Positions 1-64,000 of a stretch of DNA of 64,000 bases are shown here, one piece after another. The position numbers and the translations under genes were made by a program. The number at the start of each line of letters is the position of its first letter. Within the stretch, counting starts at the first letter, position 1. Location of the stretch: positions 434,001 through 498,000 of the forward strand of contig CDRNVI010000063.1 in assembly GCA_977017575.1 (NCBI GenBank), given 5' to 3'. This stretch comes from Paramoeba atlantica (taxonomy: Eukaryota; Protista; Discosea). The notes below the pieces were generated by a model that had not been told where the DNA came from, ran no database searches, and worked only from the letters and a program-made list of their open reading frames with translations.

Positions 1-1
1 C

Positions 2-480
2 TTCATTTTTTTCCAACTTAAAGAGGGTGTTTAGCGTCTCACAAAATCGGGCAGATGCTGCCCCGTTCATCCTATTCCGAACTTCGTTCATATTCAACAC
101 TTTCACTTTCTTCACATGTAATGGTAGTTTGAGATCATCATGCATAGCGAGCTTTGTGGTGCGTCGGGTACGCACAATGGTGTAGCGGCTCTTCTCTTGC
201 GGCATATCGCGCAAGTACTGGCGAAATAAATTTTCGGAGCTCACAACGTTTTCAGATGCATTGTCGCTTTCCCAGTTCCAAGAGCGAGCGCGGTAGTGAC
301 GGGATCTGAATTGTACCGGAGGAGGGATTCTATCTGTTGGTGTTTTGCCAGATTCTTCAGTTCGTCGATTGTGACCTTCCCATTTGCGACCTGTTTGAAC
401 AGCTCCGTGACCGCCCCTCTCTTGGATGAATGTGTCCCAAAAGCTTGACCGAGCGTTTGCTTGATATTTCGATCCATCTG
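2..480 (-). CDS. N-terminal part of the RT ORF of YR-1 (partial; overlaps the YR ORF in another frame)
   Basis: Hand translation shows an open frame from at least 478 to 2 (...DDLKLPLHVKKVKVLNMNEVRNRMNGAASARFCETL) that aligns with DEMKLPLHAPSVPSLDIARIRSWMQPEMKCRFDEV in the RT ORF 8257..11271; start not determined. Confidence 0.7.
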
Positions 481-1311
481 TCGTACGTTCGTTCGGCACA
501 TTGTGTTCCACGACTTGAGCGTATGAACGTATTGGGCAAGCTCCGGAGTGCCTTCCCCAAGAATTACTGTGTACATTGATGGTCGCCACTGGTTGCAACG
601 CGACGCCTTTGTTCCTCTGCCCCAGGCGATTACTATTCTTTGCGAGGTCACCTGTACGAATCTTTCTGTCGTTAAATTTGCTGTCTCGGTCCAGCGGGAG
701 GCAGCTTTCCAGCACAGTAGCATTGTCATGCTTTCCGATTGAGTCAGATTCTTTCGTAGCTTGTTCAAGAGGTATGGTGTTAGTGGTTCCATTTGGTGTT
801 TCGGCTCCTCCGCACCCTCGGCTTGTAGCGCTTTGCAGAAAAACTTTATTGGTACAGTGCTCTCTCCGATTAGGTTGAACAGTGCCATTATTGCTCGAGC
901 GTACGTTATTTTCGTTTGCGGAGATATCGGGAGAAGCTGAATGAAAGCGACTGCATGTATTGGACTTAGATGTATCTTTTTCCACGTGCAAAAGGTCCTG
1001 AACCTTTCCCAAAGCCTTGCCCTTGAATCCCACGTTGATGTGCTCCACATTGAGGCCATCCCATCCAAGGCCACTCTGACTTCGTGAGTGATCGTACTCA
1101 CACCCATCAACAGGCTTAGCAGGTTTCTCCTGCCTGATTGCGCCGACTCCAAACTTAACGTTCCCTGATATAATTTTCCAGATGAAATTAATCTCCCGTC
1201 GTAGCTCCGCGCATTGACTACATTCTGTGCTGTCGTCTTTCTTCGTTTGCTGTGCGGAGCCTCGATCTGCGATGAAATTCTTTTGTATACTATGGACTTC
1301 TGTGGTACCAT
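241..1311 (-). CDS. Tyrosine recombinase of YR-1
   Basis: Catalytic motifs CWKAASRWTE (R), FGTHSSKRGA (HxxR), AKHQQIESLLRY (H...Y). Confidence 0.9.
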   Translation of the reverse strand: MVPQKSIVYKRISSQIEAPHSKRRKTTAQNVVNARSYDGRLISSGKLYQGTLSLESAQSGRRNLLSLLMGVSTITHEVRVALDGMASMWSTSTWDSRARLWERFRTFCTWKKIHLSPIHAVAFIQLLPISPQTKITYARAIMALFNLIGESTVPIKFFCKALQAEGAEEPKHQMEPLTPYLLNKLRKNLTQSESMTMLLCWKAASRWTETANLTTERFVQVTSQRIVIAWGRGTKASRCNQWRPSMYTVILGEGTPELAQYVHTLKSWNTMCRTNVRQMDRNIKQTLGQAFGTHSSKRGAVTELFKQVANGKVTIDELKNLAKHQQIESLLRYNSDPVTTALALGTGKATMHLKTL

Positions 1312-1389
1312 TTGATGCGAAATTTTCGTTCCTACGTCGATTCTCCGGTATTCTATATTCGGAACACTGGCGATTAAAGGACGGGCGTT

Positions 1390-2535
1390 TCATAACGTCT
1401 TGGCGCTGTGCGCGCTGCCAGCCGCCCTCTGGCGAAAATCCGGTGGTGATGATCTTTTGTACGGACAATCCTTCAAGAAATGATCAGGAGATCGGCAATT
1501 GTAACACACTGGGCGCCCCACATTGGAAGAAGCATAACTCGGATACATTTGTCTCGGCTGACCAAAAGAACGATAACTTCGATTCACATAATTTGATCCG
1601 GAGTAGCGCGCACGAAATTTCTCTCGATCGGATAACTGATCCGACACGTGTTGATAAAATTTGTCGTGTGATCTGTCCTCTTTATCCAACTTCTGGTGGA
1701 CTGCCTCTACATCTACCTTGCACGCTCGCCAATATGAGTCTCGAAGACTCTGAACGATGGCTTTACCCAACTCCAAGAAAGGACCTTCAGACCATCCTGG
1801 GGTATCCCGCGCCAACATAATCCATTTCCCTAGCAAATTGTCGAAGTTTCGCTCTTGCTGTTTCTGAAATGAACGATCCTGAAATAATTGATTGAGTCGC
1901 AAACCATATTCCGGTGCCTCCTTCAGTTCCCGAATCAAATCACGAATGCGAAATCCCTCATCATTACGGGCATCGATCCACGCTGGCCAAGTAATAGGTT
2001 CATAAGGGTCTAACTTTAACGAATTCATTGATGCGAATGATTGCAGATTTGGAGGCAGGGGCCGTCCGCCGTCCAATGGCTGCGTCTCCGGAAGATTATT
2101 CGAGGACTGTGGTTCGGCTTCTTCCAGGTCAATACGAAAGTAATTCAGATCATTGTGAGGAAAGGGGTACTCACGCGTGGGATCGTCCTCCCAGACGGCC
2201 CACATTTCCATGCCTTCACGTCGAATCTTGCCATGCGAAGTACGTTTTGCCGAAGTCGACGCGTCTTTTCGTTGCCATACCGCTTTAATGTGCAGAACCG
2301 GTGCCACATCCTTCGCCAGCAAAAGCTTTTCACACACTCTTGATTTCATTATGCTCATTTCCGAGCTTCCCATCGGATTCTCTGGCACGATCGATGGACT
2401 ACGCGTTTCGCGTGGTGATAGAGTCTCTCGCGGCGACTGAGGCATAGGAAAAAATTTTCGTACGAGATATTTTCGTATGGTTCGGCAGAAGGTTTCAAGC
2501 TCTGTCCCCCCTGCCGCGCCGGAAGCATCCGCCAT
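1390..2535 (-). CDS. Gag-like protein with CCHC zinc knuckle
   Basis: CYNCRSPDHFLKDC near the C-terminus; lies upstream of YR. Confidence 0.8.
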   Translation of the reverse strand: MADASGAAGGTELETFCRTIRKYLVRKFFPMPQSPRETLSPRETRSPSIVPENPMGSSEMSIMKSRVCEKLLLAKDVAPVLHIKAVWQRKDASTSAKRTSHGKIRREGMEMWAVWEDDPTREYPFPHNDLNYFRIDLEEAEPQSSNNLPETQPLDGGRPLPPNLQSFASMNSLKLDPYEPITWPAWIDARNDEGFRIRDLIRELKEAPEYGLRLNQLFQDRSFQKQQERNFDNLLGKWIMLARDTPGWSEGPFLELGKAIVQSLRDSYWRACKVDVEAVHQKLDKEDRSHDKFYQHVSDQLSDREKFRARYSGSNYVNRSYRSFGQPRQMYPSYASSNVGRPVCYNCRSPDHFLKDCPYKRSSPPDFRQRAAGSAHSAKTL

Positions 2536-2550
2536 TTTTTTATAAACGAA

Positions 2551-2715
2551 TTTATAAAAAAGGTGTTCTTTATAAAAAAGGTGTTCTTTATAAAAAAGGT
2601 GTTCTTTATAAAAAAGGTGTTCTTTATAAAAAAGGTGTTCTTTATAAAAAAGGTGTTCTTTATAAAAAAGGTGTTCTTTATAAAAAAGGTGTTCTTTATA
2701 AAAAAGGTGTTCTTT
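2551..2715. repeat. 18-bp tandem array type 2 (TTTATAAAAAAGGTGTTC)n, about 9 units
   Basis: Read directly. Confidence 0.97.
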
Positions 2716-5595
2716 CGTCGACGGCCTTTGATCTGTGAAATGAACACTTGCGAGAACGAGGAATCCAAGGAAGAAAAGACCGATAAACGGGCCATTAAAA
2801 AAGCAACTCGACTAATGATAGAGGGGTCCACAAAAAAAACAACGCAAATACTAGATCGTAAGTTCGCTGCACATCTACTTTCGGACGAAGAAACTTTACA
2901 AAAACTCCAAGATCTCCACCCGCAAAGCTCTTATGAATTCGATCTTCCCAGAGACGCTCCGATTCTCGGTGGTCTGCATCCCACTGAGTTACGTTCCGCC
3001 GGGTTACGCCTCGCCAAGGGAGCCAGCCCGGAGCCCACGGGAATGACAGACACGATCGTCCGTATCCTGATAGGAAATCCACGCCGCGGGGCATAATAAA
3101 TAACATGTATCGAATAGTAAACAAAGAAACAACTAAAATGTATCTGATTGCTCACAAGCCCTATTTCCCAATCTCAAAACATAACATCAACATTAAACTG
3201 TAAATAATATGTTCTCACGACAATTTTAGGCCTGCAAACATATATGTCACTGTCACTCTGTTAACGGGGTTCCCCCCACCGGAACCCTCGACCAACCTGC
3301 CACAAAAACTTTTGAAACGTAAGTAGAAAAAATAGCCTACCAAGAATATAAAGAATGAATAATGAAATTACAACACTATTTGAAACAAATCATAATTTGA
3401 AGAAATTATGTGCCCCGAAGGGCCAAGCAGGCATAAACAACTCCCTGCCCCGCGGCTAAATTTCCAAACGTGGACTATTAATGATCCCGTCTGTTGTGCG
3501 AATTTCTGTCATATGCTCATGGACCTTGTGAATGGCTTTCTCTCAAAAGACGTAATGCGGCGTTTAACGAGATCAAGACTCATTGCAATACCCAAGACCA
3601 ATGGGGGTGTCCGTCCAGTGGCAGTTGGGGAAGTGATAATGAAATTAGCAGGTTTGGTTTTGGTGCAACGTTTCGAATTCACTCTCCAACCACTTTTCGC
3701 TCCGATACAACAGGGAGTGATGGCGAAGTCCGGCTGCGAAAGGGTTGTGCATACATTGAACTCCCTATACAAGGAAGGTTCATGTATCATGTCAATCAAC
3801 GTCAAGAACGCGTTCAACGCCCCATCAAGAAATGACCTGGCCAGAGCAGTTTACGGATTGGCGACACTTCGACCATTCCAAAGATTCTTTCATGCCGAGT
3901 ACGCAGCTCCTTCAGAACTTCTCTATTACGGTCACGAAGGCAAGCACGTCGGTACTATTCTAAGTACGAACGGAGTAAGACAAGGCTCGACCCTTTCGAC
4001 GGTGTACTTCTGCGCGTTGCTTCAACCAGTGTTGGAAACTCTGGCGGCAAAGTATCCGAAAGTTAAAATAAATGCCTATGTTGACGACATCACACTAGCT
4101 TCTCACAACCCCGAAGAGTTGACAGATGCTTTCCTATACCTCCGCGAGCTACTGACGCATCAAAGCTTATTTGTGGCGAGCCACAAATGCATATGGTTCG
4201 GTGGGAAACAGAAAAAGCGTATGCCAAACGCACTTCGAGACGCGGGAGTCATTGGGGAAGCCGAGGCGTTCAAAGTACTGGGAGCGTTCGTTGGAGATGA
4301 TAAAGTTGTGAGTCAATGTTTGTCGAAGTCGCTGGAGAAACACAACGACATATTCCGTCAACTCAAGCGCATGGGCCCTAGCAACCTGTCATGCAAGATT
4401 CTTTCCAAGTGTGTCAATGTAAGACAAACATATCATATGCGTGTTCACAATCCCGCCGCCTCCGAAAATTCAGCGGAAGGCTTTGACACGGAAACTGAGA
4501 AAGTGGTCGAATCGTGGTTCGGAGAATTAGATGAAGAGCAAATGTCGCTAATACGCATGCCAACGAAGAAAGGGGGATTAGGATTAACAGCATGCGCAAC
4601 GACAAGAAGGGCAGCATATGAATCATCCAGGTACTCGGTTCTTGAGCAACAAGTGAACAACTCAGCTCGGACCGACAACCTCGAAATACAAAGCGCCCAG
4701 GACCAGCAGCACACAAGTATTCCCCCCAATGACATAACAACTACGGCAGCCCAGATACACTCTAGAACCTGGAAGAAATTGACAAGCGGCACATCGGACA
4801 TGTCCAAAATACTCGAGAAAGTAGAATTCAAAGGAAACAGCGAGTGGGTACTGTCGGACACAAAATTAATTCCACCCCACCTCTTCCGACTTGTCATAAT
4901 GCCGAGACTTGGAATTGCACATCCGGATTTGCCCTCCCATATTCTTTGTCCAGGGTGCAAAATTCTTCTGAATTATGACAACATGATACGTCATATTACA
5001 GGATGCTCAAAATGCGCTGGTTTAAACGCAACGGTAAAGCACAGCACCCTGGTCAACTTCTTATACGAACTGTGTTTAAAAACCGGCATTCCGTGTGAAA
5101 AGGAGCCTCGAACTTTTTCCACCATCTCGTTGCACACAATGCAACGAGATGGTTGAACCAAACCACAAACGGACCCACGAACGAGCATGTGGAGGCAGAT
5201 CTTTCCGTCGGTCCGGGCCAGATCTCTTTATCTATTGGGCAAGCGGGGAAATATATTACGACCTAACCGTTGTACATGAACTCGCTCCCTCCAATCTTGC
5301 GACGAAATGCGCCCAGCTGTTTCGAGAGGCCTCCAAGCGCAAACACGACACATACGTGAAAACTGGAAAAATAACGGAAAGCTCATTTCAATGTATCCCC
5401 ATCCTGTCAGGAGGCGCGATGCACATGAACACGCAATCCCTGCTCTCAGCACTTGCGGACGCTAGCGGAAGTCAGCGACAACAAATCAAATCAGAGTTCC
5501 AGATATTGTTACAGGAGCTGAATGGTGCAGTGGCGTACTCACAACTTAGGAAATACATATCACGGGACAGAAAAGAAAGTGAACTCGCCTTTTGA
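2716..5595 (+). pseudogene. 5'-truncated CRE-clade non-LTR retrotransposon (family A), broken by a 407-bp insert and a frameshift near 5120
   Basis: RT motifs GVRQGSTLS and YVDDITL; CPGC...H..GC knuckle; RLE motif SGPDL...YYDLTVVH; starts directly after the type-2 array. Confidence 0.9.
3074..3480 (-). mobile_element. ~400-bp structured non-coding insertion element, copy 1 (antisense to its host ORF)
   Basis: Ends GAAATCCACG...CGTGGACTATTA; removal restores ATA G|AT GAT CCC (RILIDDPVCC); no target duplication. Confidence 0.85.
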
Positions 5596-5759
5596 GACGA
5601 TTGCGTCAGACGAAGAAACGAAGACAAAGATGTCAGGCTATAGGACTCTAGGAAGTGTAATTTGGCCAGTGTCTGGTGACATAAAACTTTAAAACAAAGT
5701 AAAATTGATAATTTGATTGTTTTTAACATTGAGAAGAAAAAGTAATGGTTTGTGCTTAC

Positions 5760-5907
5760 TTTTGCGTGAAACGAAAGTCAACAGAATCAAATCTTTAGGG
5801 GAGGCTATCGAATCTATCGAAGAAAAGCAAAATGAAGCATCCGAATCGATAGAAGTGAGTCGTGATTTAGATCCTCTTCCAAGATTCGCGCAAAAAAAAA
5901 AAAAAAT
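5760..5907 (+). pseudogene. Short fragment of a family-A CRE ORF followed by an A-tract
   Basis: DLDPLPRFAQ matches the DLDPLPPMAQ segment of family-A ORFs. Confidence 0.5.
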
Positions 5908-5943
5908 ATTAAGATCCTACAACGGAGAGGTTCATCGTGTGAT

Positions 5944-6036
5944 GTGTTCTTTATAAAAAAGGTGTTCTTTATAAAAAAAGGTGTTCTTTATAAAAAAGGT
6001 GTTCTTTATAAAAAAGGTGTTCTTTATAAAAAAGGT
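5944..6036. repeat. 18-bp tandem array type 2, about 5 units
   Basis: Read directly. Confidence 0.95.
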
Positions 6037-6048
6037 GGATATAATCTT

Positions 6049-6081
6049 CAACAAGGTACAGAAACTGTATCTTTATCGTTA
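6049..6081 (-). other. Spliced-leader exon retrocopy (33 nt)
   Basis: TAACGATAAAGATACAGTTTCTGTACCTTGTTG; resembles the kinetoplastid mini-exon (AACTAACG...CAGTTTCTGTAC...TTG); not followed by a GT donor. Confidence 0.85.
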
Positions 6082-6498
6082 AATATAAGGGTGTCCACGC
6101 GGGGACCACAAAATTTTCGTACGGATATAATCGGCTAGGGGGGACCGATGAGTACTCATCGTAAGTTGTAGACTTTCGATGAGTCTCACGGAAAGTTGTA
6201 GACTTTCGATGAGTACTCATCGAAGGTGTTTTTGACTTTTTCAATTTTTCGTATTTTATCAATTTTTTGCGAAGGGCCAACTGTGAGCGTAGCCCTGGGA
6301 CATAATAATATTTTTTGGCGACCCGTGCGCTCCATGCGGAGGTGGTGGATATTGGCACGGCGGGCGGAGGAGGAGTTGGCATCACGGCCTTCTTTTTCCG
6401 GCGGGCAGGAGGGAGCGGCAAAATCTCAGGACTACTCCTGATTCTTTTGCTTGGGAGCGTGTGAACACTCCCATGAAAGGTAAAAAAAAGTAAATAAT

Positions 6499-6531
6499 CA
6501 ACAAGGTACAGAAACTGTATCTTTATCGTTA
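6499..6531 (-). other. Spliced-leader exon retrocopy (33 nt) heading a degenerate ORF (MGVFTRSQAK...)
   Basis: Identical 33-mer, then a pyrimidine-rich UTR and an ATG. Confidence 0.85.
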
Positions 6532-7068
6532 AAGATTATTGTACGTGTGCTTCTCTCTAGATTCGTGGGAAGCAATTTGCGAAGCTCAACTACCTTGATA
6601 ACAAATTTTAGTACCCATTTTGGCCGCGCGGGGGCCCCCGCGTGAGCGGGGGTGCGCGCGGCCGCGAAACGGCGAGGGCCCGCGTGAGCGGGCCTGAGCC
6701 GTACCCCGCGTAGGATTCCCCTGTGCGTCGTTAGTGGGAAGCAATTTGCGAAGCTCACTGAATTTCGTGGTTTTCGCTACGCAGGCGTTGTCAACGTATG
6801 TAGTGAAGTGTAGGATACTGAACGCACGGAAAAGGAAAATCAAAAAAAAATCTTGAGTGTTCCACAAAAGTCCTTGACTTCCACCGTAAATTTCCGTTCG
6901 TTGAGAACTCAACGAACGTACCCCCAACCCGTCTACCCCTTCCGCAGGATTGTCCAGAGGCAAGGCCCAACTGTGAGCTTAGCCCTGTTGTTTTTTGTAA
7001 GACGGATTCTTCAGCTATTTTTCCGGTTTTAACGTAGGTATCATGTTTCCGTTACGTTGATGGCCACC

Positions 7069-7766
7069 ACCCTTTCTTTTGTTAAGACCCTTTCTTTTGT
7101 TAAGACCCTTTCTTTTGTTAAGACCCTTTCTTTTGTTAAGACCCTTTCTTTTGTTAAGACCCTTTCTTTTGTTAAGACCCTTTCTTTTGTTAAGACCCTT
7201 TCTTTTGTTAAGACCCTTTCTTTTGTTAAGACCCTTTCTTTTGTTAAGACCCTTTCTTTTGTTAAGACCCTTTCTTTTGTTAAGACCCTTTCTTTTGTTA
7301 AGACCCTTTCTTTTGTTAAGACCCTTTCTTTTGTTAAGACCCTTTCTTTTGTTAAGACCCTTTCTTTTGTTAAGACCCTTTCTTTTGTTAAGACCCTTTC
7401 TTTTGTTAAGACCCTTTCTTTTGTTAAGACCCTTTCTTTTGTTAAGACCCTTTCTTTTGTTAAGACCCTTTCTTTTGTTAAGACCCTTTCTTTTGTTAAG
7501 ACCCTTTCTTTTGTTAAGACCCTTTCTTTTGTTAAGACCCTTTCTTTTGTTAAGACCCTTTCTTTTGTTAAGACCCTTTCTTTTGTTAAGACCCTTTCTT
7601 TTGTTAAGACCCTTTCTTTTGTTAAGACCCTTTCTTTTGTTAAGACCCTTTCTTTTGTTAAGACCCTTTCTTTTGTTAAGACCCTTTCTTTTGTTAAGAC
7701 CCTTTCTTTTGTTAAGACCCTTTCTTTTGTTAAGACCCTTTCTTTTGTTAAGACCCTTTCTTTTGT
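7069..7766. repeat. 18-bp tandem array type 1 (GTTAAGACCCTTTCTTTT)n, about 39 units
   Basis: Read directly. Confidence 0.98.
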
Positions 7767-8289
7767 AATTTCGATTCCGCATCATTGTGAATGAAAGCGA
7801 AGTAACACAAATTTAAAACCAGAATGTTATTGGTGAACTCGTGACGTAAGAAATATAAGGATACTATAAACTATTCTATTTAGGATTCGCGAAAGAATGT
7901 TACATAGTAGAAAACAAAACTAACTTGCTAAAAGAACTCACGACTGGGTGTCGGCGGCACGTGGCGTGGGGAGGCGGGCGGGAAACTTTTTCTTTTCAAA
8001 TAGCGGAAATGTTCTAACACGTACAACAATAATGATAATAATGCCATATGTTTTCGATATAAGACGTAATCAAAATTACTTTCTCAAGTTTACATAATTT
8101 CGATTCCGCATCATTGTGAATGAAAGCGAAGTAACACAAATTTAAAACCAGAATGTTATTGGTGAACTCGTGACGTAAGAAATATAAGGATACTATAAAC
8201 TATTCTATTTAGGATTCGCGAAAGAATGTTACATAGTAGAAAACAAAACTAACTTGCTAAAAGAACTCACGACTGGGTGTCGGCGGCAC
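7767..8289. repeat. B2-spacer-A2-B1 block of split direct repeats (contains the circle junction at 8095/8096)
   Basis: Exact duplications of 194 bp and 110 bp. Confidence 0.93.
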
Positions 8290-11271
8290 CCACCCAGTCG
8301 CAAGTTTGTGTACTCCTCCATCTCGCCAAGTATCATAGCGATTACGACTCCACGCATCAGCCTGATTTTCTTGCGTGGTGACATACTCCGGAAAGACCAG
8401 CATATGATTCAGGTGTAAATAAGACAGGATTCGGGTTAGTACATCGGATATATTGTACGAATCCGCCCATCGTTTCCTCATGGCGGCTTCAACACTTGTG
8501 TTATCCACACGAAGTCGTATAAATTTTACCTGGTTCCAATGCTCTGCAAAGGCTATCAGAGCATTTTCGATCGCCAAGGCTTCCCCGTGATTAATCTCAA
8601 TATCTTTGTCCCAAGCTGCCCCGGTGCCATAAACAGTACCGTCGGGTAGAAAAAGAACTGCACCCCAACCATCTAGGGAAGCGTCGGTGTAGAGAGTAGC
8701 AAATTTTGACGACTCAGCCACGGAATACAGTTGAGGTTGATTATTTTTCACCTCTTGAATCCACCGGTTGAGTTGTACGCTCACCACATACGACAATTTT
8801 ACGGTATCATGCTCTCGTATCATACCTTTGTTTAGCTTCGATATTTGACGTCGAATGAATTTTATAGCCCAGTAGTATCTGGGCATAATAACACCAAGAA
8901 CTGCAGATGCATATACGAGCCTGGCACATAATGATTCATACGCATGTAAGGGAGCGTGTGAAGCAATTTCGTGAGGTATTTTTTTGATGAAGCGATCGCT
9001 CAAATTATAGCACTTTTTGTCGTGATCATAGCGAACACCGAGAAAATCGTACTTCGTTGCATTACACGTATCTTCTTCTTTGAAAGTCATATGTGTCATG
9101 TTTGCTCGCTCGTCAACGAAACGTTCGTAGGCGGTCACTTCGATTTTCGATCCGCAGTATCTTATACCGTCAAGGTAAACATCAAGTTGGTCCGTGCGAA
9201 AACCCTGAGAATCCGCGGTTTGTGCGCTGTAATTCGCGTGCCCCGCAAGAGTTGCCGTTAGAATTTGTTGGATTTCCGGTGCGCATGCATGCCCCATGGG
9301 CATTCGCGTCATTTCGTATGTTGCAGCGCCATAACAAAACCGATAGTAGGCCCGTGTTGCTGCTGGTAGTTCGACTTGAAAGAAACCGGCCTTTAAATCT
9401 CTTTTCATACCCCTTTCGTAACGTACTCTGTTTACGTAAGATACTGGTTGTCCGATCGGGACATCGGCTTTGTATTTATGTTCTAAAGCTAGATTATGAC
9501 TTTTTGGCCAGCATATAAATCGACGTCGGGCACCACTGTCTCTTTCTTCAAAAGTCGTAAACGGTATTATCTGAGCCTTCGTTGGATGGCTTTCCAATTC
9601 TTCATAAGTCACGCGCCGTATTATTTCCGACTTCAGAAGTTTACTGATATCATTTTGTGACAGAGTTGAGCTCTTTACGGAACACAAATTTACATTTTTC
9701 TCTAAACACTGAGGATTGGTTAGTAACTTCCATACCTCGTCAAAACGACACTTCATTTCCGGTTGCATCCAGCTTCTTATGCGAGCAATATCCAAAGAAG
9801 GCACTGATGGGGCATGAAGAGGAAGTTTCATTTCGTCAGGGGTGGGTGGCTGCATCATTCGATGGGGGCGAGACCATACTCTCCGGGTGGAAAATTGGGC
9901 ATCTTTGTCTAGTGTATCCCAGCTTAAATTTAGATCGGTGAGAAATCGAGATTTCAAAGGAGCCTTGTCGTATTCTGCGTTCCTAAAGCTCGCGCGGTGT
10001 GCTCGTTCACCCCCGAGTATCGTAGCAGGGAAGGGAGCTGGCGGTGGTTCGCGATACGCATCACCTCCTCCAATGTGATACGTTTGCCGGCTACATGCTC
10101 CATCAACTGGTGAATAGCCCCCCGTTTGATGGAATGGGAGGAGTATCCTCTGCCCAGATGGCGCCGAAAGAAACGAGTGATTTCCATTGAGCTCAGGGTA
10201 GAAATATGAGTGTTGGGGGAAAGGCAACGTAGGTATTGATATATTTGGTTCGTGTAGGCCCCTTCTATAACTACCATTGTGTCCGGGCGAAAAGGGTGAG
10301 CTTTGGTTGTTTTCGTCTTGTTCCCCCAGTACAGGATGATGCAGTCCGGTCGTGCCACTATGAAATCCCTTCGTTTCAAAAGCGCGACTTCCCCCGCACG
10401 AGATGCGGTTTTGTAGGCAATCAGTACTGTAGCTGCCATTTCTGACGTCATAAATGGTAGCAACTTGTTCAGTTGTGCCTTGGTCAAAGGCTGGGCTTGT
10501 TGAAATGGAATTTGCGATCCGCGCCGAATTAGTGACTTTAGCAGAAGACGGGAATGCGTTGCTAGCTTCCCGGACTGTACCATCAATGCTATAAGGTGCT
10601 TCAGATACGTTTCTTTCGTTTGGAGTGACAAGGACATGTCGTTTATTAGTTTTACGACATCGTCGTCGAATAATTTGAGACGGCGGGAATGCAACATTCG
10701 TAGCAGGCGGGCACGCGTTAACCATGTTGTCTGACACCACATTGGAACTAATGCTTGTTGTGTCGTCCATTTTCTTATGCCCATGACTTCCATTACAAAT
10801 TGAACTTCCTCGCTGTAAGATTTTCTTTGGAATGCTGCTCTTGCTAGGGTGCGACGTTGCGGTAAAGAAACTAGCTTGCTTTTTTGACTTAATGTAATTG
10901 TCTTCAATTGTCCGTGAACCGGAGTTATCCTCTTTTCGCTCTGGAGTTTTATTGGTTGAGATGGATTTGTACTTATTTTGATCGTTTTTACCGAACGGGT
11001 GCGACGTTGCGGTAGAGAAACTAACTTGCTTTTTTGACTTAATGTAATTTGATGGTCGGAATGAAACTTGCTGGACTGTGATTGTTTTAAAACTTTTTTC
11101 ATATTCTGGTTTTGATTTATTGTAGAAAGAACTTTTAAACCTATTTTTTACTGGCTTTTGCCACGGGGGCGGACTTCGGAGAGTCAACTTCGCGGGCCAG
11201 ACCCCCTCCCTTTTTCTTTTCAAATAGCGGAAATGTTCTAACACGTACAACAATAATGATAATAATGCCAT
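8257..11271 (-). CDS. Reverse transcriptase-RNase H polyprotein of YR-2 (N-terminal part overlaps the YR ORF)
   Basis: DLKAGFFQV, MPMGHACAP, VYLDGI (RT); YTDASLDGWGAV, EALAI, VDNTS, NQADAWSR (DIRS-type RNase H). Confidence 0.92.
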   Translation of the reverse strand: MALLSLLLYVLEHFRYLKRKREGVWPAKLTLRSPPPWQKPVKNRFKSSFYNKSKPEYEKSFKTITVQQVSFRPSNYIKSKKQVSFSTATSHPFGKNDQNKYKSISTNKTPERKEDNSGSRTIEDNYIKSKKQASFFTATSHPSKSSIPKKILQRGSSICNGSHGHKKMDDTTSISSNVVSDNMVNACPPATNVAFPPSQIIRRRCRKTNKRHVLVTPNERNVSEAPYSIDGTVREASNAFPSSAKVTNSARIANSISTSPAFDQGTTEQVATIYDVRNGSYSTDCLQNRISCGGSRAFETKGFHSGTTGLHHPVLGEQDENNQSSPFSPGHNGSYRRGLHEPNISIPTLPFPQHSYFYPELNGNHSFLSAPSGQRILLPFHQTGGYSPVDGACSRQTYHIGGGDAYREPPPAPFPATILGGERAHRASFRNAEYDKAPLKSRFLTDLNLSWDTLDKDAQFSTRRVWSRPHRMMQPPTPDEMKLPLHAPSVPSLDIARIRSWMQPEMKCRFDEVWKLLTNPQCLEKNVNLCSVKSSTLSQNDISKLLKSEIIRRVTYEELESHPTKAQIIPFTTFEERDSGARRRFICWPKSHNLALEHKYKADVPIGQPVSYVNRVRYERGMKRDLKAGFFQVELPAATRAYYRFCYGAATYEMTRMPMGHACAPEIQQILTATLAGHANYSAQTADSQGFRTDQLDVYLDGIRYCGSKIEVTAYERFVDERANMTHMTFKEEDTCNATKYDFLGVRYDHDKKCYNLSDRFIKKIPHEIASHAPLHAYESLCARLVYASAVLGVIMPRYYWAIKFIRRQISKLNKGMIREHDTVKLSYVVSVQLNRWIQEVKNNQPQLYSVAESSKFATLYTDASLDGWGAVLFLPDGTVYGTGAAWDKDIEINHGEALAIENALIAFAEHWNQVKFIRLRVDNTSVEAAMRKRWADSYNISDVLTRILSYLHLNHMLVFPEYVTTQENQADAWSRNRYDTWRDGGVHKLATGWVPPTPSREFF
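9954..11102 (-). CDS. Tyrosine recombinase of YR-2
   Basis: YKTASRAGE (R), YSSHSIKRGA (HxxR), ANHRQLPSLLRY (H...Y); true start may be internal. Confidence 0.9.
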   Translation of the reverse strand: MKKVLKQSQSSKFHSDHQITLSQKSKLVSLPQRRTRSVKTIKISTNPSQPIKLQSEKRITPVHGQLKTITLSQKSKLVSLPQRRTLARAAFQRKSYSEEVQFVMEVMGIRKWTTQQALVPMWCQTTWLTRARLLRMLHSRRLKLFDDDVVKLINDMSLSLQTKETYLKHLIALMVQSGKLATHSRLLLKSLIRRGSQIPFQQAQPLTKAQLNKLLPFMTSEMAATVLIAYKTASRAGEVALLKRRDFIVARPDCIILYWGNKTKTTKAHPFRPDTMVVIEGAYTNQIYQYLRCLSPNTHISTLSSMEITRFFRRHLGRGYSSHSIKRGAIHQLMEHVAGKRITLEEVMRIANHRQLPSLLRYSGVNEHTARALGTQNTTRLL

Positions 11272-11319
11272 ATGTTTTCGATATAAGACGTAATCAAAAT
11301 TACTTTCTCAAGTTTACAT

Positions 11320-14300
11320 TAAGACCCTTTCTTTTGTTAAGACCCTTTCTTTTGTTAAGACCCTTTCTTTTGTTAAGACCCTTTCTTTTGTTAAGACCCT
11401 TTCTTTTGTTAAGACCCTTTCTTTTGTTAAGACCCTTTCTTTTGTTAAGACCCTTTCTTTTGTTAAGACCCTTTCTTTTGTTAAGACCCTTTCTTTTGTT
11501 AAGACCCTTTCTTTTGTTAAGACCCTTTCCTTTGTTAAGACCCTTTCCTTTGTTAAGACCCTTTCTTTTGTTAAGACCCTTTCTTTTGTTAAGACCCTTT
11601 CTTTTGTTAAGACCCTTTCTTTTGTTAAGACCCTTTCTTTTGTTAAGACCCTTTCTTTTGTTAAGACCCTTTCTTTTGTTAAGGCCCTTTCTTTTGTTAA
11701 GACCCTTTCTTTTGTTAAGACCCTTTCTTTTGTTAAGACCCTTTCTTTTGTTAAGACCCTTTCTTTTGTTAAGACCCTTTCTTTTGTTAAGACCCTTTCT
11801 TTTGTTAAGACCCTTTCTTTTGTTAAGACCCTTTCTTTTGTTAAGACCCTTTCTTTTGTTAAGACCCTTTCTTTTGTTAAGACCCTTTCTTTTGTTAAGA
11901 CCCTTTCTTTTGTTAAGACCCTTTCTTTTGTTAAGACCCTTTCTTTTGTTAATACCCTTTCTTTTGTTAAGACCCTTTCTTTTGTTAAGACCCTTTCTTT
12001 TGTTAAGACCCTTTCTTTTGTTAAGACCCTTTCTTTTGTTAAGACCCTTTCTTTTGTTAAGACCCTTTCTTTTGTTAAGACCCTTTCTTTTGTTAAGACC
12101 CTTTCTTTTGTTAAGACCCTTTCTTTTGTTAAGACCCTTTCTTTTGTTAAGACCCTTTCTTTTGTTAAGACCCTTTCTTTTGTTAAGACCCTTTCTTTTG
12201 TTAAGACCCTTTCTTTTGTTAAGACCCTTTCTTTTGTTAAGACCCTTTCTTTTGTTAAGACCCTTTCTTTTGTTAAGACCCTTTCTTTTGTTAAGACCCT
12301 TTCTTTTGTTAAGACCCTTTCTTTTGTTAAGACCCTTTCTTTTGTTAAGACCCTTTCTTTTGTTAAGACCCTTTCTTTTGTTAAGACCCTTTCTTTTGTT
12401 AAGACCCTTTCTTTTGTTAAGACCCTTTCTTTTGTTAAGACCCTTTCTTTTGTTAAGACCCTTTCTTTTGTTAAGACCCTTTCTTTTGTTAAGACCCTTT
12501 CTTTTGTTAAGACCCTTTCTTTTGTTAAGACCCTTTCTTTTGTTAAGACCCTTTCTTTTGTTAAGACCCTTTCTTTTGTTAAGACCCTTTCTTTTGTTAA
12601 GACCCTTTCTTTTGTTAAGACCCTTTCTTTTGTTAAGACCCTTTCTTTTGTTAAGACCCTTTCTTTTGTTAAGACCCTTTCTTTTGTTAAGACCCTTTCT
12701 TTTGTTAAGACCCTTTCTTTTGTTAAGACCCTTTCTTTTGTTAAGACCCTTTCTTTTGTTAATACCCTTTCTTTTGTTAAGACCCTTTCTTTTGTTAAGA
12801 CCCTTTCTTTTGTTAAGACCCTTTCTTTTGTTAAGACCCTTTCTTTTGTTAAGACCCTTTCTTTTGTTAAGACCCTTTCTTTTGTTAAGACCCTTTCTTT
12901 TGTTAAGACCCTTTCTTTTGTTAAGACCCTTTCTTTTGTTAAGACCCTTTCTTTTGTTAAGACCCTTTCTTTTGTTAAGACCCTTTCTTTTGTTAAGACC
13001 CTTTCTTTTGTTAAGACCCTTTCTTTTGTTAAGACCCTTTCTTTTGTTAAGACCCTTTCTTTTGTTAAGACCCTTTCTTTTGTTAAGACCCTTTCTTTTG
13101 TTAAGACCCTTTCTTTTGTTAAGACCCTTTCTTTTGTTAAGACCCTTTCTTTTGTTAAGACCCTTTCTTTTGTTAAGACCCTTTCTTTTGTTAAGACCCT
13201 TTCTTTTGTTAAGACCCTTTCTTTTGTTAAGACCCTTTCTTTTGTTAAGACCCTTTCTTTTGTTAAGACCCTTTCTTTTGTTAAGACCCTTTCTTTTGTT
13301 AAGACCCTTTCTTTTGTTAAGACCCTTTCTTTTGTTAAGACCCTTTCTTTTGTTAAGACCCTTTCTTTTGTTAAGACCCTTTCTTTTGTTAAGACCCTTT
13401 CTTTTGTTAAGACCCTTTCTTTTGTTAAGACCCTTTCTTTTGTTAAGACCCTTTCTTTTGTTAAGACCCTTTCTTTTGTTAAGACCCTTTCTTTTGTTAA
13501 GACCCTTTCTTTTGTTAAGACCCTTTCTTTTGTTAAGACCCTTTCTTTTGTTAAGACCCTTTCTTTTGTTAAGACCCTTTCTTTTGTTAAGACCCTTTCT
13601 TTTGTTAAGACCCTTTCTTTTGTTAAGACCCTTTCTTTTGTTAAGACCCTTTCTTTTGTTAAGACCCTTTCTTTTGTTAAGACCCTTTCTTTTGTTAAGA
13701 CCCTTTCTTTTGTTAAGACCCTTTCTTTTGTTAAGACCCTTTCTTTTGTTAAGACCCTTTCTTTTGTTAAGACCCTTTCTTTTGTTAAGACCCTTTCTTT
13801 TGTTAAGACCCTTTCTTTTGTTAAGACCCTTTCTTTTGTTAAGACCCTTTCTTTTGTTAAGACCCTTTCTTTTGTTAAGACCCTTTCTTTTGTTAAGACC
13901 CTTTCTTTTGTTAAGACCCTTTCTTTTGTTAAGACCCTTTCTTTTGTTAAGACCCTTTCTTTTGTTAAGACCCTTTCTTTTGTTAAGACCCTTTCTTTTG
14001 TTAAGATCCTTTCTTTTGTTAAGACCCTTTCTTTTGTTAAGACCCTTTCTTTTGTTAAGACCCTTTCTTTTGTTAAGACCCTTTCTTTTGTTAAGACCCT
14101 TTCTTTTGTTAAGACCCTTTCTTTTGTTATGATCCTTTCTTTTGTTAAGACCCTTTCTTTTGTTAAGACCCTTTCTTTTGTTAAGACCCTTTCTTTTGTT
14201 AAGACCCTTTCTTTTGTTAAGACCCTTTCTTTTGTTAAGACCCTTTCTTTTGTTAAGACCCTTTCTTTTGTTAAGACCCTTTCTTTTGTTAAGACCCTTT

Positions 14301-17300
14301 CTTTTGTTAAGACCCTTTCTTTTGTTAAGACCCTTTCTTTTGTTAAGACCCTTTCTTTTGTTAAGACCCTTTCTTTTGTTAAGACCCTTTCTTTTGTTAA
14401 GACCCTTTCTTTTGTTAAGACCCTTTCTTTTGTTAAGACCCTTTCTTTTGTTAAGACCCTTTCTTTTGTTAAGACCCTTTCTTTTGTTAAGACCCTTTCT
14501 TTTGTTAAGACCCTTTCTTTTGTTAAGACCCTTTCTTTTGTTAATACCCTTTCTTTTGTTAAGACCCTTTCTTTTGTTAAGACCCTTTCTTTTGTTAAGA
14601 CCCTTTCTTTTGTTAAGACCCTTTCTTTTGTTAAGACCCTTTCTTTTGTTAAGACCCTTTCTTTTGTTAAGACCCTTTCTTTTGTTAAGACCCTTTCTTT
14701 TGTTAAGACCCTTTCTTTTGTTAAGACCCTTTCTTTTGTTAAGACCCTTTCTTTTGTTAAGACCCTTTCTTTTGTTAAGACCCTTTCTTTTGTTAAGACC
14801 CTTTCTTTTGTTAAGACCCTTTCTTTTGTTAAGACCCTTTCTTTTGTTAAGACCCTTTCTTTTGTTAAGACCCTTTCTTTTGTTAAGACCCTTTCTTTTG
14901 TTAAGACCCTTTCTTTTGTTAAGACCCTTTCTTTTGTTAAGACCCTTTCTTTTGTTAAGACCCTTTCTTTTGTTAAGACCCTTTCTTTTGTTAAGACCCT
15001 TTCTTTTGTTAAGACCCTTTCTTTTGTTAAGACCCTTTCTTTTGTTAAGACCCTTTCTTTTGTTAAGACCCTTTCTTTTGTTAAGACCCTTTCTTTTGTT
15101 AAGACCCTTTCTTTTGTTAAGACCCTTTCTTTTGTTAAGACCCTTTCTTTTGTTAAGACCCTTTCTTTTGTTAAGACCCTTTCTTTTGTTAAGACCCTTT
15201 CTTTTGTTAAGACCCTTTCTTTTGTTAAGACCCTTTCTTTTGTTAAGACCCTTTCTTTTGTTAAGACCCTTTCTTTTGTTAAGACCCTTTCTTTTGTTAA
15301 GACCCTTTCTTTTGTTAAGACCCTTTCTTTTGTTAAGACCCTTTCTTTTGTTAAGACCCTTTCTTTTGTTAAGACCCTTTCTTTTGTTAAGACCCTTTCT
15401 TTTGTTAAGACCCTTTCTTTTGTTAAGACCCTTTCTTTTGTTAAGACCCTTTCTTTTGTTAAGACCCTTTCTTTTGTTAAGACCCTTTCTTTTGTTAAGA
15501 CCCTTTCTTTTGTTAAGACCCTTTCTTTTGTTAAGACCCTTTCTTTTGTTAAGACCCTTTCTTTTGTTAAGACCCTTTCTTTTGTTAAGACCCTTTCTTT
15601 TGTTAAGACCCTTTCTTTTGTTAAGACCCTTTCTTTTGTTAAGACCCTTTCTTTTGTTAAGACCCTTTCTTTTGTTAAGACCCTTTCTTTTGTTAAGACC
15701 CTTTCTTTTGTTAAGACCCTTTCTTTTGTTAAGATCCTTTCTTTTGTTAAGACCCTTTCTTTTGTTAAGACCCTTTCTTTTGTTAAGACCCTTTCTTTTG
15801 TTAAGACCCTTTCTTTTGTTAAGACCCTTTCTTTTGTTAAGACCCTTTCTTTTGTTATGATCCTTTCTTTTGTTAAGACCCTTTCTTTTGTTAAGACCCT
15901 TTCTTTTGTTAAGACCCTTTCTTTTGTTAAGACCCTTTCTTTTGTTAAGACCCTTTCTTTTGTTAAGACCCTTTCTTTTGTTAAGACCCTTTCTTTTGTT
16001 AAGACCCTTTCTTTTGTTAAGACCCTTTCTTTTGTTAAGACCCTTTCTTTTGTTAAGACCCTTTCTTTTGTTAAGACCCTTTCTTTTGTTAAGACCCTTT
16101 CTTTTGTTAAGACCCTTTCTTTTGTTAAGACCCTTTCTTTTGTTAAGACCCTTTCTTTTGTTAAGACCCTTTCTTTTGTTAAGACCCTTTCTTTTGTTAA
16201 GACCCTTTCTTTTGTTAAGACCCTTTCTTTTGTTAAGACCCTTTCTTTTGTTAAGACCCTTTCTTTTGTTAAGACCCTTTCTTTTGTTAAGACCCTTTCT
16301 TTTGTTAAGACCCTTTCTTTTGTTAAGACCCTTTCTTTTGTTAAGACCCTTTCTTTTGTTAAGATCCTTTCTTTTGTTAAGACCCTTTCTTTTGTTAAGA
16401 CCCTTTCTTTTGTTAAGACCCTTTCTTTTGTTAAGACCCTTTCTTTTGTTAAGACCCTTTCTTTTGTTAAGACCCTTTCTTTTGTTAAGATCCTTTCTTT
16501 TGTTAAGACCCTTTCTTTTGTTAAGACCCTTTCTTTTGTTAAGACCCTTTCTTTTGTTAAGACCCTTTCTTTTGTTAAGACCCTTTCTTTTGTTAAGACC
16601 CTTTCTTTTGTTAAGACCCTTTCTTTTGTTAAGACCCTTTCTTTTGTTAAGACCCTTTCTTTTGTTAAGACCCTTTCTTTTGTTAAGACCCTTTCTTTTG
16701 TTAAGACCCTTTCTTTTGTTAAGACCCTTTCTTTTGTTAAGACCCTTTCTTTTGTTAAGACCCTTTCTTTTGTTAAGACCCTTTCTTTTGTTAAGACCCT
16801 TTCTTTTGTTAAGACCCTTTCTTTTGTTAAGACCCTTTCTTTTGTTAAGACCCTTTCTTTTGTTAAGACCCTTTCTTTTGTTAAGACCCTTTCTTTTGTT
16901 AAGACCCTTTCTTTTGTTAAGACCCTTTCTTTTGTTAAGACCCTTTCTTTTGTTAAGACCCTTTCTTTTGTTAAGACCCTTTCTTTTGTTAAGACCCTTT
17001 CTTTTGTTAAGACCCTTTCTTTTGTTAAGACCCTTTCTTTTGTTAAGACCCTTTCTTTTGTTAAGACCCTTTCTTTTGTTAAGACCCTTTCTTTTGTTAA
17101 GACCCTTTCTTTTGTTAAGACCCTTTCTTTTGTTAAGACCCTTTCTTTTGTTAAGACCCTTTCTTTTGTTAAGACCCTTTCTTTTGTTAAGACCCTTTCT
17201 TTTGTTAAGACCCTTTCTTTTGTTAAGACCCTTTCTTTTGTTAAGACCCTTTCTTTTGTTAAGACCCTTTCTTTTGTTAAGACCCTTTCTTTTGTTAAGA

Positions 17301-18234
17301 CCCTTTCTTTTGTTAAGACCCTTTCTTTTGTTAAGACCCTTTCTTTTGTTAAGACCCTTTCTTTTGTTAAGACCCTTTCTTTTGTTAAGACCCTTTCTTT
17401 TGTTAAGACCCTTTCTTTTGTTAAGACCCTTTCTTTTGTTAAGACCCTTTCTTTTGTTAAGACCCTTTCTTTTGTTAAGACCCTTTCTTTTGTTAAGACC
17501 CTTTCTTTTGTTAAGACCCTTTCTTTTGTTAAGACCCTTTCTTTTGTTAAGACCCTTTCTTTTGTTAAGACCCTTTCTTTTGTTAAGACCCTTTCTTTTG
17601 TTAAGACCCTTTCTTTTGTTAAGACCCTTTCTTTTGTTAAGACCCTTTCTTTTGTTAAGACCCTTTCTTTTGTTAAGACCCTTTCTTTTGTTAAGACCCT
17701 TTCTTTTGTTAAGACCCTTTCTTTTGTTAAGACCCTTTCTTTTGTTAAGACCCTTTCTTTTGTTAAGACCCTTTCTTTTGTTAAGACCCTTTCTTTTGTT
17801 AAGACCCTTTCTTTTGTTAAGACCCTTTCTTTTGTTAAGACCCTTTCTTTTGTTAAGACCCTTTCTTTTGTTAAGACCCTTTCTTTTGTTAAGACCCTTT
17901 CTTTTGTTAAGACCCTTTCTTTTGTTAAGACCCTTTCTTTTGTTAAGACCCTTTCTTTTGTTAAGACCCTTTCTTTTGTTAAGACCCTTTCTTTTGTTAA
18001 GACCCTTTCTTTTGTTAAGACCCTTTCTTTTGTTAAGACCCTTTCTTTTGTTAAGACCCTTTCTTTTGTTAAGACCCTTTCTTTTGTTAAGACCCTTTCT
18101 TTTGTTAAGACCCTTTCTTTTGTTAAGACCCTTTCTTTTGTTAAGACCCTTTCTTTTGTTAAGACCCTTTCTTTTGTTAAGACCCTTTCTTTTGTTAACA
18201 AAAGAAAGGGTCTTAACAAAAGAAAGGGTCTTAA
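11320..18234. repeat. Long type-1 18-bp array (about 380 units) ending in two inverted units (18197-18234)
   Basis: Read directly; rare single-base variants; orientation flips at GTTAAC 18194-18199. Confidence 0.98.
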
Positions 18235-18569
18235 GCTGCCTCCAGTGACTTTACATTCTTTGCTTAATAAAATTCACAAGCTTAAGAACACACTTTTTAT
18301 AAAGAACACCTACCAAGAATATAAAGAATGAATAATGAGTAAACTATTAAAACAAGCAAAATTCACTCCAAACAAACAAAATTCACTCCTTGGTTCCTCC
18401 TATTGTAAAGCATATTGAGAAAAGTACAGACATTAACAGCAGCAATACTCTCCGTGAGCTCTTTATCTGAAATAAGTTAATATCAACTTAGATCATGAGA
18501 TGATATCAACGTAGATGACGGGGAATTTTATCAAATCGAATAGAGGTTGTAAGTGAAAGGAAATTCTGA

Positions 18570-21500
18570 TTAGTGTTCAAGTCCTCCGAGCCACTGAATT
18601 GGTGGAAAGTATTGTCGGAGTTGCGTGGCAATTGTGTACGCGTTCATCTTCTCTATTTCAAGTTGGAACGCTTCTTTGACATCCTTCACGTTTTGTTGTG
18701 ACCGTTGTGCGAGCGAGACAATGAGAGTTTTCGTGTTGTTGTGCAACTGTCCTAATTCGGTCATTGCCAAGCAGCTGAAACTTTCTTTCGGTATGCCCCC
18801 TTGTACAACGTATTTTTTGTGCTTGCGCTCAAGGGCATTTTGGATTAACTGCTCGACGGAGGTTTTGGCATAGCTCGGGGCACAACTGTGAACTACGGTG
18901 ACATCGTAGAGAATTTCTCCGAGATGGGACCACATGATACCGAGATCAGGGCCTGATCGCATACGTCTTGCTCTGCATGGGTGATGTTCAGAGAGCTCTT
19001 CGGATATGGTGGCCTTACATTTGGTGCAGAAGAATGATGAATGTACTCGAGGTTCTATAACATGGGGCACCCCTGCTTTGGCACACAATTCACCTAGGAA
19101 ATCCACGCCGAGGGGGCTCCATGAAACTGATAAGTAACAAACAAATATAAGTAAATACATATGACTAATATAATCACACTTCCAAATCGTCCCAAAATCA
19201 AAGAACACATAATACGATATATAGATAGAATTCACATGCACAAACATAGTTCAAAAGAAAGCCTGCATAGAACCAATAATAATGTGTCACGTTGTTAACG
19301 GGGTTCCCCCCCACCGGAACCCTCGGCCAAATGGCTGGGGGCTTGGTGGGTGGGCACAAAAACTTAAAGTGAAGTAAAATAACAACCTAACAAGGATATA
19401 TAAGATAATAGTAAATACCCATCCCATGTAAAATTCTGAATACAAATCATAATTCGAAGAAACTATGTGCCCCGAAGGGCCAGCAGGCAAATATATAACA
19501 GCCCCTCGGCTAAATTTCAAAACGTGGACTATTAGAAACGGACTAATCGTGTGTGCTTCTTCGTTGCATTTATCCCACAGCATTGTGTACATCCAGGAAT
19601 GTGCTGGAAGATGGTATCAGAAGAGTATTCTGTCAGGCATCCCGGGCATACCACACTCTTAGGCATATTTTCTGGCACTATTCCCAGGCGCATCATTATA
19701 CAGAAACGGAAGAGGTACGGATTGATGTAGTTGCTGGTTGATTGCAGGTGGTGAAATGATGCGGATCCTCGCTCCATTAGTTCTTTGAGGCGCATGTCCT
19801 TTCTCAGCTCGGTTGCAAATCGTTTTTGTTCAGATCGTATTGCTTTCATGACTAATCGCTTGGAAGTATCATTCTTCTGGCTGTCACGTTCGTTCAGAGC
19901 CCTGTTTCGCTTGGATCCCGCTATGACCACCGGAGCGTTATTGGTTTTGGATTGCTCTTCAATGGCTTTGCGAGACGCTTGGAAAAAGTGCTTTTGCTTC
20001 AAACATGACGGAGTAAGTCCGAGTCCGCCGAGATATTGCGGAAGTGTGGCGAGTTTTGCAGTAGGGCCCGTTGCATTAAACCAATGCTGAATAATACTGC
20101 CTACTTCCGCGTCGAACTGCTGGGCGATTTCAAGGGATGCTTCGGGCTTGTGTACTCGGAGGTGATAGTCTTGACGGGGGATGGCGCACCGATTCAGAAT
20201 TGCGAGGGATAGGTTGCTCGGTCCCATGAGTCGAAGACGGCGAAAGAGACACTTGTGTTTGTCCATCTTTTTCTTTAGGCATTCACTTACCATCTCGTCC
20301 TGTCCGATATATGCACCTAGAATTTTCACTGTTTCTTGCGGGCAGGCTACCCCCATCGCTTGCAGAGTTTGGGGCGTCCATGGAGTGTCTGTTTTCTTGA
20401 ACCATTCGCATTTCTGGAAGTTCATTTCCAGTCCCAGAAGTCGTGAAGATTCGTGCAGGTGTAGAAAGGCGGTCTGCAAGGATAGGGGATTTGTTGATGA
20501 CAAGGTTATGTCGTCCATGTACGCTCGAACCGTTACATCTGGAAAGGACTCTTCGATTTCTTTGAGCGAATCCTGTATCAGGGCACAGAAGTATAGTGAC
20601 GAAAGCGCTGAGCCCTGTCGAACGCCAGAAGTGCTCTTCACGATCGAATGGAGCGAGTTATTGGCAAAGAAGAGCAGATCAGACGAGTCCCCGTACTCAA
20701 GATTAAAAATCCGCATGAAAGGTTTGAAGATGCCGTCTTTCTTGAGTGCTTCGAAGATTGCTTGACGCGTGGGGGTATTGTAGGCATTCTTATAATCGAT
20801 CGCCAAGATGGCGTGTCCCTTGTCATATTCATCGAGCACCTCGTGAACAATTCCCTCGCACGCATTCTTTTGGAGGATCCCTCTTTGGACAGGCTGGAAA
20901 AATTTCTTCAGTTTCTCTTCGTTCCTGTTTAGAAGGATCGAGCCACATACTTTCAATAGAGTCTCCCCAATTGCAATCGGTCGTATTCCGTTCTGCGGTT
21001 TGTTGATGGCCATTAGTCGACATCGTGTCAGTCTGTCACGCACCGACGATGCGATCTCCCCGTTCACTACATCGCGTAACATATGGCAGAGCGCGGTGCT
21101 GGATTCCTCGTCATCCGCAAGTAGGCGCAACATGGCTTCACTCAATCCCGTAGGGCCCGGGGAAGCTCCCGGAGCCAGTTTCTCTATCGCGGCCCGAAGT
21201 TCGTGTTTTTCGATGATTCCTGTTCGGGGGTCTGCGTCCGTCTGAGCTTGTGGGCGCTCTCCATCGGGATGTAGACTCTTGAGCTCCGCTACTTTCTCCT
21301 CAACGCTAAGGTTCGAGTCAAAATATACGTTGTCGAGGATACGCGTAGCTTTGCTTAGGTTACCAGCCCTAGCCGTTCGAAGCGCACTGCGGATTGATCG
21401 GCGGTCGACTTCACGTTCAAGTTTCTCGTCAGGTGAGGAGAACGCCGGCTCCTCGTTGCGCAATTTGTTTGGCACATGATACTTCCGCTGGATCGCTTGT

Positions 21501-22260
21501 CGCACAGTGGTGAGTGAGTCGCGGGGTGCGTTTAGAAACTTGTGCCAGACGGATGTTTTCTCTGTTATAAGCTTGAGCGTGGGATATCCTCGCAGGATTG
21601 ATCTAAAGATTGCTATGACGTGAGCGGCAAACGTGGGGTCGATGTGGGCGAGTGGGGGAAGAGGCTCCAAGTCGCATCCCGTGTCACAATCTTGTGTTTC
21701 TTCGATATCCAAAAATGGCGTTTGTGTCACAATACGGTTGAGCTTTACCACCCGTAATCGGAAGATGTTAATCTTGTGAGATGCAGGTAGATATAGAAAT
21801 CCTGATGGACCTGGCTGATGCTGCGGTGTGTAGGAAATCTTTACCCTGATTGCACCTTTTCTAGAATGTCGCGTAACAACTTCTCCAATCGACTGATAAA
21901 TCTCACTGCTGTGGCGGAATTTCCAATGTAGCTCGCAAGTAGTTCCTTTTCCCCAGTCGTTGATTATCTTTAGTATTTGGTCCGGAGCTTTCATTGTTTC
22001 TTCGGCGACCTCGGCCACCCGATCGTCCTCCGAGATGTCTGATCCTGATGCAGATGAGCTCTCCGATCCTTCGTCATGTGACATGTCCGCTTGTCCGAGG
22101 TTCGCCTTCGTTAGATCAGAGCTACGGAGTATCACTTTTACCTTTTTCGGAGTTTTCTTCAGTCGTGTCTCTTTTCTGATCTTAATTTTCAAGGATGACT
22201 CTCCAGTTTGACTTCTTCGTAGAATTTCATTTCTCCGAACACTGGCAAAAGCGGTTTCCT
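18570..22260 (-). pseudogene. CRE-clade non-LTR element (family A), ORF split by a 437-bp insert
   Basis: ORF 19532..22192 (GVRQGSALSS, AYMDDITL) continues in 18570..19097 (RSGPDLGIMW...LYDVTVVH) once the insert is removed. Confidence 0.92.
19098..19534 (-). mobile_element. ~400-bp structured non-coding insertion element, copy 2 (sense to its host)
   Basis: TAATAGTCCACG...CGTGGATTTC; removal gives CGT TTC|CTA GGT (RFLG). Confidence 0.88.
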
Positions 22261-22519
22261 CGTCTTTCGTGTTGAATCAAAGTTATAAATGAACAAAAAC
22301 AGAAACGTTCTCACGATTCTGCATAGGCGGAAGAGGGGGAAGAGTAGTAGTATGAATGAGAAACCTAAACAACGGTACGATCATCAATTTTTTTTTTTTT
22401 TTTTTTTACGTTCAAGACTGAAAAATTCTTTCTTCTAAAATATATTCTATTTTTTTTTTCTGAGCCTTCTCCCAAAGATCGTTCGTATTATCCTAAATCT
22501 CGCAGGCATTCTAAACACG

Positions 22520-24306
22520 GATAATCGTTGTGAATAATAATAAGAACTTTTAAGAGCTTTTCTAATGTGCGAACTTGTTGGTCGACTCACTGACGCAGTC
22601 CACCAATCCAATGTGCTTCTGGAATATACTCGCGGAGCTGCGATACAATAGTATACGCTGCTAGCTTTTCTATCTCGAGTTGGAAGGCCTCACGTACGTC
22701 TTCGTACTTTTGTTTGGCTCGTTGGGATAATGCCTTGAGGAGGGTTTTGGTGTCGTTGTGCAGAAGACCGCAGTCAGAGGCGGCCAGGCAACGAAAAGAG
22801 TCGCTTTCTACGCCTTTCTCCGTAACGTACTTCTTGAATTTCTTGTCGAGCACGTGCTGCATCAGCGCTGTACTTGTTTGTTTGGCATAGCTGCTGCAAC
22901 AAGTGTGAACAACGGTAAAATCATACAGGACCTCCCCCATGTGGGGCCACATAATAGCAAGATCAGGACCGGATCGGATTCTGCGGGCTTTGCAAGGATG
23001 ATGTTCAGCTACTTCCGCTGAGATGGAACACTTGCACTTAGTACAGAAAAACGAAGAATGGATGCGCGGTTAGATAATACAAGGGAGACCAGCTTTGGAG
23101 CACAAATCTGCGAGGTACCTCACTATGTGTGAGTGCTTTCTGGTGCAATTCATGCCCGAGCACCGGGAGCATCCTGCGACGTGTGGTATAATGCTGGTAG
23201 GAGATTCATGGCCACAGCATCCAGGGCATATAACATCGGCCGGTGCGTTATGTAATCCGATGCCCAAACGCATCATCAAAGTGTATCGGAAGAGGTACGG
23301 GTTTACATAATTGCTGGTGCTTTCTAAATGCATGTTTGATTCCTTTGTACGCTTCAATAAAAGTCCCATGTGAGAATCCTTCTGCAGCTCAGTTATCTGT
23401 TTATCGTGTTCTGCACTTAGCTTCTTTTTCAATAGCTTGCGCGCTGCCTCTCCTCGACTTTGCGGTTGTTTCACAGCTTTTTCGCTGCCTTTCTGATCTA
23501 CCGGAGCGTTATTGGGTTTAAGGTGCTCATCAATAGATTTGCTGGCAGTTTCGAAGAAATGTTTTTGCTTCAGAGTCGAGGAAATTAAGCCTAGGCCACC
23601 GAGTTTCTGTGGTAGAGCGGCGAGTTTCAGGGCGTTTGCGTCTGCTCCACTCCACTTTTCTAGAACTTTGTTTACTTGGTTCTCGAAGGATTGTGCTAGT
23701 TGGAAAGTAGCGCCTGGCCGATGTACTCGTAGATGGTAATCGTGCCGTGGAATCGTACAACGGCGGAGAATGGCAAGAGACAAGTTACTGGGACCCATAA
23801 GCAACAACCTGCGGAATAGGCACTTGTGTTTCTCCATTTTCTTGATCAGCAGATTTTCCACGACTTGGTCTGTACCTACGTATGCGCCTAAGACTTTTAT
23901 CGCATCACTGCAAAAGTTTACTCCAAGTTTTTCCAACGGAGGAGGCTTCGTGTTGTGGCGGCCGTGGTCTGACGTTGGGTTTTTCTCGATGCTTTGCGCT
24001 TTGTGTTCCATCTTCTTTTGCCAGTTGAGGGGAATATGCTGTGGAATGGGGGTTGTGTACATGAGGTCGTCGTACGTGCTAGCGTCTTGGATGAGTTTCT
24101 TGTTTGCCTCAAACTGGTCCCATGATCCAATCTCGAGTCTATTCGCTTGTTCCGTAAAGTTCAAGTTGTGCTCCTTTACGCCAGTGGACCTCACTGCTGC
24201 AGTGTTCTGCTGCTGATGCGACGGCGTGCCTTGCGCCGCCCTCGGGGGAGGTTCTGACATAAAAGAAAGAAAAGCAAAGTAGTAAAAATTCAACAAGGTA
24301 CAGAAA
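22520..24306 (-). pseudogene. Chimeric SL-capped retrocopy: LsmAD-like N-terminus fused to the 3' half of the 30475-34078 element; one nonsense change at 23070
   Basis: 22520-23946 is near-identical to 30475-31901; 23947-24260 is unrelated to it and encodes WDQFEANKKLIQDASTYDDLMYTT; a GAA in the intact copy is TAA here. Confidence 0.85.
24291..24306 (-). other. 5'-truncated SL exon copy (16 nt)
   Basis: TTTCTGTACCTTGTTG directly before the UTR and the ATG at 24260. Confidence 0.75.
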
Positions 24307-24308
24307 AG

Positions 24309-24804
24309 TTGTTAAGACCCTTTCTTTTGTTAATACCCTTTCTTTTGTTAAGACCCTTTCTTTTGTTAAGACCCTTTCTTTTGTTAAGACCCTTTCTTTT
24401 GTTAAGACCCTTTCTTTTGTTAAGACCCTTTCTTTTGTTAAGACCCTTTCTTTTGTTAAGACCCTTTCTTTTGTTAAGACCCTTTCTTTTGTTAAGACCC
24501 TTTCTTTTGTTAAGACCCTTTCTTTTGTTAAGACCCTTTCTTTTGTTAAGACCCTTTCTTTTGTTAAGACCCTTTCTTTTGTTAAGACCCTTTCTTTTGT
24601 TAAGACCCTTTCTTTTGTTAAGACCCTTTCTTTTGTTAAGACCCTTTCTTTTGTTAAGACCCTTTCTTTTGTTAAGACCCTTTCTTTTGTTAAGACCCTT
24701 TCTTTTGTTAAGACCCTTTCTTTTGTTAAGACCCTTTCTTTTGTTAAGACCCTTTCTTTTGTTAAGACCCTTTCTTTTGTTAAGACCCTTTCTTTTGTTA
24801 AGAC
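24309..24804. repeat. Type-1 18-bp array, about 27 units, followed by a T-tract
   Basis: Read directly. Confidence 0.97.
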
Positions 24805-24910
24805 TTTTTTTTTTTTTTTTTTTTTTTTTTGAGACAGAACTACAGAGCTACCGAAATATAACATCCATCATGTATAATGTTTTTTTTTTTTTTTTTTTTT
24901 TTTTTTTGAC

Positions 24911-25020
24911 AGGATGAGGCACGAGACATTATTTGCTCCCATTCTCCGCAATCTTCTAAAAATTGTTTTATGCTTACGAAGATTCCAGTTGAATAGCACA
25001 TTTTGAATATCACTTTTCAA
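24911..25020 (-). pseudogene. Small family-A CRE RT fragment next to a T-tract
   Basis: KHKTIFRRLRRMGANNVSCLILSK matches KHNDIFRQLKRMGPSNLSCKILSK. Confidence 0.6.
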
Positions 25021-27792
25021 CCTAGAATAACAATCCTTCTTTTTTTTATTTAATTTCATTTATTTCTATATAATATAATAAAATATCTTTTTTTTTAGAC
25101 GAAGGTAACTATATTTAGATATATTCGCCATCATTTGTGCAAAGGGGCGATTATTCGAAAATTTTGATTTTGCTAAATTTTTTTTCTAATTATGTAAAGG
25201 TAAGGGTGGTGGTCCAAAATTTTCGAGTTGCAAAGTAAAGCAAAAGCTTTATTAACTTTTGCAAAAAGTTTTAACTTATGGAAATTGTTTCTAATGTTCA
25301 ATAAAATAAAATCATATATTTCGTCTGAACGATTACCTGACTTTCCGAGTATAATTACTAACACAAGTTTACATTTTTGTCATTGTGATATTTGTCCTTC
25401 AGGAAAATAACCATAAAGTAAAGTAAAGTGCTCAGTTTGCGTTTACTGGGAAAGATTAGTTGTGTTAATAAAACCGTTTAAGGAAAGATTAGTTACTTAG
25501 TCCGCCTATCCAGTTGCAGTGTGGGATCACGTCTCTTAGTTGGCATACAACTGTGTATGCATTGAATTTTTCAACTGCTAGTCGGAAGGCATCGCGTGTG
25601 TCTTTAGGATTGAGGTGTGCCCGTGCTGCTAAAACAGAGATGAGTCTTTTAGTGTCTTCATGGAGAAGCCCACAATCAGTCACCGCTAAGCATTTGAACG
25701 CCTCTGGTTCCAAACCATTCTGTTCTACATACTTTTTATTTTTCCTGGCCAGTGCGTTTTCCATTAGTTGTTCAGGGGTGAACTTTGCATTTGACACCGT
25801 ACAAGTATGTACAACAGTTACGTCATACAATATCTCTCCCTGGTGAGGCCACATTATTCCCAAGTCAGGACCAGAACGTATCCGACGCGCTCTACACGCA
25901 TGTCGTTCAGCTGCATCTGCAGAAATACTTGCCTTGCACTTTGTGCAATAGAATGAAGCATGTACTCGAGGTTCGACCACGTGAGGGAGCCCAGCCTTGG
26001 TGCATAAATCTGAAAGCAAACGGATCAGGTGTGTGTGTTTCTTCGTGGTGTTCATACCTGAACATTGTGCGCAGCCCGCAACATGATGAAGAAGGCCGTT
26101 TCCTTCTTGCTGTGACCCGCATCCCGGACAATGGCAAATCCCTGAGGCTTTCGGGAGTGATATCCCCAATCGCATCATTATGGAATATCGGAAAAGATAG
26201 GGATTGATGTAATCATTAGTGGAGACCAAGTGTGAATTCGAGTCCTTTGTTCTGCTAATGACTTCACTTAATCGCTTGTTTGCTTTGATTTCTGACAGCA
26301 CTTTTGTTTGCTCTTCGCGAATTGCTTTAGAGGCCTTAGTTTTTATTTTCATCGGATTCAAAGTAACGCCACTAACTTTCTCAACAGCTTGTTGACCTAC
26401 CGGAGCTTTAGTGGATATTTTATGCTCATCAATAGATCGTCTGGCTGCTTCAAAAAGGTACCGTTGCTTTAAGGTGGACTGAGTGAGACCAAGACCTCCC
26501 ATTTTTTGCGGTAGAGTTGCGAGGCGGAGTGAGTCACCTGTGGCGAGAAACCAGTGTGAGATAATTCTTGATATTTCAACATCGAAGCATTCCGCAATTT
26601 TCAGTGTAGCTGCTGGTTTGTGGACGCGCAAAAAGTAATCCTGTCGTGGAATCGTGCATCGTTGCAACATTGCTAACGAAAGATTGCTTGGGCCCATGAT
26701 TTGCAAACGTCGAAAAAGGCATACATGCTTTACTGACTGTCGTACGAGCTTTTCACTAACGTCCTCATTCTCCCCTATGTAGGCGCCTAGGATCTTGACA
26801 GATTTCTCCGGTGACGATAGACCAGCTTTCTGCAATGCCAGTGGACAGTTTTTTGCTCCTTTCTGAAACCACTCTGTTTTATTGCAGTTGACATCAAGTG
26901 ATAAGTCTTTAGAAAGTTCTTGAAGATGGAGGAAAGCGGCTTCTAGGGATAAAGTGTTTCGAGATGAAAGCGTGATGTCGTCCATATATGCTCGGATCGT
27001 GACTTCAGGAAAAAGATCGGCTACTTCAGCTAGGATGGGATGTATTAAGCTACAAAAGTAGAGAGATGAGAGCGCTGAACCTTGTCGTACTCCAGATGTG
27101 CTTTTGATTGTTGAATAGAATGTGTTGTCAGCAAAGAAAAGAAGATCAGATGGCTCGGAGTACTCTAGGAAAAAGAGGCGCATAAATGGTCTGAAAACAT
27201 CATGCTTTTGAAGAGTTTCTGCAATGGCGATTCTGTTTGGTGTGTTGAATGCGTTAGTGTAATCGACTGTGACGATCTTGTGGTCTGCCTCGTATTCTTC
27301 TATCAGTTCATGCACAATTTGCTCACACGCATTCTTTTGTAGTATGCCTCGTTGGAAGGTTTGAAAGTGCTTTTTAAGCGCGTCTTCATGTCGTTGCAAA
27401 AGAATGATGCCACACACTTTAAGGATGGTCTCTCCTATAGCGATCGGGCGCAGTTTATTTATTTGTTTGGGCAAAGCTACTAATCTGCATCTTGTGAGTC
27501 GATCACGCACCGAGTTTGGAATGTCGCCATTGATCACGTCGCGGAACATGTGGCATAAGCAAATGCTGCATTCTTCATCGTCGGCGAGAAGTCGCAACAT
27601 CGATTCGCTGAAACCTGTAGGTCCGGGGGAAGCACCCTTTGCCAATTTGCTGGCCGCTAAGAGGAGTTCGTCTCGTTCAACAATTCCAATGCGCGGAAAG
27701 TCAACACTCATCGGCATTTGAGGCGTTTTCCCGGAAGGATGGAGACTTTTTAGAAGAGAAACTTTTTCTTCGACAGTCAGGGGTGATTGTTT

Positions 27793-28193
27793 GAAATCCA
27801 CGCCGAGGGGCTCCCTGGAAACATATACACTGATAACATATATGAATAAATGAACAACTATGAATAGCTCAATCGTAATTCAAAATGACACAACATATCA
27901 TTCATTCATTTCACACGCACAAAGATGGAAAAGAAACAAGCCTGCATAAAACAACACAATCAATGTCACTCTGTTAACGGGGTTCCCCCCCCCACCGGAA
28001 CCCTCGGCCAACCTGCACAAAACTTTAAACGTAACAAAATAACAACCTAACAAGAATATAACAAACGAGTAAACACCCCCCTCCATGCAATTAGAGAATA
28101 CTACATCATAATTTGAGAAAATTATGTGCCCCGAAGGGCCAGCAGGCAAATATATAGCCGCCCCTCGGCTAAATTTCAAAACGTGAACTATTA
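27793..28193 (-). mobile_element. ~400-bp structured non-coding insertion element, copy 3 (sense to its host)
   Basis: TAATAGTTCACG...CGTGGATTTC; removal gives GTC TAC|AAA CAA (NVYKQS, compare NVYKES in the intact paralog). Confidence 0.88.
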
Positions 28194-28747
28194 GTAGACG
28201 TTATCGAGAATACGCGTTGCTTTGCCTAGGTTTCCTGCTTTTGCCGTTCGTAAAGCATTGCGGATCGCTCGGCGGTCAGTTTCTAACTCTTCTTGTTCTT
28301 CTTGGCTGAGCTTGTCGACGTTGTATTCATATTTACTTTTACTTTTCGGCGCGTGAGTCGTGGCTCGTGTTCGCATTAGCATTTTCCTCACAGTGGTCAA
28401 AGCATCTCTCGGAGCATTTAGGAACCTGTGCCATAGGATTTCTTTTTCGGACAGAAGTTGTAAACGAGGATATTCGCGAATTGTCTCTCTGAAAATTGAA
28501 ACCACATGTACAGCAAAGGACGGTTCTATTTGAGCTAGCGGTGGAAGTGGTTCCATGTCTCTGTGCGTGTCGGATTCCTTCGTCGTCTCTGACATGCTCT
28601 CCGGAAAATTTAGCGTGTTTACTCCTTTGCTTGGTATTCGATTTATCTTCGTAGCACAGATTTGAAAGACTCGCACTTTGTCAGACTGTGGAAGAAAGAG
28701 GTTTCCTTGGGGTCCGGTTTGTCCTTCAGCAGGGGAGTACGCAATCT

Positions 28748-29620
28748 TTATTGCGGTGGTTGTAAAACTACCGCTCTACACTCGATTATTGAAAAAAAAG
28801 TGAACAAAAACAGTGAAAATATAAAGAGGAACACAGTAATATAATAGAAGAAAAAAATATAAAAGGGGGCTCCGGTGGTCCAAAACTGAAAAAAAATTTT
28901 GAAAAAAATGGGGGGTCCATGGGGGGGGTCCAGGGGGGGGGTCCAGGGGGGGGGTCCAGGGGGGGGGTCCAGGGGGGGGGGGGCATGGTCGATCAAATTT
29001 TTTCGAAAAAATTAGTTTTCGAAAAAAAACCGCAGAAAGGGTAGCCGGGGTCTTGGCGCGCATTTTCCACCCCCCTACCCGGGGGTGACCCCCCCGCGTA
29101 TCCGCAGGACGGGTCCGCCAAGTTCGGATTTTTTCGGAAAATTTTTTTCGAAAAAAATTTCAACTTGGCGAAAAAAATGGTAAAAAAAATATTTTTCCAA
29201 AATCGTTTCCCCTATTGTATTTTGATAGTTTGGGACCTACACTAGCTTTCTAGGCAGTTGTTTTCGCAAGGTATCACTTCTTCGAACTGTGGTGCGCCCC
29301 CCAAAATGACCCACTTTTGACTAAAAAAGGTGAAAAAGTATTTTTCGGACCTAAAGGGGCATTTTTGTGTCGAAAGAATGGTATGGTTGGAGTCGCATTC
29401 TCTACCCAATACGTTCGGTAGGCTTTCATTCATGCCTGCGAGTGATTTCCCATGCGCAAATGTCGGATTTAGTGCTCTGAGAGCAAAAATATGCGAAAAT
29501 GACCCCATTTGTACCCGAAATTCGGCTATTTTTGGCTATAATCTTTTCCGTTTTCAACGCGAAGCGCGCAGCATGAGTGACTTCTAAGTTGAAAACAACC
29601 ACCGCGTTTAACGAAGAGCC
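28748..29620. mobile_element. 873-bp non-coding insertion with subterminal inverted repeats and a G-tract minisatellite
   Basis: GCGGTGGTTGT near the left end and ACAACCACCGC near the right end; removal restores CGT ATT A|AG ATT GCG (RIKIA); no target duplication; (GGGGGGGGTCCA)n at about 28910-28982. Confidence 0.75.
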
Positions 29621-30315
29621 TAATACGAACCTGACCTTTCCTTGAGACGCGGGACACTACTTCGCCGACAGAATAAAAAATTTCTTCTCCGTAGCGGAAG
29701 TTCCAAAGGATCTCGCATTGAGTACCGCGGCCCCATTCTGATACAATGTCTTGAACTTGGTCTGGCGCTTTCAAACTTCGTGTGCGTGCCAGCTCACTCA
29801 TACACAGATCGTCGGATGACATTGTTTCAGATGAGGTACTTAGGCCATCGGTGTCCGCTGACATGTCGTCTTCATTTTGCGGCGCATTTTCGGTTATTTG
29901 GGGAGACTTCGATGGCATATCTGAGCTTGTTTGATCCGAAGGTCGTGAGTCTCCGATGATAACTTTGATTTTCCGTGGTTTGCTTTGTCGTGATTCTTGT
30001 CGTGTGATGCATTCTCGCGGTTCGATGTTCATTTCGTCTGAATTTGTGGAGTTGTCGTGAATGTCGCTGCTTTTGTCCATAATCTCGTTTAGACCTTTGC
30101 CCTTTAGACTACCTACTTTTCCTTTCCATTTCTTCGACACTTGAGGTAGAATTGGTGTAGGGTAGTGTATTTCGTTCCAGTCGCTCTGTGGGTCGATATT
30201 GGATTCGTTGGTCGAGTGCTGCATTGCAAGTTTGGAGCGCGTTAGCACAACCATAAAATTTTTGTAAAGTTTAACGAAAAAAAAGCACACAACAAAGTGC
30301 AGAAAGAAAGAAACA

Positions 30316-30348
30316 CAACAAGGTACAGAAACTGTATCTTTATCGTTA
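30316..30348 (-). other. Spliced-leader exon retrocopy (33 nt)
   Basis: Identical 33-mer about 60 nt upstream of the ATG at 30254. Confidence 0.87.
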
Positions 30349-30541
30349 TGTTTTGTGTCACTATATAAACTAGTTTATGAATAACAAACGTACAATGCCC
30401 GTCGGCCAACTAACGTAAATATAATTCTCAGAAATCAAAATTTCCATTGTACAATTCTTTTCGTAAACTTTTAGGATAATCGTTGTGAATAATAATAAGA
30501 ACTTTTAAGAGCTTTTCTAATGTGCGAACTTGTTGGTCGAC

Positions 30542-33500
30542 TCACTGACGCAGTCCACCAATCCAATGTGCTTCTGGAATATACTCGCGGAGCTGCGATA
30601 CAATAGTATACGCTGCTAGCTTTTCTATCTCGAGTTGGAAGGCCTCACGTACGTCTTCGTACTTTTGTTTGGCTCGTTGGGATAATGCCTTGAGGAGGGT
30701 TTTGGTGTCGTTGTGCAGAAGACCGCAGTCAGAGGCGGCCAGGCAACGAAAAGAGTCGCTTTCTACGCCTTTCTCCGTAACGTACTTCTTGAATTTCTTG
30801 TCGAGCACGTGCTGCATCAGCGCTGTACTTGTTTGTTTGGCATAGCTGCTGCAACAAGTGTGAACAACGGTAAAATCATACAGGACCTCCCCCATGTGGG
30901 GCCACATAATAGCAAGATCAGGACCGGATCGGATTCTGCGGGCTTTGCAAGGATGATGTTCAGCTACTTCCGCTGAGATGGAACACTTGCACTTAGTACA
31001 GAAAAACGAAGAATGGATGCGCGGTTCGATAATACAAGGGAGACCAGCTTTGGAGCACAAATCTGCGAGGTACCTCACTATGTGTGAGTGCTTTCTGGTG
31101 CAATTCATGCCCGAGCACCGGGAGCATCCTGCGACGTGTGGTATAATGCTGGTAGGAGATTCATGGCCACAGCATCCAGGGCATATAACATCGGCCGGTG
31201 CGTTATGTAATCCGATGCCCAAACGCATCATCAAAGTGTATCGGAAGAGGTACGGGTTTACATAATTGCTGGTGCTTTCTAAATGCATGTTTGATTCCTT
31301 TGTACGCTTCAATAAAAGTCCCATGTGAGAATCCTTCTGCAGCTCAGTTATCTGTTTATCGTGTTCTGCACTTAGCTTCTTTTTCAATAGCTTGCGCGCT
31401 GCCTCTCCTCGACTTTGCGGTTGTTTCACAGCTTTTTCGCTGCCTTTCTGATCTACCGGAGCGTTATTGGGTTTAAGGTGCTCATCAATAGATTTGCTGG
31501 CAGTTTCGAAGAAATGTTTTTGCTTCAGAGTCGAGGAAATTAAGCCTAGGCCACCGAGTTTCTGTGGTAGAGCGGCGAGTTTCAGGGCGTTTGCGTCTGC
31601 TCCACTCCACTTTTCTAGAACTTTGTTTACTTGGTTCTCGAAGGATTGTGCTAGTTGGAAAGTAGCGCCTGGCCGATGTACTCGTAGATGGTAATCGTGC
31701 CGTGGAATCGTACAACGGCGGAGAATGGCAAGAGACAAATTACTGGGACCCATAAGCAACAACCTGCGGAATAGGCACTTGTGTTTCTCCATTTTCTTGA
31801 TCAGCAGATTTTCCACGACTTGGTCTGTACCTACGTATGCGCCTAAGACTTTTATCGCATCACTGCAAAAGTTTACTCCAAGTTTTTCCAACGGAGGAGG
31901 CTGAGCTATGTTGGGAATGTTCTTCTGAAACCAATCGCATTTCTGGAAATTAATTCGGAGGTTCATCTCTGCGGCGATCTCACGCAGGTAAAAGAAAGCT
32001 GCCTCCAATGCTTGCACGTTTTTGGAGCTCAAAGTCACATCGTCTTGGTATGCTCGGATCTTCACGTCAGGATAGAGGTGCATGAGTTCTCGTAGCGGGC
32101 CTTGCAAAAGTGCGCAGAAGTACATTGATGAAAGTGCCGATCCTTGGCGAATTCCTGAAGAGCTTTCGATGGTAGCAAACAGAGCATTGTGCGCAAAAAA
32201 TAGCAGCTCAGAGGGAATCCCATATTCTAGGTAGAATAGGCGCATGAAAGGCTTGAAAATGGGATTACCAAGGAGTGCCTCAGCAATGGCGTTGCGTTGT
32301 GGTGTATTATACGCGTTGCTAAAATCGACGGTGAGGAGAGCATGTCCTTCTTCGTATTCATTTAAAAGTTCGTGAACGATGGACTCACATGCGTTTTTTT
32401 GCAAAATGCCTCGTTGAATTGGGGAGAAAAAATTTTGCAGAGCGTTTTCATGTCGTTGTAGAAGGATGGAACCGCAAATCTTCAGAATGGTATCCCCCAT
32501 CGCAATAGGTCGAATTCCATTTTGAGGTTTCGCTAGCGCGATGATTCTGCATCGGGTTAGACGTTTTCGCACATTCAGAGGAACTTCGCCGTTGATGACA
32601 TCCCGAAGCATGTGGCAAAGTGAAAGACATGACTCTTCGTCGTCTACGAGCAGTCGCATCATGCTTTCACTCAGGCCGGTTGGTCCTGGTGAAGCGCCTC
32701 TGGATAATTTTTCGGTCGCTAGGCGAACCTCTGATTTCTCAACAACGCCAGTCCGTGGGAAGTCTGCTTCCGGGATTCGTATGGCGTCGCCTTCAGGATG
32801 AAGTTGTTGAAGCTTTCGCACTTTTTCTTCAGGAGTGAGAGCTGATTCCTTGTAGACATTGTCCAGGATCCGAGTTGCTTTGCCAAGGTTTCCTGCCCGC
32901 GCCGTCTGTAGGGCGTGCCTGATCGAACGCCTGTCAATTTCTAACTCCGCCCGTTGTTCCGCACTCAAGTTGCTAGCTTCCAAGTTTTCTCGGTCGTTGC
33001 GAACATGAGCTACTTTTTGGTTTCGTCGAATTGCTTGACGTACTGTCGCAAGTGAATCGCGAGGCGCATTCAAAAATTTGTGCCATATCGCCTCTTTTTC
33101 TGAGTCAAGCTCCGCCGCTGCATATCCCCGAATTATCGCACGGAAAATCGCCACAACATGAACCGCGAAAGATGGGTCTATTTGAGCCATAGGCGGGAGC
33201 GGATCAAGGTCACTCTGACCGTCTTCGCATGAGATGTGCTCCGCTTGTTCCTCCAAATTTTGTGTCGGCATCTCGATTTTGAATAACTTAGTGGCTTGGA
33301 GGTTACAGATTCTGATTTTATTGGACGGTGGAAGATAAAGAAAACCGCATGGACCATCGTGACCTAGAGCCAGCTCGTATGAAATCTTGACTTTCACGGT
33401 TGATTTTCGCACGGTCCTGCCTACAACGATGCCGTTTGACTTGTAGTTTGTAGTGTTCTGTCGGAAGCCCCATTCGATCACACATTCTGTACCCTTGCCC

Positions 33501-34030
33501 CACTTGGAAACGATGTTGTACACTTGGTCGGGCGATTTGTTGCCGGCCTGTGTCATTAGCTCCTGTACTCGATCTTGCGTCGATCCATCGTCGTCCAGAC
33601 ACATTGTATCACTGGTCTCGCTTTCTGTTTCGGACATTTCTTTGGCTGGGTCCTCTTGGATATGGTTTTCGTCATGGGCTATGTTCTCGTGTGATTGACT
33701 CGTAGATCCGATGCGGAAGTTCTTGGCTTTGATTTTGATTAGATTCCGCGATGTGATTTCACACGGAGGCTCATGGTCCGCCCAATTCGGGGCTAGTGTT
33801 TTGGAACCTATTATCTTGATCTTTGGAGTCTTCTTCACCTTCACTGGTGTCTCCGTGTGCGATCCTGATTCTTCTGCTACCTTTATTCCGTTCGTCTTGC
33901 TTTGATCTCGTTGAGTACGTTGTTTTTCAACTCTCCCGTGAGACTTCCCGTTGTTCACTGTTGTTCTGCTGCCCTTTTTCCGCGTGTTTTCGGAATCTAA
34001 ACGAGAAGACGTACGAGAAAGGCGTGTCAT
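30542..34030 (-). CDS. CRE-type RT / zinc knuckle / restriction-like endonuclease protein
   Basis: GIRQGSALSS, AYQDDVTL, CPGC...HVAGC, RSGPDLAIMW...LYDFTVVH. Confidence 0.93.
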   Translation of the reverse strand: MTRLSRTSSRLDSENTRKKGSRTTVNNGKSHGRVEKQRTQRDQSKTNGIKVAEESGSHTETPVKVKKTPKIKIIGSKTLAPNWADHEPPCEITSRNLIKIKAKNFRIGSTSQSHENIAHDENHIQEDPAKEMSETESETSDTMCLDDDGSTQDRVQELMTQAGNKSPDQVYNIVSKWGKGTECVIEWGFRQNTTNYKSNGIVVGRTVRKSTVKVKISYELALGHDGPCGFLYLPPSNKIRICNLQATKLFKIEMPTQNLEEQAEHISCEDGQSDLDPLPPMAQIDPSFAVHVVAIFRAIIRGYAAAELDSEKEAIWHKFLNAPRDSLATVRQAIRRNQKVAHVRNDRENLEASNLSAEQRAELEIDRRSIRHALQTARAGNLGKATRILDNVYKESALTPEEKVRKLQQLHPEGDAIRIPEADFPRTGVVEKSEVRLATEKLSRGASPGPTGLSESMMRLLVDDEESCLSLCHMLRDVINGEVPLNVRKRLTRCRIIALAKPQNGIRPIAMGDTILKICGSILLQRHENALQNFFSPIQRGILQKNACESIVHELLNEYEEGHALLTVDFSNAYNTPQRNAIAEALLGNPIFKPFMRLFYLEYGIPSELLFFAHNALFATIESSSGIRQGSALSSMYFCALLQGPLRELMHLYPDVKIRAYQDDVTLSSKNVQALEAAFFYLREIAAEMNLRINFQKCDWFQKNIPNIAQPPPLEKLGVNFCSDAIKVLGAYVGTDQVVENLLIKKMEKHKCLFRRLLLMGPSNLSLAILRRCTIPRHDYHLRVHRPGATFQLAQSFENQVNKVLEKWSGADANALKLAALPQKLGGLGLISSTLKQKHFFETASKSIDEHLKPNNAPVDQKGSEKAVKQPQSRGEAARKLLKKKLSAEHDKQITELQKDSHMGLLLKRTKESNMHLESTSNYVNPYLFRYTLMMRLGIGLHNAPADVICPGCCGHESPTSIIPHVAGCSRCSGMNCTRKHSHIVRYLADLCSKAGLPCIIEPRIHSSFFCTKCKCSISAEVAEHHPCKARRIRSGPDLAIMWPHMGEVLYDFTVVHTCCSSYAKQTSTALMQHVLDKKFKKYVTEKGVESDSFRCLAASDCGLLHNDTKTLLKALSQRAKQKYEDVREAFQLEIEKLAAYTIVSQLREYIPEAHWIGGLRQ

Positions 34031-34061
34031 AAGCGTAGAAAAATAGAAAATTAAAATGAAT

Positions 34062-34078
34062 CAACAAGGTACAGAAAC
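34062..34078 (-). other. 5'-truncated SL exon copy (17 nt)
   Basis: GTTTCTGTACCTTGTTG about 30 nt upstream of the ATG at 34030. Confidence 0.78.
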
Positions 34079-34083
34079 AGAGG

Positions 34084-34214
34084 GTTAAGACCCTTTCTTT
34101 TGTTAAGACCCTTTCTTTTGTTAAGACCCTTTCTTTTGTTAAGACCCTTTCTTTTGTTAAGACCCTTTCTTTTGTTAAGACCCTTTCTTTTGTTAAGACC
34201 CTTTCTTTTGTTAA
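34084..34214. repeat. Type-1 18-bp array, about 7 units
   Basis: Read directly. Confidence 0.96.
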
Positions 34215-34447
34215 TTTTATCAATTTTTTGCGAAGGGCCAACTGTGAGCGTAGCCCTGGGACATAATAATATTTTTTGGCGACCCGTGCGCTCCAGCGCA
34301 TATATTATATACGCGCCGATTACTATCAAATGTGAGACATGTTCACCTTCCCCCCTTCTCTCAATTTTCAAAGAGAAACTATCCCGAAAATGAAATCTAT
34401 ATAATTTTATAAGCTGACTCAGCTTATAGTGATATTGTGTTTAGAAC

Positions 34448-35040
34448 TTATATACTATATTCTTGAGTTTGCGTGCAGCCGTCTAAGTATTTCTTTAGCT
34501 GCGCATAAATCCCTAATCCATTAAGCTCCTGAATCGTCAGCTTCATTTCGAGTTCGACCTGTTTCCTGTTTAGCATGGCCGCGTCTGCTAGCGAGTGTAC
34601 CAAGTTCTGCGTATTGCGGTGCAAAGCGCCTCCTGCCAGTACGGGTAAACATTGAAATGAGTCTTCACGAATTAAGTTCGTACGTACATATGTGTTGGAC
34701 TTTCGCTGCAGCGCGTCATTCATGAGCTGTGTGCATTTCTTTCCACGATTAGACATTGAGAGTTCGTGAATAACTGTCAGATCATAGAAGACCGCACCCG
34801 TGTTCCAATAGATCACGAGATCGGGGCCAGACCGACAAAGTTTTTTTCCTGCACAAGTCTTCTGATGTACCAACTGGTTTTCCGGACTGATTGTGGATGG
34901 GCAAGCGATGCACTTCCACGTAGAGGGTTGCGATTCCGAGGGTTGCGAGGGTGGAGGTGATTGCACGGCGTGCCCTTTGCATTGGTTCACGTGCGCCGTC
35001 TTTTTGTTGAGAGCGTAATGTCGACCGCATGCGGCGCACA
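34448..35040 (-). pseudogene. 3' (endonuclease) fragment of a family-A CRE element
   Basis: RSGPDLVIYW...FYDLTVIHE. Confidence 0.8.
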
Positions 35041-35049
35041 GAAAGCGGC

Positions 35050-35086
<37 letters not shown>

Positions 35087-35088
<2 letters not shown>

Positions 35089-35240
35089 GATTAATAAGGG
35101 GGGAGAAGTATGAAACGCGGCATTGCCTCTATATTACCCAATACATGAACCATGAAGGTCCATTGGGGGGGGGGTATATGATTTGTAAACAAGCAATCAA
35201 ATTAGCAATTTCACATGTTGTAGCCCAAAACTAGCCCTCT
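35087..35240 (-). mobile_element. Distal 3' UTR / poly(A) end of a family-B CRE element
   Basis: AAACAAGCAATCAAATTAGCAATTT...CCCAAAACTAGC block shared with 52150-52210, 56180-56270 and 62190-62250; T-tract adjacent. Confidence 0.7.
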
Positions 35241-35589
35241 TTTTTTTTTTTTTTTTTGATTTCTTCGTATTTCTTTTGTTAATGAATGTTAATGAACAAT
35301 GATTTTGTTAATGAATGATCACCATTGTGGTATTCTTGATTTATCGTGTATTCAAAATTCACCGTTAAAGATTTCCTATTTTTTTTTAACGCACCTCGCT
35401 AACGGCATTCAACTGGTATGCAGCGAAAAGGCTTATGCTTAAGACCACTTTTGAAATGAATAGGTATAAACAAAAGGATTAAATCCCCAAATGCATATAT
35501 ACGTTTATGTGATCTCCGGGAAGTATTAGAACGAGCAAAATACATTGTTTTTTACTTCGTCATCTGACTATGACGGAACCAAAAAAACA

Positions 35590-35800
35590 TCAATCTGCAT
35601 TCAACTGGTATGCAGCGAAACAGTAACAACCAAGAGCTGAAAGCTGCGGAACAATAATCACCAAGCAGCAAAACAAAAATAACCAAAGGCTGAAACCTAA
35701 CCAAGCAGCGAAACAGTAATCACCAAAGGCTGAAAGCAACGAAACATTATTAATCACCAAAGGCTGAAAGCAACGAAACATTATTAACGAAATGTTAAAA
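35590..35800. repeat. Degenerate ~40-bp tandem repeats in the presumed 3' UTR of the 35831 element
   Basis: Recurrent AGCAGCGAAACAGTAA and CACCAAAGGCTGAAAGCAACGAAACATTATTAA. Confidence 0.6.
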
Positions 35801-35830
35801 GCAGCGAAAATGTAATATTCAGAGGAGTGT

Positions 35831-38800
35831 TTAAAGACGGAGTCCTCCTACCCATTTCTCGGTTTCTATATATTGGCGCAATTGAGAGACGACTGCATAG
35901 GCTGAATATTTTTCCAGTTCAAGTTGAAAAGCTTCTCGTACAATCTTGTAATCAACATCATTTCTTTTCGCCAATGTTTTCAGCAAAACTTTTGTCTCTT
36001 CATGTAGTACTCCACAATCTGTCACAGCTATGCAGCGAAAGCATTCTGGATCAAGCCCTTTTTCTTTGACATATTTTGCTATCTTCCGCTCTTCCGCACT
36101 CTGCAGCAGGGCATTGCTGCTCTGCTTTGCATAGCTGCTGCAGCACGTATGTACCACGGTAACGTCGTATAAAATTTCTCCAACATCTGGCCACATAATC
36201 GCTAGGTCTGGGCCAGATCTAATTCGACGCGCTCGGCAAGGATGGTATTCCGCCGCTTCTGGGGAAATTGAGCACTTGCATTTGGTGCAAAAAAAGGACG
36301 CATGAATACGAGGTTCGATCGCACATGGAAGACCAGCTTTGGAACACATTTCGGCAATATAGCGTACCAAATGAGAATGTTTTCTCGTGCAATTCATGCC
36401 AGCACATCGTGAACATCCCGCTACGTGAGGAATGATTTTGCTTGATGTTTCGATTGTTCCACATCCAGGGCATGTAATCTCGCCTGACACATTACTTAGA
36501 GCAATTCCTAGGCGCATCATTAGAGTGTAACGAAAAAGATATGGATTTACGTAGTTGCACGTTGAATCTAAGTGATTGTTCGCCTCCTTCGTTCGCTTTA
36601 TGATATTTTGGAATCTCGGTATTGCATTCAATTCTGCTGCTGTCTTCTCGTGTTCATTCTTCATGCTCTTTCTTAGCTGAGTGCGTGCAGCTTGTGAATT
36701 CGTTCGTGTGCTGTCGGCTTGTTTCTTGCCTCCCTTATCTACCGGAGCATTAATGGGTTTCGATCGCTCATCAATAGATTTTAGGGACGCTTCGAAAAAG
36801 TAGCGTTGCTTTAGAACGGTTGAGGTGATTCCTAGACCTCCCATTTTACATGGGAGGGCAGAGAGTTTAAGTGCTTCACTATCTGCACCACACCATTTCT
36901 TTAAGATCTCATGGATTTCCTCGTCGAACACCTGGGCAAGAAGAAACGAAGCTCCAGGTTTGTGGACTCGAAGGTGGTAATCATGACGGGGTATGGTACA
37001 TCGCTTGAGAATCGCTAGTGACAAGTTGCTGGGACCCATAGCGCGAAGTCTTCGAAATAAACATTTATGTTTCCCTAATTTCTCCAAGAGCTTTCGTTCA
37101 ACGGCTTTATTATGCCCGATGTATGCTCCTAGGACCTTGATGGAATCCACACAGTCTTCCACCCCAAGTTCCTTGAGATCCATCCCTCGATTATTCGTTG
37201 AACTGTTGCCTTGGAATACTTCGCATTTACGGGAATTAATTTCAAGATTCAGACCACTTGCTAGTTCTTTGAGGTGAAGGAACGCAACTTCCAAAGACGA
37301 CTCATTTTTGGAGCTCATCGTCACATCGTCCTGGTAGGCTCTGATAGTAACCTCTGGATAGAGCTTCGCAATTTCTTTCAAAGGACCTTGTAGCAGTGCG
37401 CAAAAATAAACCGAAGAGAGTGCTGATCCTTGACGGACCCCAGACGAGCTTTCGATCACGGAATGTAATGAGTCGTTGGCGAAAAATAAAAGTTCCGATG
37501 GTTGACCATATTCAAAATAGAACATTCGCATAAAGTGTTTGAATACCGGGTATTGAAGGAGCGCTTCTTCTATTGCCGTACGTTGTGGCGTATTGTATGC
37601 ATTCTTGAAATCAATCGTCAAAATTGTGGCTCCAGCTTCATGCTCTTCCAAAAGTTCATGTACAATGGACTCACATGCATTCTTTTGTAATATGCCTCTT
37701 TGGATCGGTTGGAATATGTCTGACAAGGAGTTCGCATGGCGCTCAAGGAGGATACAACCGCAAATTTTTAGCAGCGTTTCCCCCATTGCAACCGGTCGTA
37801 TTCCATTGTTCGGTTTTGCAAGGGCTATCATTCTGCATCGTGTTAATCTTACTCGGACACTTTTCGCAACTTCCCCATTTATGACGTCTCTCAGCATGTG
37901 GCAGAGTGAAAGGCAGGATTCTTCGTCCTCCACTAAAATTCGCATCATGCTTTCACTCAGACCTGTCGGGCCAGGAGCTGCACCTTTTGACAATTTTTCA
38001 GTCGCTAGACGAAGTTCAGAAGGTTCCAATATCGCAATTCGCGGGAAGTCTCGATCAGAAGTTTGAGGTGTAGGGCCTTTGGGGTGTAGATCTCGAAGTT
38101 TGTCAACCTTTTCCCAGAGTGGAAGAGCAGAGTCCTTGTAAACATTGTCAAGTATGCGGGTAGCTTTTCCAAGATTTCCTGCCTTTGCTGCTTGCAATGC
38201 ATTTCGAATTGATCGTTTGTCTACTTCTTGTACAAGTCGTTCTTCCTCGGTAATGTTCGTATCGATAGTTTCCCACTCACGTCTCCCTCGACGCTGTACG
38301 GAGCTCTGGCGACGTAGGTAGTTTAGACGGATTGTGGCCAAAGAGTCCCGTGGTGTATCGAGGAGTTTGTGCCAGATAACAGTTCTTTCTGCTTCTGTCT
38401 GAGCCTTCGGGTACGCTTTAATAATGGAACGAAAAATCGCGATTACATGGACGGCAAACGTTGGATCAATTTGTGCCATCTTTGGCAGCGGTTCCAAATC
38501 AGATGTTCCCTCAATGCCTCGCTCCTCCTTGTTCTCTGAATTTCCAGTGCTTTCCATTGACACATCGACGCTTTTTACTTTATTTAGACACAGTGCCTTA
38601 ATGGACCAAATTTTCACTTTTGCAGATGGAGGAAGGTAGATAAAACCAGAGGGTCCATTGTCTCCGTCGCTTGGCTTGTATTCCACCTTCAGCTTTACAA
38701 TACCTTTTCGGACAGTCCTCTTCACCACTACTCCTTTTGAGGCATATTTCTGCTCTTTTTTGAATCCCCATCTCAGTTCGCACGTCGTTCCTTTGCCCCA

Positions 38801-38899
38801 TTCATGGATAATGGTGTTGATGTGATCTGGAGCCTTCGGAAATTCTTCGTTTTTGCGTTGCCCCACTTCCCCATCCATCGACGTTACGTCCTCATCCAC
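35831..38899 (-). pseudogene. Body of a family-A CRE ORF whose SL-capped 5' end lies at 46528-46859
   Basis: GVRQGSALSS, AYQDDVTM, SGPDLAIMW; joins in frame to MNTQNAEQ...SDVMS (46818-46528) to give 1119 aa. Confidence 0.88.
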
Positions 38900-39935
38900 T
38901 TTTTTTTTATATCGGATCCAATCTCCATGCGAAGCGATCATATACAGAAGTAACAAAAATGAAATTCAACTAGTAGTAGATATTTCTGTTGGTGTTTCAA
39001 TACTACATAAGAAGTGTACAAAAGCTATCACTATAAATTCCTTTTCGAAAGAATCGTAGATTGATATATCTTTTTGACTAGCCTATATTGCGTTAGTAGT
39101 TTTCCGAAAACGAAAGCGTTCTAAAATATATATATATATATCTTTCGGAAAACCCCAACAGAAATACTCTGATTTTTTTATGAGTCCGCAAGTTCTTTCT
39201 CCATCGCTCGCTTCCTTTTTCTGGTTTGTAACGGGGCGGTTAAGTCGGCTTTCAGCGGGTCTACTAGGTATCTCGGGACCCGGGACTTCGGAGGACTTGC
39301 GTCCGTGATAGAACCCTTCGGAAGCATGTGAACTACTCCTCGAGAGAAATCTTTTCGACACCATGTGGGGTTTTCGCCTTCGCCCATTTCGCGTAGCACC
39401 TCGCGCTCTGTGGTCAGGTACGGATAAGGTAGCGTCTGTTGAGGGATATGCCGATGAGGAGTGTAATAAGGGGTGGGAAGGTGGTGAGAGTCGAATTTCT
39501 GAAGTCGAGAAACGGGAGTTCGTGGATGATCTTCGTCCATCGGGATGGGGGGTAGCATTGCTCCTGCCTCGCGTGGTTGTTGTTGTTGTTGTTGGAATGC
39601 CTCGAGTGGTGTGGGGAGGGATGGCGGGATTGATTCGCGAGGATCGGGAGTTTCTGAATGATCTTCCATCATCACGGGGGTTAACAAAGGTTCTTCCTCG
39701 CGTGACGTGGGGAGGGACGGCGGGATCGTGTTTGTTGGCTCGGGAAACCGTGATTCGAGAGGTGTCTGCAGCCGATGACTCACGCCTGTTGGTACGGGGA
39801 GTATTGGTGGGTCTGTACGAGGGGTTCGGCTGGGGGAGAGCGGAGTGGAAATTACTCGTATGTTTTTTACACAGCTTGAAAAGCTTAGGCGTCTGGGGAG
39901 GCTCGCCCTCTGCAGGATTCCCCACCGATCTTTTG

Positions 39936-40165
39936 ATGATGATGATGTATTGGGCCTTTTGACTCCGAAAAGTTATGGCCCCTCAACTCCCCAAACGGGC
40001 AGTCCGAATACGTCTTGCGACGTATCCGGAGAGCCAGCCATAGCAAGCTACGGCTGACCTCCGTTTGGAGAGGAGTTAGGTTACAGCTAGGGAGGTGGGG
40101 TGCGCTATACCCCTGCGCCTTAGGTAATGCAAATAAGGCGCCCCTTGACCAAAAAAAACCACTCT
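39936..40165 (-). mobile_element. 230-bp 5'-truncated retro-insertion with (CAT)n tail and 19-bp TSD
   Basis: TSD ATTCCCCACCGATCTTTTG at 39917-39935 and 40166-40184; the empty site is visible at about 43923 in the other unit. Confidence 0.85.
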
Positions 40166-41526
40166 ATTCCCCACCGATCTTTTGGTGTTGAGCAATTCGA
40201 TTGAGTGACCACTCCCATCGTTTGATCGACGGATAGAATTGAGCTGGGTCCGTTCGTCGGTCTTACCTCTTTCCTCAATGACTCGGGAGTACTTTCCTGC
40301 TGTATTTGAATGCTTCCCGTCTCCACGATAGTTTCGAGCGGCAGGAGTGTCTCTTCGGCTGGCGTGAATCCTCTTTTCTCTGCCGACAGGGTAGTTCTTG
40401 GCTCGTCGAGATCTGGCTTTTCTTCTCTCCGGGATGTCGTGGCTTGATTGTGACAAATTTCCCGGGTCTGCGTCGTAGGATGCTCGAAAGGCACGGCTAC
40501 GTATTGTCCTAGTTTTCGAGACACCTCTAATCCCGCTATCGCTCTTGGGTCTAGAAACGAGCCGAGATACGCCCGCAGGGAAGCTTCGGAAACGTGCCGA
40601 GTCAGTTGCTGTATCGCTACTGCATCTTCCCCAGCCGCCGCGAGATGCTGGAGCGCGCCGCGTCTGATGGAGTACAAGGTGTGTTTTTCTTTTAGAAGAG
40701 GGTGACGAGTAACAACTGGGATTTTTCTCAATCGCTGATCGATTTGGTGTAGCTTCACCCCGGGGAATAATTGCTGTTCGTTTGCCTCTCGTCTCCGCCA
40801 TATCTGATTCACCACAAGGTCGCTCCAAAATGCCGGAACGTACATTCTTACACAACGCGGACTTAAGCGTTCCGTGGTCGTGGTGTTTTTGCACATTTGG
40901 TACATCCATATACTTAATTGCAATTCGTGGTTGTTCTCCATCATCGCTATATCGCATACTTTCTGGTTTATCAGGTCTCCTGGTCGCTGGCCCGAAAGCC
41001 AGTAGATTATCAGGAATGTTTTTTCCTCGTCGCAGAGCCCCGGTCCGGCGAGGAAACTCTTCAAACCGGCTAGATCCATGGGACACGCTCTTATTGCTGG
41101 ACTCGCCCTCCGGTGCATCGCTCCTTTGAGGGCTTCTATTTTCTTTAATGGGAGCGGCGATCCTCGCAAAGCGTATTCGTTCCCCAAATGGCAAAGGTAT
41201 TGAGCAACGGTTTGTCCCTTTAAACCTTCTGTTTCGTTCAGATGCACCGCAAATGCGGCTAGGTATATCTCCTCCTCGAGGTAATGTACGTAGTCTCGGA
41301 GCCGCCCCACATAACTTTGATACCGTCGCCATATGCGACGCATAATGTCCCTTGTTCCTTCCGCGAACTTCTCGCGAAAGACATTTTCGGCTTTCAAAAC
41401 TTCTTGGCAGACTGTTTCTTCTGATAATTGCTGTATAACTATATTTTTTGGTATTTTTGTTTGTAATAATGACCCCTCTTTTGGGAAAGATCGGCCGGCG
41501 CCGAGGAAACTTTGCATTAGGTGCAC
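40120..41526 (-). CDS. Tyrosine recombinase of YR-3, unit 2 (C-terminal extension cut by the insertion)
   Basis: WLSGQRPGDL (R), LYSIRRGA, LTRHVSEASLRAY (H...Y); start codon uncertain. Confidence 0.82.
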   Translation of the reverse strand: MHLMQSFLGAGRSFPKEGSLLQTKIPKNIVIQQLSEETVCQEVLKAENVFREKFAEGTRDIMRRIWRRYQSYVGRLRDYVHYLEEEIYLAAFAVHLNETEGLKGQTVAQYLCHLGNEYALRGSPLPLKKIEALKGAMHRRASPAIRACPMDLAGLKSFLAGPGLCDEEKTFLIIYWLSGQRPGDLINQKVCDIAMMENNHELQLSIWMYQMCKNTTTTERLSPRCVRMYVPAFWSDLVVNQIWRRREANEQQLFPGVKLHQIDQRLRKIPVVTRHPLLKEKHTLYSIRRGALQHLAAAGEDAVAIQQLTRHVSEASLRAYLGSFLDPRAIAGLEVSRKLGQYVAVPFEHPTTQTREICHNQATTSRREEKPDLDEPRTTLSAEKRGFTPAEETLLPLETIVETGSIQIQQESTPESLRKEVRPTNGPSSILSVDQTMGVVTQSNCSTPKDRWGIEWFFLVKGRLICIT

Positions 41527-41583
41527 TGTACGGTCTTCTCCCTCCCCGTACAGTTTGATGGGGCGTCCGGCCCCGGGGCCGAG

Positions 41584-42369
41584 TCACTGAGACCCGGCGA
41601 TGTTGTGGCCGTTTCGGGAGGCCATTCCCCGTCCGCCTCGGGCGCGCCCTACGCCTCGGAAAGGTCCTCGAAAACGCTCTCCGTACCCGCGCCCTCCTCC
41701 GTTTTTTGCGTTCATAGCGGCTCCTTGCGCGATCGACATATTTTGGTAATACGACATGGTCGCCTCGTGCGCCTGGGTATATTGATCGTCCATCGGGGCG
41801 CTCCGCGCAGTTTCTTTCCAATAGCGGCCGTATTCTCGACCAAACTTATGTTTGTAACGAAGATAGTGCAAATTCTCAAACGCGGGCTCCACTGAAACCA
41901 TCGAAAACGGACGTCCTGCTCGCGCGTGCAACCCGCAATCTTGGAGGTGTTTCGAGATCGTGTCGAGACTTTCTCTCAAACTTATGGCATCCCCCGCAAC
42001 CGCACCAGGATCTTTTGAGTTTCCAAATTGTTTGCGAATTTCATGCTCCAATCGTCCAATTAAATTGTCCCGGTATAGATCACTGCAGAAATGTCGGTAT
42101 TCCCATTCTTTTGGGCGGAAAAGCTTTTCGTGGGGGAGGTCATGGGCCGCAGGATCATACCCGCCCGGCGCCGACACACTCTTTGCTGCCATTCCCAGAG
42201 CTTCCCGAATTTGCGCGGATTGCCGCTCCACCGTAGCTTCCAACATACCGATGCGCTCTTGATCAATCTTCGTTGACGCCATGAGTTCCTCCATACGCTG
42301 CATCATTCTGGTATTATCCCCCAACTGCTGGATCACATCTCTCGGAGAGGGTGGCTGACCTTCGGCCAT
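41584..42369 (-). CDS. Gag-like ORF1 of YR-3, unit 2
   Basis: First ORF after repeat A; coiled-coil-like N-terminus and RGG-rich tail; no zinc knuckle, so assigned by position. Confidence 0.6.
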   Translation of the reverse strand: MAEGQPPSPRDVIQQLGDNTRMMQRMEELMASTKIDQERIGMLEATVERQSAQIREALGMAAKSVSAPGGYDPAAHDLPHEKLFRPKEWEYRHFCSDLYRDNLIGRLEHEIRKQFGNSKDPGAVAGDAISLRESLDTISKHLQDCGLHARAGRPFSMVSVEPAFENLHYLRYKHKFGREYGRYWKETARSAPMDDQYTQAHEATMSYYQNMSIAQGAAMNAKNGGGRGYGERFRGPFRGVGRARGGRGMASRNGHNIAGSQ

Positions 42370-42892
42370 GGGAATGGACGATTAGTTAGTAGTTTTCCGA
42401 AAACGAAAGCGTTCTAAAATATATATATATATCTTTCGGAAAACCCCAACAGAAATACTCTGATTTTTTTATGCTATAAAAAATCCATTTATACTAAATT
42501 ATCTTTTTTTATATCGGATCCAATCTCCATGCGAAGCGATCATATACAGAAGTAACAAAAATGAAATTCAACTAGTAGTAGATATTTCTGTTGGTGTTTC
42601 AATACTACATAAGAAGTGTACAAAAGCTATCACTATAAATTCCTTTTCGAAAGAATCGTAGATTGATATATCTTTTTGACTAGCCTATATTGCGTTAGTA
42701 GTTTTCCGAAAACGAAAGCGTTCGTTTGGAGCATCTCGCGGAGCACGGGTCCTAATTTTTTTGATTCGCCCCGATAACGCAGATCACGGAACTTTTTCAA
42801 CAATTGCATAAACTTTTCCGGATTAATAATATAATCAAACAGTTCTGCCTCTTCACTCATATCTTCTTCCTTAGCCATTCTGACTAACTCGG

Positions 42893-45283
42893 TCAGATTG
42901 ATTCTGGCGGACGAGACGGCGTCCAGCGGCCAATCTCGTTCACAGGGACGGGTTCTCTCTCCACGCTGGATTCGTCGATTGTCAGGGAAGTGTATATTGA
43001 CGTAGGTGGGGTAGGCGACGAATTCATACAGTATTTCCCACGGAGAGGTGCTCGCACCGACAGGTGCGGCGACGCAGGCTCGCCCATTACGGTGCTGAGC
43101 CTCGTCTTCTTTAAGTGACGCGCGTTTAGCGCTGTCTGAACTTCGTACTGGTCCTCTAGCGATGTTCCCTCCCCCACTGCGTTCACGTAGTCCGCAAGTT
43201 CTTTCTCCATCGCTCGCTTCCTTTTTCTGGTTTGTAACGGGGCGGTTAAGTCGGCTTTCAGCGGGTCTACTAGGTATCTCGGGACCCGGGACTTCGGAGG
43301 ACTTGCGTCCGTGATAGAACCCTTCGGAAGCATGTGAACTACTCCTCGAGAGAAATCTTTTCGACACCATGTGGGGTTTTCGCCTTCGCCCATTTCGCGT
43401 AGCACCTCGCGCTCTGTGGTCAGGTACGGATAAGGTAGCGTCTGTTGAGGGATATGCCGATGAGGAGTGTAATAAGGGGTGGGAAGGTGGTGAGAGTCGA
43501 ATTTCTGAAGTCGAGAAACGGGAGTTCGTGGATGATCTTCGTCCATCGGGATGGGGGGTAGCATTGCTCCTGCCTCGCGTGGTTGTTGTTGTTGTTGTTG
43601 GAATGCCTCGAGTGGTGTGGGGAGGGATGGCGGGATTGATTCGCGAGGATCGGGAGTTTCTGAATGATCTTCCATCATCACGGGGGTTAACAAAGGTTCT
43701 TCCTCGCGTGACGTGGGGAGGGACGGCGGGATCGTGTTTGTTGGCTCGGGAAACCGTGATTCGAGAGGTGTCTGCAGCCGATGACTCACGCCTGTTGGTA
43801 CGGGGAGTATTGGTGGGTCTGTACGAGGGGTTCGGCTGGGGGAGAGCGGAGTGGAAATTACTCGTATGTTTTTTACACAGCTTGAAAAGCTTAGGCGTCT
43901 GGGGAGGCTCGCCCTCTGCAGGATTCCCCACCGATCTTTTGGTGTTGAGCAATTCGATTGAGTGACCACTCCCATCGTTTGATCGACGGATAGAATTGAG
44001 CTGGGTCCGTTCGTCGGTCTTACCTCTTTCCTCAATGACTCGGGAGTACTTTCCTGCTGTATTTGAATGCTTCCCGTCTCCACGATAGTTTCGAGCGGCA
44101 GGAGTGTCTCTTCGGCTGGTGTGAATCCTCTTTTCTCTGCCGACAGGGTAGTTCTTGGCTCGTCGAGATCTGGCTTTTCTTCTCTCCGGGATGTCGTGGC
44201 TTGATTGTGACAAATTTCCCGGGTCTGCGTCGTAGGATGCTCGAAAGGCACGGCTACGTATTGTCCTAGTTTTCGAGACACCTCTAATCCCGCTATCGCT
44301 CTTGGGTCTAGAAACGAGCCGAGATACGCCCGCAGGGAAGCTTCGGAAACGTGCCGAGTCAGTTGCTGTATCGCTACTGCATCTTCCCCAGCCGCCGCGA
44401 GATGCTGGAGCGCGCCGCGTCTGATGGAGTACAAGGTGTGTTTTTCTTTTAGAAGAGGGTGACGAGTAACAACTGGGATTTTTCTCAATCGCTGATCGAT
44501 TTGGTGTAGCTTCACCCCGGGGAATAATTGCTGTTCGTTTGCCTCTCGTCTCCGCCATATCTGATTCACCACAAGGTCGCTCCAAAATGCCGGAACGTAT
44601 ATTCTTACACAACGCGGACTTAAGCGTTCCGTGGTCGTGGTGTTTTTGCACATTTGGTACATCCATATACTTAATTGCAATTCGTGGTTGTTCTCCATCA
44701 TCGCTATATCGCATACTTTCTGGTTTATCAGGTCTCCTGGTCGCTGGCCCGAAAGCCAGTAGATTATCAGGAATGTTTTTTCCTCGTCGCAGAGCCCCGG
44801 TCCGGCGAGGAAACTCTTCAAACCGGCTAGATCCATGGGACACGCTCTTATTGCTGGACTCGCCCTCCGGTGCATCGCTCCTTTGAGGGCTTCTATTTTC
44901 TTTAATGGGAGCGGCGATCCTCGCAAAGCGTATTCGTTCCCCAAATGGCAAAAGTATTGAGCAACGGTTTGTCCCTTTAAACCTTCTGTTTCGTTCAGAT
45001 GCACCGCAAATGCGGCTAGGTATATCTCCTCCTCGAGGTAATGTCCGTAGTCTCGGAGCCGCCCCACATAACTTTGATACCGTCGCCATATGCGACGCAT
45101 AATGTCCCTTGTTCCTTCCGCGAACTTCTCGCGAAAGACATTTTCGGCTTTCAAAACTTCTTGGCAGACTGTTTCTTCTGATAATTGCTGTATAACTATA
45201 TTTTTTGGTATTTTTGTTTGTAATAATGACCCCTCTTTTGGGAAAGATCGGCCGGCGCCGAGGAAACTTTGCATTAGGTGCAC
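42893..45283 (-). CDS. Tyrosine recombinase of YR-3, unit 1, with a long low-complexity extension
   Basis: Same catalytic motifs; overlapped by the 42633..45578 frame whose end (WPLDAVSSARINLTELVRM) resembles the pre-RT segment of YR-2. Confidence 0.82.
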   Translation of the reverse strand: MHLMQSFLGAGRSFPKEGSLLQTKIPKNIVIQQLSEETVCQEVLKAENVFREKFAEGTRDIMRRIWRRYQSYVGRLRDYGHYLEEEIYLAAFAVHLNETEGLKGQTVAQYFCHLGNEYALRGSPLPLKKIEALKGAMHRRASPAIRACPMDLAGLKSFLAGPGLCDEEKTFLIIYWLSGQRPGDLINQKVCDIAMMENNHELQLSIWMYQMCKNTTTTERLSPRCVRIYVPAFWSDLVVNQIWRRREANEQQLFPGVKLHQIDQRLRKIPVVTRHPLLKEKHTLYSIRRGALQHLAAAGEDAVAIQQLTRHVSEASLRAYLGSFLDPRAIAGLEVSRKLGQYVAVPFEHPTTQTREICHNQATTSRREEKPDLDEPRTTLSAEKRGFTPAEETLLPLETIVETGSIQIQQESTPESLRKEVRPTNGPSSILSVDQTMGVVTQSNCSTPKDRWGILQRASLPRRLSFSSCVKNIRVISTPLSPSRTPRTDPPILPVPTGVSHRLQTPLESRFPEPTNTIPPSLPTSREEEPLLTPVMMEDHSETPDPRESIPPSLPTPLEAFQQQQQQPREAGAMLPPIPMDEDHPRTPVSRLQKFDSHHLPTPYYTPHRHIPQQTLPYPYLTTEREVLREMGEGENPTWCRKDFSRGVVHMLPKGSITDASPPKSRVPRYLVDPLKADLTAPLQTRKRKRAMEKELADYVNAVGEGTSLEDQYEVQTALNARHLKKTRLSTVMGEPASPHLSVRAPLRGKYCMNSSPTPPTSIYTSLTIDESSVEREPVPVNEIGRWTPSRPPESI

Positions 45284-45340
45284 TGTACGGTCTTCTCCCT
45301 CCCCGTACAGTTTGATGGGGCGTCCGGCCCCGGGGCCGAG

Positions 45341-46126
45341 TCACTGAGACCCGGCGATGTTGTGGCCGTTTCGGGAGGCCATTCCCCGTCCACCTCGGGC
45401 GCGCCCTACGCCTCGGAAAGGTCCTCGAAAACGCTCTCCGTACCCGCGCCCTCCTCCGTTTTTTGCGTTCATAGCGGCTCCTTGCGCGATCGACATATTT
45501 TGGTAATACGACATGGTCGCCTCGTGCGCCTGGGTATATTGATCGTCCATCGGGGCGCTCCGCGCAGTTTCTTTCCAATAGCGGCCGTATTCTCGACCAA
45601 ACTTATGTTTGTAACGAAGATAGTGCAAATTCTCAAACGCGGGCTCCACTGAAACCATCGAAAACGGACGTCCTGCTCGCGCGTGCAACCCGCAATCTTG
45701 GAGGTGTTTCGAGATCGTGTCGAGACTTTCTCTCAAACTTATGGCATCCCCCGCAACCGCACCAGGATCTTTTGAGTTTCCAAATTGTTTGCGAATTTCA
45801 TGCTCCAATCGTCCAATTAAATTGTCCCGGTATAGATCACTGCAGAAATGTCGGTATTCCCATTCTTTTGGGCGGAAAAGCTTTTCGTGGGGGAGGTCAT
45901 GGGCCGCAGGATCATACCCGCCAGGCGCCGACACACTCTTTGCTGCCATTCCCAGAGCTTCCCGAATTTGCGCGGATTGCCGCTCCACCGTAGCTTCCAA
46001 CATACCGATGCGCTCTTGATCAATCTTCGTTGACGCCATGAGTTCCTCCATACGCTGCATCATTCTGGTATTATCCCCCAACTGCTGGATCACATCTCTC
46101 GGAGAGGGTGGCTGACCTTCGGCCAT
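45341..46126 (-). CDS. Gag-like ORF1 of YR-3, unit 1
   Basis: Same protein as 41584..42369 (MAEGQPPSP...). Confidence 0.6.
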   Translation of the reverse strand: MAEGQPPSPRDVIQQLGDNTRMMQRMEELMASTKIDQERIGMLEATVERQSAQIREALGMAAKSVSAPGGYDPAAHDLPHEKLFRPKEWEYRHFCSDLYRDNLIGRLEHEIRKQFGNSKDPGAVAGDAISLRESLDTISKHLQDCGLHARAGRPFSMVSVEPAFENLHYLRYKHKFGREYGRYWKETARSAPMDDQYTQAHEATMSYYQNMSIAQGAAMNAKNGGGRGYGERFRGPFRGVGRARGGRGMASRNGHNIAGSQ

Positions 46127-46527
46127 GGGAATGGACGATTGGTTAGTAGTTTTCCGAAAACGAAAGCGTTCTAAAATATATATATATCTTTCGGAAAACC
46201 CCAACAGAAATACTCTGATTTTTTTATGCTATAAAAAATCCATTTATACTAAATTATCTTTTTTTTTTATGGGGTGGAATAAGTCTTGCATTTGAAAGTA
46301 CCCATTGTGAGTCTGCGGTGTAGATTGTGGTTGCGCAGGTGTAAGGGCAGCGGGAGGAGAAAATTTTTTTTTTTTTTTTTTTTCGTACATGGAGGTAGAA
46401 CTTTCAACCCATTCATATCATGATGTACATTATCAGATATCTTACTCCTGTGATTCACATTCAGATTCATATTACACATTCATATCTCGTTTTCCAATCC
46501 ACCGACATCACATCCACCGACATCCAC

Positions 46528-46859
46528 CGACATCACATCAGATTCTTCGCCTGTGGTATCATCGGAGGCGCCTTCGCAATCTTCAGGATGTTTGGATGAA
46601 TCTCTCTCCTCATCGGAATCATTCTCGGACTCTTGTGAGGTCGGCCTTGCATCAGAAAATTTTATCCTTGGCCGTCGGTAGTTGCTATGTACCTCGTGGT
46701 CGGCCCAGTTCGGCGATAATTCCTTTGCACTCATAATAACTCTCACACGGGGGGTTTTCTTTGGCTTATCGAGCGTTGATCCCCTCTTCATAATTTGTTC
46801 GGCGTTTTGCGTGTTCATACGAGTAAAAATAAAAATAAAAACAACAACAAGGTACAGAA
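46528..46859 (-). pseudogene. SL-capped 5' end of the 35831 CRE element (SL fragment 46845-46859, ATG 46818)
   Basis: TTCTGTACCTTGTTG; KKTPRVRVIMSAKELSPNWADHE matches KKTPKIKIIGSKTLAPNWADHE in the intact family-A ORF. Confidence 0.8.
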
Positions 46860-46931
46860 CCCTCTTTCTCCCACCAAACACTGGAAATTGCTCCCCCATG
46901 CCTGTAGGCCACGTGGTGGTAATAGTACTGC

Positions 46932-47077
46932 TAACCTAACTCCTCTCCAAGCGGAGGTCAGCCGTAGCTTGCTATGGCTGGCTCTCCGGATACGTCGCAA
47001 GACGTATTCGGACTGCCCGTTTGGGGAGTTGAGGGGCCATAACTTTTCGGAGTCAAAAGGCCCAATACATCATCATC
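46932..47077 (+). mobile_element. 146-bp copy of the (CAT)n-tailed structured retro-insertion, 11-bp TSD
   Basis: TSD AATAGTACTGC at 46921-46931 and 47078-47088; reverse complement of about 39938-40083. Confidence 0.85.
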
Positions 47078-47256
47078 AATAGTACTGCCACTGCCCTCCG
47101 TGGGCTTGCGTCTTCCAGGTACACCCATCTGCAGGGCACTCTCGTTGCGGCGGATCTTCCTCAGAAATGGGCGGGGTCGCAGGAACCTGGTCACTTGCCA
47201 GGGTCGGGGCCTGAGGAGTGGTCACTCGTGATACGTTTTCCGTAGGTCTGATACGT

Positions 47257-47352
47257 TTTCTTTTGTTAAGACCCTTTCTTTTGTTAAGACCCTTTCTTTT
47301 GTTAAGACCCTTTCTTTTGTTAAGACCCTTTCTTTTGTTAAGACCCTTTCTT
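47257..47352. repeat. Type-1 18-bp array, about 5 units
   Basis: Read directly. Confidence 0.95.
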
Positions 47353-47481
47353 ACGTTATCCCTCCGGGTGTAGATCCTTAAGCTTTTTTTTTTTTTCGTA
47401 TTCCTAATTTATCCTCCTACCTTTTCCACTTCTTCCTATTACTACCTTATCCACCAAATAAGTCCAGACTCGGACTCGACT

Positions 47482-50097
47482 CTAATAAGCATACTCATCT
47501 TTCGGATCCGGTAAGTAGCTACGCAATTGCGCCTGAACTATCGCTCCATTCAATTCCTGTTGAAGAAGCACAAAATCATTCAGAATCGCCTTGGGTTCGC
47601 GGTAGACCTTTTCCGCCAGGAGCTGTAGTAGAGATTTTGTGTTATTGTGGAGAGCCCCGCAGGACAATATAGGGAGGCATTGAAATTGATCATTTCGCAA
47701 CATAGTTGATTTTACATATTTCGCATGCTTCCGAGCGATGGCGTCCTGCAACGCCTTTTGTGCTGATACCCTTTCATAAGAAGGTGATAGCTCATGTACC
47801 ACGGTTAGGTCATAGTACGTCGCGCCAGAAGCCCAATATATCACAAGGTCAGGGCCTGATCGGTGCAATGCTGCACCCCGACATAATTTCGCGTGTTCGA
47901 TCTTGTTTTCTTCGCTTAACACTTGTGAACATGCAGAGCAAGTGTAAGAGGTAAATTCTCTGGGCTCACGGGCGCATGGCAGACCTGCTTTCAGACATAA
48001 CTCATAAATATATCTCGTCAGAGAATTATGTTTGGTTGTCGCGTTAATTCCAGAACAGCGTACGCATCCAGGTATGTGGGTCATAGCGCTAGCTGCATCT
48101 AATAGAGTCCTGCAACCTGGGCACAGTAGAGAGTCGGGAAGTTTGGGATGACGAATACCAAGCCTTGGCATCACAGAAAGCGTAAATTGCATTGGAGGGA
48201 TGTATCTTTCGGTGGCGTGTATCCATTGGTAGCTTCCTTTTCTGGACGTCGCTGATATAATTCTACCGATTTTGGGATCTTTACACAGCTCTTCTTTCAC
48301 TTGTTTGTGCAACTTGAGATCTACTGCCCCTTCTTCGTCCGGCACTACCCTCGAGATCGACATCCCCAAGTGTCTCCCATCCTGAGCTGAATATACTTTT
48401 CGGCGCTCTAAGGATGCGTGACGAGAAGCTGCATATGAATTTTCCCGTAGTGCATAAGTTGATGAAAGGCCGAAACCTCCCATTTTCAGCGGCATTCTGG
48501 CCCACTTCAGTTGCATATCCGATAGTTTGCCAAACCACGACTTTAAGACTCTATCGACCTCCGTGTCGAATTCCGACGCAATTTTTTCGGTAGCTTGAGG
48601 CTTGTGGACTCTAATGTGAAACCTATGACGAACGTTAACGCTCTTGGACAAAATCAGGGATGAAAAATTGCTCGCCCCCATTTTTTGGAGCCGGCGAAAT
48701 ATATTTTTGTGCTTCTCCAGCTTTTGTATCAAAAGTTCGCTCACAGGCATATCTTCTCCGATAAAGGCACCTAATATTTTTATTGCAATCGTTTCCTTCT
48801 TCACTCCCGCTTGCAATAAATCTTCAGGTATGTCAGATCCGCTCTTTCCTTGAAAAAATATACATTTGTTGCGCGCCAGTTGGACCTTTCTTTGTTCTAG
48901 CAGTCCCTGCAGTCGGAAAAACGCTTTGGATAGCGCTTCACTATCATCTGACGCCATACTAATGTCGTCTATGTATGCCAACACTTTAATATTTGGGAAT
49001 TCATTAGCAATTGTGGCCAGAATCGGCTGTATGAAAGCACAGAAAAGAAGTGTTGACATTGGCGACCCTTGACGAACTCCTGTTGCGCTACTCACGGTGC
49101 CGCACATCCTTCCATGTACTCCATAGTATAGTAATTCTGAGGGCTCTGAATATTCGGCTGCAAAGAGACGTTGGAACGGGCGTAATGTTGCGTAGCCGAA
49201 AACGCACTTTGCAATTTCGTCTCGATTCGGAGAATTAAAAGCATTTCTCAGATCAATAGTTACTATGGCGTTGCCTTTATTGTAAAGATCGTGAAGATTA
49301 TGCACTACCTGTTCGCATCCGGATCTCGCCAGCACTCCGAACTGCCATGGCTCGAAAAGAGTGGCCAATGAATGCTCGTAACGCTGAAGAAGTACCACTT
49401 CCGCTAGCTTTAAGAAGATTTCTCCCACAGCTACCGGACGAACCCCTCCGTCAACTTTGGGAATCGCTATTAGCCTGGCCCTCTTCAGACGTACCATGAC
49501 TGACTTTTCAAGACGTCCATTTATGAGGTCCGCCATCATGTGGCATAGTGCAGTGCAAGAAATCTCGTCGTCTAATAATAACCTCACAATGCAATCAGTC
49601 GTGCCTGTCGGCCCCGGCGCTGCACCCTTGGCCAAATTACGACCTGCTGCCCGTAGTTCCTCGGTAGTTAATGCTGCTATGCATGGTGCATCTGATGGTA
49701 AATTGAAAGTGCAATCAGCGGTGGGGTGCAAATCTCTAAGCTTTGATAGCACTTCCTCATCGGAAAGTTTTGTCGGGCACGTCTGCTGATCAAGAACTTT
49801 TGTTGCTTTCGTTGTGCACCCTTCAAGCATAAGGCGCGTCGCCTTTTTAATAGCTCGCGCATCGATCGATTCCTCACTCATTTGATCCTCGTGTTCCATG
49901 TTTTCATTGAAAGGACGCCGCCGTCTGCGCTTAAGACTCGCTTCTCGAACCGCTGTCAACGAGAACTTCATAGCCGACAGGACTTTGTGCCAGATAATCC
50001 GTCGATACTCGTAGGTGCTGTCTGAGTATTCTCTCATTATGTCACGGTAAATCGCGACCGCGCAGGGGGCGAATTCTGGTTCTATCGTTTTGGCTTT
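47482..50097 (-). mobile_element. 5'-truncated family-A CRE element with an open RT-RLE frame, starting at a type-1 array
   Basis: GVRQGSPMS, AYIDDISM, SGPDLVIYW...YYDLTVVH; the frame stays open upstream of 50037 (KTIEPEFAPCAVAIYRDIM) up to the array. Confidence 0.9.
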
Positions 50098-50320
50098 CTT
50101 TTGTTAAGACCCTTTCTTTTGTTAAGACCCTTTCTTTTGTTAAGACCCTTTCTTTTGTTAAGACCCTTTCTTTTGTTAAGACCCTTTCTTTTGTTAAGAC
50201 CCTTTCTTTTGTTAAGACCCTTTCTTTTGTTAAGACCCTTTCTTTTGTTAAGACCCTTTCTTTTGTTAAGACCCTTTCTTTTGTTAAGACCCTTTCTTTT
50301 GTTAAGACCCTTTCTTTTGT
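50094..50320. repeat. Type-1 18-bp array, about 12 units
   Basis: Read directly. Confidence 0.96.
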
Positions 50321-50643
50321 TTTGTGTCCCTTGCCAGACTGTGAAATCCAGCGAGTTCGGGTCTTAATGTCTGCGTTGTAAAATGCTTGCCCGAATTCGT
50401 GTGATCTTTGTTGCTATTACAATAGATTTCAAAATATCTGCATAATCATCGAGTATGATGCGCGCTGTCTAAACTAAAAACACCATGAACTAACGACTGG
50501 GAAGTCTCCATTCGCATAATCCGCGGTTTGGCCTATTCGTGATGTGGATAGATGTTTCAGTGCGCTAAGGAGAAATCTGATAGTGATCTTAGTAATGATA
50601 AAATCTTGTAATAATAACATCTTGTAATATGAGATGACCTGTT

Positions 50644-52108
50644 TTATTGCATTGTCTTTCGCAGTTGCGAAGCCAGGAGAGCTCCGTTCAATTCTTGAAG
50701 AAGCAACTTGAAGTCCTCAAGAATATGACGGCGTTCGAATCCGTTTGCATCCGCGAGGCTATGGAGGAAATTTATAGTGCTCTTGTTCATGGCACCACCT
50801 GTCAAAAGCGGTAGGCATACGAATTGCTCGCGCGGAATTAAATTGGAGTCCACATATGTTGCGACTTTCTTTTTTTGAGCCTCTTGTAATAGGTGACTCG
50901 CTTTTTTTCCCAAGTGTGATTTCGCAAGTTCGTTGACTACTGTGAGATCGTAATAAACTTCGCCCGTCGCCCAGAACACAACTAAGTCAGGTCCACTGCG
51001 GTGAAACGAATGTGTGCCACATTTCCTCTGATGATGTAGTGAAAGTTGAAAGGGCAACTTGCGGGTCTTCTAGGCTTTGTATTGCCAGGAGAGTGTCTAC
51101 AGCGGGGTCGATTGCATGTTCCTCTAGGTAGGTACGACAAAATTCGGAAGAACCTATGGGGCTCCCAAGAATAGAAAAATTGCCTTGGAAATTCTTTTGT
51201 TCGCGAGGGATTTGATAAAAAATGTCTGTCTGCATTGCTGAAGCAGGGTGGGTGATAATTTCGCACTTCTCCGGGTTGAGAAACATACCCCACTTAGGCC
51301 CCACTTCCGCTATCACGCGCAGAGCATTTTGTACTTCGTATGATGGACCTGCCAAGACTCCGTCGTCAAGGTACCACATGTGGAGCTGAAGTCCTCCGGA
51401 CGAAATTTTAATTTCTTCCGAAACTTGGAGCATGACGAGGGAAAAAAGTAGTGGCCCTAAGGGGTCGCCTTGTTGCGCGCCTTCCTCGGATGAAATTCGG
51501 ATTTGGCCATAGGTCAGAGCACTTGTAGTACCGTAGCACCACTCCACCCAGCGTGAAAGCTCTGGAAAGTAATGTCGTGTCAACGCAATGAAGGCGGCAC
51601 GAGAAACATTGTTGAACGCGTTCTTCAGATCTACTTTACAGAGGACGAAATCGGAGTTCTCAGAATTTTCGTGCATTGTTTTTCGACAAAGGTGAATTAG
51701 ACGCTCAGCTCCAGCAGGTGTGGCTACCCCAAATTGTGTTCCGGCGAAAAGTTCACGTGCCTTAGTTCGTACTGCTAGACATGCTGCTTTGCTAGTCAAA
51801 CGGCGTAATGTCTCCCCGGCAGCTATCGGTCGTACACCACTCTCCCCTTTTCTGAGTGCACACAGTCGCGCGCCAGCAAACGCTTCTTGCACGTCCAACG
51901 GTGCTTTGCCTTCGAGGAGGTGATTCGTGAGAGCTGTTAGTGCAGAGAGCGGTGTGACGTCGAGATCTTCATTGACGAGTAGTGCAGCTTGAAGGTGTTC
52001 TGCCCGCAGCCCCATAGTCCCGCTGGATGACCCTCGGTGAAAACCTTTTAGTGCGTTTCGTACATCCGTTTCTCCTAGTGTAAGCACCCCCGGGCCTAGG
52101 GGAGGCAT
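50644..52108 (-). pseudogene. Chimera: family-B RT fragment joined to a family-A endonuclease fragment
   Basis: GAQQGDPLGPLLF / WYLDDG up to EDPQVAL, then HQRKCGTHSFHRSGPDLVVFW in another frame; junction near 51045. Confidence 0.8.
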
Positions 52109-52146
52109 ATCTACGGGCGGCTCTTTTTTTTTTTTTTTTTTTTTTT

Positions 52147-55100
52147 ATATGATTTTAAAACAAGCAATCAAATTAGCAATTTCATATTTTGGAGCCCAAA
52201 ACTAGAAATTCGATCTCCCGTAAGTATAAGAACATTAAAAACAATAACAATAAAAACAAGCAATATATGCCCAATCCATTCGCGCGTTCCGGACCGGGTC
52301 TTTCGACCTCTCCACGGCCTGACTTGTGAACCCTTCCCTTGTTATATGGGAGGGCGCAGGCGCGGGCCTGTGTCGACAGCGACACGGTCGCGAAACAGGA
52401 TGCTGGCCGACGGGGAGGAAGTTTTAGTTCCCGACCCATGTCCTACCTCACTTGGAGTACCTAGCCCTTGAGGGCTAGGCGTGAGCATAGACCCTGTCGG
52501 CATCGACCAGCATCCAGACCAGCCATCTATGAGGGCGCAAACGTGGGTCTGTGCTGACTGCCGTCCGGTCAGGAAACGTTTACTCCCCCAAGCAAGAAAA
52601 CGGGTCATCAGGGAGAAGGCGATTAACCATCATGCGGGCCTGAAGGCGCATGAGGGTCACGTTTAACTCCGTGAAGATTCTGCTCGTCGCCCCCCCTTCT
52701 GTCAATAACCCGCACGAGGCGTGCGAAAGCCGTTCTCCAACTTTACGGAGTACTGCGGATGCACCGCTGCTCCACGCACCGTAGCTCTCCACCACCATGG
52801 CGGTGAAGGCACAGCCGGCTTCTTCAGATTCGTGTCTCTGCTGGCCCTTTTGCGTTGATGAATATTGTTCAGCAAATGACCCCGCGGTTACCCAGCTAGC
52901 ATTCCGGACTTTGTCCGTATATTTTAGTTGCTGAGCATGGGTGACCGCGAAGTCAAGTACAATCGGATTCCCCAACTGGAGACCGGGCAAATAGACATCA
53001 CCGGGTCTGGTGAGGGCGCCCCCTGGACCTCTGTTGCCAAGACTTTTTTCTCGTTGTGGGGCCAGTTTGGCTCTGCTGCAAAGGTCGGCGAACTGATCTG
53101 CCACGGCATTATGCCTCGTGATAATTCCATTGCCGTGTTTGCAGGACAATACGTGGTCCCCTTTGGTGTCCAGTGGGAGAGAACATTTCGGCATAGGGCA
53201 TTTCCCTTCTTCAGGGTAGACGTCGATCCCTAACCACCAGCGGGCCAAGGTTCGAAACTCTGTAGGAGTAAAGGAATACCCCATGTCCTTAGACGGGGTT
53301 ACAAAAGCCCAACTGCTTGCCCCTTTCCCGCATTGAGATATCCATCTTGTTCGTGTTCGCACATCTGACATCTCGTACGAATGAGAGAAATCATAGGCCG
53401 CGATCGCGTAGCTGATGTCTCGTTGGCGTGGAATCTTCCCTTTCCTCCATTGTGGGGGATCTGTATCAGTACAATCCTCCGAGGCATATAATGGTGTAGA
53501 TAAGTGGATATCTTCAGGGATGTGCATGGTGCGGGAAGTTGTACGGAGCGCGGGTGGTAGGGAGTTCTCTGAGGGAGGGTTATCGTTGACACTTAGGGTA
53601 CGTTTCCTTTTTCGGTAAAAGAAGGGACTACTAACTGCTTTTTCGCAAGGGGCGTTCGGCGTTGTAAGGATCCGACCTCGGGGATCAAGTAAAGATGTTC
53701 CAGCTTTCTGGTTGATGTCCCTGACAGCTTCCACAAATCCATCCGCATCAGAGGGGTTCCATGAATCTTTGTCCGCAGAGAAGGCGACGGAAGATACGTA
53801 TGCGGCAGTGGCGTGTAACGCTGCGGATCTTAACCCAAAACCGCCGTGCCGCTTCAAACGTTGTGCCTGAGATCGGGCGTAGGGGTCCAGGGGGCAAATT
53901 ATAGCTTCGGTGGCGGTCATAAGAAAATCGTCGAGTCGGGCGCAGAGATGGGCTATGGTTTGGGGTGGTGTGCTTCTCAGGGCGTAGACCATCTGGCAGA
54001 AACCGGCACACTGCCTGATAAGAGCGAGTGCAACCTGTGGGTCCCGAATGGTGGCGATCGCGTCGAGCGTATCCTCAGCGGGGCCTATGGCGTGGATCGC
54101 GAGATACTCTGAGCAGTGTTCGGGCGATCCCACCGGGCTTCCAAGGATGTCGAAATTGCCATGGACGTTGATCTTATTGACGGGTATGTCTGGAAATTCA
54201 GAGGCGTGGTGTGACGAGGTCGGGGGTGTAATGATCTCGCATTTAGACATGTTAAGGAATAAGCCCCATTGCGGACCTACTCTGGCAATCGTGTCGAGGG
54301 CGTTCCTGACGTCTTGCGCCTGGCCAATGAGGACACCGTCGTCGAGGTACCACAGCTGGGCGAAGAGGTCCGCCTGAAGATCGATTGCTTCTGAGAGCGC
54401 TAAGGACACTAATGAGAAGAGTAGTGGTCCTAAAGGGTCGCCCTGCTGCACTCCTTCTTCGGAAGAAAGTGATCGGAGTCCGTAGGTAAGGGAGCTGGGA
54501 TTTGCGTAGCACCAGTTTATCCATGGGAATAGCTCAGGGAAATGTTCCTGGACTAGAGGTAGAAAGCAAGCTCTGCTCACGTTGTTGAACGCGTTCCGGA
54601 TGTCAACTTTGCATAGTACAAAATTGGGGCAATCCATGTTCGATGAAATAGCCAAGCGGCACATGTGGATTATGCGCTCAGCCCCTGCTGGTGTAGCTAC
54701 ACCATATTGCCGACCAGCGAAAAGAGTACTAGCTTTGGACCGAACCGCGTTGCACGCAGCCTTGCTCACCAACCGTCTCACAGTTTCTCCTGCGGCAATT
54801 GGGCGGACGTCGTTTTCGCCTTTCTCTAAAGCGCACAGCCGGGCTCCAGCAAAGTGACTCTGTACTTCCACTGGTGCTTTTCCCGCTAGGAGGTGATTCG
54901 CCAGCTTCGTTAGAGACTGGAGTTAATTAATGTTCTTGCCTCCGTGGGTAAGTATCGCCGCTTGTAAGTGCTCGGGGCGCAGTCCCATTGTGCCCGCGGA
55001 GGAGCCTCGGTGAAAACCCCTTACCGCCTTCTCAATTTCGGATTCGTCCAACTCCAGGGGTGCTGCAGCGGGGAAGTGGTTGACGCTCCCAGGGATGAGC

Positions 55101-55900
55101 AGACGGCAGGGGTGTTTTTCTTGTAGCTTAGAGAACGTGTCATCATCGTCCGGAGCCATTGGATCCGACGTTAGAGCAGCCAAGCCTCTGGAATATTCCC
55201 CCTGCCGGACGAGGAGTTCTGCCCTTAGTGTGGCTTTCTCTTCTTCATCACTAACCTCGGTAGGGGTTGCTTCCTTTTTGCGGTAGGTCGTCACGGCCTC
55301 TTTCCAGAGGAGGGAATAATCCAACGCAAGCCAACGCTGCATGCAACTGTAGGCGTGGGAAGCATATGCCATGTGGCCTTTGCCGCCTCCACGGCGTGGG
55401 GCGGGGAGGACACATTTGGGTAGCATGGCCAGCAAGGTCCACGACTGCAGTGAATTGTCTTTGACGGCGTTATCCATGGTCTCCGTAAGAATTTCACCCC
55501 ACAGCTGGCGGCATCGATGTGGTACGTCCTTGCATGTACTAAGCGGTAGCGAGCAGATAGTTGATAATGATGGAAGCTCAAACTGAGTGATTCCGGCTCT
55601 CCGTCCTGGGCTCTCCGCGTCAGGAAGGGTTTGCGCATGAAGCTCGGATGGCGGAGAGGCCATTGTTGCTTTGCAGCTATGGGAGTGATATGAACGTTTG
55701 TTTTTGTCGTAGTTTCGCCCGCAAGAAGAACAAAGGAAGCGACCTTCTACATCCCACCACTCTGCGGGAATGCTGCTTCCGTGCCGGCAAGCGACGTGGT
55801 TGTAAAAAGCTTGCCACGACCCGCCGTGTGGCAAGCTCCGCCATGAACATCCCTGAGCCGGGCACTGTCGAGAATCGTCTCCGTTGAGGGGAAAAGATGC
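52147..55900 (-). pseudogene. Family-B CRE element, 5'-truncated, with one in-frame TAA at 54923
   Basis: C2H2-like FYNHVACRH; GVQQGDPLGP, WYLDDG; CPMPKC...HVLSC; RPGDV...LDFAVTH; the two ORFs are in the same frame; conserved 3' UTR. Confidence 0.9.
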
Positions 55901-56059
55901 GCCTTGTGATTTTTTTTTTTTTTTTTTTTTTTTTAGTAAAAAAATATAGTTTTAATATACAATGTATAGTGTTTCAAAGTTTATAGTACTATAATAGTAC
56001 TATAAAATAGTTTTTATAGTTTTATGGACCTCTGCTATAAATCAGTATCAATTTTTTTT

Positions 56060-56520
56060 TTTTTTTTTTTTTTGGTTTGCAATTAATAAGGGGGGAGAAG
56101 TATGAATCGCGGCATTGCCTCTATATTTTGACCCAGTAGACGAACCAAGTACATAGTAGGTCCATTAGGGGGGTATATGAATTTGAAACAAGCAATCAAA
56201 TTAGCAATTCTTTTCTTTTCCACAGAAGTATATTTTCTTTTTCTTTTTTCTCAGCCCAAAACTAGCAATTCAATCTCCCCTAAGTATATACGACAAATAA
56301 GACACAGTAAAAATAAAAACAAGCAATCCAGACCCAATCCATTCGCGCGTTCCGGACCGGGTCTTTCGACCACTCCACGGCCTGACTTGTGAACCCTTCC
56401 CTTGCTATACGGGAGGGCGCAGGCGCGGGCCTGTGTCGACAGCGACACGGTCACGAAACAGGATGCTGGCCGACGGGGAGGAGATTCACTACCCGTGTAC
56501 TACCTCACTTGGGGTACCTA
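56060..56520 (-). mobile_element. Isolated family-B 3' UTR copy
   Basis: Matches 52160-52470 and 57680-57975; cut at the type-3 array. Confidence 0.85.
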
Positions 56521-56953
56521 GTTTTTTATTAAGACAACGTTTTTTATTAAGACAACGTTTTTTATTAAGACAACGTTTTTTATTAAGACAACGTTTTTTA
56601 TTAAGACAACGTTTTTTATTAAGACAACGTTTTTTATTAAGACAACGTTTTTTATTAAGACAACGTTTTTTATTAAGACAACGTTTTTTATTAAGACAAC
56701 GTTTTTTATTAAGACAACGTTTTTTATTAAGACAACGTTTTTTATTAAGACAACGTTTTTTATTAAGACAACGTTTTTTATTAAGACAACGTTTTTTATT
56801 AAGACAACGTTTTTTATTAAGACAACGTTTTTTATTAAGACAACGTTTTTTATTAAGACAACGTTTTTTATTAAGACAACGTTTTTTATTAAGACAACGT
56901 TTTTTATTAAGACAACGTTTTTTATTAAGACAACGTTTTTTATTAAGACAACG
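56521..56953. repeat. 18-bp tandem array type 3 (TTATTAAGACAACGTTTT)n, about 24 units
   Basis: Read directly. Confidence 0.97.
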
Positions 56954-57591
56954 TTTTTTTTTTTTTTTTTTTTTTTTTCCAACTTTTCCACAATTTCCAC
57001 ACTTACGGCCCTTCACTTTCCCTTACTCCCCATACTTTCCACACCTACTCCTCTTAGCCCTCTCGTACTTCCCTTCCCTCACTCCCTACCCCACTCACCG
57101 ATCCGCATGCACCCAGGCCCGTATGGTCCTGCACCTCCGCCCCCACCCCGTTAGCAGTAATAAATACTTTTGGTTGCCGTACGAGGGTGGGAGACGTGGA
57201 GGCCACGAAACACAAAGACGTCGTCACGCCGAGGGAGAAGAGCGCGGAGAGAGACACGGGGCGACTGACGCAGGGGCGAGAGGAGGCGAAGCACGGGCCC
57301 ATCTGCCAGGAACTCTGCCCCCACCCCGTGAGCAAGTATTGTATACTTTTGGCTGCTGACACGGGGGTGGGGGACGCGAGAGAGAAACACAACAGGGGGG
57401 CAAGCGCACTGCGGAGGGAGGGTGAGGTGGGGGGATGCGGCGCAGGGGGGTGATGGGACGAGACGGGGAAGGGGGATGCCGACAAAAAGGAGTGTATTTG
57501 AGGGGGGTGCCCTCCCATGGTCTGGAAGATGGTGTATGGAAGAAAAGGGGAAATAATTCAACAAGGTACAGAAACTGTATCTTTATCGTTA
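56954..57591 (-). mobile_element. SL-to-poly(A) retrocopy of a ~600-nt non-CRE transcript, with a 9-bp TSD taken from the type-3 repeat
   Basis: SL 57559-57591; T-tract 56954-56978; AAGACAACG at 56945-56953 and 57592-57600. Confidence 0.8.
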
Positions 57592-57659
57592 AAGACAACG
57601 TTTTTTTTTTTTTTTTTTTTGCTCTTCATGGGCTCAAACGTGTTCCCCGCAAACGTGTT

Positions 57660-60600
57660 TTTTTTTTTTTTTTTTTTAAGCAATAAAATTAGCAATTTCA
57701 TATTTTGGAGCCCAAAACTAGCAATTCGATCTCCCGTAAGTATAATAACAATAATAACAATAATAATAAAAACAAGCAATCCACGCCCAATCCATTCGCG
57801 CGTTCCGGACCGGGTCTTTCGACCTCTCCACGGCCTGACTTGTGAACCCTTCCCTTGCTATATGGGAGGGCGCAGGCGCGGGCCTGTGTCGACAGCGACA
57901 CGGTCGCGAAACAGGATGCTGGTCGACGGGGAGGAGATTCACTTCCCGTGTACTACCTCACTTGGGGTACCTAGCCCTCGCGGGCTAGGCGTGAGCATAG
58001 ACTCTGTCGACTCGACCAACATCCAGGCCAGAAGTTTTCCTTACTCTTCTTTGCCATACCCCACAAGTGCAGGGCCTGTGTTCGCCGAGGGGAGGCGAAG
58101 AACGAGCATACGCGCCTGGGAGCGCATGAGGGTGACGTTCAGACTTGTTAGTATTTGCTGTAACGCCCCCCCTTGCGAAAGTGTTCCACCTGAGGTCGCA
58201 GCTTGGCCTTTCGAGACTTCCCGCAAGACCGACATAGCGGCCGGACTCCAGCATCCGTATGTTTCGACAGCCATAGCTGTGAACTTGGTCTTCGCTTCTT
58301 CAGCTTCCTCCCGTTGCTTCCGCTTGTGTTCGACGGCGTACCTCTCGGCGAATGACCCGGCTGCCACCATGTTAGCATCACGGACCAGGTCCGTATACTT
58401 TTGTTGCTGAACATGTGTGACAGCGAAATCAAGGACGAGGGCCTGACCGAGACCACCGTTCCGGACATAGACATCTGCGGGTCGCGTGAGGGCGCCGCCC
58501 GGACCCCTGTTTCCCAGAGAGACTTCTCTCTGTGGGCTCAACCCGGCCTTGCTGCATTCAGCGGAGAACTGTTCCGCTAGGGCGTTGTGCCTTGTAATGA
58601 TTCCGTGGCCGCACTTGCAGGCTAGCGCATGGTCCCCCCCAGGGCCGAGTGGGAGGCGACAATTCGGAATCGGGCAGTTGTGACCTTGAGGGTATATACT
58701 CTCCCCGAGCCACCAACGAATCAGAGTCCGAAATTCAGTAGGGGTGTAGGCATGACCGCAGAGAGTTGAGGGAACCGTGAAGGCCCAGTTGGATGCCCCG
58801 TCGCCCGTTTGTGAGAGCCACCTAGCCCGAGTGCGGGGATCCGCTCTTGCGTAATCTTCCTCAAAGTCTCTCGCTGAAATCGCATGACTGAGATCGCGTT
58901 GTCGAGGAATCGTCAAATCTTGAGAAAGGTCAATATCGGGGGAGGGCGAGAAGGGGCATCTCTTTATGACGGAGTCCTTGTGGATTTTCCCGGTAGATTT
59001 GTCCACCATACACCCCCCTACACGCCGGTTAATGTCCTCCACGGCGTAAGAAAAGCCCTCAGCCTCATTTGCATCCCATCGATCCTTGTCGGAAGCGAAA
59101 GCTACTGAAGCTACGTACGCTGAGGTGGCATGCATTTCCGCTGAGCGAAGGCCGAGACCGCCGAACTGTTTATTTCTTTGTGCTTGTCGTCGAGCCATGT
59201 CACTCAGTGGGCGACAAAACGTTTCAACCGTACGCTGAACGGCGTTGTCGAGTCTGCGACATAAGTCCAGTAGTTCGTCCGTCGGCGTCGTGCGAAGGGA
59301 GTAAACCATCTGGCAAAACCCTGTGCACTGTCGGATGAGAGAGAAAGCGACCTGAGGGTCCTCCAGTTTCTCGATCGCTTCAAGGGATTCCTCCGCCTGG
59401 GAAATCGCGCTGTCGAGGAGGAACTGACGGCTGTACGTCGTAGATCCGATGGGGCTTCCCAAGATGCTCAGATTACCTTCCATGTTGATGTTGAGCCCGG
59501 GAATGTCAGGAAAGTGGGTAGTTTGATGAGATGAGGAAGGGTGTGTGATTATTTCGCACTTGGACGGATTGAGGTTCAGACCCCACTTTGGCCCTCCAAT
59601 TTCGATGATATCTAGTGCGTGACGTACATCAGAAGCCTGGCCTGCAAGGACGCCATCATCAAGGTACCAGAGATTGAGATGAAGATCAGGAGCTCCGGCC
59701 TTAATTTCTGCGGCCATTTCTCTCATGACGAGCGAGAACAAAAGGGGTCCGAGCGGGTCTCCTTGTTGTACGCCTTCAGAGGATTGAACTACACGTGCGC
59801 CGAATGTCAGGTTACTGTCCGAACTGTAGCACCATTCCACGAACGGGCTCAACTCAGGGAAATGATGCCGTGTCAAGGCCATAAAGCTATTTCTTGAAAT
59901 GTGATTGAAAGCGTTGCGAAGGTCAACCTTGCATAGCACAAAATCCTCGTTATTGATGTGGTGCGCAACCAGGCGCCTGCAAATGTGGATAACACGTTCG
60001 GCTCCTGCGGGCGTCGCCACTCCATATTGTTGATCTTTGAAGAGCGTTCTGGATTTAGCCTTTGCAGACAGACATCCTATCTTGCTCGCTAGTCGGCGGA
60101 AGGTTTCCCCTGCGGCAATGGGGCGGACATCACCCTGACCCTTGTGTAAAGCACATAAGCGTCCGCCGGCGAAGCAGTGTTGGACTTCAAGTGGTACTTT
60201 GCCCGCTAGCATATGACTAATAAGTTTCGTGAGCGTACCGAGCGGATCTGTCCTGGCGTCGTGATGGAATTGCACTGCTACTTGTAGGTGCTCAGGCCGA
60301 AGTCCGAGAGCTCCCCCTGAGGAACCTCGGTGAAAGCTGGAAAGCGCCGTAATGATGTCCTCTTCGGTTGCGGTGATCGGTTTAATATCCAAAGAAGGCG
60401 TGGTAATCGGACTTGGACCCAGAAGTCGAGACGGGTGTTTCGCCTGGAGCTTTTGATAAGTCGTGTCATCGTTTGGGGCAAGTGGTTCGGATGTCAACGC
60501 AGTCATTGCGCGGGAAAGTTCACCATCTCGCACGAGGCGTACTGCTCGGAGCGCAGCTTTCTGATCCTCCTCTTCAATGCTCTGAGCCTGTGGAGAACTT

Positions 60601-62126
60601 TTCCGCTTACGCTTCAGGCTTGACAAGGCCTCGTTCCAAAGTGGTAGAAATTCCTTGTTCTTCCATCTGGAAAGGCATTTGCGGACGTGGGAGGTGTATG
60701 AGGCTTTACCCTTGTCCCCGCCGCGTCGTGGTGCTGGAATTACACATTTAGGTAACATAGCCAGCAGGGTCCAAGCCTCGATGGTGTTGTCACGTACGGC
60801 CGCCGCCATGCATTCGGTAAGTGTTTTCGCCCATTCAGGCTTACAGCTGTTTGGGATATTTTTGCAGGTATTGACGGACAAGGCGCATACTGATGATAGG
60901 GACGGCAGATCTTCCACTGTTGGGGCGCCTTGCATAGTGTTCTCGCTAAGCTGCTGCTCAGGGTGGTGCTCAGTAACGGAATTTGGGGGCGGGACGGGGT
61001 AATCTTTGGAGCCAGCGGAGGAACCATGCGAAGGTTTGGGTGACGGCGTGCGAAACCTGCAGTGCATCTTGTGTGTTGCTTGCTTGCGCATGGAGTAGTG
61101 CTTTTTGCAACCCGGGCATAGGAATCTTCCCTCCTCTGTCCACCATGATTCCGCCACTTCTTCCCCATGTCTGTTAGCCACATGGTTGTAAAAGGCTTGC
61201 CATTGATCGCCGTGCGGCCCTGTTTCCCAGGTACATGAATCCAAGGGGCATTTCCTGGGCCGACTTGGTGTGCTAATAATGGGGGCGGGCGTGCTTTTAG
61301 ATGACTCGGCGTTTCGGGAGGTTAATGGGCGTCGGTGTCGCTTGAGACTTACTGAAGTGTCCGCATGGGGCTTTATGTCCGGTTTTTTCAGAGATGATGC
61401 CGCAGACAGATTGCTGTCACTTTCAGCCTCAGGAGTGTATGGCCTAGGGGAGTTGGAACTTGATTGTGCGGTGTCACGGTCGTCGCTGTCGGCCCCGGAC
61501 TCAGCACACAATTGGGAAAGGGAGATGCTCTTGGGTCGCTTCTTCTTTTTCCGTCCTTTTCCGCATCCATTCACAGACACAGTAAGGTCTTCAGGAGTGA
61601 GATCGGGGAAGAGCAATTTATCTTTTTCGTAATTATATTCGTTGTCGTATGACCTCCGGATATGTCGTTCGCACCTCTCCTTCACAGCCTTATTTGTGGT
61701 TTTTGATAGGCTGAGTGAAGAAGATTCTGCTCCCGCAAACTGGAATTCGAAGTCCTCAGTTGGACGGACGCTGGAGAAAAGTTCCTCTTCCGTGCTTGTC
61801 TGCTGTTGCCCTGTATCTGGGGTCTCACCTTCCACAGAGTTCGTAATGCTGAGTGCAATCTCGTCCGCTCGCCGTAAAGATTCAGCTGAAGGATTAGGTG
61901 GGAGGGGTGTAGTGTATAAGTCTACATGGTACGTACTCTTGCCTTCAACAAGGTCCTTGTTTGCGTCGAATTGGTCCCAGCAGCCGAGTGTGTGTGCTTT
62001 CACCTCGCGCTCGAAGTTCGAGACCTGCTTCGCCTTAGATCGAGTTAAAACAACCATGGGGCGTAAGAGTGAGATAAAGAAAAGAAAATAATTCAACAAG
62101 GTACAGAAACTGTATCTTTATCGTTA
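57660..62126 (-). mobile_element. Full-length, apparently intact SL-capped family-B CRE retrotransposon
   Basis: SL 62094-62126, 36-nt UTR, ATG 62057, uninterrupted ORF, conserved 3' UTR and T-tract. Confidence 0.93.
58041..62057 (-). CDS. CRE-type polyprotein: LsmAD-like motif, zinc fingers, RT, CCHC, restriction-like endonuclease
   Basis: WDQFDANKDLVEGKSTYHVDLYTT; CPLDSC...HVANRH; GVQQGDPLGPLLF; WYLDDG; CPIPNC...HALAC; RPADV...LDFAVTH. Confidence 0.93.
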   Translation of the reverse strand: MVVLTRSKAKQVSNFEREVKAHTLGCWDQFDANKDLVEGKSTYHVDLYTTPLPPNPSAESLRRADEIALSITNSVEGETPDTGQQQTSTEEELFSSVRPTEDFEFQFAGAESSSLSLSKTTNKAVKERCERHIRRSYDNEYNYEKDKLLFPDLTPEDLTVSVNGCGKGRKKKKRPKSISLSQLCAESGADSDDRDTAQSSSNSPRPYTPEAESDSNLSAASSLKKPDIKPHADTSVSLKRHRRPLTSRNAESSKSTPAPIISTPSRPRKCPLDSCTWETGPHGDQWQAFYNHVANRHGEEVAESWWTEEGRFLCPGCKKHYSMRKQATHKMHCRFRTPSPKPSHGSSAGSKDYPVPPPNSVTEHHPEQQLSENTMQGAPTVEDLPSLSSVCALSVNTCKNIPNSCKPEWAKTLTECMAAAVRDNTIEAWTLLAMLPKCVIPAPRRGGDKGKASYTSHVRKCLSRWKNKEFLPLWNEALSSLKRKRKSSPQAQSIEEEDQKAALRAVRLVRDGELSRAMTALTSEPLAPNDDTTYQKLQAKHPSRLLGPSPITTPSLDIKPITATEEDIITALSSFHRGSSGGALGLRPEHLQVAVQFHHDARTDPLGTLTKLISHMLAGKVPLEVQHCFAGGRLCALHKGQGDVRPIAAGETFRRLASKIGCLSAKAKSRTLFKDQQYGVATPAGAERVIHICRRLVAHHINNEDFVLCKVDLRNAFNHISRNSFMALTRHHFPELSPFVEWCYSSDSNLTFGARVVQSSEGVQQGDPLGPLLFSLVMREMAAEIKAGAPDLHLNLWYLDDGVLAGQASDVRHALDIIEIGGPKWGLNLNPSKCEIITHPSSSHQTTHFPDIPGLNINMEGNLSILGSPIGSTTYSRQFLLDSAISQAEESLEAIEKLEDPQVAFSLIRQCTGFCQMVYSLRTTPTDELLDLCRRLDNAVQRTVETFCRPLSDMARRQAQRNKQFGGLGLRSAEMHATSAYVASVAFASDKDRWDANEAEGFSYAVEDINRRVGGCMVDKSTGKIHKDSVIKRCPFSPSPDIDLSQDLTIPRQRDLSHAISARDFEEDYARADPRTRARWLSQTGDGASNWAFTVPSTLCGHAYTPTEFRTLIRWWLGESIYPQGHNCPIPNCRLPLGPGGDHALACKCGHGIITRHNALAEQFSAECSKAGLSPQREVSLGNRGPGGALTRPADVYVRNGGLGQALVLDFAVTHVQQQKYTDLVRDANMVAAGSFAERYAVEHKRKQREEAEEAKTKFTAMAVETYGCWSPAAMSVLREVSKGQAATSGGTLSQGGALQQILTSLNVTLMRSQARMLVLRLPSANTGPALVGYGKEE

Positions 62127-62154
62127 AAGATTTTTTTTTTTTTTTTTTTTTTTT

Positions 62155-63470
62155 ACGAACCAAGTAGGTCCATTGGGGGTGTATATGATTTTAAAACAAG
62201 CAATCAAATTAGCAATTTCATATTTTGGAGCCCAAAACTAGCAATTCGATCTCCCGTAAGTATAAGAACAATAAAAACAATAACAATAAAAACTAGCAAT
62301 CTATGCCCAATCCATTCGCGCGTTCCGGACCGGGTCTTTCGACCTCTCCACGGCCTGACTTGTGAACCCTTCCCTTGTTATATGGGAGGGCGCAGGCGCG
62401 GGCCTGTGTCGACAGCGACACGGTCGCGAAACAGGATGCTGGCCGACGGGGAGGAAGTTTTAGTTCCCGACCCATGTCCTACCTCACTTGGAGTACCTAG
62501 CCCTTGAGGGCTAGGCGTGAGCATAGACCCTGTCGGCATCGACCAGCATCCAGGCCAGCCATCTATATTTTTTTTTTTTTTTATTGGGGGGGGTATACGA
62601 GTTGAAAACAAGCAATCAAATTAGCAATTTGAAAATTTAGCTTTTTTTTTTTTTTTTTTACTAAAAACTAGCAAACAATTCTTTTTTGAAAACAAGCAAT
62701 CAAATTAGCAATTTTATATTGTTTTTATGCAAATAAAGAAAATTTTTCTCTCTCTTTCTCCTCTTTCTCACCTCTTGACATACTTTTCCCACCTTTCTCC
62801 CTACTTTCCTGCTTTCCCCTACCCAACTTTTCAACTTTTCAGGGGGGGTAAGGTCTCCCTCAGCTTCGCCTCACCCGGCCTGCAGGCGGCTCCTCAACCA
62901 TTCGCGCGTTCCGGACCGGGTCTTTCGACCTCTCCACGGCCTGACTTGTGGACCCTTCCCTTGTTATACGGGAGGGCGCAGGCGCGGGCCTGTGTCGACA
63001 GCGACACGGTGTATTTTTTTTTTTTTTTTTTTTTTTTTGGCATTGCCTCTATATTTTGACCCATTAGACGAACCAAGTAGGTCCATTGGGGGGGTATATG
63101 ATTTTAAAACAAGCAATCAAATTAGCAATTTCATATTTTGGAGCCCAAAACTAGCAATTCGATCTCCCGTAAGTATAAGAACAATAAAAACAATAACAAT
63201 AAAAACTAGCAATCTATGCCCAATCCATTCGCGCGTTCCGGGCCGGGTCTTTCGACCTCTCCACGGCCTGACTTGTGAACCCTTCCCTTGTTATACAGGA
63301 GTGCGCAGGCGCGGGCCTGTGTCGACAGCGACACGGTCACGAAACAGGATGCTGGCCGACGGGGAGGAGATTCACTACCCGTGTACTACCTCACTTGGGG
63401 TACCTAGCCCTCGCGGGCTAGGCGTGAGCATAGACTCTGTCGACCCGACCAGCACCCGTCCTGGATACCA
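62155..63470 (-). repeat. Three tandem full or partial copies of the family-B 3' UTR separated by T-tracts
   Basis: Copies at about 62155-62565, 62895-63010 and 63040-63460. Confidence 0.88.
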
Positions 63471-63491
63471 TGGCGTCTTCGTGCTGAAATA

Positions 63492-63522
<31 letters not shown>

Positions 63523-63603
63523 GGATCTCAATAAAAAGAATGCGTTGATCTTATATTAAATCACTTTGTTTGAACTTTGTTGGCTGCTAGGGCGCTGCAA
63601 AAT

Positions 63604-64000
63604 TCACTTTCTATGCACCATGCCTGGTGCCCCTTCTTTCTGATCAATCTCACCCCGATCAACTTTCAACTGCCTTGGCGTTTTAGCGTTTATGAGGCGC
63701 GAAACACTTTCCGAATAAATCTCACAAATCAACTGAGCTGAAATGGGTTTAAGGCGCTCGAAATCAATTTTTGAGACTTTGAATTGAATGAATTCGCACA
63801 TCACAAGTTTGCGAAAGATGAAGTTGGCTGGCTCTGTCCCGCCATTCTCAGACTTGCATTCCGATATCATTTGACCTGCGAGATGCACGGACCTAGCTGA
63901 AAAAGGTTTTAAATGCTCAAGGACCGAACGACACACAGATCCAATGATAAGAATCGGCTCATCAAACTTCAAACGGGGAAATATTGACTCACAACATCTC
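63604..64000 (-). CDS. Possible 3' end of an unidentified ORF entering from the right edge
   Basis: Frame is open to the window edge; weak internal repeat (EHLKPFSA / ERLKPISA); no family recognised. Confidence 0.3.
   Translation of the reverse strand, partial: RCCESIFPRLKFDEPILIIGSVCRSVLEHLKPFSARSVHLAGQMISECKSENGGTEPANFIFRKLVMCEFIQFKVSKIDFERLKPISAQLICEIYSESVSRLINAKTPRQLKVDRGEIDQKEGAPGMVHRK

Follow-up and report, generated by a model that had tools for sequence, protein, structure and literature searches.

Satellite arrays and retroelements in the window

In the window, i.e. the whole stretch of 64,000 nt that was analyzed, TRF and an exact rotation scan found eleven flawless arrays of 18-bp units, which belong to three types; the match level is 97–100% in every array. 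The three types are adjacent within 55 kb. The arrays and the elements that adjoin them are listed in Table 1.

Table 1. Coordinates of satellite arrays and retroelements in the window.
Feature	Positions	Strand	Basis and context
YR-1, coding part	241–2535	-	Gag-like ORF1 2535–1390 (zinc knuckle) and tyrosine-recombinase-like ORF 1311–241
Type-2 array, 9.2 units	2551–2715	- (A-rich strand +)	TRF, rotation scan; proximal part of YR-1 5′ leader array
RLE-type LINE retrocopy in type-2 array	2716–5943	+	RT domain, zinc knuckle
Type-2 array, 5.2 units	5944–6037	- (A-rich strand +)	TRF, rotation scan; distal part of YR-1 leader array
Spliced-leader head 6083–6049 and 11-nt spacer	6038–6083	-	Leads into type-2 array
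Type-1 array, 38.8 units	7069–7766	-	TRF, rotation scan; lower part of large array split by YR-2
YR-2, tyrosine-recombinase retroelement	7767–11318	-	Exact insertion into type-1 array
Type-1 array, 382 units, 13 of them variant	11319–18198	-	TRF, rotation scan
Inverted type-1 piece, 2.2 units	18195–18234	+	Between 382-unit array and family-B LINE 3′ end
Family-B LINE, RLE kind	18235–24308	-	RT and RLE motifs; ORFs; 5′-truncated spliced-leader head at 24308
Type-1 array, 27.6 units	24309–24804	-	Between A26 tail of upstream retrocopy and family-B head
Type-1 array, 7.3 units	34084–34214	-	Upstream of 5′-truncated spliced-leader head of another RLE LINE
Type-1 array, 5.3 units	47257–47352	-	TRF, rotation scan
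Family-A LINE, RLE kind, 5′ end full length	47353–50093	-	In type 1; RT, RLE motifs
Type-1 array, 12.7 units	50094–50321	-	Upstream of family-A LINE
Type-3 array, 24.4 units	56521–56959	-	TRF, rotation scan
Spliced-leader-to-poly(A) retrocopy (56960–57593) and 7-nt type-3 remnant (57594–57600)	56960–57600	-	Same type-3 segment on either side

An earlier note on this DNA had claimed that the three satellites share one consensus, and this is confirmed. Aligned in one phase, types 1–3 have 11–14 of 18 bases in common, and a joint shuffle test of unit relatedness gave a P value of about 0.004. All types share one period, and conserved blocks lie at both ends of the unit with a variable core between them. 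At least eight related unit types are present genome-wide, besides 17- and 19-bp variants. Type 3 agrees with type 4, and type 2 with type 6, at 16 of 18 positions, type 5 agrees with type 7 at 15 of 18, and a switch of type along a single array is seen at C2:613027–613134. Since such intermediate types elsewhere in the genome link them, the three 18-bp units are members of one satellite family. Type 1 is its most abundant type (at least 43 kb in total genome-wide).

By their motifs, the LINEs of the window are of the restriction-like-endonuclease (RLE) kind. The RT is followed by a zinc knuckle and then by a nuclease motif of the PD..D type, and the best solved match of the family-A LINE is R2. 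YR-2 has 195-bp direct repeats, and its joined ends recur inside the element at about 8077–8111. Its ORF 9954–11102 is Phage_integrase-like (Pfam, E=4.7e-5), with in addition a weak RT match.

Repeat units carried by retroelements

YR-1 extends beyond the window start. Its ORF1 matches zf-CCHC (Pfam, E=2.7e-5), and its recombinase ORF shows 32% identity over 268 aa with that of YR-2 (tblastn, E=2e-39). Pairs of gag and recombinase genes are also present in contig C2 (tblastn). The ATG of ORF1 and the 2551–2715 array are 15 nt apart. The 5944–6037 array is identical to the latter in unit, orientation and phase, and the plus-strand LINE retrocopy lies between the two, with an apparent 9-bp duplication across it. 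The head 6083–6049 marks the start of a trans-spliced YR-1 transcript copied back to DNA. As it is located upstream of the array, the type-2 array was part of the YR-1 mRNA. The exact join of head, spacer and array is a single occurrence in the genome. The join of type-2 units, 15-nt leader and start of the gag ORF is found at about 15 further loci, with 98% identity in C69, 94% in C66, 86% in C43 and 72–85% in about 12 more, and the length of the leader array varies from locus to locus. Type 2 is the repeat that forms the transcribed 5′ leader of a gag-recombinase retroelement.

A second element family carries related units. In the family-B LINE, 1.7 type-2/6-like units are found in the 3′ UTR (about 18280–18311). 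A type-2/6 mini-array occupies this position in every family-B copy (16 of 16), and some copies have an additional unit. This copy terminates with a 45-nt segment (18235–18279), common to about 9 family-B copies, and has no poly(A). One to three type-2/6 units are a constant part of the 3′ UTR in this RLE LINE family. The leader role of type 2 and the units in the LINE 3′ UTR were both absent from the earlier note. For type 1, neither a carrier element nor a recurrent flank was found in the 274 kb of sequence read, so that an origin of type 1 from an element is an extrapolation.

The arrays pre-date the elements that interrupt them

The same type in the same orientation is found on both sides of the inserts 2716–5943, 7767–11318 and 47353–50093. 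The arrays therefore pre-date the elements now interrupting them. As had been noted earlier, YR-2 is flanked by arrays on both sides; both are of type 1 and their phase is continuous across the insert. In addition, identical copies of the inserted LINE families are present elsewhere with no array ahead of them: five other copies of the LINE at 2716 align from that base onward without type 2, and three 100% identical family-A copies have the same first base but no type 1 ahead. The arrays themselves point in the same direction, with one variant unit common to the 24309–24804 and 382-unit arrays, and a pair of variant units repeated 95 units apart in the latter.

The inserts differ in their ends. 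The retrocopy at 2716–5943 consists of a body (2716–5891), an A15 tract (5892–5906), two extra bases and a 35-nt YR-element leader fragment (5909–5943) that has an internal position in YR elements elsewhere. Other copies of this LINE continue beyond 5891, which indicates that the present one was prematurely polyadenylated. Similarly, at the end of the family-A LINE, A13 is followed by two extra bases and then by a 29-nt fragment of a YR leader (47353–47381). The lower junction of the 47257–47352 array has a duplicate at C63:504851. The upper edge of the 34084–34214 array (34214/34215) cuts a small element at the 3′ side of the element, and simple insertion does not account for this edge. At its upper edge the type-3 array adjoins a retrocopy's A25 tail, and at its lower edge a 5′-truncated copy of a common 3′ cassette. 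That this array supplies the target-site duplication of the retrocopy is borne out, the 7-nt remnant being the upstream copy of the duplication. The leader head of this retrocopy meets the type-3 unit via a 4-nt overlap.

Are the arrays targets of the elements?

Several retroelement classes have indeed landed in the arrays, as the earlier note had it. It had further proposed that the arrays are shared landing pads which mark the 5′ ends of retroelements, with the A-rich strand as the sense strand of the element. In such a case RLE LINEs, and perhaps recombinase elements, would recognize the conserved blocks and cut at a preferred place. RLE-type elements are usually site-specific, and the window LINEs are of this kind. 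The four 5′ junctions (2716, 24308, 34083 and 50093) are real and follow the A-rich rule, as do 8 of 8 window insertions into arrays, and two independent poly(A) tails meet type 1 at the identical phase. Moreover, 6–14% of flanks lie in arrays, a clear excess over the whole genome, where arrays make up well under 1% and may be a few tenths of a percent; we ascribe it to the islands of retroelements and not to the arrays.

However, the same arrays also adjoin 3′ ends, so that they are split arrays and do not mark 5′ ends in particular. The phases of the 5′ junctions in the window are all different. Genome-wide, poly(A)-to-type-1 junctions are A-rich at five loci, in three different phases, and T-rich at three, and type 2 is T-rich in the sense strand of its host YR-1. 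The local orientation rule is also confounded by a regional strand bias, since 18 of the 19 poly(A) tails in the window are on the minus strand regardless of what the tail adjoins. The cut position varies within the unit instead of being fixed. In every family tested, the great majority of copies lie outside arrays. Arrays adjoin 2 of 33 family-B heads and, genome-wide, 2 of about 14 independent YR-2 flanks. Among the 100 spliced-leader heads listed, 2 adjoin arrays and about 40 a poly(A) tail. These genome-wide tables are pattern searches with at most 100 places listed, and 230 kb of genome sequence was read outright. In the two islands where the array share was measured, poly(A) tails adjoin arrays no more than this share predicts (3–5 of 19 tails for 14.5% coverage in the window, 1–3 of 53 for 2.4% in C2). 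The number of insertions per kb of array is not above the island background. Finally, the elements that insert belong to three mechanistically unrelated classes. There is no dedicated targeting of the arrays, and we consider the landing-pad proposal improbable. Some local cut or joining preference at the arrays is likely, given the type-1 phase shared by the two tails and the fact that both full-length leader heads found beside arrays join at the TCTT block.

Growth of the arrays

Another proposal was that the elements themselves amplified the arrays from target sites. The retroelement machinery could do so by repeated abortive TPRT, duplicating 15–18 nt between staggered nicks, or by template switching at the 5′ ends of copies, with array transcripts as the new template of the reverse transcriptase. 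The common period and the conserved blocks on either side of the core are compatible with this, and the blocks resemble the ends of the capped polyadenylated RNAs seen in retrocopies, i.e. the A run at one end and the initial bases of the leader head at the other. In the only clean in-array retrocopy, the duplication extends from the A run as far as the TCTT block. In two cases a short piece of foreign RNA stands between poly(A) tail and array, resembling template jumping, and at one array edge the insertion is not clean. Nevertheless, there was no positive evidence for such amplification. A series of intermediate events was not found, and the lengths of in-array duplications are ambiguous modulo 18, the scan having recovered no other clean duplication. 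Same-type flanks on both sides of inserts are as expected of pre-existing DNA, and fixed internal units in two element families are not explained by abortive events at targets. The duplicated variant-unit patterns of the 382-unit array indicate segmental duplication inside the array and fit unequal exchange. Synthesis of the arrays by the retroelement machinery is improbable, to about the same degree as the landing-pad proposal.

Telomeric and centromeric readings

The arrays had also been suggested to be non-canonical telomeric or subtelomeric repeats. Short, near-perfect and strand-asymmetric repeats flanked by retroelements do resemble some unusual telomeres. This suggestion fails on several grounds. 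The window corresponds to 434–498 kb inside a 680-kb contig, and in C2, C4, C9 and C12 more than 100 kb separates the type-1 arrays from the contig ends. Contig ends with a terminal repeat carry TTTAGGG. Ten-unit runs of this repeat gave 4320 matches, and at contig starts (C138, C205) they are in the C-rich orientation, which is the correct one there. Beside the C205 telomere a 176-bp satellite and an A/G-rich tract are found, not 18-bp units. This satellite holds a spliced-leader-like stretch, which indicates that the contig belongs to this organism. In addition, the duplicated variant pattern favors unequal exchange over templated synthesis. The 18-bp arrays are without a telomere role, and we regard a telomeric nature as extremely improbable.

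The arrays could instead be the satellite part of centromere-like or heterochromatic domains, which would add a chromosomal function to the retroelement-associated origin favored below. Each large contig examined has one broad island of spliced-leader-headed retrocopies and arrays (C2 462–651 kb, C3 630–860 kb, C4 206–495 kb and C9 245–397 kb), and the close company of three array types in the window would fit such a domain. On the other hand, several contigs have more than one cluster (C9 at 281–301 and 555–563 kb, C83 at five places over 150 kb), and most contigs are not complete chromosomes. Such a function is unlikely, if slightly less so than the two preceding proposals on targeting and amplification.

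Comparison with known systems

Plant satellites are known to be born from tandem repeats in retrotransposon UTRs, as for Ogre elements in Lathyrus and other Fabeae (PMC7004042) and for maize centromeric retrotransposons (PMC3648361). The present family is similar in that short tandem repeats occupy a fixed untranslated place of a retroelement, with a copy number variable between copies, and that long free arrays of the same or sister units are likewise present in repeat-rich chromatin. It differs in that the units are only 17–19 bp, that they are carried by a tyrosine-recombinase retroelement (in the 5′ leader) and by an RLE LINE (in the 3′ UTR), not by LTR elements, and that the organism is a spliced-leader protist in which type 1 has no carrier in the sequence read. 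A retroelement with a variable tandem array as leader is also known in mouse L1, whose subfamilies differ in monomer type. The L1 monomers measure about 200 bp and serve as promoters, whereas the units here are 18 bp and the mRNA is capped by trans-splicing upstream of the array.

The site-specific RLE retrotransposons CRE1/CRE2, SLACS and CZAR reside in spliced-leader genes and R2 in 28S rDNA, nearly all copies being at one nucleotide position of one target. The LINEs described here share their order of RT, zinc knuckle and PD..D-type nuclease, a class assignment by domains. In contrast, their copies are scattered, mostly adjoining poly(A) tails or other elements, and carry whole trans-spliced leader heads instead of flanking halves of a leader gene. 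TRAS and SART insert in silkworm telomeric repeats, and telomeric repeats are likewise the target of TATE. Retroelements stacked in tandem repeats are documented for TATE in Leishmania braziliensis (PMC6681497). This stacking, and the occurrence of YR-type elements in kinetoplastid-like genomes, are points of likeness; here the repeats are not telomeric and most YR-2 flanks are outside arrays.

Proposed origin of the satellite family

Part of the family is element-borne, with type 2 in the gag-recombinase leader and type-2/6 units in the LINE 3′ UTR, and other arrays are free-standing, as types 1 and 3 are in the window. The direction of origin may have been from an element UTR repeat to a free array. 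Free arrays would then enlarge and homogenize via unequal exchange. Insertions into arrays would be cost-free and the islands under constant bombardment by retroelements, so that arrays would be split repeatedly by unrelated elements, namely RLE LINEs, retrocopies of capped polyadenylated RNAs and the recombinase element. Between 7069 and 50321, the type-1 pieces may most simply be relics of a single ancestral array that received at least five primary insertions. Taken together, the 18-bp arrays are probably a retroelement-associated satellite family, residing in the retroelement islands of a spliced-leader (kinetoplastid-like) protist and passively colonized.

Results and discussion

A single family of 18-bp units

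TRF reported eleven period-18 arrays in the window, with matches of 97–100%, amounting to 9.3 kb (14.5%). To set array limits and strands, the sequence was scanned for exact rotations of each unit type.

Table. 18-bp arrays of the window and features, in order, of the YR-1 gag-recombinase retroelement at its left end
Feature	Coordinates	Strand	Remark
Type 2 array	2551-2715		
Type 2 array	5944-6037		
Type 1 array	7069-7766		
Type 1 array	11319-18198		382 units
Type 1, inverted 40-bp piece	18195-18234		between family-B LINE 3' end and 382-unit array
Type 1 array	24309-24804		
Type 1 array	34084-34214		
Type 1 array	47257-47352		
Type 1 array	50094-50321		
Type 3 array	56521-56959		
Spliced-leader head of YR-1 transcript	6083-6049	minus	first in order at left end of the window
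11-nt spacer		minus	between leader head 6083-6049 and type-2 array
Type-2 array of YR-1			T-rich in minus sense; interrupted by plus-strand LINE retrocopy
15-nt spacer		minus	between type-2 array and gag ATG
gag ORF, zinc knuckle	2535-1390	minus	
Recombinase-like ORF	1311-241	minus	32% identity over 268 residues to YR-2 recombinase ORF

Types 1–3 are identical at 11–14 of 18 positions, all in one phase, a joint agreement that shuffled units rarely reach (P ~0.004). When a degenerate pattern was searched and TRF was run over 200 kb of a different contig, five more unit types came to light, as well as variants of 17 and 19 bp. The added types are identical at 15–16 of 18 positions to one or another of types 1–3, and one array elsewhere in the genome changes lengthwise from another type into type 1. 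A TCTTnA block followed by an A run is conserved across all unit types. The types from the rest of the genome are a stronger argument for a single family than the shuffle test within the window. The proposal of the earlier note that the three units share one consensus is thus upheld by the single-phase identity, the intermediate types and the type-changing array. Genome-wide, 2366 type-1 dimers were counted (assembly of 45.7 Mb in 248 contigs; the window is C63:434001-498000, and contig C63 has 679,992 bases). The inverted type-1 piece produces a palindromic join between the family-B LINE and the 382-unit array, and may have arisen during second-strand synthesis or by inversion.

Arrays carried by retroelements

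The retroelement ORFs of the window encode reverse transcriptase (RT). Five of them show a zinc (CCHC) knuckle about 290 aa after YxDD, then a GPD...YD.TVVH block, i.e. the RT, CCHC knuckle and PD-(D/E)xK-type nuclease of RLE-type non-LTR retrotransposons. The best solved matches of the LINE ORFs are R2 proteins. Assignment of the LINEs to the RLE kind, already made in the earlier note and read here from ORF sequence, is reasonable in view of the knuckle and nuclease-block layout and of the R2 match. With Rfam at gathering thresholds, the window gave 0 matches, and one ORF looked up in public assemblies gave no record.

A query made of three type-2 units, the 15-nt spacer and the start of the gag ORF gave full-span matches in C69 (98%), C66 (94%) and C43 (86%), and about 12 more diverged loci also match, for a total of about 15 further loci. 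Leader arrays range in length from about 14 units in the window to about 2.9 kb at C66, there made of 17-bp units ahead of the gag junction. With the order leader–array–gag found in the window and the junction recurring at other loci, type 2 is thus the transcribed leader array in a lineage of gag-recombinase retroelements. A second carrier is the family-B LINE (24308 down to 18235), whose 3' UTR includes 1.7 type-2/6-like units and which is terminated by a shared 45-nt segment. In each of 16 copies out of 16, the same bases come after one shared upstream motif, with one unit more in C4 and C147 copies. Two properties of retroelement-derived satellites are therefore found for both the type-2 leader and the family-B 3' UTR: units whose internal place is constant over many copies, and a unit number that varies among copies. 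Free arrays of the sister types 1, 3 and 7 are also present. At C4:242800-267160, family-B copies lie in tandem with spacings of 4.9–5.4 kb and 8.9 kb, and the 3' UTR of some is longer by one 18-bp unit.

The T-rich unit was also considered as a trans-splice acceptor (a pyrimidine run plus AG, making acceptor arrays). This idea was unsupported in what is a weak test: a unit directly follows the leader head in 0 of the 100 leader heads listed, and the YR-1 copy of the window has its leader joined on the upstream side of the array, which speaks against it.

Many retroelement copies start with a spliced leader of 35–38 nt, whole or 5'-truncated, and the join is exact at the leader 3' end. Since the exon of the leader genes continues into a GTATGAG or GTACAT intron, these copies are reverse-transcribed trans-spliced mRNAs and not leader-gene insertions. 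Tandem spliced-leader RNA genes are located at C11:838-6704 and C3:780715-782243, with GTTAAC before the exon and the GTATGAG intron after it. In the retrocopy heads, 1–3 variable bases replace the first bases of the leader gene, the outcome to expect from a reverse transcriptase that falters at the modified cap. The leader-headed element at 6499-6560 recurs at no fewer than nine other loci (C1:233010, C4:236122 and C5:91376 among them), always with the same upstream sequence; its leader sits inside a larger repeated unit, not at a fresh insertion junction. Head-to-tail stacking of copies is seen in the window at 62131-62154 with 62094-62130 and at 57601-57620 with 57559-57593.

Arrays older than their inserts

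The LINE retrocopy 2716-5943, the family-A LINE 47353-50093 and the tyrosine-recombinase retroelement YR-2 (7767-11318) are each flanked on either side by identically oriented arrays of one unit type. For YR-2, the type-1 phase is continuous across the element, and the internal copy of its joined ends is without any 18-bp unit; the observation of the earlier note that arrays flank this element on both sides is thus confirmed. Elsewhere, further members of both LINE families, 97–100% identical, begin at the same first base with no array upstream. The arrays are therefore not these LINEs' own leaders, and type 1 or type 2 was discarded as leader of the LINEs starting at 50093 and 2716. Type 1 was likewise discarded as leader of the sequence below 47257, being absent from eight other copies; the one that shares the 47257 junction lies on this contig too and is a duplicate.

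The retrocopy 56960-57593 has the same type-3 segment, spanning the A run to the TCTT block, on both flanks, in agreement with the earlier claim that the type-3 array supplies the target-site duplication of the retrocopy at 56954. A target-site-duplication scan of leader-headed retrocopies recovered only this already known one. Apparent duplication lengths within an 18-bp array are ambiguous modulo 18 and were given little weight. The six type-1 pieces of the window are uniform in orientation, and a rare variant unit is common to two of them; most simply, they would be the remains of one array, interrupted by five or more primary insertions. That the arrays are older than the inserts is supported.

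Probably tolerated ground rather than dedicated target

The earlier note regarded the arrays as shared landing pads of site-specific elements. For a dedicated target, most copies of a family should lie inside it, at a fixed position and orientation in the unit; the 18-bp arrays show neither. Genome-wide junction tables were made from pattern matches, with at most 100 places per pattern, and about 230 kb of sequence was read directly. The four 5' junctions named previously and a fifth at 47257 fall in five different phases. In the A-rich sense, poly(A)-to-type-1 junctions occur at 5 places genome-wide in three phases, one phase being common to two independent events, and 3 further places have the opposite orientation. 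Among 33 heads of the family-B LINE, arrays adjoin 2; 17 have a longer leader (upstream flank unread) and the rest adjoin varied DNA. For YR-2-type ends, about 14 independent flanks were compared and 2 are arrays, and identical family-A copies exist elsewhere without arrays. An array lies directly upstream in 2 of the 100 leader heads listed, and the poly(A) tail of another copy in about 40 of them; poly(A) tails thus greatly outnumber 18-bp arrays as neighbours of these listed heads. Among the matches listed, no other upstream neighbour of leader-headed copies comes close to poly(A) in frequency.

Coverage leads to the same picture. Array-adjoining poly(A) tails amount to 3–5 of 19 in the window, versus 14.5% array coverage, and to 1–3 of 53 in 200 kb of C2, versus 2.4%. 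Type 1 totals at least 43 kb, and its eight poly(A) junctions are not above the 0.27 tails per kb of island DNA, i.e. of the retroelement-rich regions in which arrays and retrocopies cluster. With no junction enrichment over coverage and with varying phases, the site-specific reading fails by the refuting conditions set in the earlier note. What stands is that many elements land in arrays. A mild local preference for cutting or joining is possible.

The proposed rule, by which an element's sense strand is the A-rich one, does hold locally at junctions in the window. However, 18 of the 19 poly(A) tails of the window (12 A or more) are on the minus strand whatever their neighbour, so the rule is confounded with a regional strand bias, and the 3 loci of opposite orientation do not follow it genome-wide. 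This bias suggests that retrocopies are co-oriented with local transcription, or growth by stacking. On C2, the preferred strand of poly(A) tails changes by region.

The telomere repeat is TTTAGGG

The earlier note also proposed that the arrays are telomeric or subtelomeric repeats. Type-1 dimers in C2, C4, C9 and C12 are hundreds of kb away from the contig ends. Four-copy TTAGGG occurs once in the genome, within a seven-base-repeat array, and ten-copy TTTAGGG has 4320 occurrences. A left telomere is expected in C-rich orientation at a contig start, and C138 and C205 begin with TTTAGGG arrays in that orientation. In this kinetoplastid-like organism, the TTTAGGG repeat is accompanied by occasional TTAGGG (C205:1-3000; C138 start). 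Inward of the C205 telomere lie an A/G-rich tract and a 176-bp satellite. This satellite carries a stretch at most 2 edits from the organism's spliced leader (5 times versus 0 in shuffles), and capped contig C205 therefore belongs to the same organism. The telomere repeat of the genome is TTTAGGG. No 18-bp array is terminal at, or adjoins, these TTTAGGG ends. Moreover, the arrays lack the terminal position, with the G-rich strand 3' outward, of a telomeric repeat, and hold inherited blocks of variant units that such a repeat should not have (a variant pair repeated 95 units apart). With arrays contig-internal and TTTAGGG at contig ends, the telomeric or subtelomeric proposal is refuted. No ten-unit TTTAGGG run is among the matches listed for contigs 1–137, and most large contigs are therefore uncapped. 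The starts of C13, C16 and C17 are made of purine- or pyrimidine-only 10-mers, of the kinds CCTCTTTCTT and AGAGGGAGGA, which are probably satellites where the assembly stopped.

Origin, growth and meaning of the arrays

Two unrelated classes of retroelement have 18-base arrays in their untranslated regions, and sister arrays, free in the islands, absorb insertions. The 382-unit array contains 13 variant units; one variant pair repeats 95 units on and another variant occurs three times. This pattern is the signature of unequal exchange within a satellite and not of templated addition, and free arrays would grow in this way. In 274 kb read, no flanks were shared among type-1 arrays and no element carrying type 1 was found. 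Centromeric satellite is a less likely candidate role for the arrays. A satellite of that kind should be bound by kinetochore or centromeric chromatin and form one domain per chromosome; what is observed is that arrays and retrocopies cluster in islands.

Several junctions fit this scheme less well. The upper edge of a type-1 array at 34214/34215 cuts a small leader-headed element at its 3' side, and other copies, 6338-6253 among them, continue past the cut point; simple insertion into the array does not explain this edge. At two places (5907-5943, plus strand; 47353-47383, minus strand), poly(A) is followed by two extra bases, a 29–35-nt piece and then the array. Both fragments share their start point and are elsewhere internal to the leaders of recombinase elements, which excludes them as the LINE's own 3' end. 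Each looks like a template jump, by which a short RNA with defined ends would have been joined onto a poly(A) tail. Finally, the family-B LINE ends abutting 40 bp of inverted type 1. These three observations keep alive, as an improbable reading, one in which the retroelement machinery has a part in making or reshaping the arrays. In a more far-reaching form, also improbable, the unit itself would be shaped by retrotransposition. Its two conserved blocks would mimic the ends of capped, polyadenylated RNA as a reverse transcriptase sees them (an A run plus the first bases of the leader head), each unit would be a double docking site, and abortive events duplicating the 15–18 nt between two staggered nicks could lengthen arrays. 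If true, the satellite period would record the nick spacing of the endonuclease.

In Leishmania, TATE inserts at one position in telomeric hexamers (PMC6681497), which gives the picture of a dedicated target; the 18-bp arrays of P. atlantica are without such fixed placement. In plants, it is established that tandem repeats in retrotransposon UTRs seed satellites (PMC7004042, PMC3648361). The arrays of P. atlantica are probably a variant of this plant-type case on the same principle, but their units are very short, their carriers are a recombinase retroelement and an RLE LINE, and the genome caps its mRNAs by trans-splicing. They would constitute a clean, somewhat unusual example of a principle already known. 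Two tempting but wrong readings, an unusual telomere and a new site-specific target system, are removed by this result, and annotators should take array–element junctions in P. atlantica as no evidence of target specificity. The result also indicates a probable source of the short satellites of this organism and the way they are used.

Follow-up and report, generated by a model that had tools for sequence, protein, structure and literature searches.

Three 400-bp insertions in reverse transcriptase genes of Paramoeba atlantica as probable terminal-repeat units of VIPER-like retrotransposons

Three short insertions in non-LTR reverse transcriptase genes

The window analysed here is a stretch of 64,000 nucleotides of the Paramoeba atlantica genome (assembly GCA_977017575.1, contig CDRNVI010000063.1, positions 434,001 to 498,000 of the forward strand). 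It contains three insertions of about 400 bp, each lying within a gene for a non-LTR reverse transcriptase (RT). The original prediction had described them as three diverged copies of one element, and their coordinates are borne out by our analysis (Table 1). All three copies read on the minus strand, where they start with TAATAGTYCACG and end with CGTGGATTTC, and each is composed of a segment A (~178 bp) followed by a segment B (~220 bp). As had been noted, the units are devoid of a conserved ORF.

Table 1. Positions of the units, their parts and host ORFs in the window, and of the repeats and ORFs of the full element L034 (numbered within that locus)
Feature	Position	Strand	Remarks
Copy 1, family A	3074-3480	-	407 bp A-B unit, A1/B1 type
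Copy 1 parts	A = 3480-3301; join GCAGGT = 3300-3295; B = 3294-3074	-	
Host ORF downstream of copy 1	3408-5156	+	non-LTR RT; RVT_1 E 4.8e-18; flank frames
Copy 2, family B	19098-19534	-	437 bp A-B unit, A2-linker-B2 (SIRE-like) type
Copy 2 parts	A = 19534-19355; C-rich 23-nt linker = 19354-19332; B = 19331-19098	-	
Host ORF of copy 2	19532-22192	-	non-LTR RT, shortened by the element's TAA; RVT_1 E 7.5e-23
Host ORF downstream of copy 3	25489-27801	-	non-LTR RT; RVT_1 E 8e-21
Copy 3, family C	27793-28193	-	401 bp A-B unit, A1/B1 type
Copy 3 parts	A = 28193-28016; join CAGGT = 28015-28011; B = 28010-27793	-	
Junction helix 5' half, copy 3	28161-28177	-	unit positions 17-33, GAAATTTAGCCGAGGGG; RNAalifold, pair counts, folds of real B1|A2 junctions
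Junction helix 3' half, copy 3	27793-27810	-	last 18 nt of B, CCCCTCGGCGTGGATTTC
AG of the spliced-leader acceptor inside A, copy 3	28047-28048	-	unit positions 146-147; pyrimidine tract before
L034 repeats	A1 = 1818-1995; B1 = 8900-9126; A2-linker-B2 = 9127-9546		
L034 ORFs	2908-4170; 4174-5358; 4551-6794		in the order gag, recombinase, RT/RNase H

The closest solved relatives of the host RTs are R2 proteins (E 5e-11 for the host of copy 2). Copy 1 is antisense to its plus-strand host, the frame of which runs on from 2563-3073, and copies 2 and 3 are sense to theirs, confirming the orientations previously assigned. In both sense copies the TAA TAG at the start of the unit is indeed in frame with the host, and the host ORFs end at 19532 (copy 2) and 28191 (copy 3).

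Empty-site paralogues are present for all three hosts, and comparison with them shows that the flanks abut exactly, with no target duplication and not a single nucleotide lost at the three window copies; the insertions are therefore as clean as had been claimed. Specifically, the microhomology between the empty site and the element end amounts to 0 nt for copy 1, 4 nt (TTTC) for copy 2 and 1 nt for copy 3. The lengths of the copies (407, 437 and 401 nt) all leave a remainder of 2 when divided by three, and the expected restoration of the host frame upon removal holds for the three copies, in that the frames of both flanks, read one by one rather than as a joined sequence, fit without the element. 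A role in silencing or parasitising the RT genes had also been put forward; silencing found no support and is unneeded, as units nested within other retrotransposons are nothing unusual in a region rich in repeats.

Full-length elements with the same ends

The insertions had been presented as an unrecognised element. Nevertheless, the longer, enzyme-coding copies that had been suggested as a check do exist: elements of 5-8 kb, encoding gag, a recombinase and RT/RNase H, are bounded by the same TAATAG... and ...GGATTTC ends as the 400-bp units. Their plan is A1 - gag (CCHC) - recombinase - RT/RNase H - B1 - A2 - 23-nt linker - B2, with direct repeats split between a 5' A1 and a 3' B1-A2-B2 block, and this is the plan published for VIPER and SIRE. 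In the element at locus L034, A1 and A2 are 100% identical and B1 and B2 99% identical, and the same split direct repeat plan was found in L035, L033 and about 25 further loci. The A segment of copy 3 is 100% identical to A1 of L034 and its B segment 99-100% identical to B1 copies, while copy 2 is 98-100% identical to other units of family B. At L025 the flanks of the insertion continue an 18-bp repeat exactly, again without target duplication. Related contigs from other samples, L072-L074, share the gene order of L034; their terminal repeats differ from the unit and bring no gain for the covariation test described below.

The gag ORF carries a CCHC knuckle. In the recombinase ORF we recognised the motifs ARW, HSIKRG, KH and LRY, with HxxR and the terminal Y conserved. 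For a structural model of this protein (L034:4504-5358) the best 33 Foldseek matches were all Cre (top E 2.8e-5, probability 1.0), the confidence of the model being low (pLDDT 61.5) and the TM about 0.3. A recombinase profile searched against solved structures gave only three matches, to the P2 and HP1 integrases (E 0.025-0.17), and a search for homologues of the recombinase returned seven unnamed relatives, with no named VIPER protein among them. The RT/RNase H profile A5 matched the Ty3 RT/RNase H (E 1.7e-4) and Ty3 Gag-Pol (E 0.004), and RT motif C reads YVDG or FIDG. When the L034 ORFs were searched against Pfam, the recombinase was unrecognised and RVT_1 was weak; RVT_1 was likewise weak in two homologues (E 0.019 and 0.032), and the RT scores sit under the Pfam cut-offs. 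RT_RNaseH was detected (E 7.9e-5) in the homologue L073, which shares 34% identity with the L034 ORF across an alignment of 418 aa. Solved structures queried with single sequences yielded nothing useful, and the AlphaFold model of the RT/RNase H ORF, with a pLDDT of 31, was too poor to use.

The genome contains at least 69 matches to the unit, mostly as conserved interior plus B-A-B, and the 40 nt upstream are identical from locus to locus. The B|A junction occurs 73 times in the genome and the start of A 208 times. At least six diverged families are present, and arrays with a 5.1-kb period were also observed. The A2 + linker + B2 form is represented by copy 2 and by the solo units L003 and L008. 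In copies 1 and 3 the linker is absent and A is joined to the 5-8 nt preceding B1; the join of copy 1, AAGTTTTTGTGGCAGG, occurs once in the genome, and that of copy 3 is equally without a sibling.

Since the same ends bound full elements encoding gag, recombinase and RT/RNase H, we conclude, with a probability of roughly 0.9, that the 400-bp insertions are the A+B split-direct-repeat unit of a VIPER-like (DIRS-order) retrotransposon, and thus the counterpart of SIRE. The placement in the VIPER clade is suggested by architecture and gene order rather than by a tree. Ngaro- and PAT-like elements likewise have A1...B1-A2-B2 split direct repeats and integrate by a recombinase. Their gene order is gag - RT/RNase H - recombinase, whereas here the recombinase lies upstream of the RT, which sets them aside. 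DIRS1-like elements, with inverted terminal repeats and an internal complementary region, are also discarded, given that the repeats found here are direct.

The junction helix and the sense strand

The pairing of the two ends proposed in the original prediction is real. We recovered both the GCCGAGGGG/CCCCTCGGC pairing and the compensatory change that copy 1 shows in it, and a third pairing state, GGCGAGGGC/GCCCTCGCC, is found in further families. The junction helix comprises 17 pairs; by RNAalifold and pair counts, 100% of the cells are paired and three pairs are changed on both sides, compared with 44-63% of cells paired when the partner is slid as a control. The covariation comes from three sequence states only, so that the best permutation result possible is 12/720. 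The end of the element coincides with the last paired C of the helix. At the B|A junction this helix forms an 18-bp hairpin with a 16-nt loop (z = -3.8 to -5.0), in which the presumed cut falls at the stem-loop boundary. As RNA, this hairpin is more stable on the sense strand by 4-8 kcal/mol, and the strand starting with TAATAG, previously favoured as the folded one, is the one transcribed as sense. Equal covariation would also be expected if a protein dimer bound the site as a double-stranded palindrome, and we take the junction helix to be a recombinase site and/or a structure of the sense RNA that joins the ends.

The remaining structures fared differently. Four families conserve the GCCC-TTCG-GGGC hairpin and two families carry another hairpin instead. 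The proposed long-range GCCTGC/GCAGGC pairing has no covariation support and is not predicted by RNAalifold. The originally proposed AGTYCACG/CGTGGATT helix and an alternative GAAATTTA/TGGATTTC helix are mutually exclusive, and a two-sided change is seen in neither.

Concerning transcription, a read contig was found whose loose end joins the spliced leader at the AG inside A. The same breakpoint is common to nine genomic joints between the spliced leader and A, one of them inside L034. These joints are spliced-leader fossils and demonstrate that the sense strand is transcribed, trans-spliced and copied. Together with the RT/RNase H of the partner elements, they show a passage through RNA.

Origin of the short units and comparison with known systems

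How the short units arose is a separate matter from what they are. We lean slightly towards the view that the short unit inserted as a molecule of its own. Judging from the element class, the product of reverse transcription would be a closed molecule with B linked to A, and the recombinase of the element would open B|A between ...GGATTTC and TAATAG... and join it to a target chosen with little stringency. Even a molecule of A and B alone would keep the B|A junction, so that the recombinase of full copies could insert it in trans. Copy 2 has the A2-linker-B2 form, and copies 1 and 3 are A1...B1 forms whose whole interior was lost at a GTG microhomology, most likely through a template switch during reverse transcription. 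As neither the join of copy 1 nor that of copy 3 recurs in the genome, these forms have no siblings that would prove their movement as units. The account taken as a whole, that is a VIPER-like terminal-repeat unit with its insertion and origin, we hold to be very likely.

The unit may instead never have moved, if a full element inserted and then shrank in place, either by A1 x A2 recombination, leaving A-linker-B2, or by internal deletion. We regard this course of events as possible but less probable. Direct repeats of 178 and 220 bp with 99-100% identity invite recombination, and the unique joins of copies 1 and 3, together with the seven variants seen among 13 A1/B1-type joins, are as expected of independent deletions; a duplication-free, exact site is expected under both readings. 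However, some joins recur on different contigs, and an A1-B1 join derived from a full A1...B1-A2-B2 element requires two separate deletions. Moreover, no difference from other copies is seen in copy 2 or its 500-bp flanks (100% identity), leaving little time for insertion followed by shrinkage, and tandem B-(A-B)3 arrays as well as interior-less A-B dimers exist in the genome. Solo LTRs, which arise by in-place shrinkage, are comparable in being short non-coding repeat units at sites also used by full elements, but they keep the target duplication and arise in place only, whereas the units described here lack a duplication and may insert as units.

Two further explanations dispense with the terminal-repeat identity, and both appear very improbable. 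The unit could be a structured RNA element in its own right, akin to an intron or carrying a ribozyme, that leaves host transcripts and moves by its own RNA chemistry, in keeping with ends that pair as in euglenid non-conventional introns and with the stronger structure of the sense strand. Against this stand the protein-coding retrotransposons bounded by the same ends, the antisense orientation of one of the three copies and the truncation of the host by the in-frame TAA TAG in the sense copies. Splicing in the manner of non-conventional introns, as originally proposed, found no support: the sole 401-nt skip of the unit in the reads is a contig that agrees with the empty paralogues in both depth and sequence. 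Rfam returned no relevant match for the window at the gathering score, for a tandem trimer at E <= 10 or for five families at E <= 1, the sole matches being to a low-complexity hairpin outside the element. The recommended Rfam check thus gave no ribozyme, intron or other family in the unit. A non-autonomous DNA transposon (MITE, Helitron-like or Crypton-derived) merely sharing its ends with retrotransposons would likewise be short, non-coding and free of target duplication, with an inverted repeat near its ends, and Cryptons, too, use tyrosine recombinases. Nevertheless, MITE-type terminal inverted repeats with duplication are absent: the two ends, TAATAG... and ...GGATTTC, do not match as inverted copies, and the inverted repeat is subterminal and asymmetric, which rejects a MITE or TIR transposon. 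Helitrons are ruled out by ends and flanks, the ends not being 5'-TC...CTRR-3' and the sites not A|T, and the RT/RNase H and spliced-leader fossils of the partner elements speak against this reading.

With the terminal-repeat reading, the inference of a mobile element stands as regards a non-coding unit without target duplication, associated with a tyrosine recombinase and with a circle junction, and falls as regards a new class of structured mobile RNA; a false lead is thereby removed. What is gained is a well-resolved example from an element class that has received little study, with six diverged families in one genome and exact empty sites. In it, short A-B units arise by two routes, the target preference is weak, and a covarying hairpin at the junction most likely marks where the recombinase acts.

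At loxP-type core sites and at folded integron attC sites, strand exchange takes place between the arms of an inverted repeat; the attC site is a folded single strand, conserved in structure and variable in sequence. Here, by contrast, the spacer or loop measures 16 nt instead of 6-8, and the site is predicted from sequence. Like integron integrases acting on attC, the recombinase might conceivably use the junction hairpin in the form of a folded single strand (cDNA or RNA-templated), an idea that we consider unlikely. If true, it would explain insertion without duplication and with almost no target homology. Any A-B minicircle or hairpin-bearing cDNA would then be a self-sufficient substrate, so that SIRE-like units would be true mobile parasites of VIPER-like elements, not debris.

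VIPER of Trypanosoma cruzi has A1...B1 A2 B2 repeats and no target duplication, and SIRE, its short derivative, consists of 185 bp + ~30 bp + 220 bp, equal to A2+B2 (PMC6681497, PMC12278014). The elements described here share with them the split direct repeats, the order gag - recombinase - RT/RNase H, the lack of duplication and a short derivative with a private linker (178 + 23 + 220 bp). They differ in comprising at least six diverged families in one genome, in a second short form with A1 joined to B1, in the YVDG/FIDG form of RT motif C and in the want of a named VIPER protein among the recombinase homologues. Whether SIRE is mobile or debris was left undecided (PMC6681497), and the A-B forms found here make this question testable. 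TATE, a VIPER-like recombinase retrotransposon of Leishmania Viannia and other kinetoplastids, has the same repeat plan and forms tandem clusters (PMC6681497), comparable to the arrays reported above. TATE targets telomeric hexamers, whereas the preference observed here is loose, with C at -1, A at +3 and a purine at +7/+8 among the matches listed.

Insertion sites and hosts

The original prediction located three copies of the ~400-bp unit in this DNA, and all three were recovered at the claimed positions. They lie on the minus strand, the TAATAG-first strand being the reverse complement of the window, and their alignment shows fixed ends and conserved islands separated by variable AT-rich filler. 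When the 1.4-kb stretches around each copy were searched in the genome to which the window belongs (248 contigs, 45.7 Mb in total), each host was found to have paralogues in which the two flanks directly adjoin. Side-by-side comparison clearly confirmed the proposed clean insertion, as occupied minus empty site leaves exactly the element for 3/3 copies. Specifically, neither target duplication nor base loss was detected at the three copies when empty paralogues were compared with occupied sites; the overlap of the site with the TTTC end of the element is 0, 4 and 1 nt for copies 1, 2 and 3, respectively.

Host frames, read from each flank separately, are open on both sides and are restored on removing 407, 437 or 401 nt, as anticipated. 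The predicted mixed orientation also held (copy 1 antisense to its host, copies 2 and 3 sense), together with the in-frame TAA TAG of both sense copies and the lack of coding capacity, no conserved ORF having been found within the units. The hosts, non-LTR reverse-transcriptase genes, contain RVT_1, and their closest solved relatives are R2 proteins.

Full-length elements and two kinds of short unit

A genome search with the unit returned at least 69 matches, the majority of which do not stand alone: behind a conserved interior come first the unit's second half and then a complete unit. With A standing for the initial ~178 nt of the unit and B for its final ~220 nt, the usual layout reads interior-B-A-B, and DNA fetched upstream showed that the elements start with A. 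At L034, which contains a full-length element, identity is 100% between A1 and A2 and 99% between B1 and B2. Between the repeats lie three coding regions: a gag ORF with a CCHC knuckle, a recombinase ORF with the tyrosine-recombinase HxxR and terminal tyrosine motifs, and RT/RNase H. Cre accounts for the top 33 Foldseek matches to the low-confidence recombinase model (best E 2.8e-5), while the recombinase profile matches only P2 and HP1 integrases among solved structures. The RT/RNase H profile matches Ty3 RT/RNase H (E 1.7e-4), and a 34%-identical homologue from another sample has an RT_RNaseH match and the same gene order. Motif C in this lineage is YVDG/FIDG, compared to the usual YxDD, and is kept between the two samples at that identity.

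The published VIPER and TATE plan consists of A1...B1-A2-B2 split direct repeats without target duplication, carrying gag followed by overlapping recombinase and RT/RNase H, and T. cruzi SIRE comprises a 185 bp 5' end, ~30 private bp and a 220 bp 3' end (PMC6681497, PMC12278014). The P. atlantica elements follow this plan. SIRE equals A2+B2 in composition and the sizes nearly coincide (178 + 23 + 220 in P. atlantica, 185 + ~30 + 220 in SIRE). The feature is real and was correctly observed, and longer copies encoding enzymes exist; it belongs to a known kind of element, with a SIRE-like short form, rather than to an unrecognised one.

Copy 2 carries the 23-nt C-rich linker and is therefore of the A2-linker-B2 form. 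This linker, CCCACCCACCRASCCCCCAGCC, is kept between A2 and B2 in all six families, even beside unalignable sequence, and a G-run close to the B start, GGTGGGGGG, is likewise conserved; both are candidate priming signals. A starts number 208 in the genome and B|A junctions 73; if every element were intact, we would estimate, among the matches listed, ~60-70 that are full or long and about as many that are short. In addition, one element ends in a B-(A-B)3 tandem array, and the B repeats of sequence family A return every 5093 bp, indicating that whole elements are arrayed head to tail.

Location of features (L034, locus with a full-length element; L073, homologous contig from another sample; G000, the window's own genome, C numbers its contigs)
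Feature	Location	Strand	Remark
Copy 1	window 3074-3480	-	
Copy 2	window 19098-19534	-	
Copy 3	window 27793-28193	-	
A1	L034:1818-1995		
B1	L034:8900-9126		
A2 + 23-nt linker + B2	L034:9127-9546		
Linker	window 19332-19354	-	
Linker	L034:9305-9327		
RT motif C variants	L034:5400-6794; L073:2155-3933		
Leader within element	L034:1996-2210		G000:C43
B-(A-B)3 array	G000:C40:57600-59083		
Family A B repeats	G000:C1:10745-26250		
Left-edge element	window 241-2535	-	extends beyond left edge
Its gag	window 1390-2535	-	CCHC knuckle
Its recombinase homologue	window 241-1311	-	49% identical to L034 recombinase (tblastx)
Diverged A start	window 30473	-	
Spliced-leader fossil	window 30347-30316	-	
Retrocopy	window 56978-57621 (also given as 56954-57600)		
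Nested retrocopy	L034:7769-8394		5952-6577 from element's first base
18-bp satellites	window 2551-2715, 7069-7766, 11319-18198, 24309-24804		

RNA passage, junction pairing and target sites

In one read contig the spliced leader is joined to A directly after AG (unit positions 146-147), and nine genomic spliced-leader/A joints share this breakpoint; thus, the TAATAG-first strand is the one that is transcribed and trans-spliced, and its RNA is reverse transcribed. In L034, the order after A1 is ~147 nt of interior, the spliced leader, the final 30 nt of A and a second start of the interior, an arrangement resembling a preserved template switch from an mRNA that had been trans-spliced.

Pairing between the unit ends with a compensatory change, as originally described, was substantiated by RNAalifold on units of six families. 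Unit positions 17-33 pair with the final 18 nt of B, all cells being paired, compared to 44-63% when the partner was slid along. Three pairs are altered on both sides (GCCGAGGGG/CCCCTCGGC, GCCGCGGGG/CCCCGCGGC, GGCGAGGGC/GCCCTCGCC); the covariation rests on three sequence states, and the best possible permutation result is 12/720. At a real B1|A2 junction the halves fold into a hairpin whose 18-bp stem has one bulge and whose 16-nt loop is TAATAGTYCACGTTTK (z-scores -3.8 to -5.0); the element boundary falls at the last stem pair. Folded as RNA, the sense strand has a stability advantage of 4-8 kcal/mol owing to G-U pairs; folded as DNA, the strands are nearly equal. The proposed AGTYCACG/CGTGGATT helix is possible as an alternative, but it shares its 3' letters with the junction helix and shows no two-sided change, only C-to-T changes preserving G-U pairs.

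With several positions tested on the unique flanks in hand (19 upstream, 41 downstream), a weak target preference appeared: C directly before the element in 11/19 (p = 9e-4), A at the third base after it in 22/41, and a purine at bases 7 and 8 in 36/41 and 33/41 (uncorrected p = 4e-7 and 6e-5). It partly resembles the junction's own TTC|TAAT, an echo consistent with the published suggestion that recombinases of the DIRS type rely on a very short junction-target match (PMC7192593).

Origin of the short units and neighbouring repeats

The architecture and coding capacity of the elements, their exact insertion and passage through RNA, and the conserved pairing at the junction are observed steps. 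To these may be added a closed intermediate in which B is joined to A and which the recombinase would cut open at that junction. Short A-B molecules would come from template switching or from resolution between two junctions, and would then be inserted in trans as molecules of their own, a reading to which we assign a probability of about 0.55. Shrinkage in place is a less likely alternative. Copies 1 and 3 have no linker; instead, their A runs directly into the 5-8 nt (GGCAGGT) found just ahead of B1 in full elements. Since A ends in TTTTGTG and GTGTGTGTGG stands directly before B1, they look like elements whose whole interior was lost at a GTG microhomology. The genome contains 13 A-B1-type joins, which fall into 7 variants; the joins of copies 1 and 3 occur once each, and certain others are shared by different contigs. 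Insertion in trans remains our preferred reading. Specialist interest attaches to the hairpin at the junction and to the existence of two short-unit types.

Across the read contigs and Rfam searches, an intron reading found no support; the ribozyme idea likewise failed to gain a supporting Rfam result, and a DNA-transposon reading is unsupported.

A further VIPER-like element at the left edge of the window adjoins an 18-bp repeat. Such satellites (up to 382 copies, 99-100% identity) explain both the strongly skewed block of low GC and the artefactual long ORFs seen at 11-18 kb; elsewhere, at two other loci (L025, L011), units of this element family are inserted into 18-bp-type repeats. A diverged A start, TAAAAGTTTACG, without a B end nearby, is followed by a spliced-leader fossil, so that window 30316-30473 (-) is probably the 5' end of another family. 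Finally, the window holds a spliced-leader-to-poly(A) retrocopy, a 93%-identical copy of which is nested in L034 and interrupts its RNase H region.
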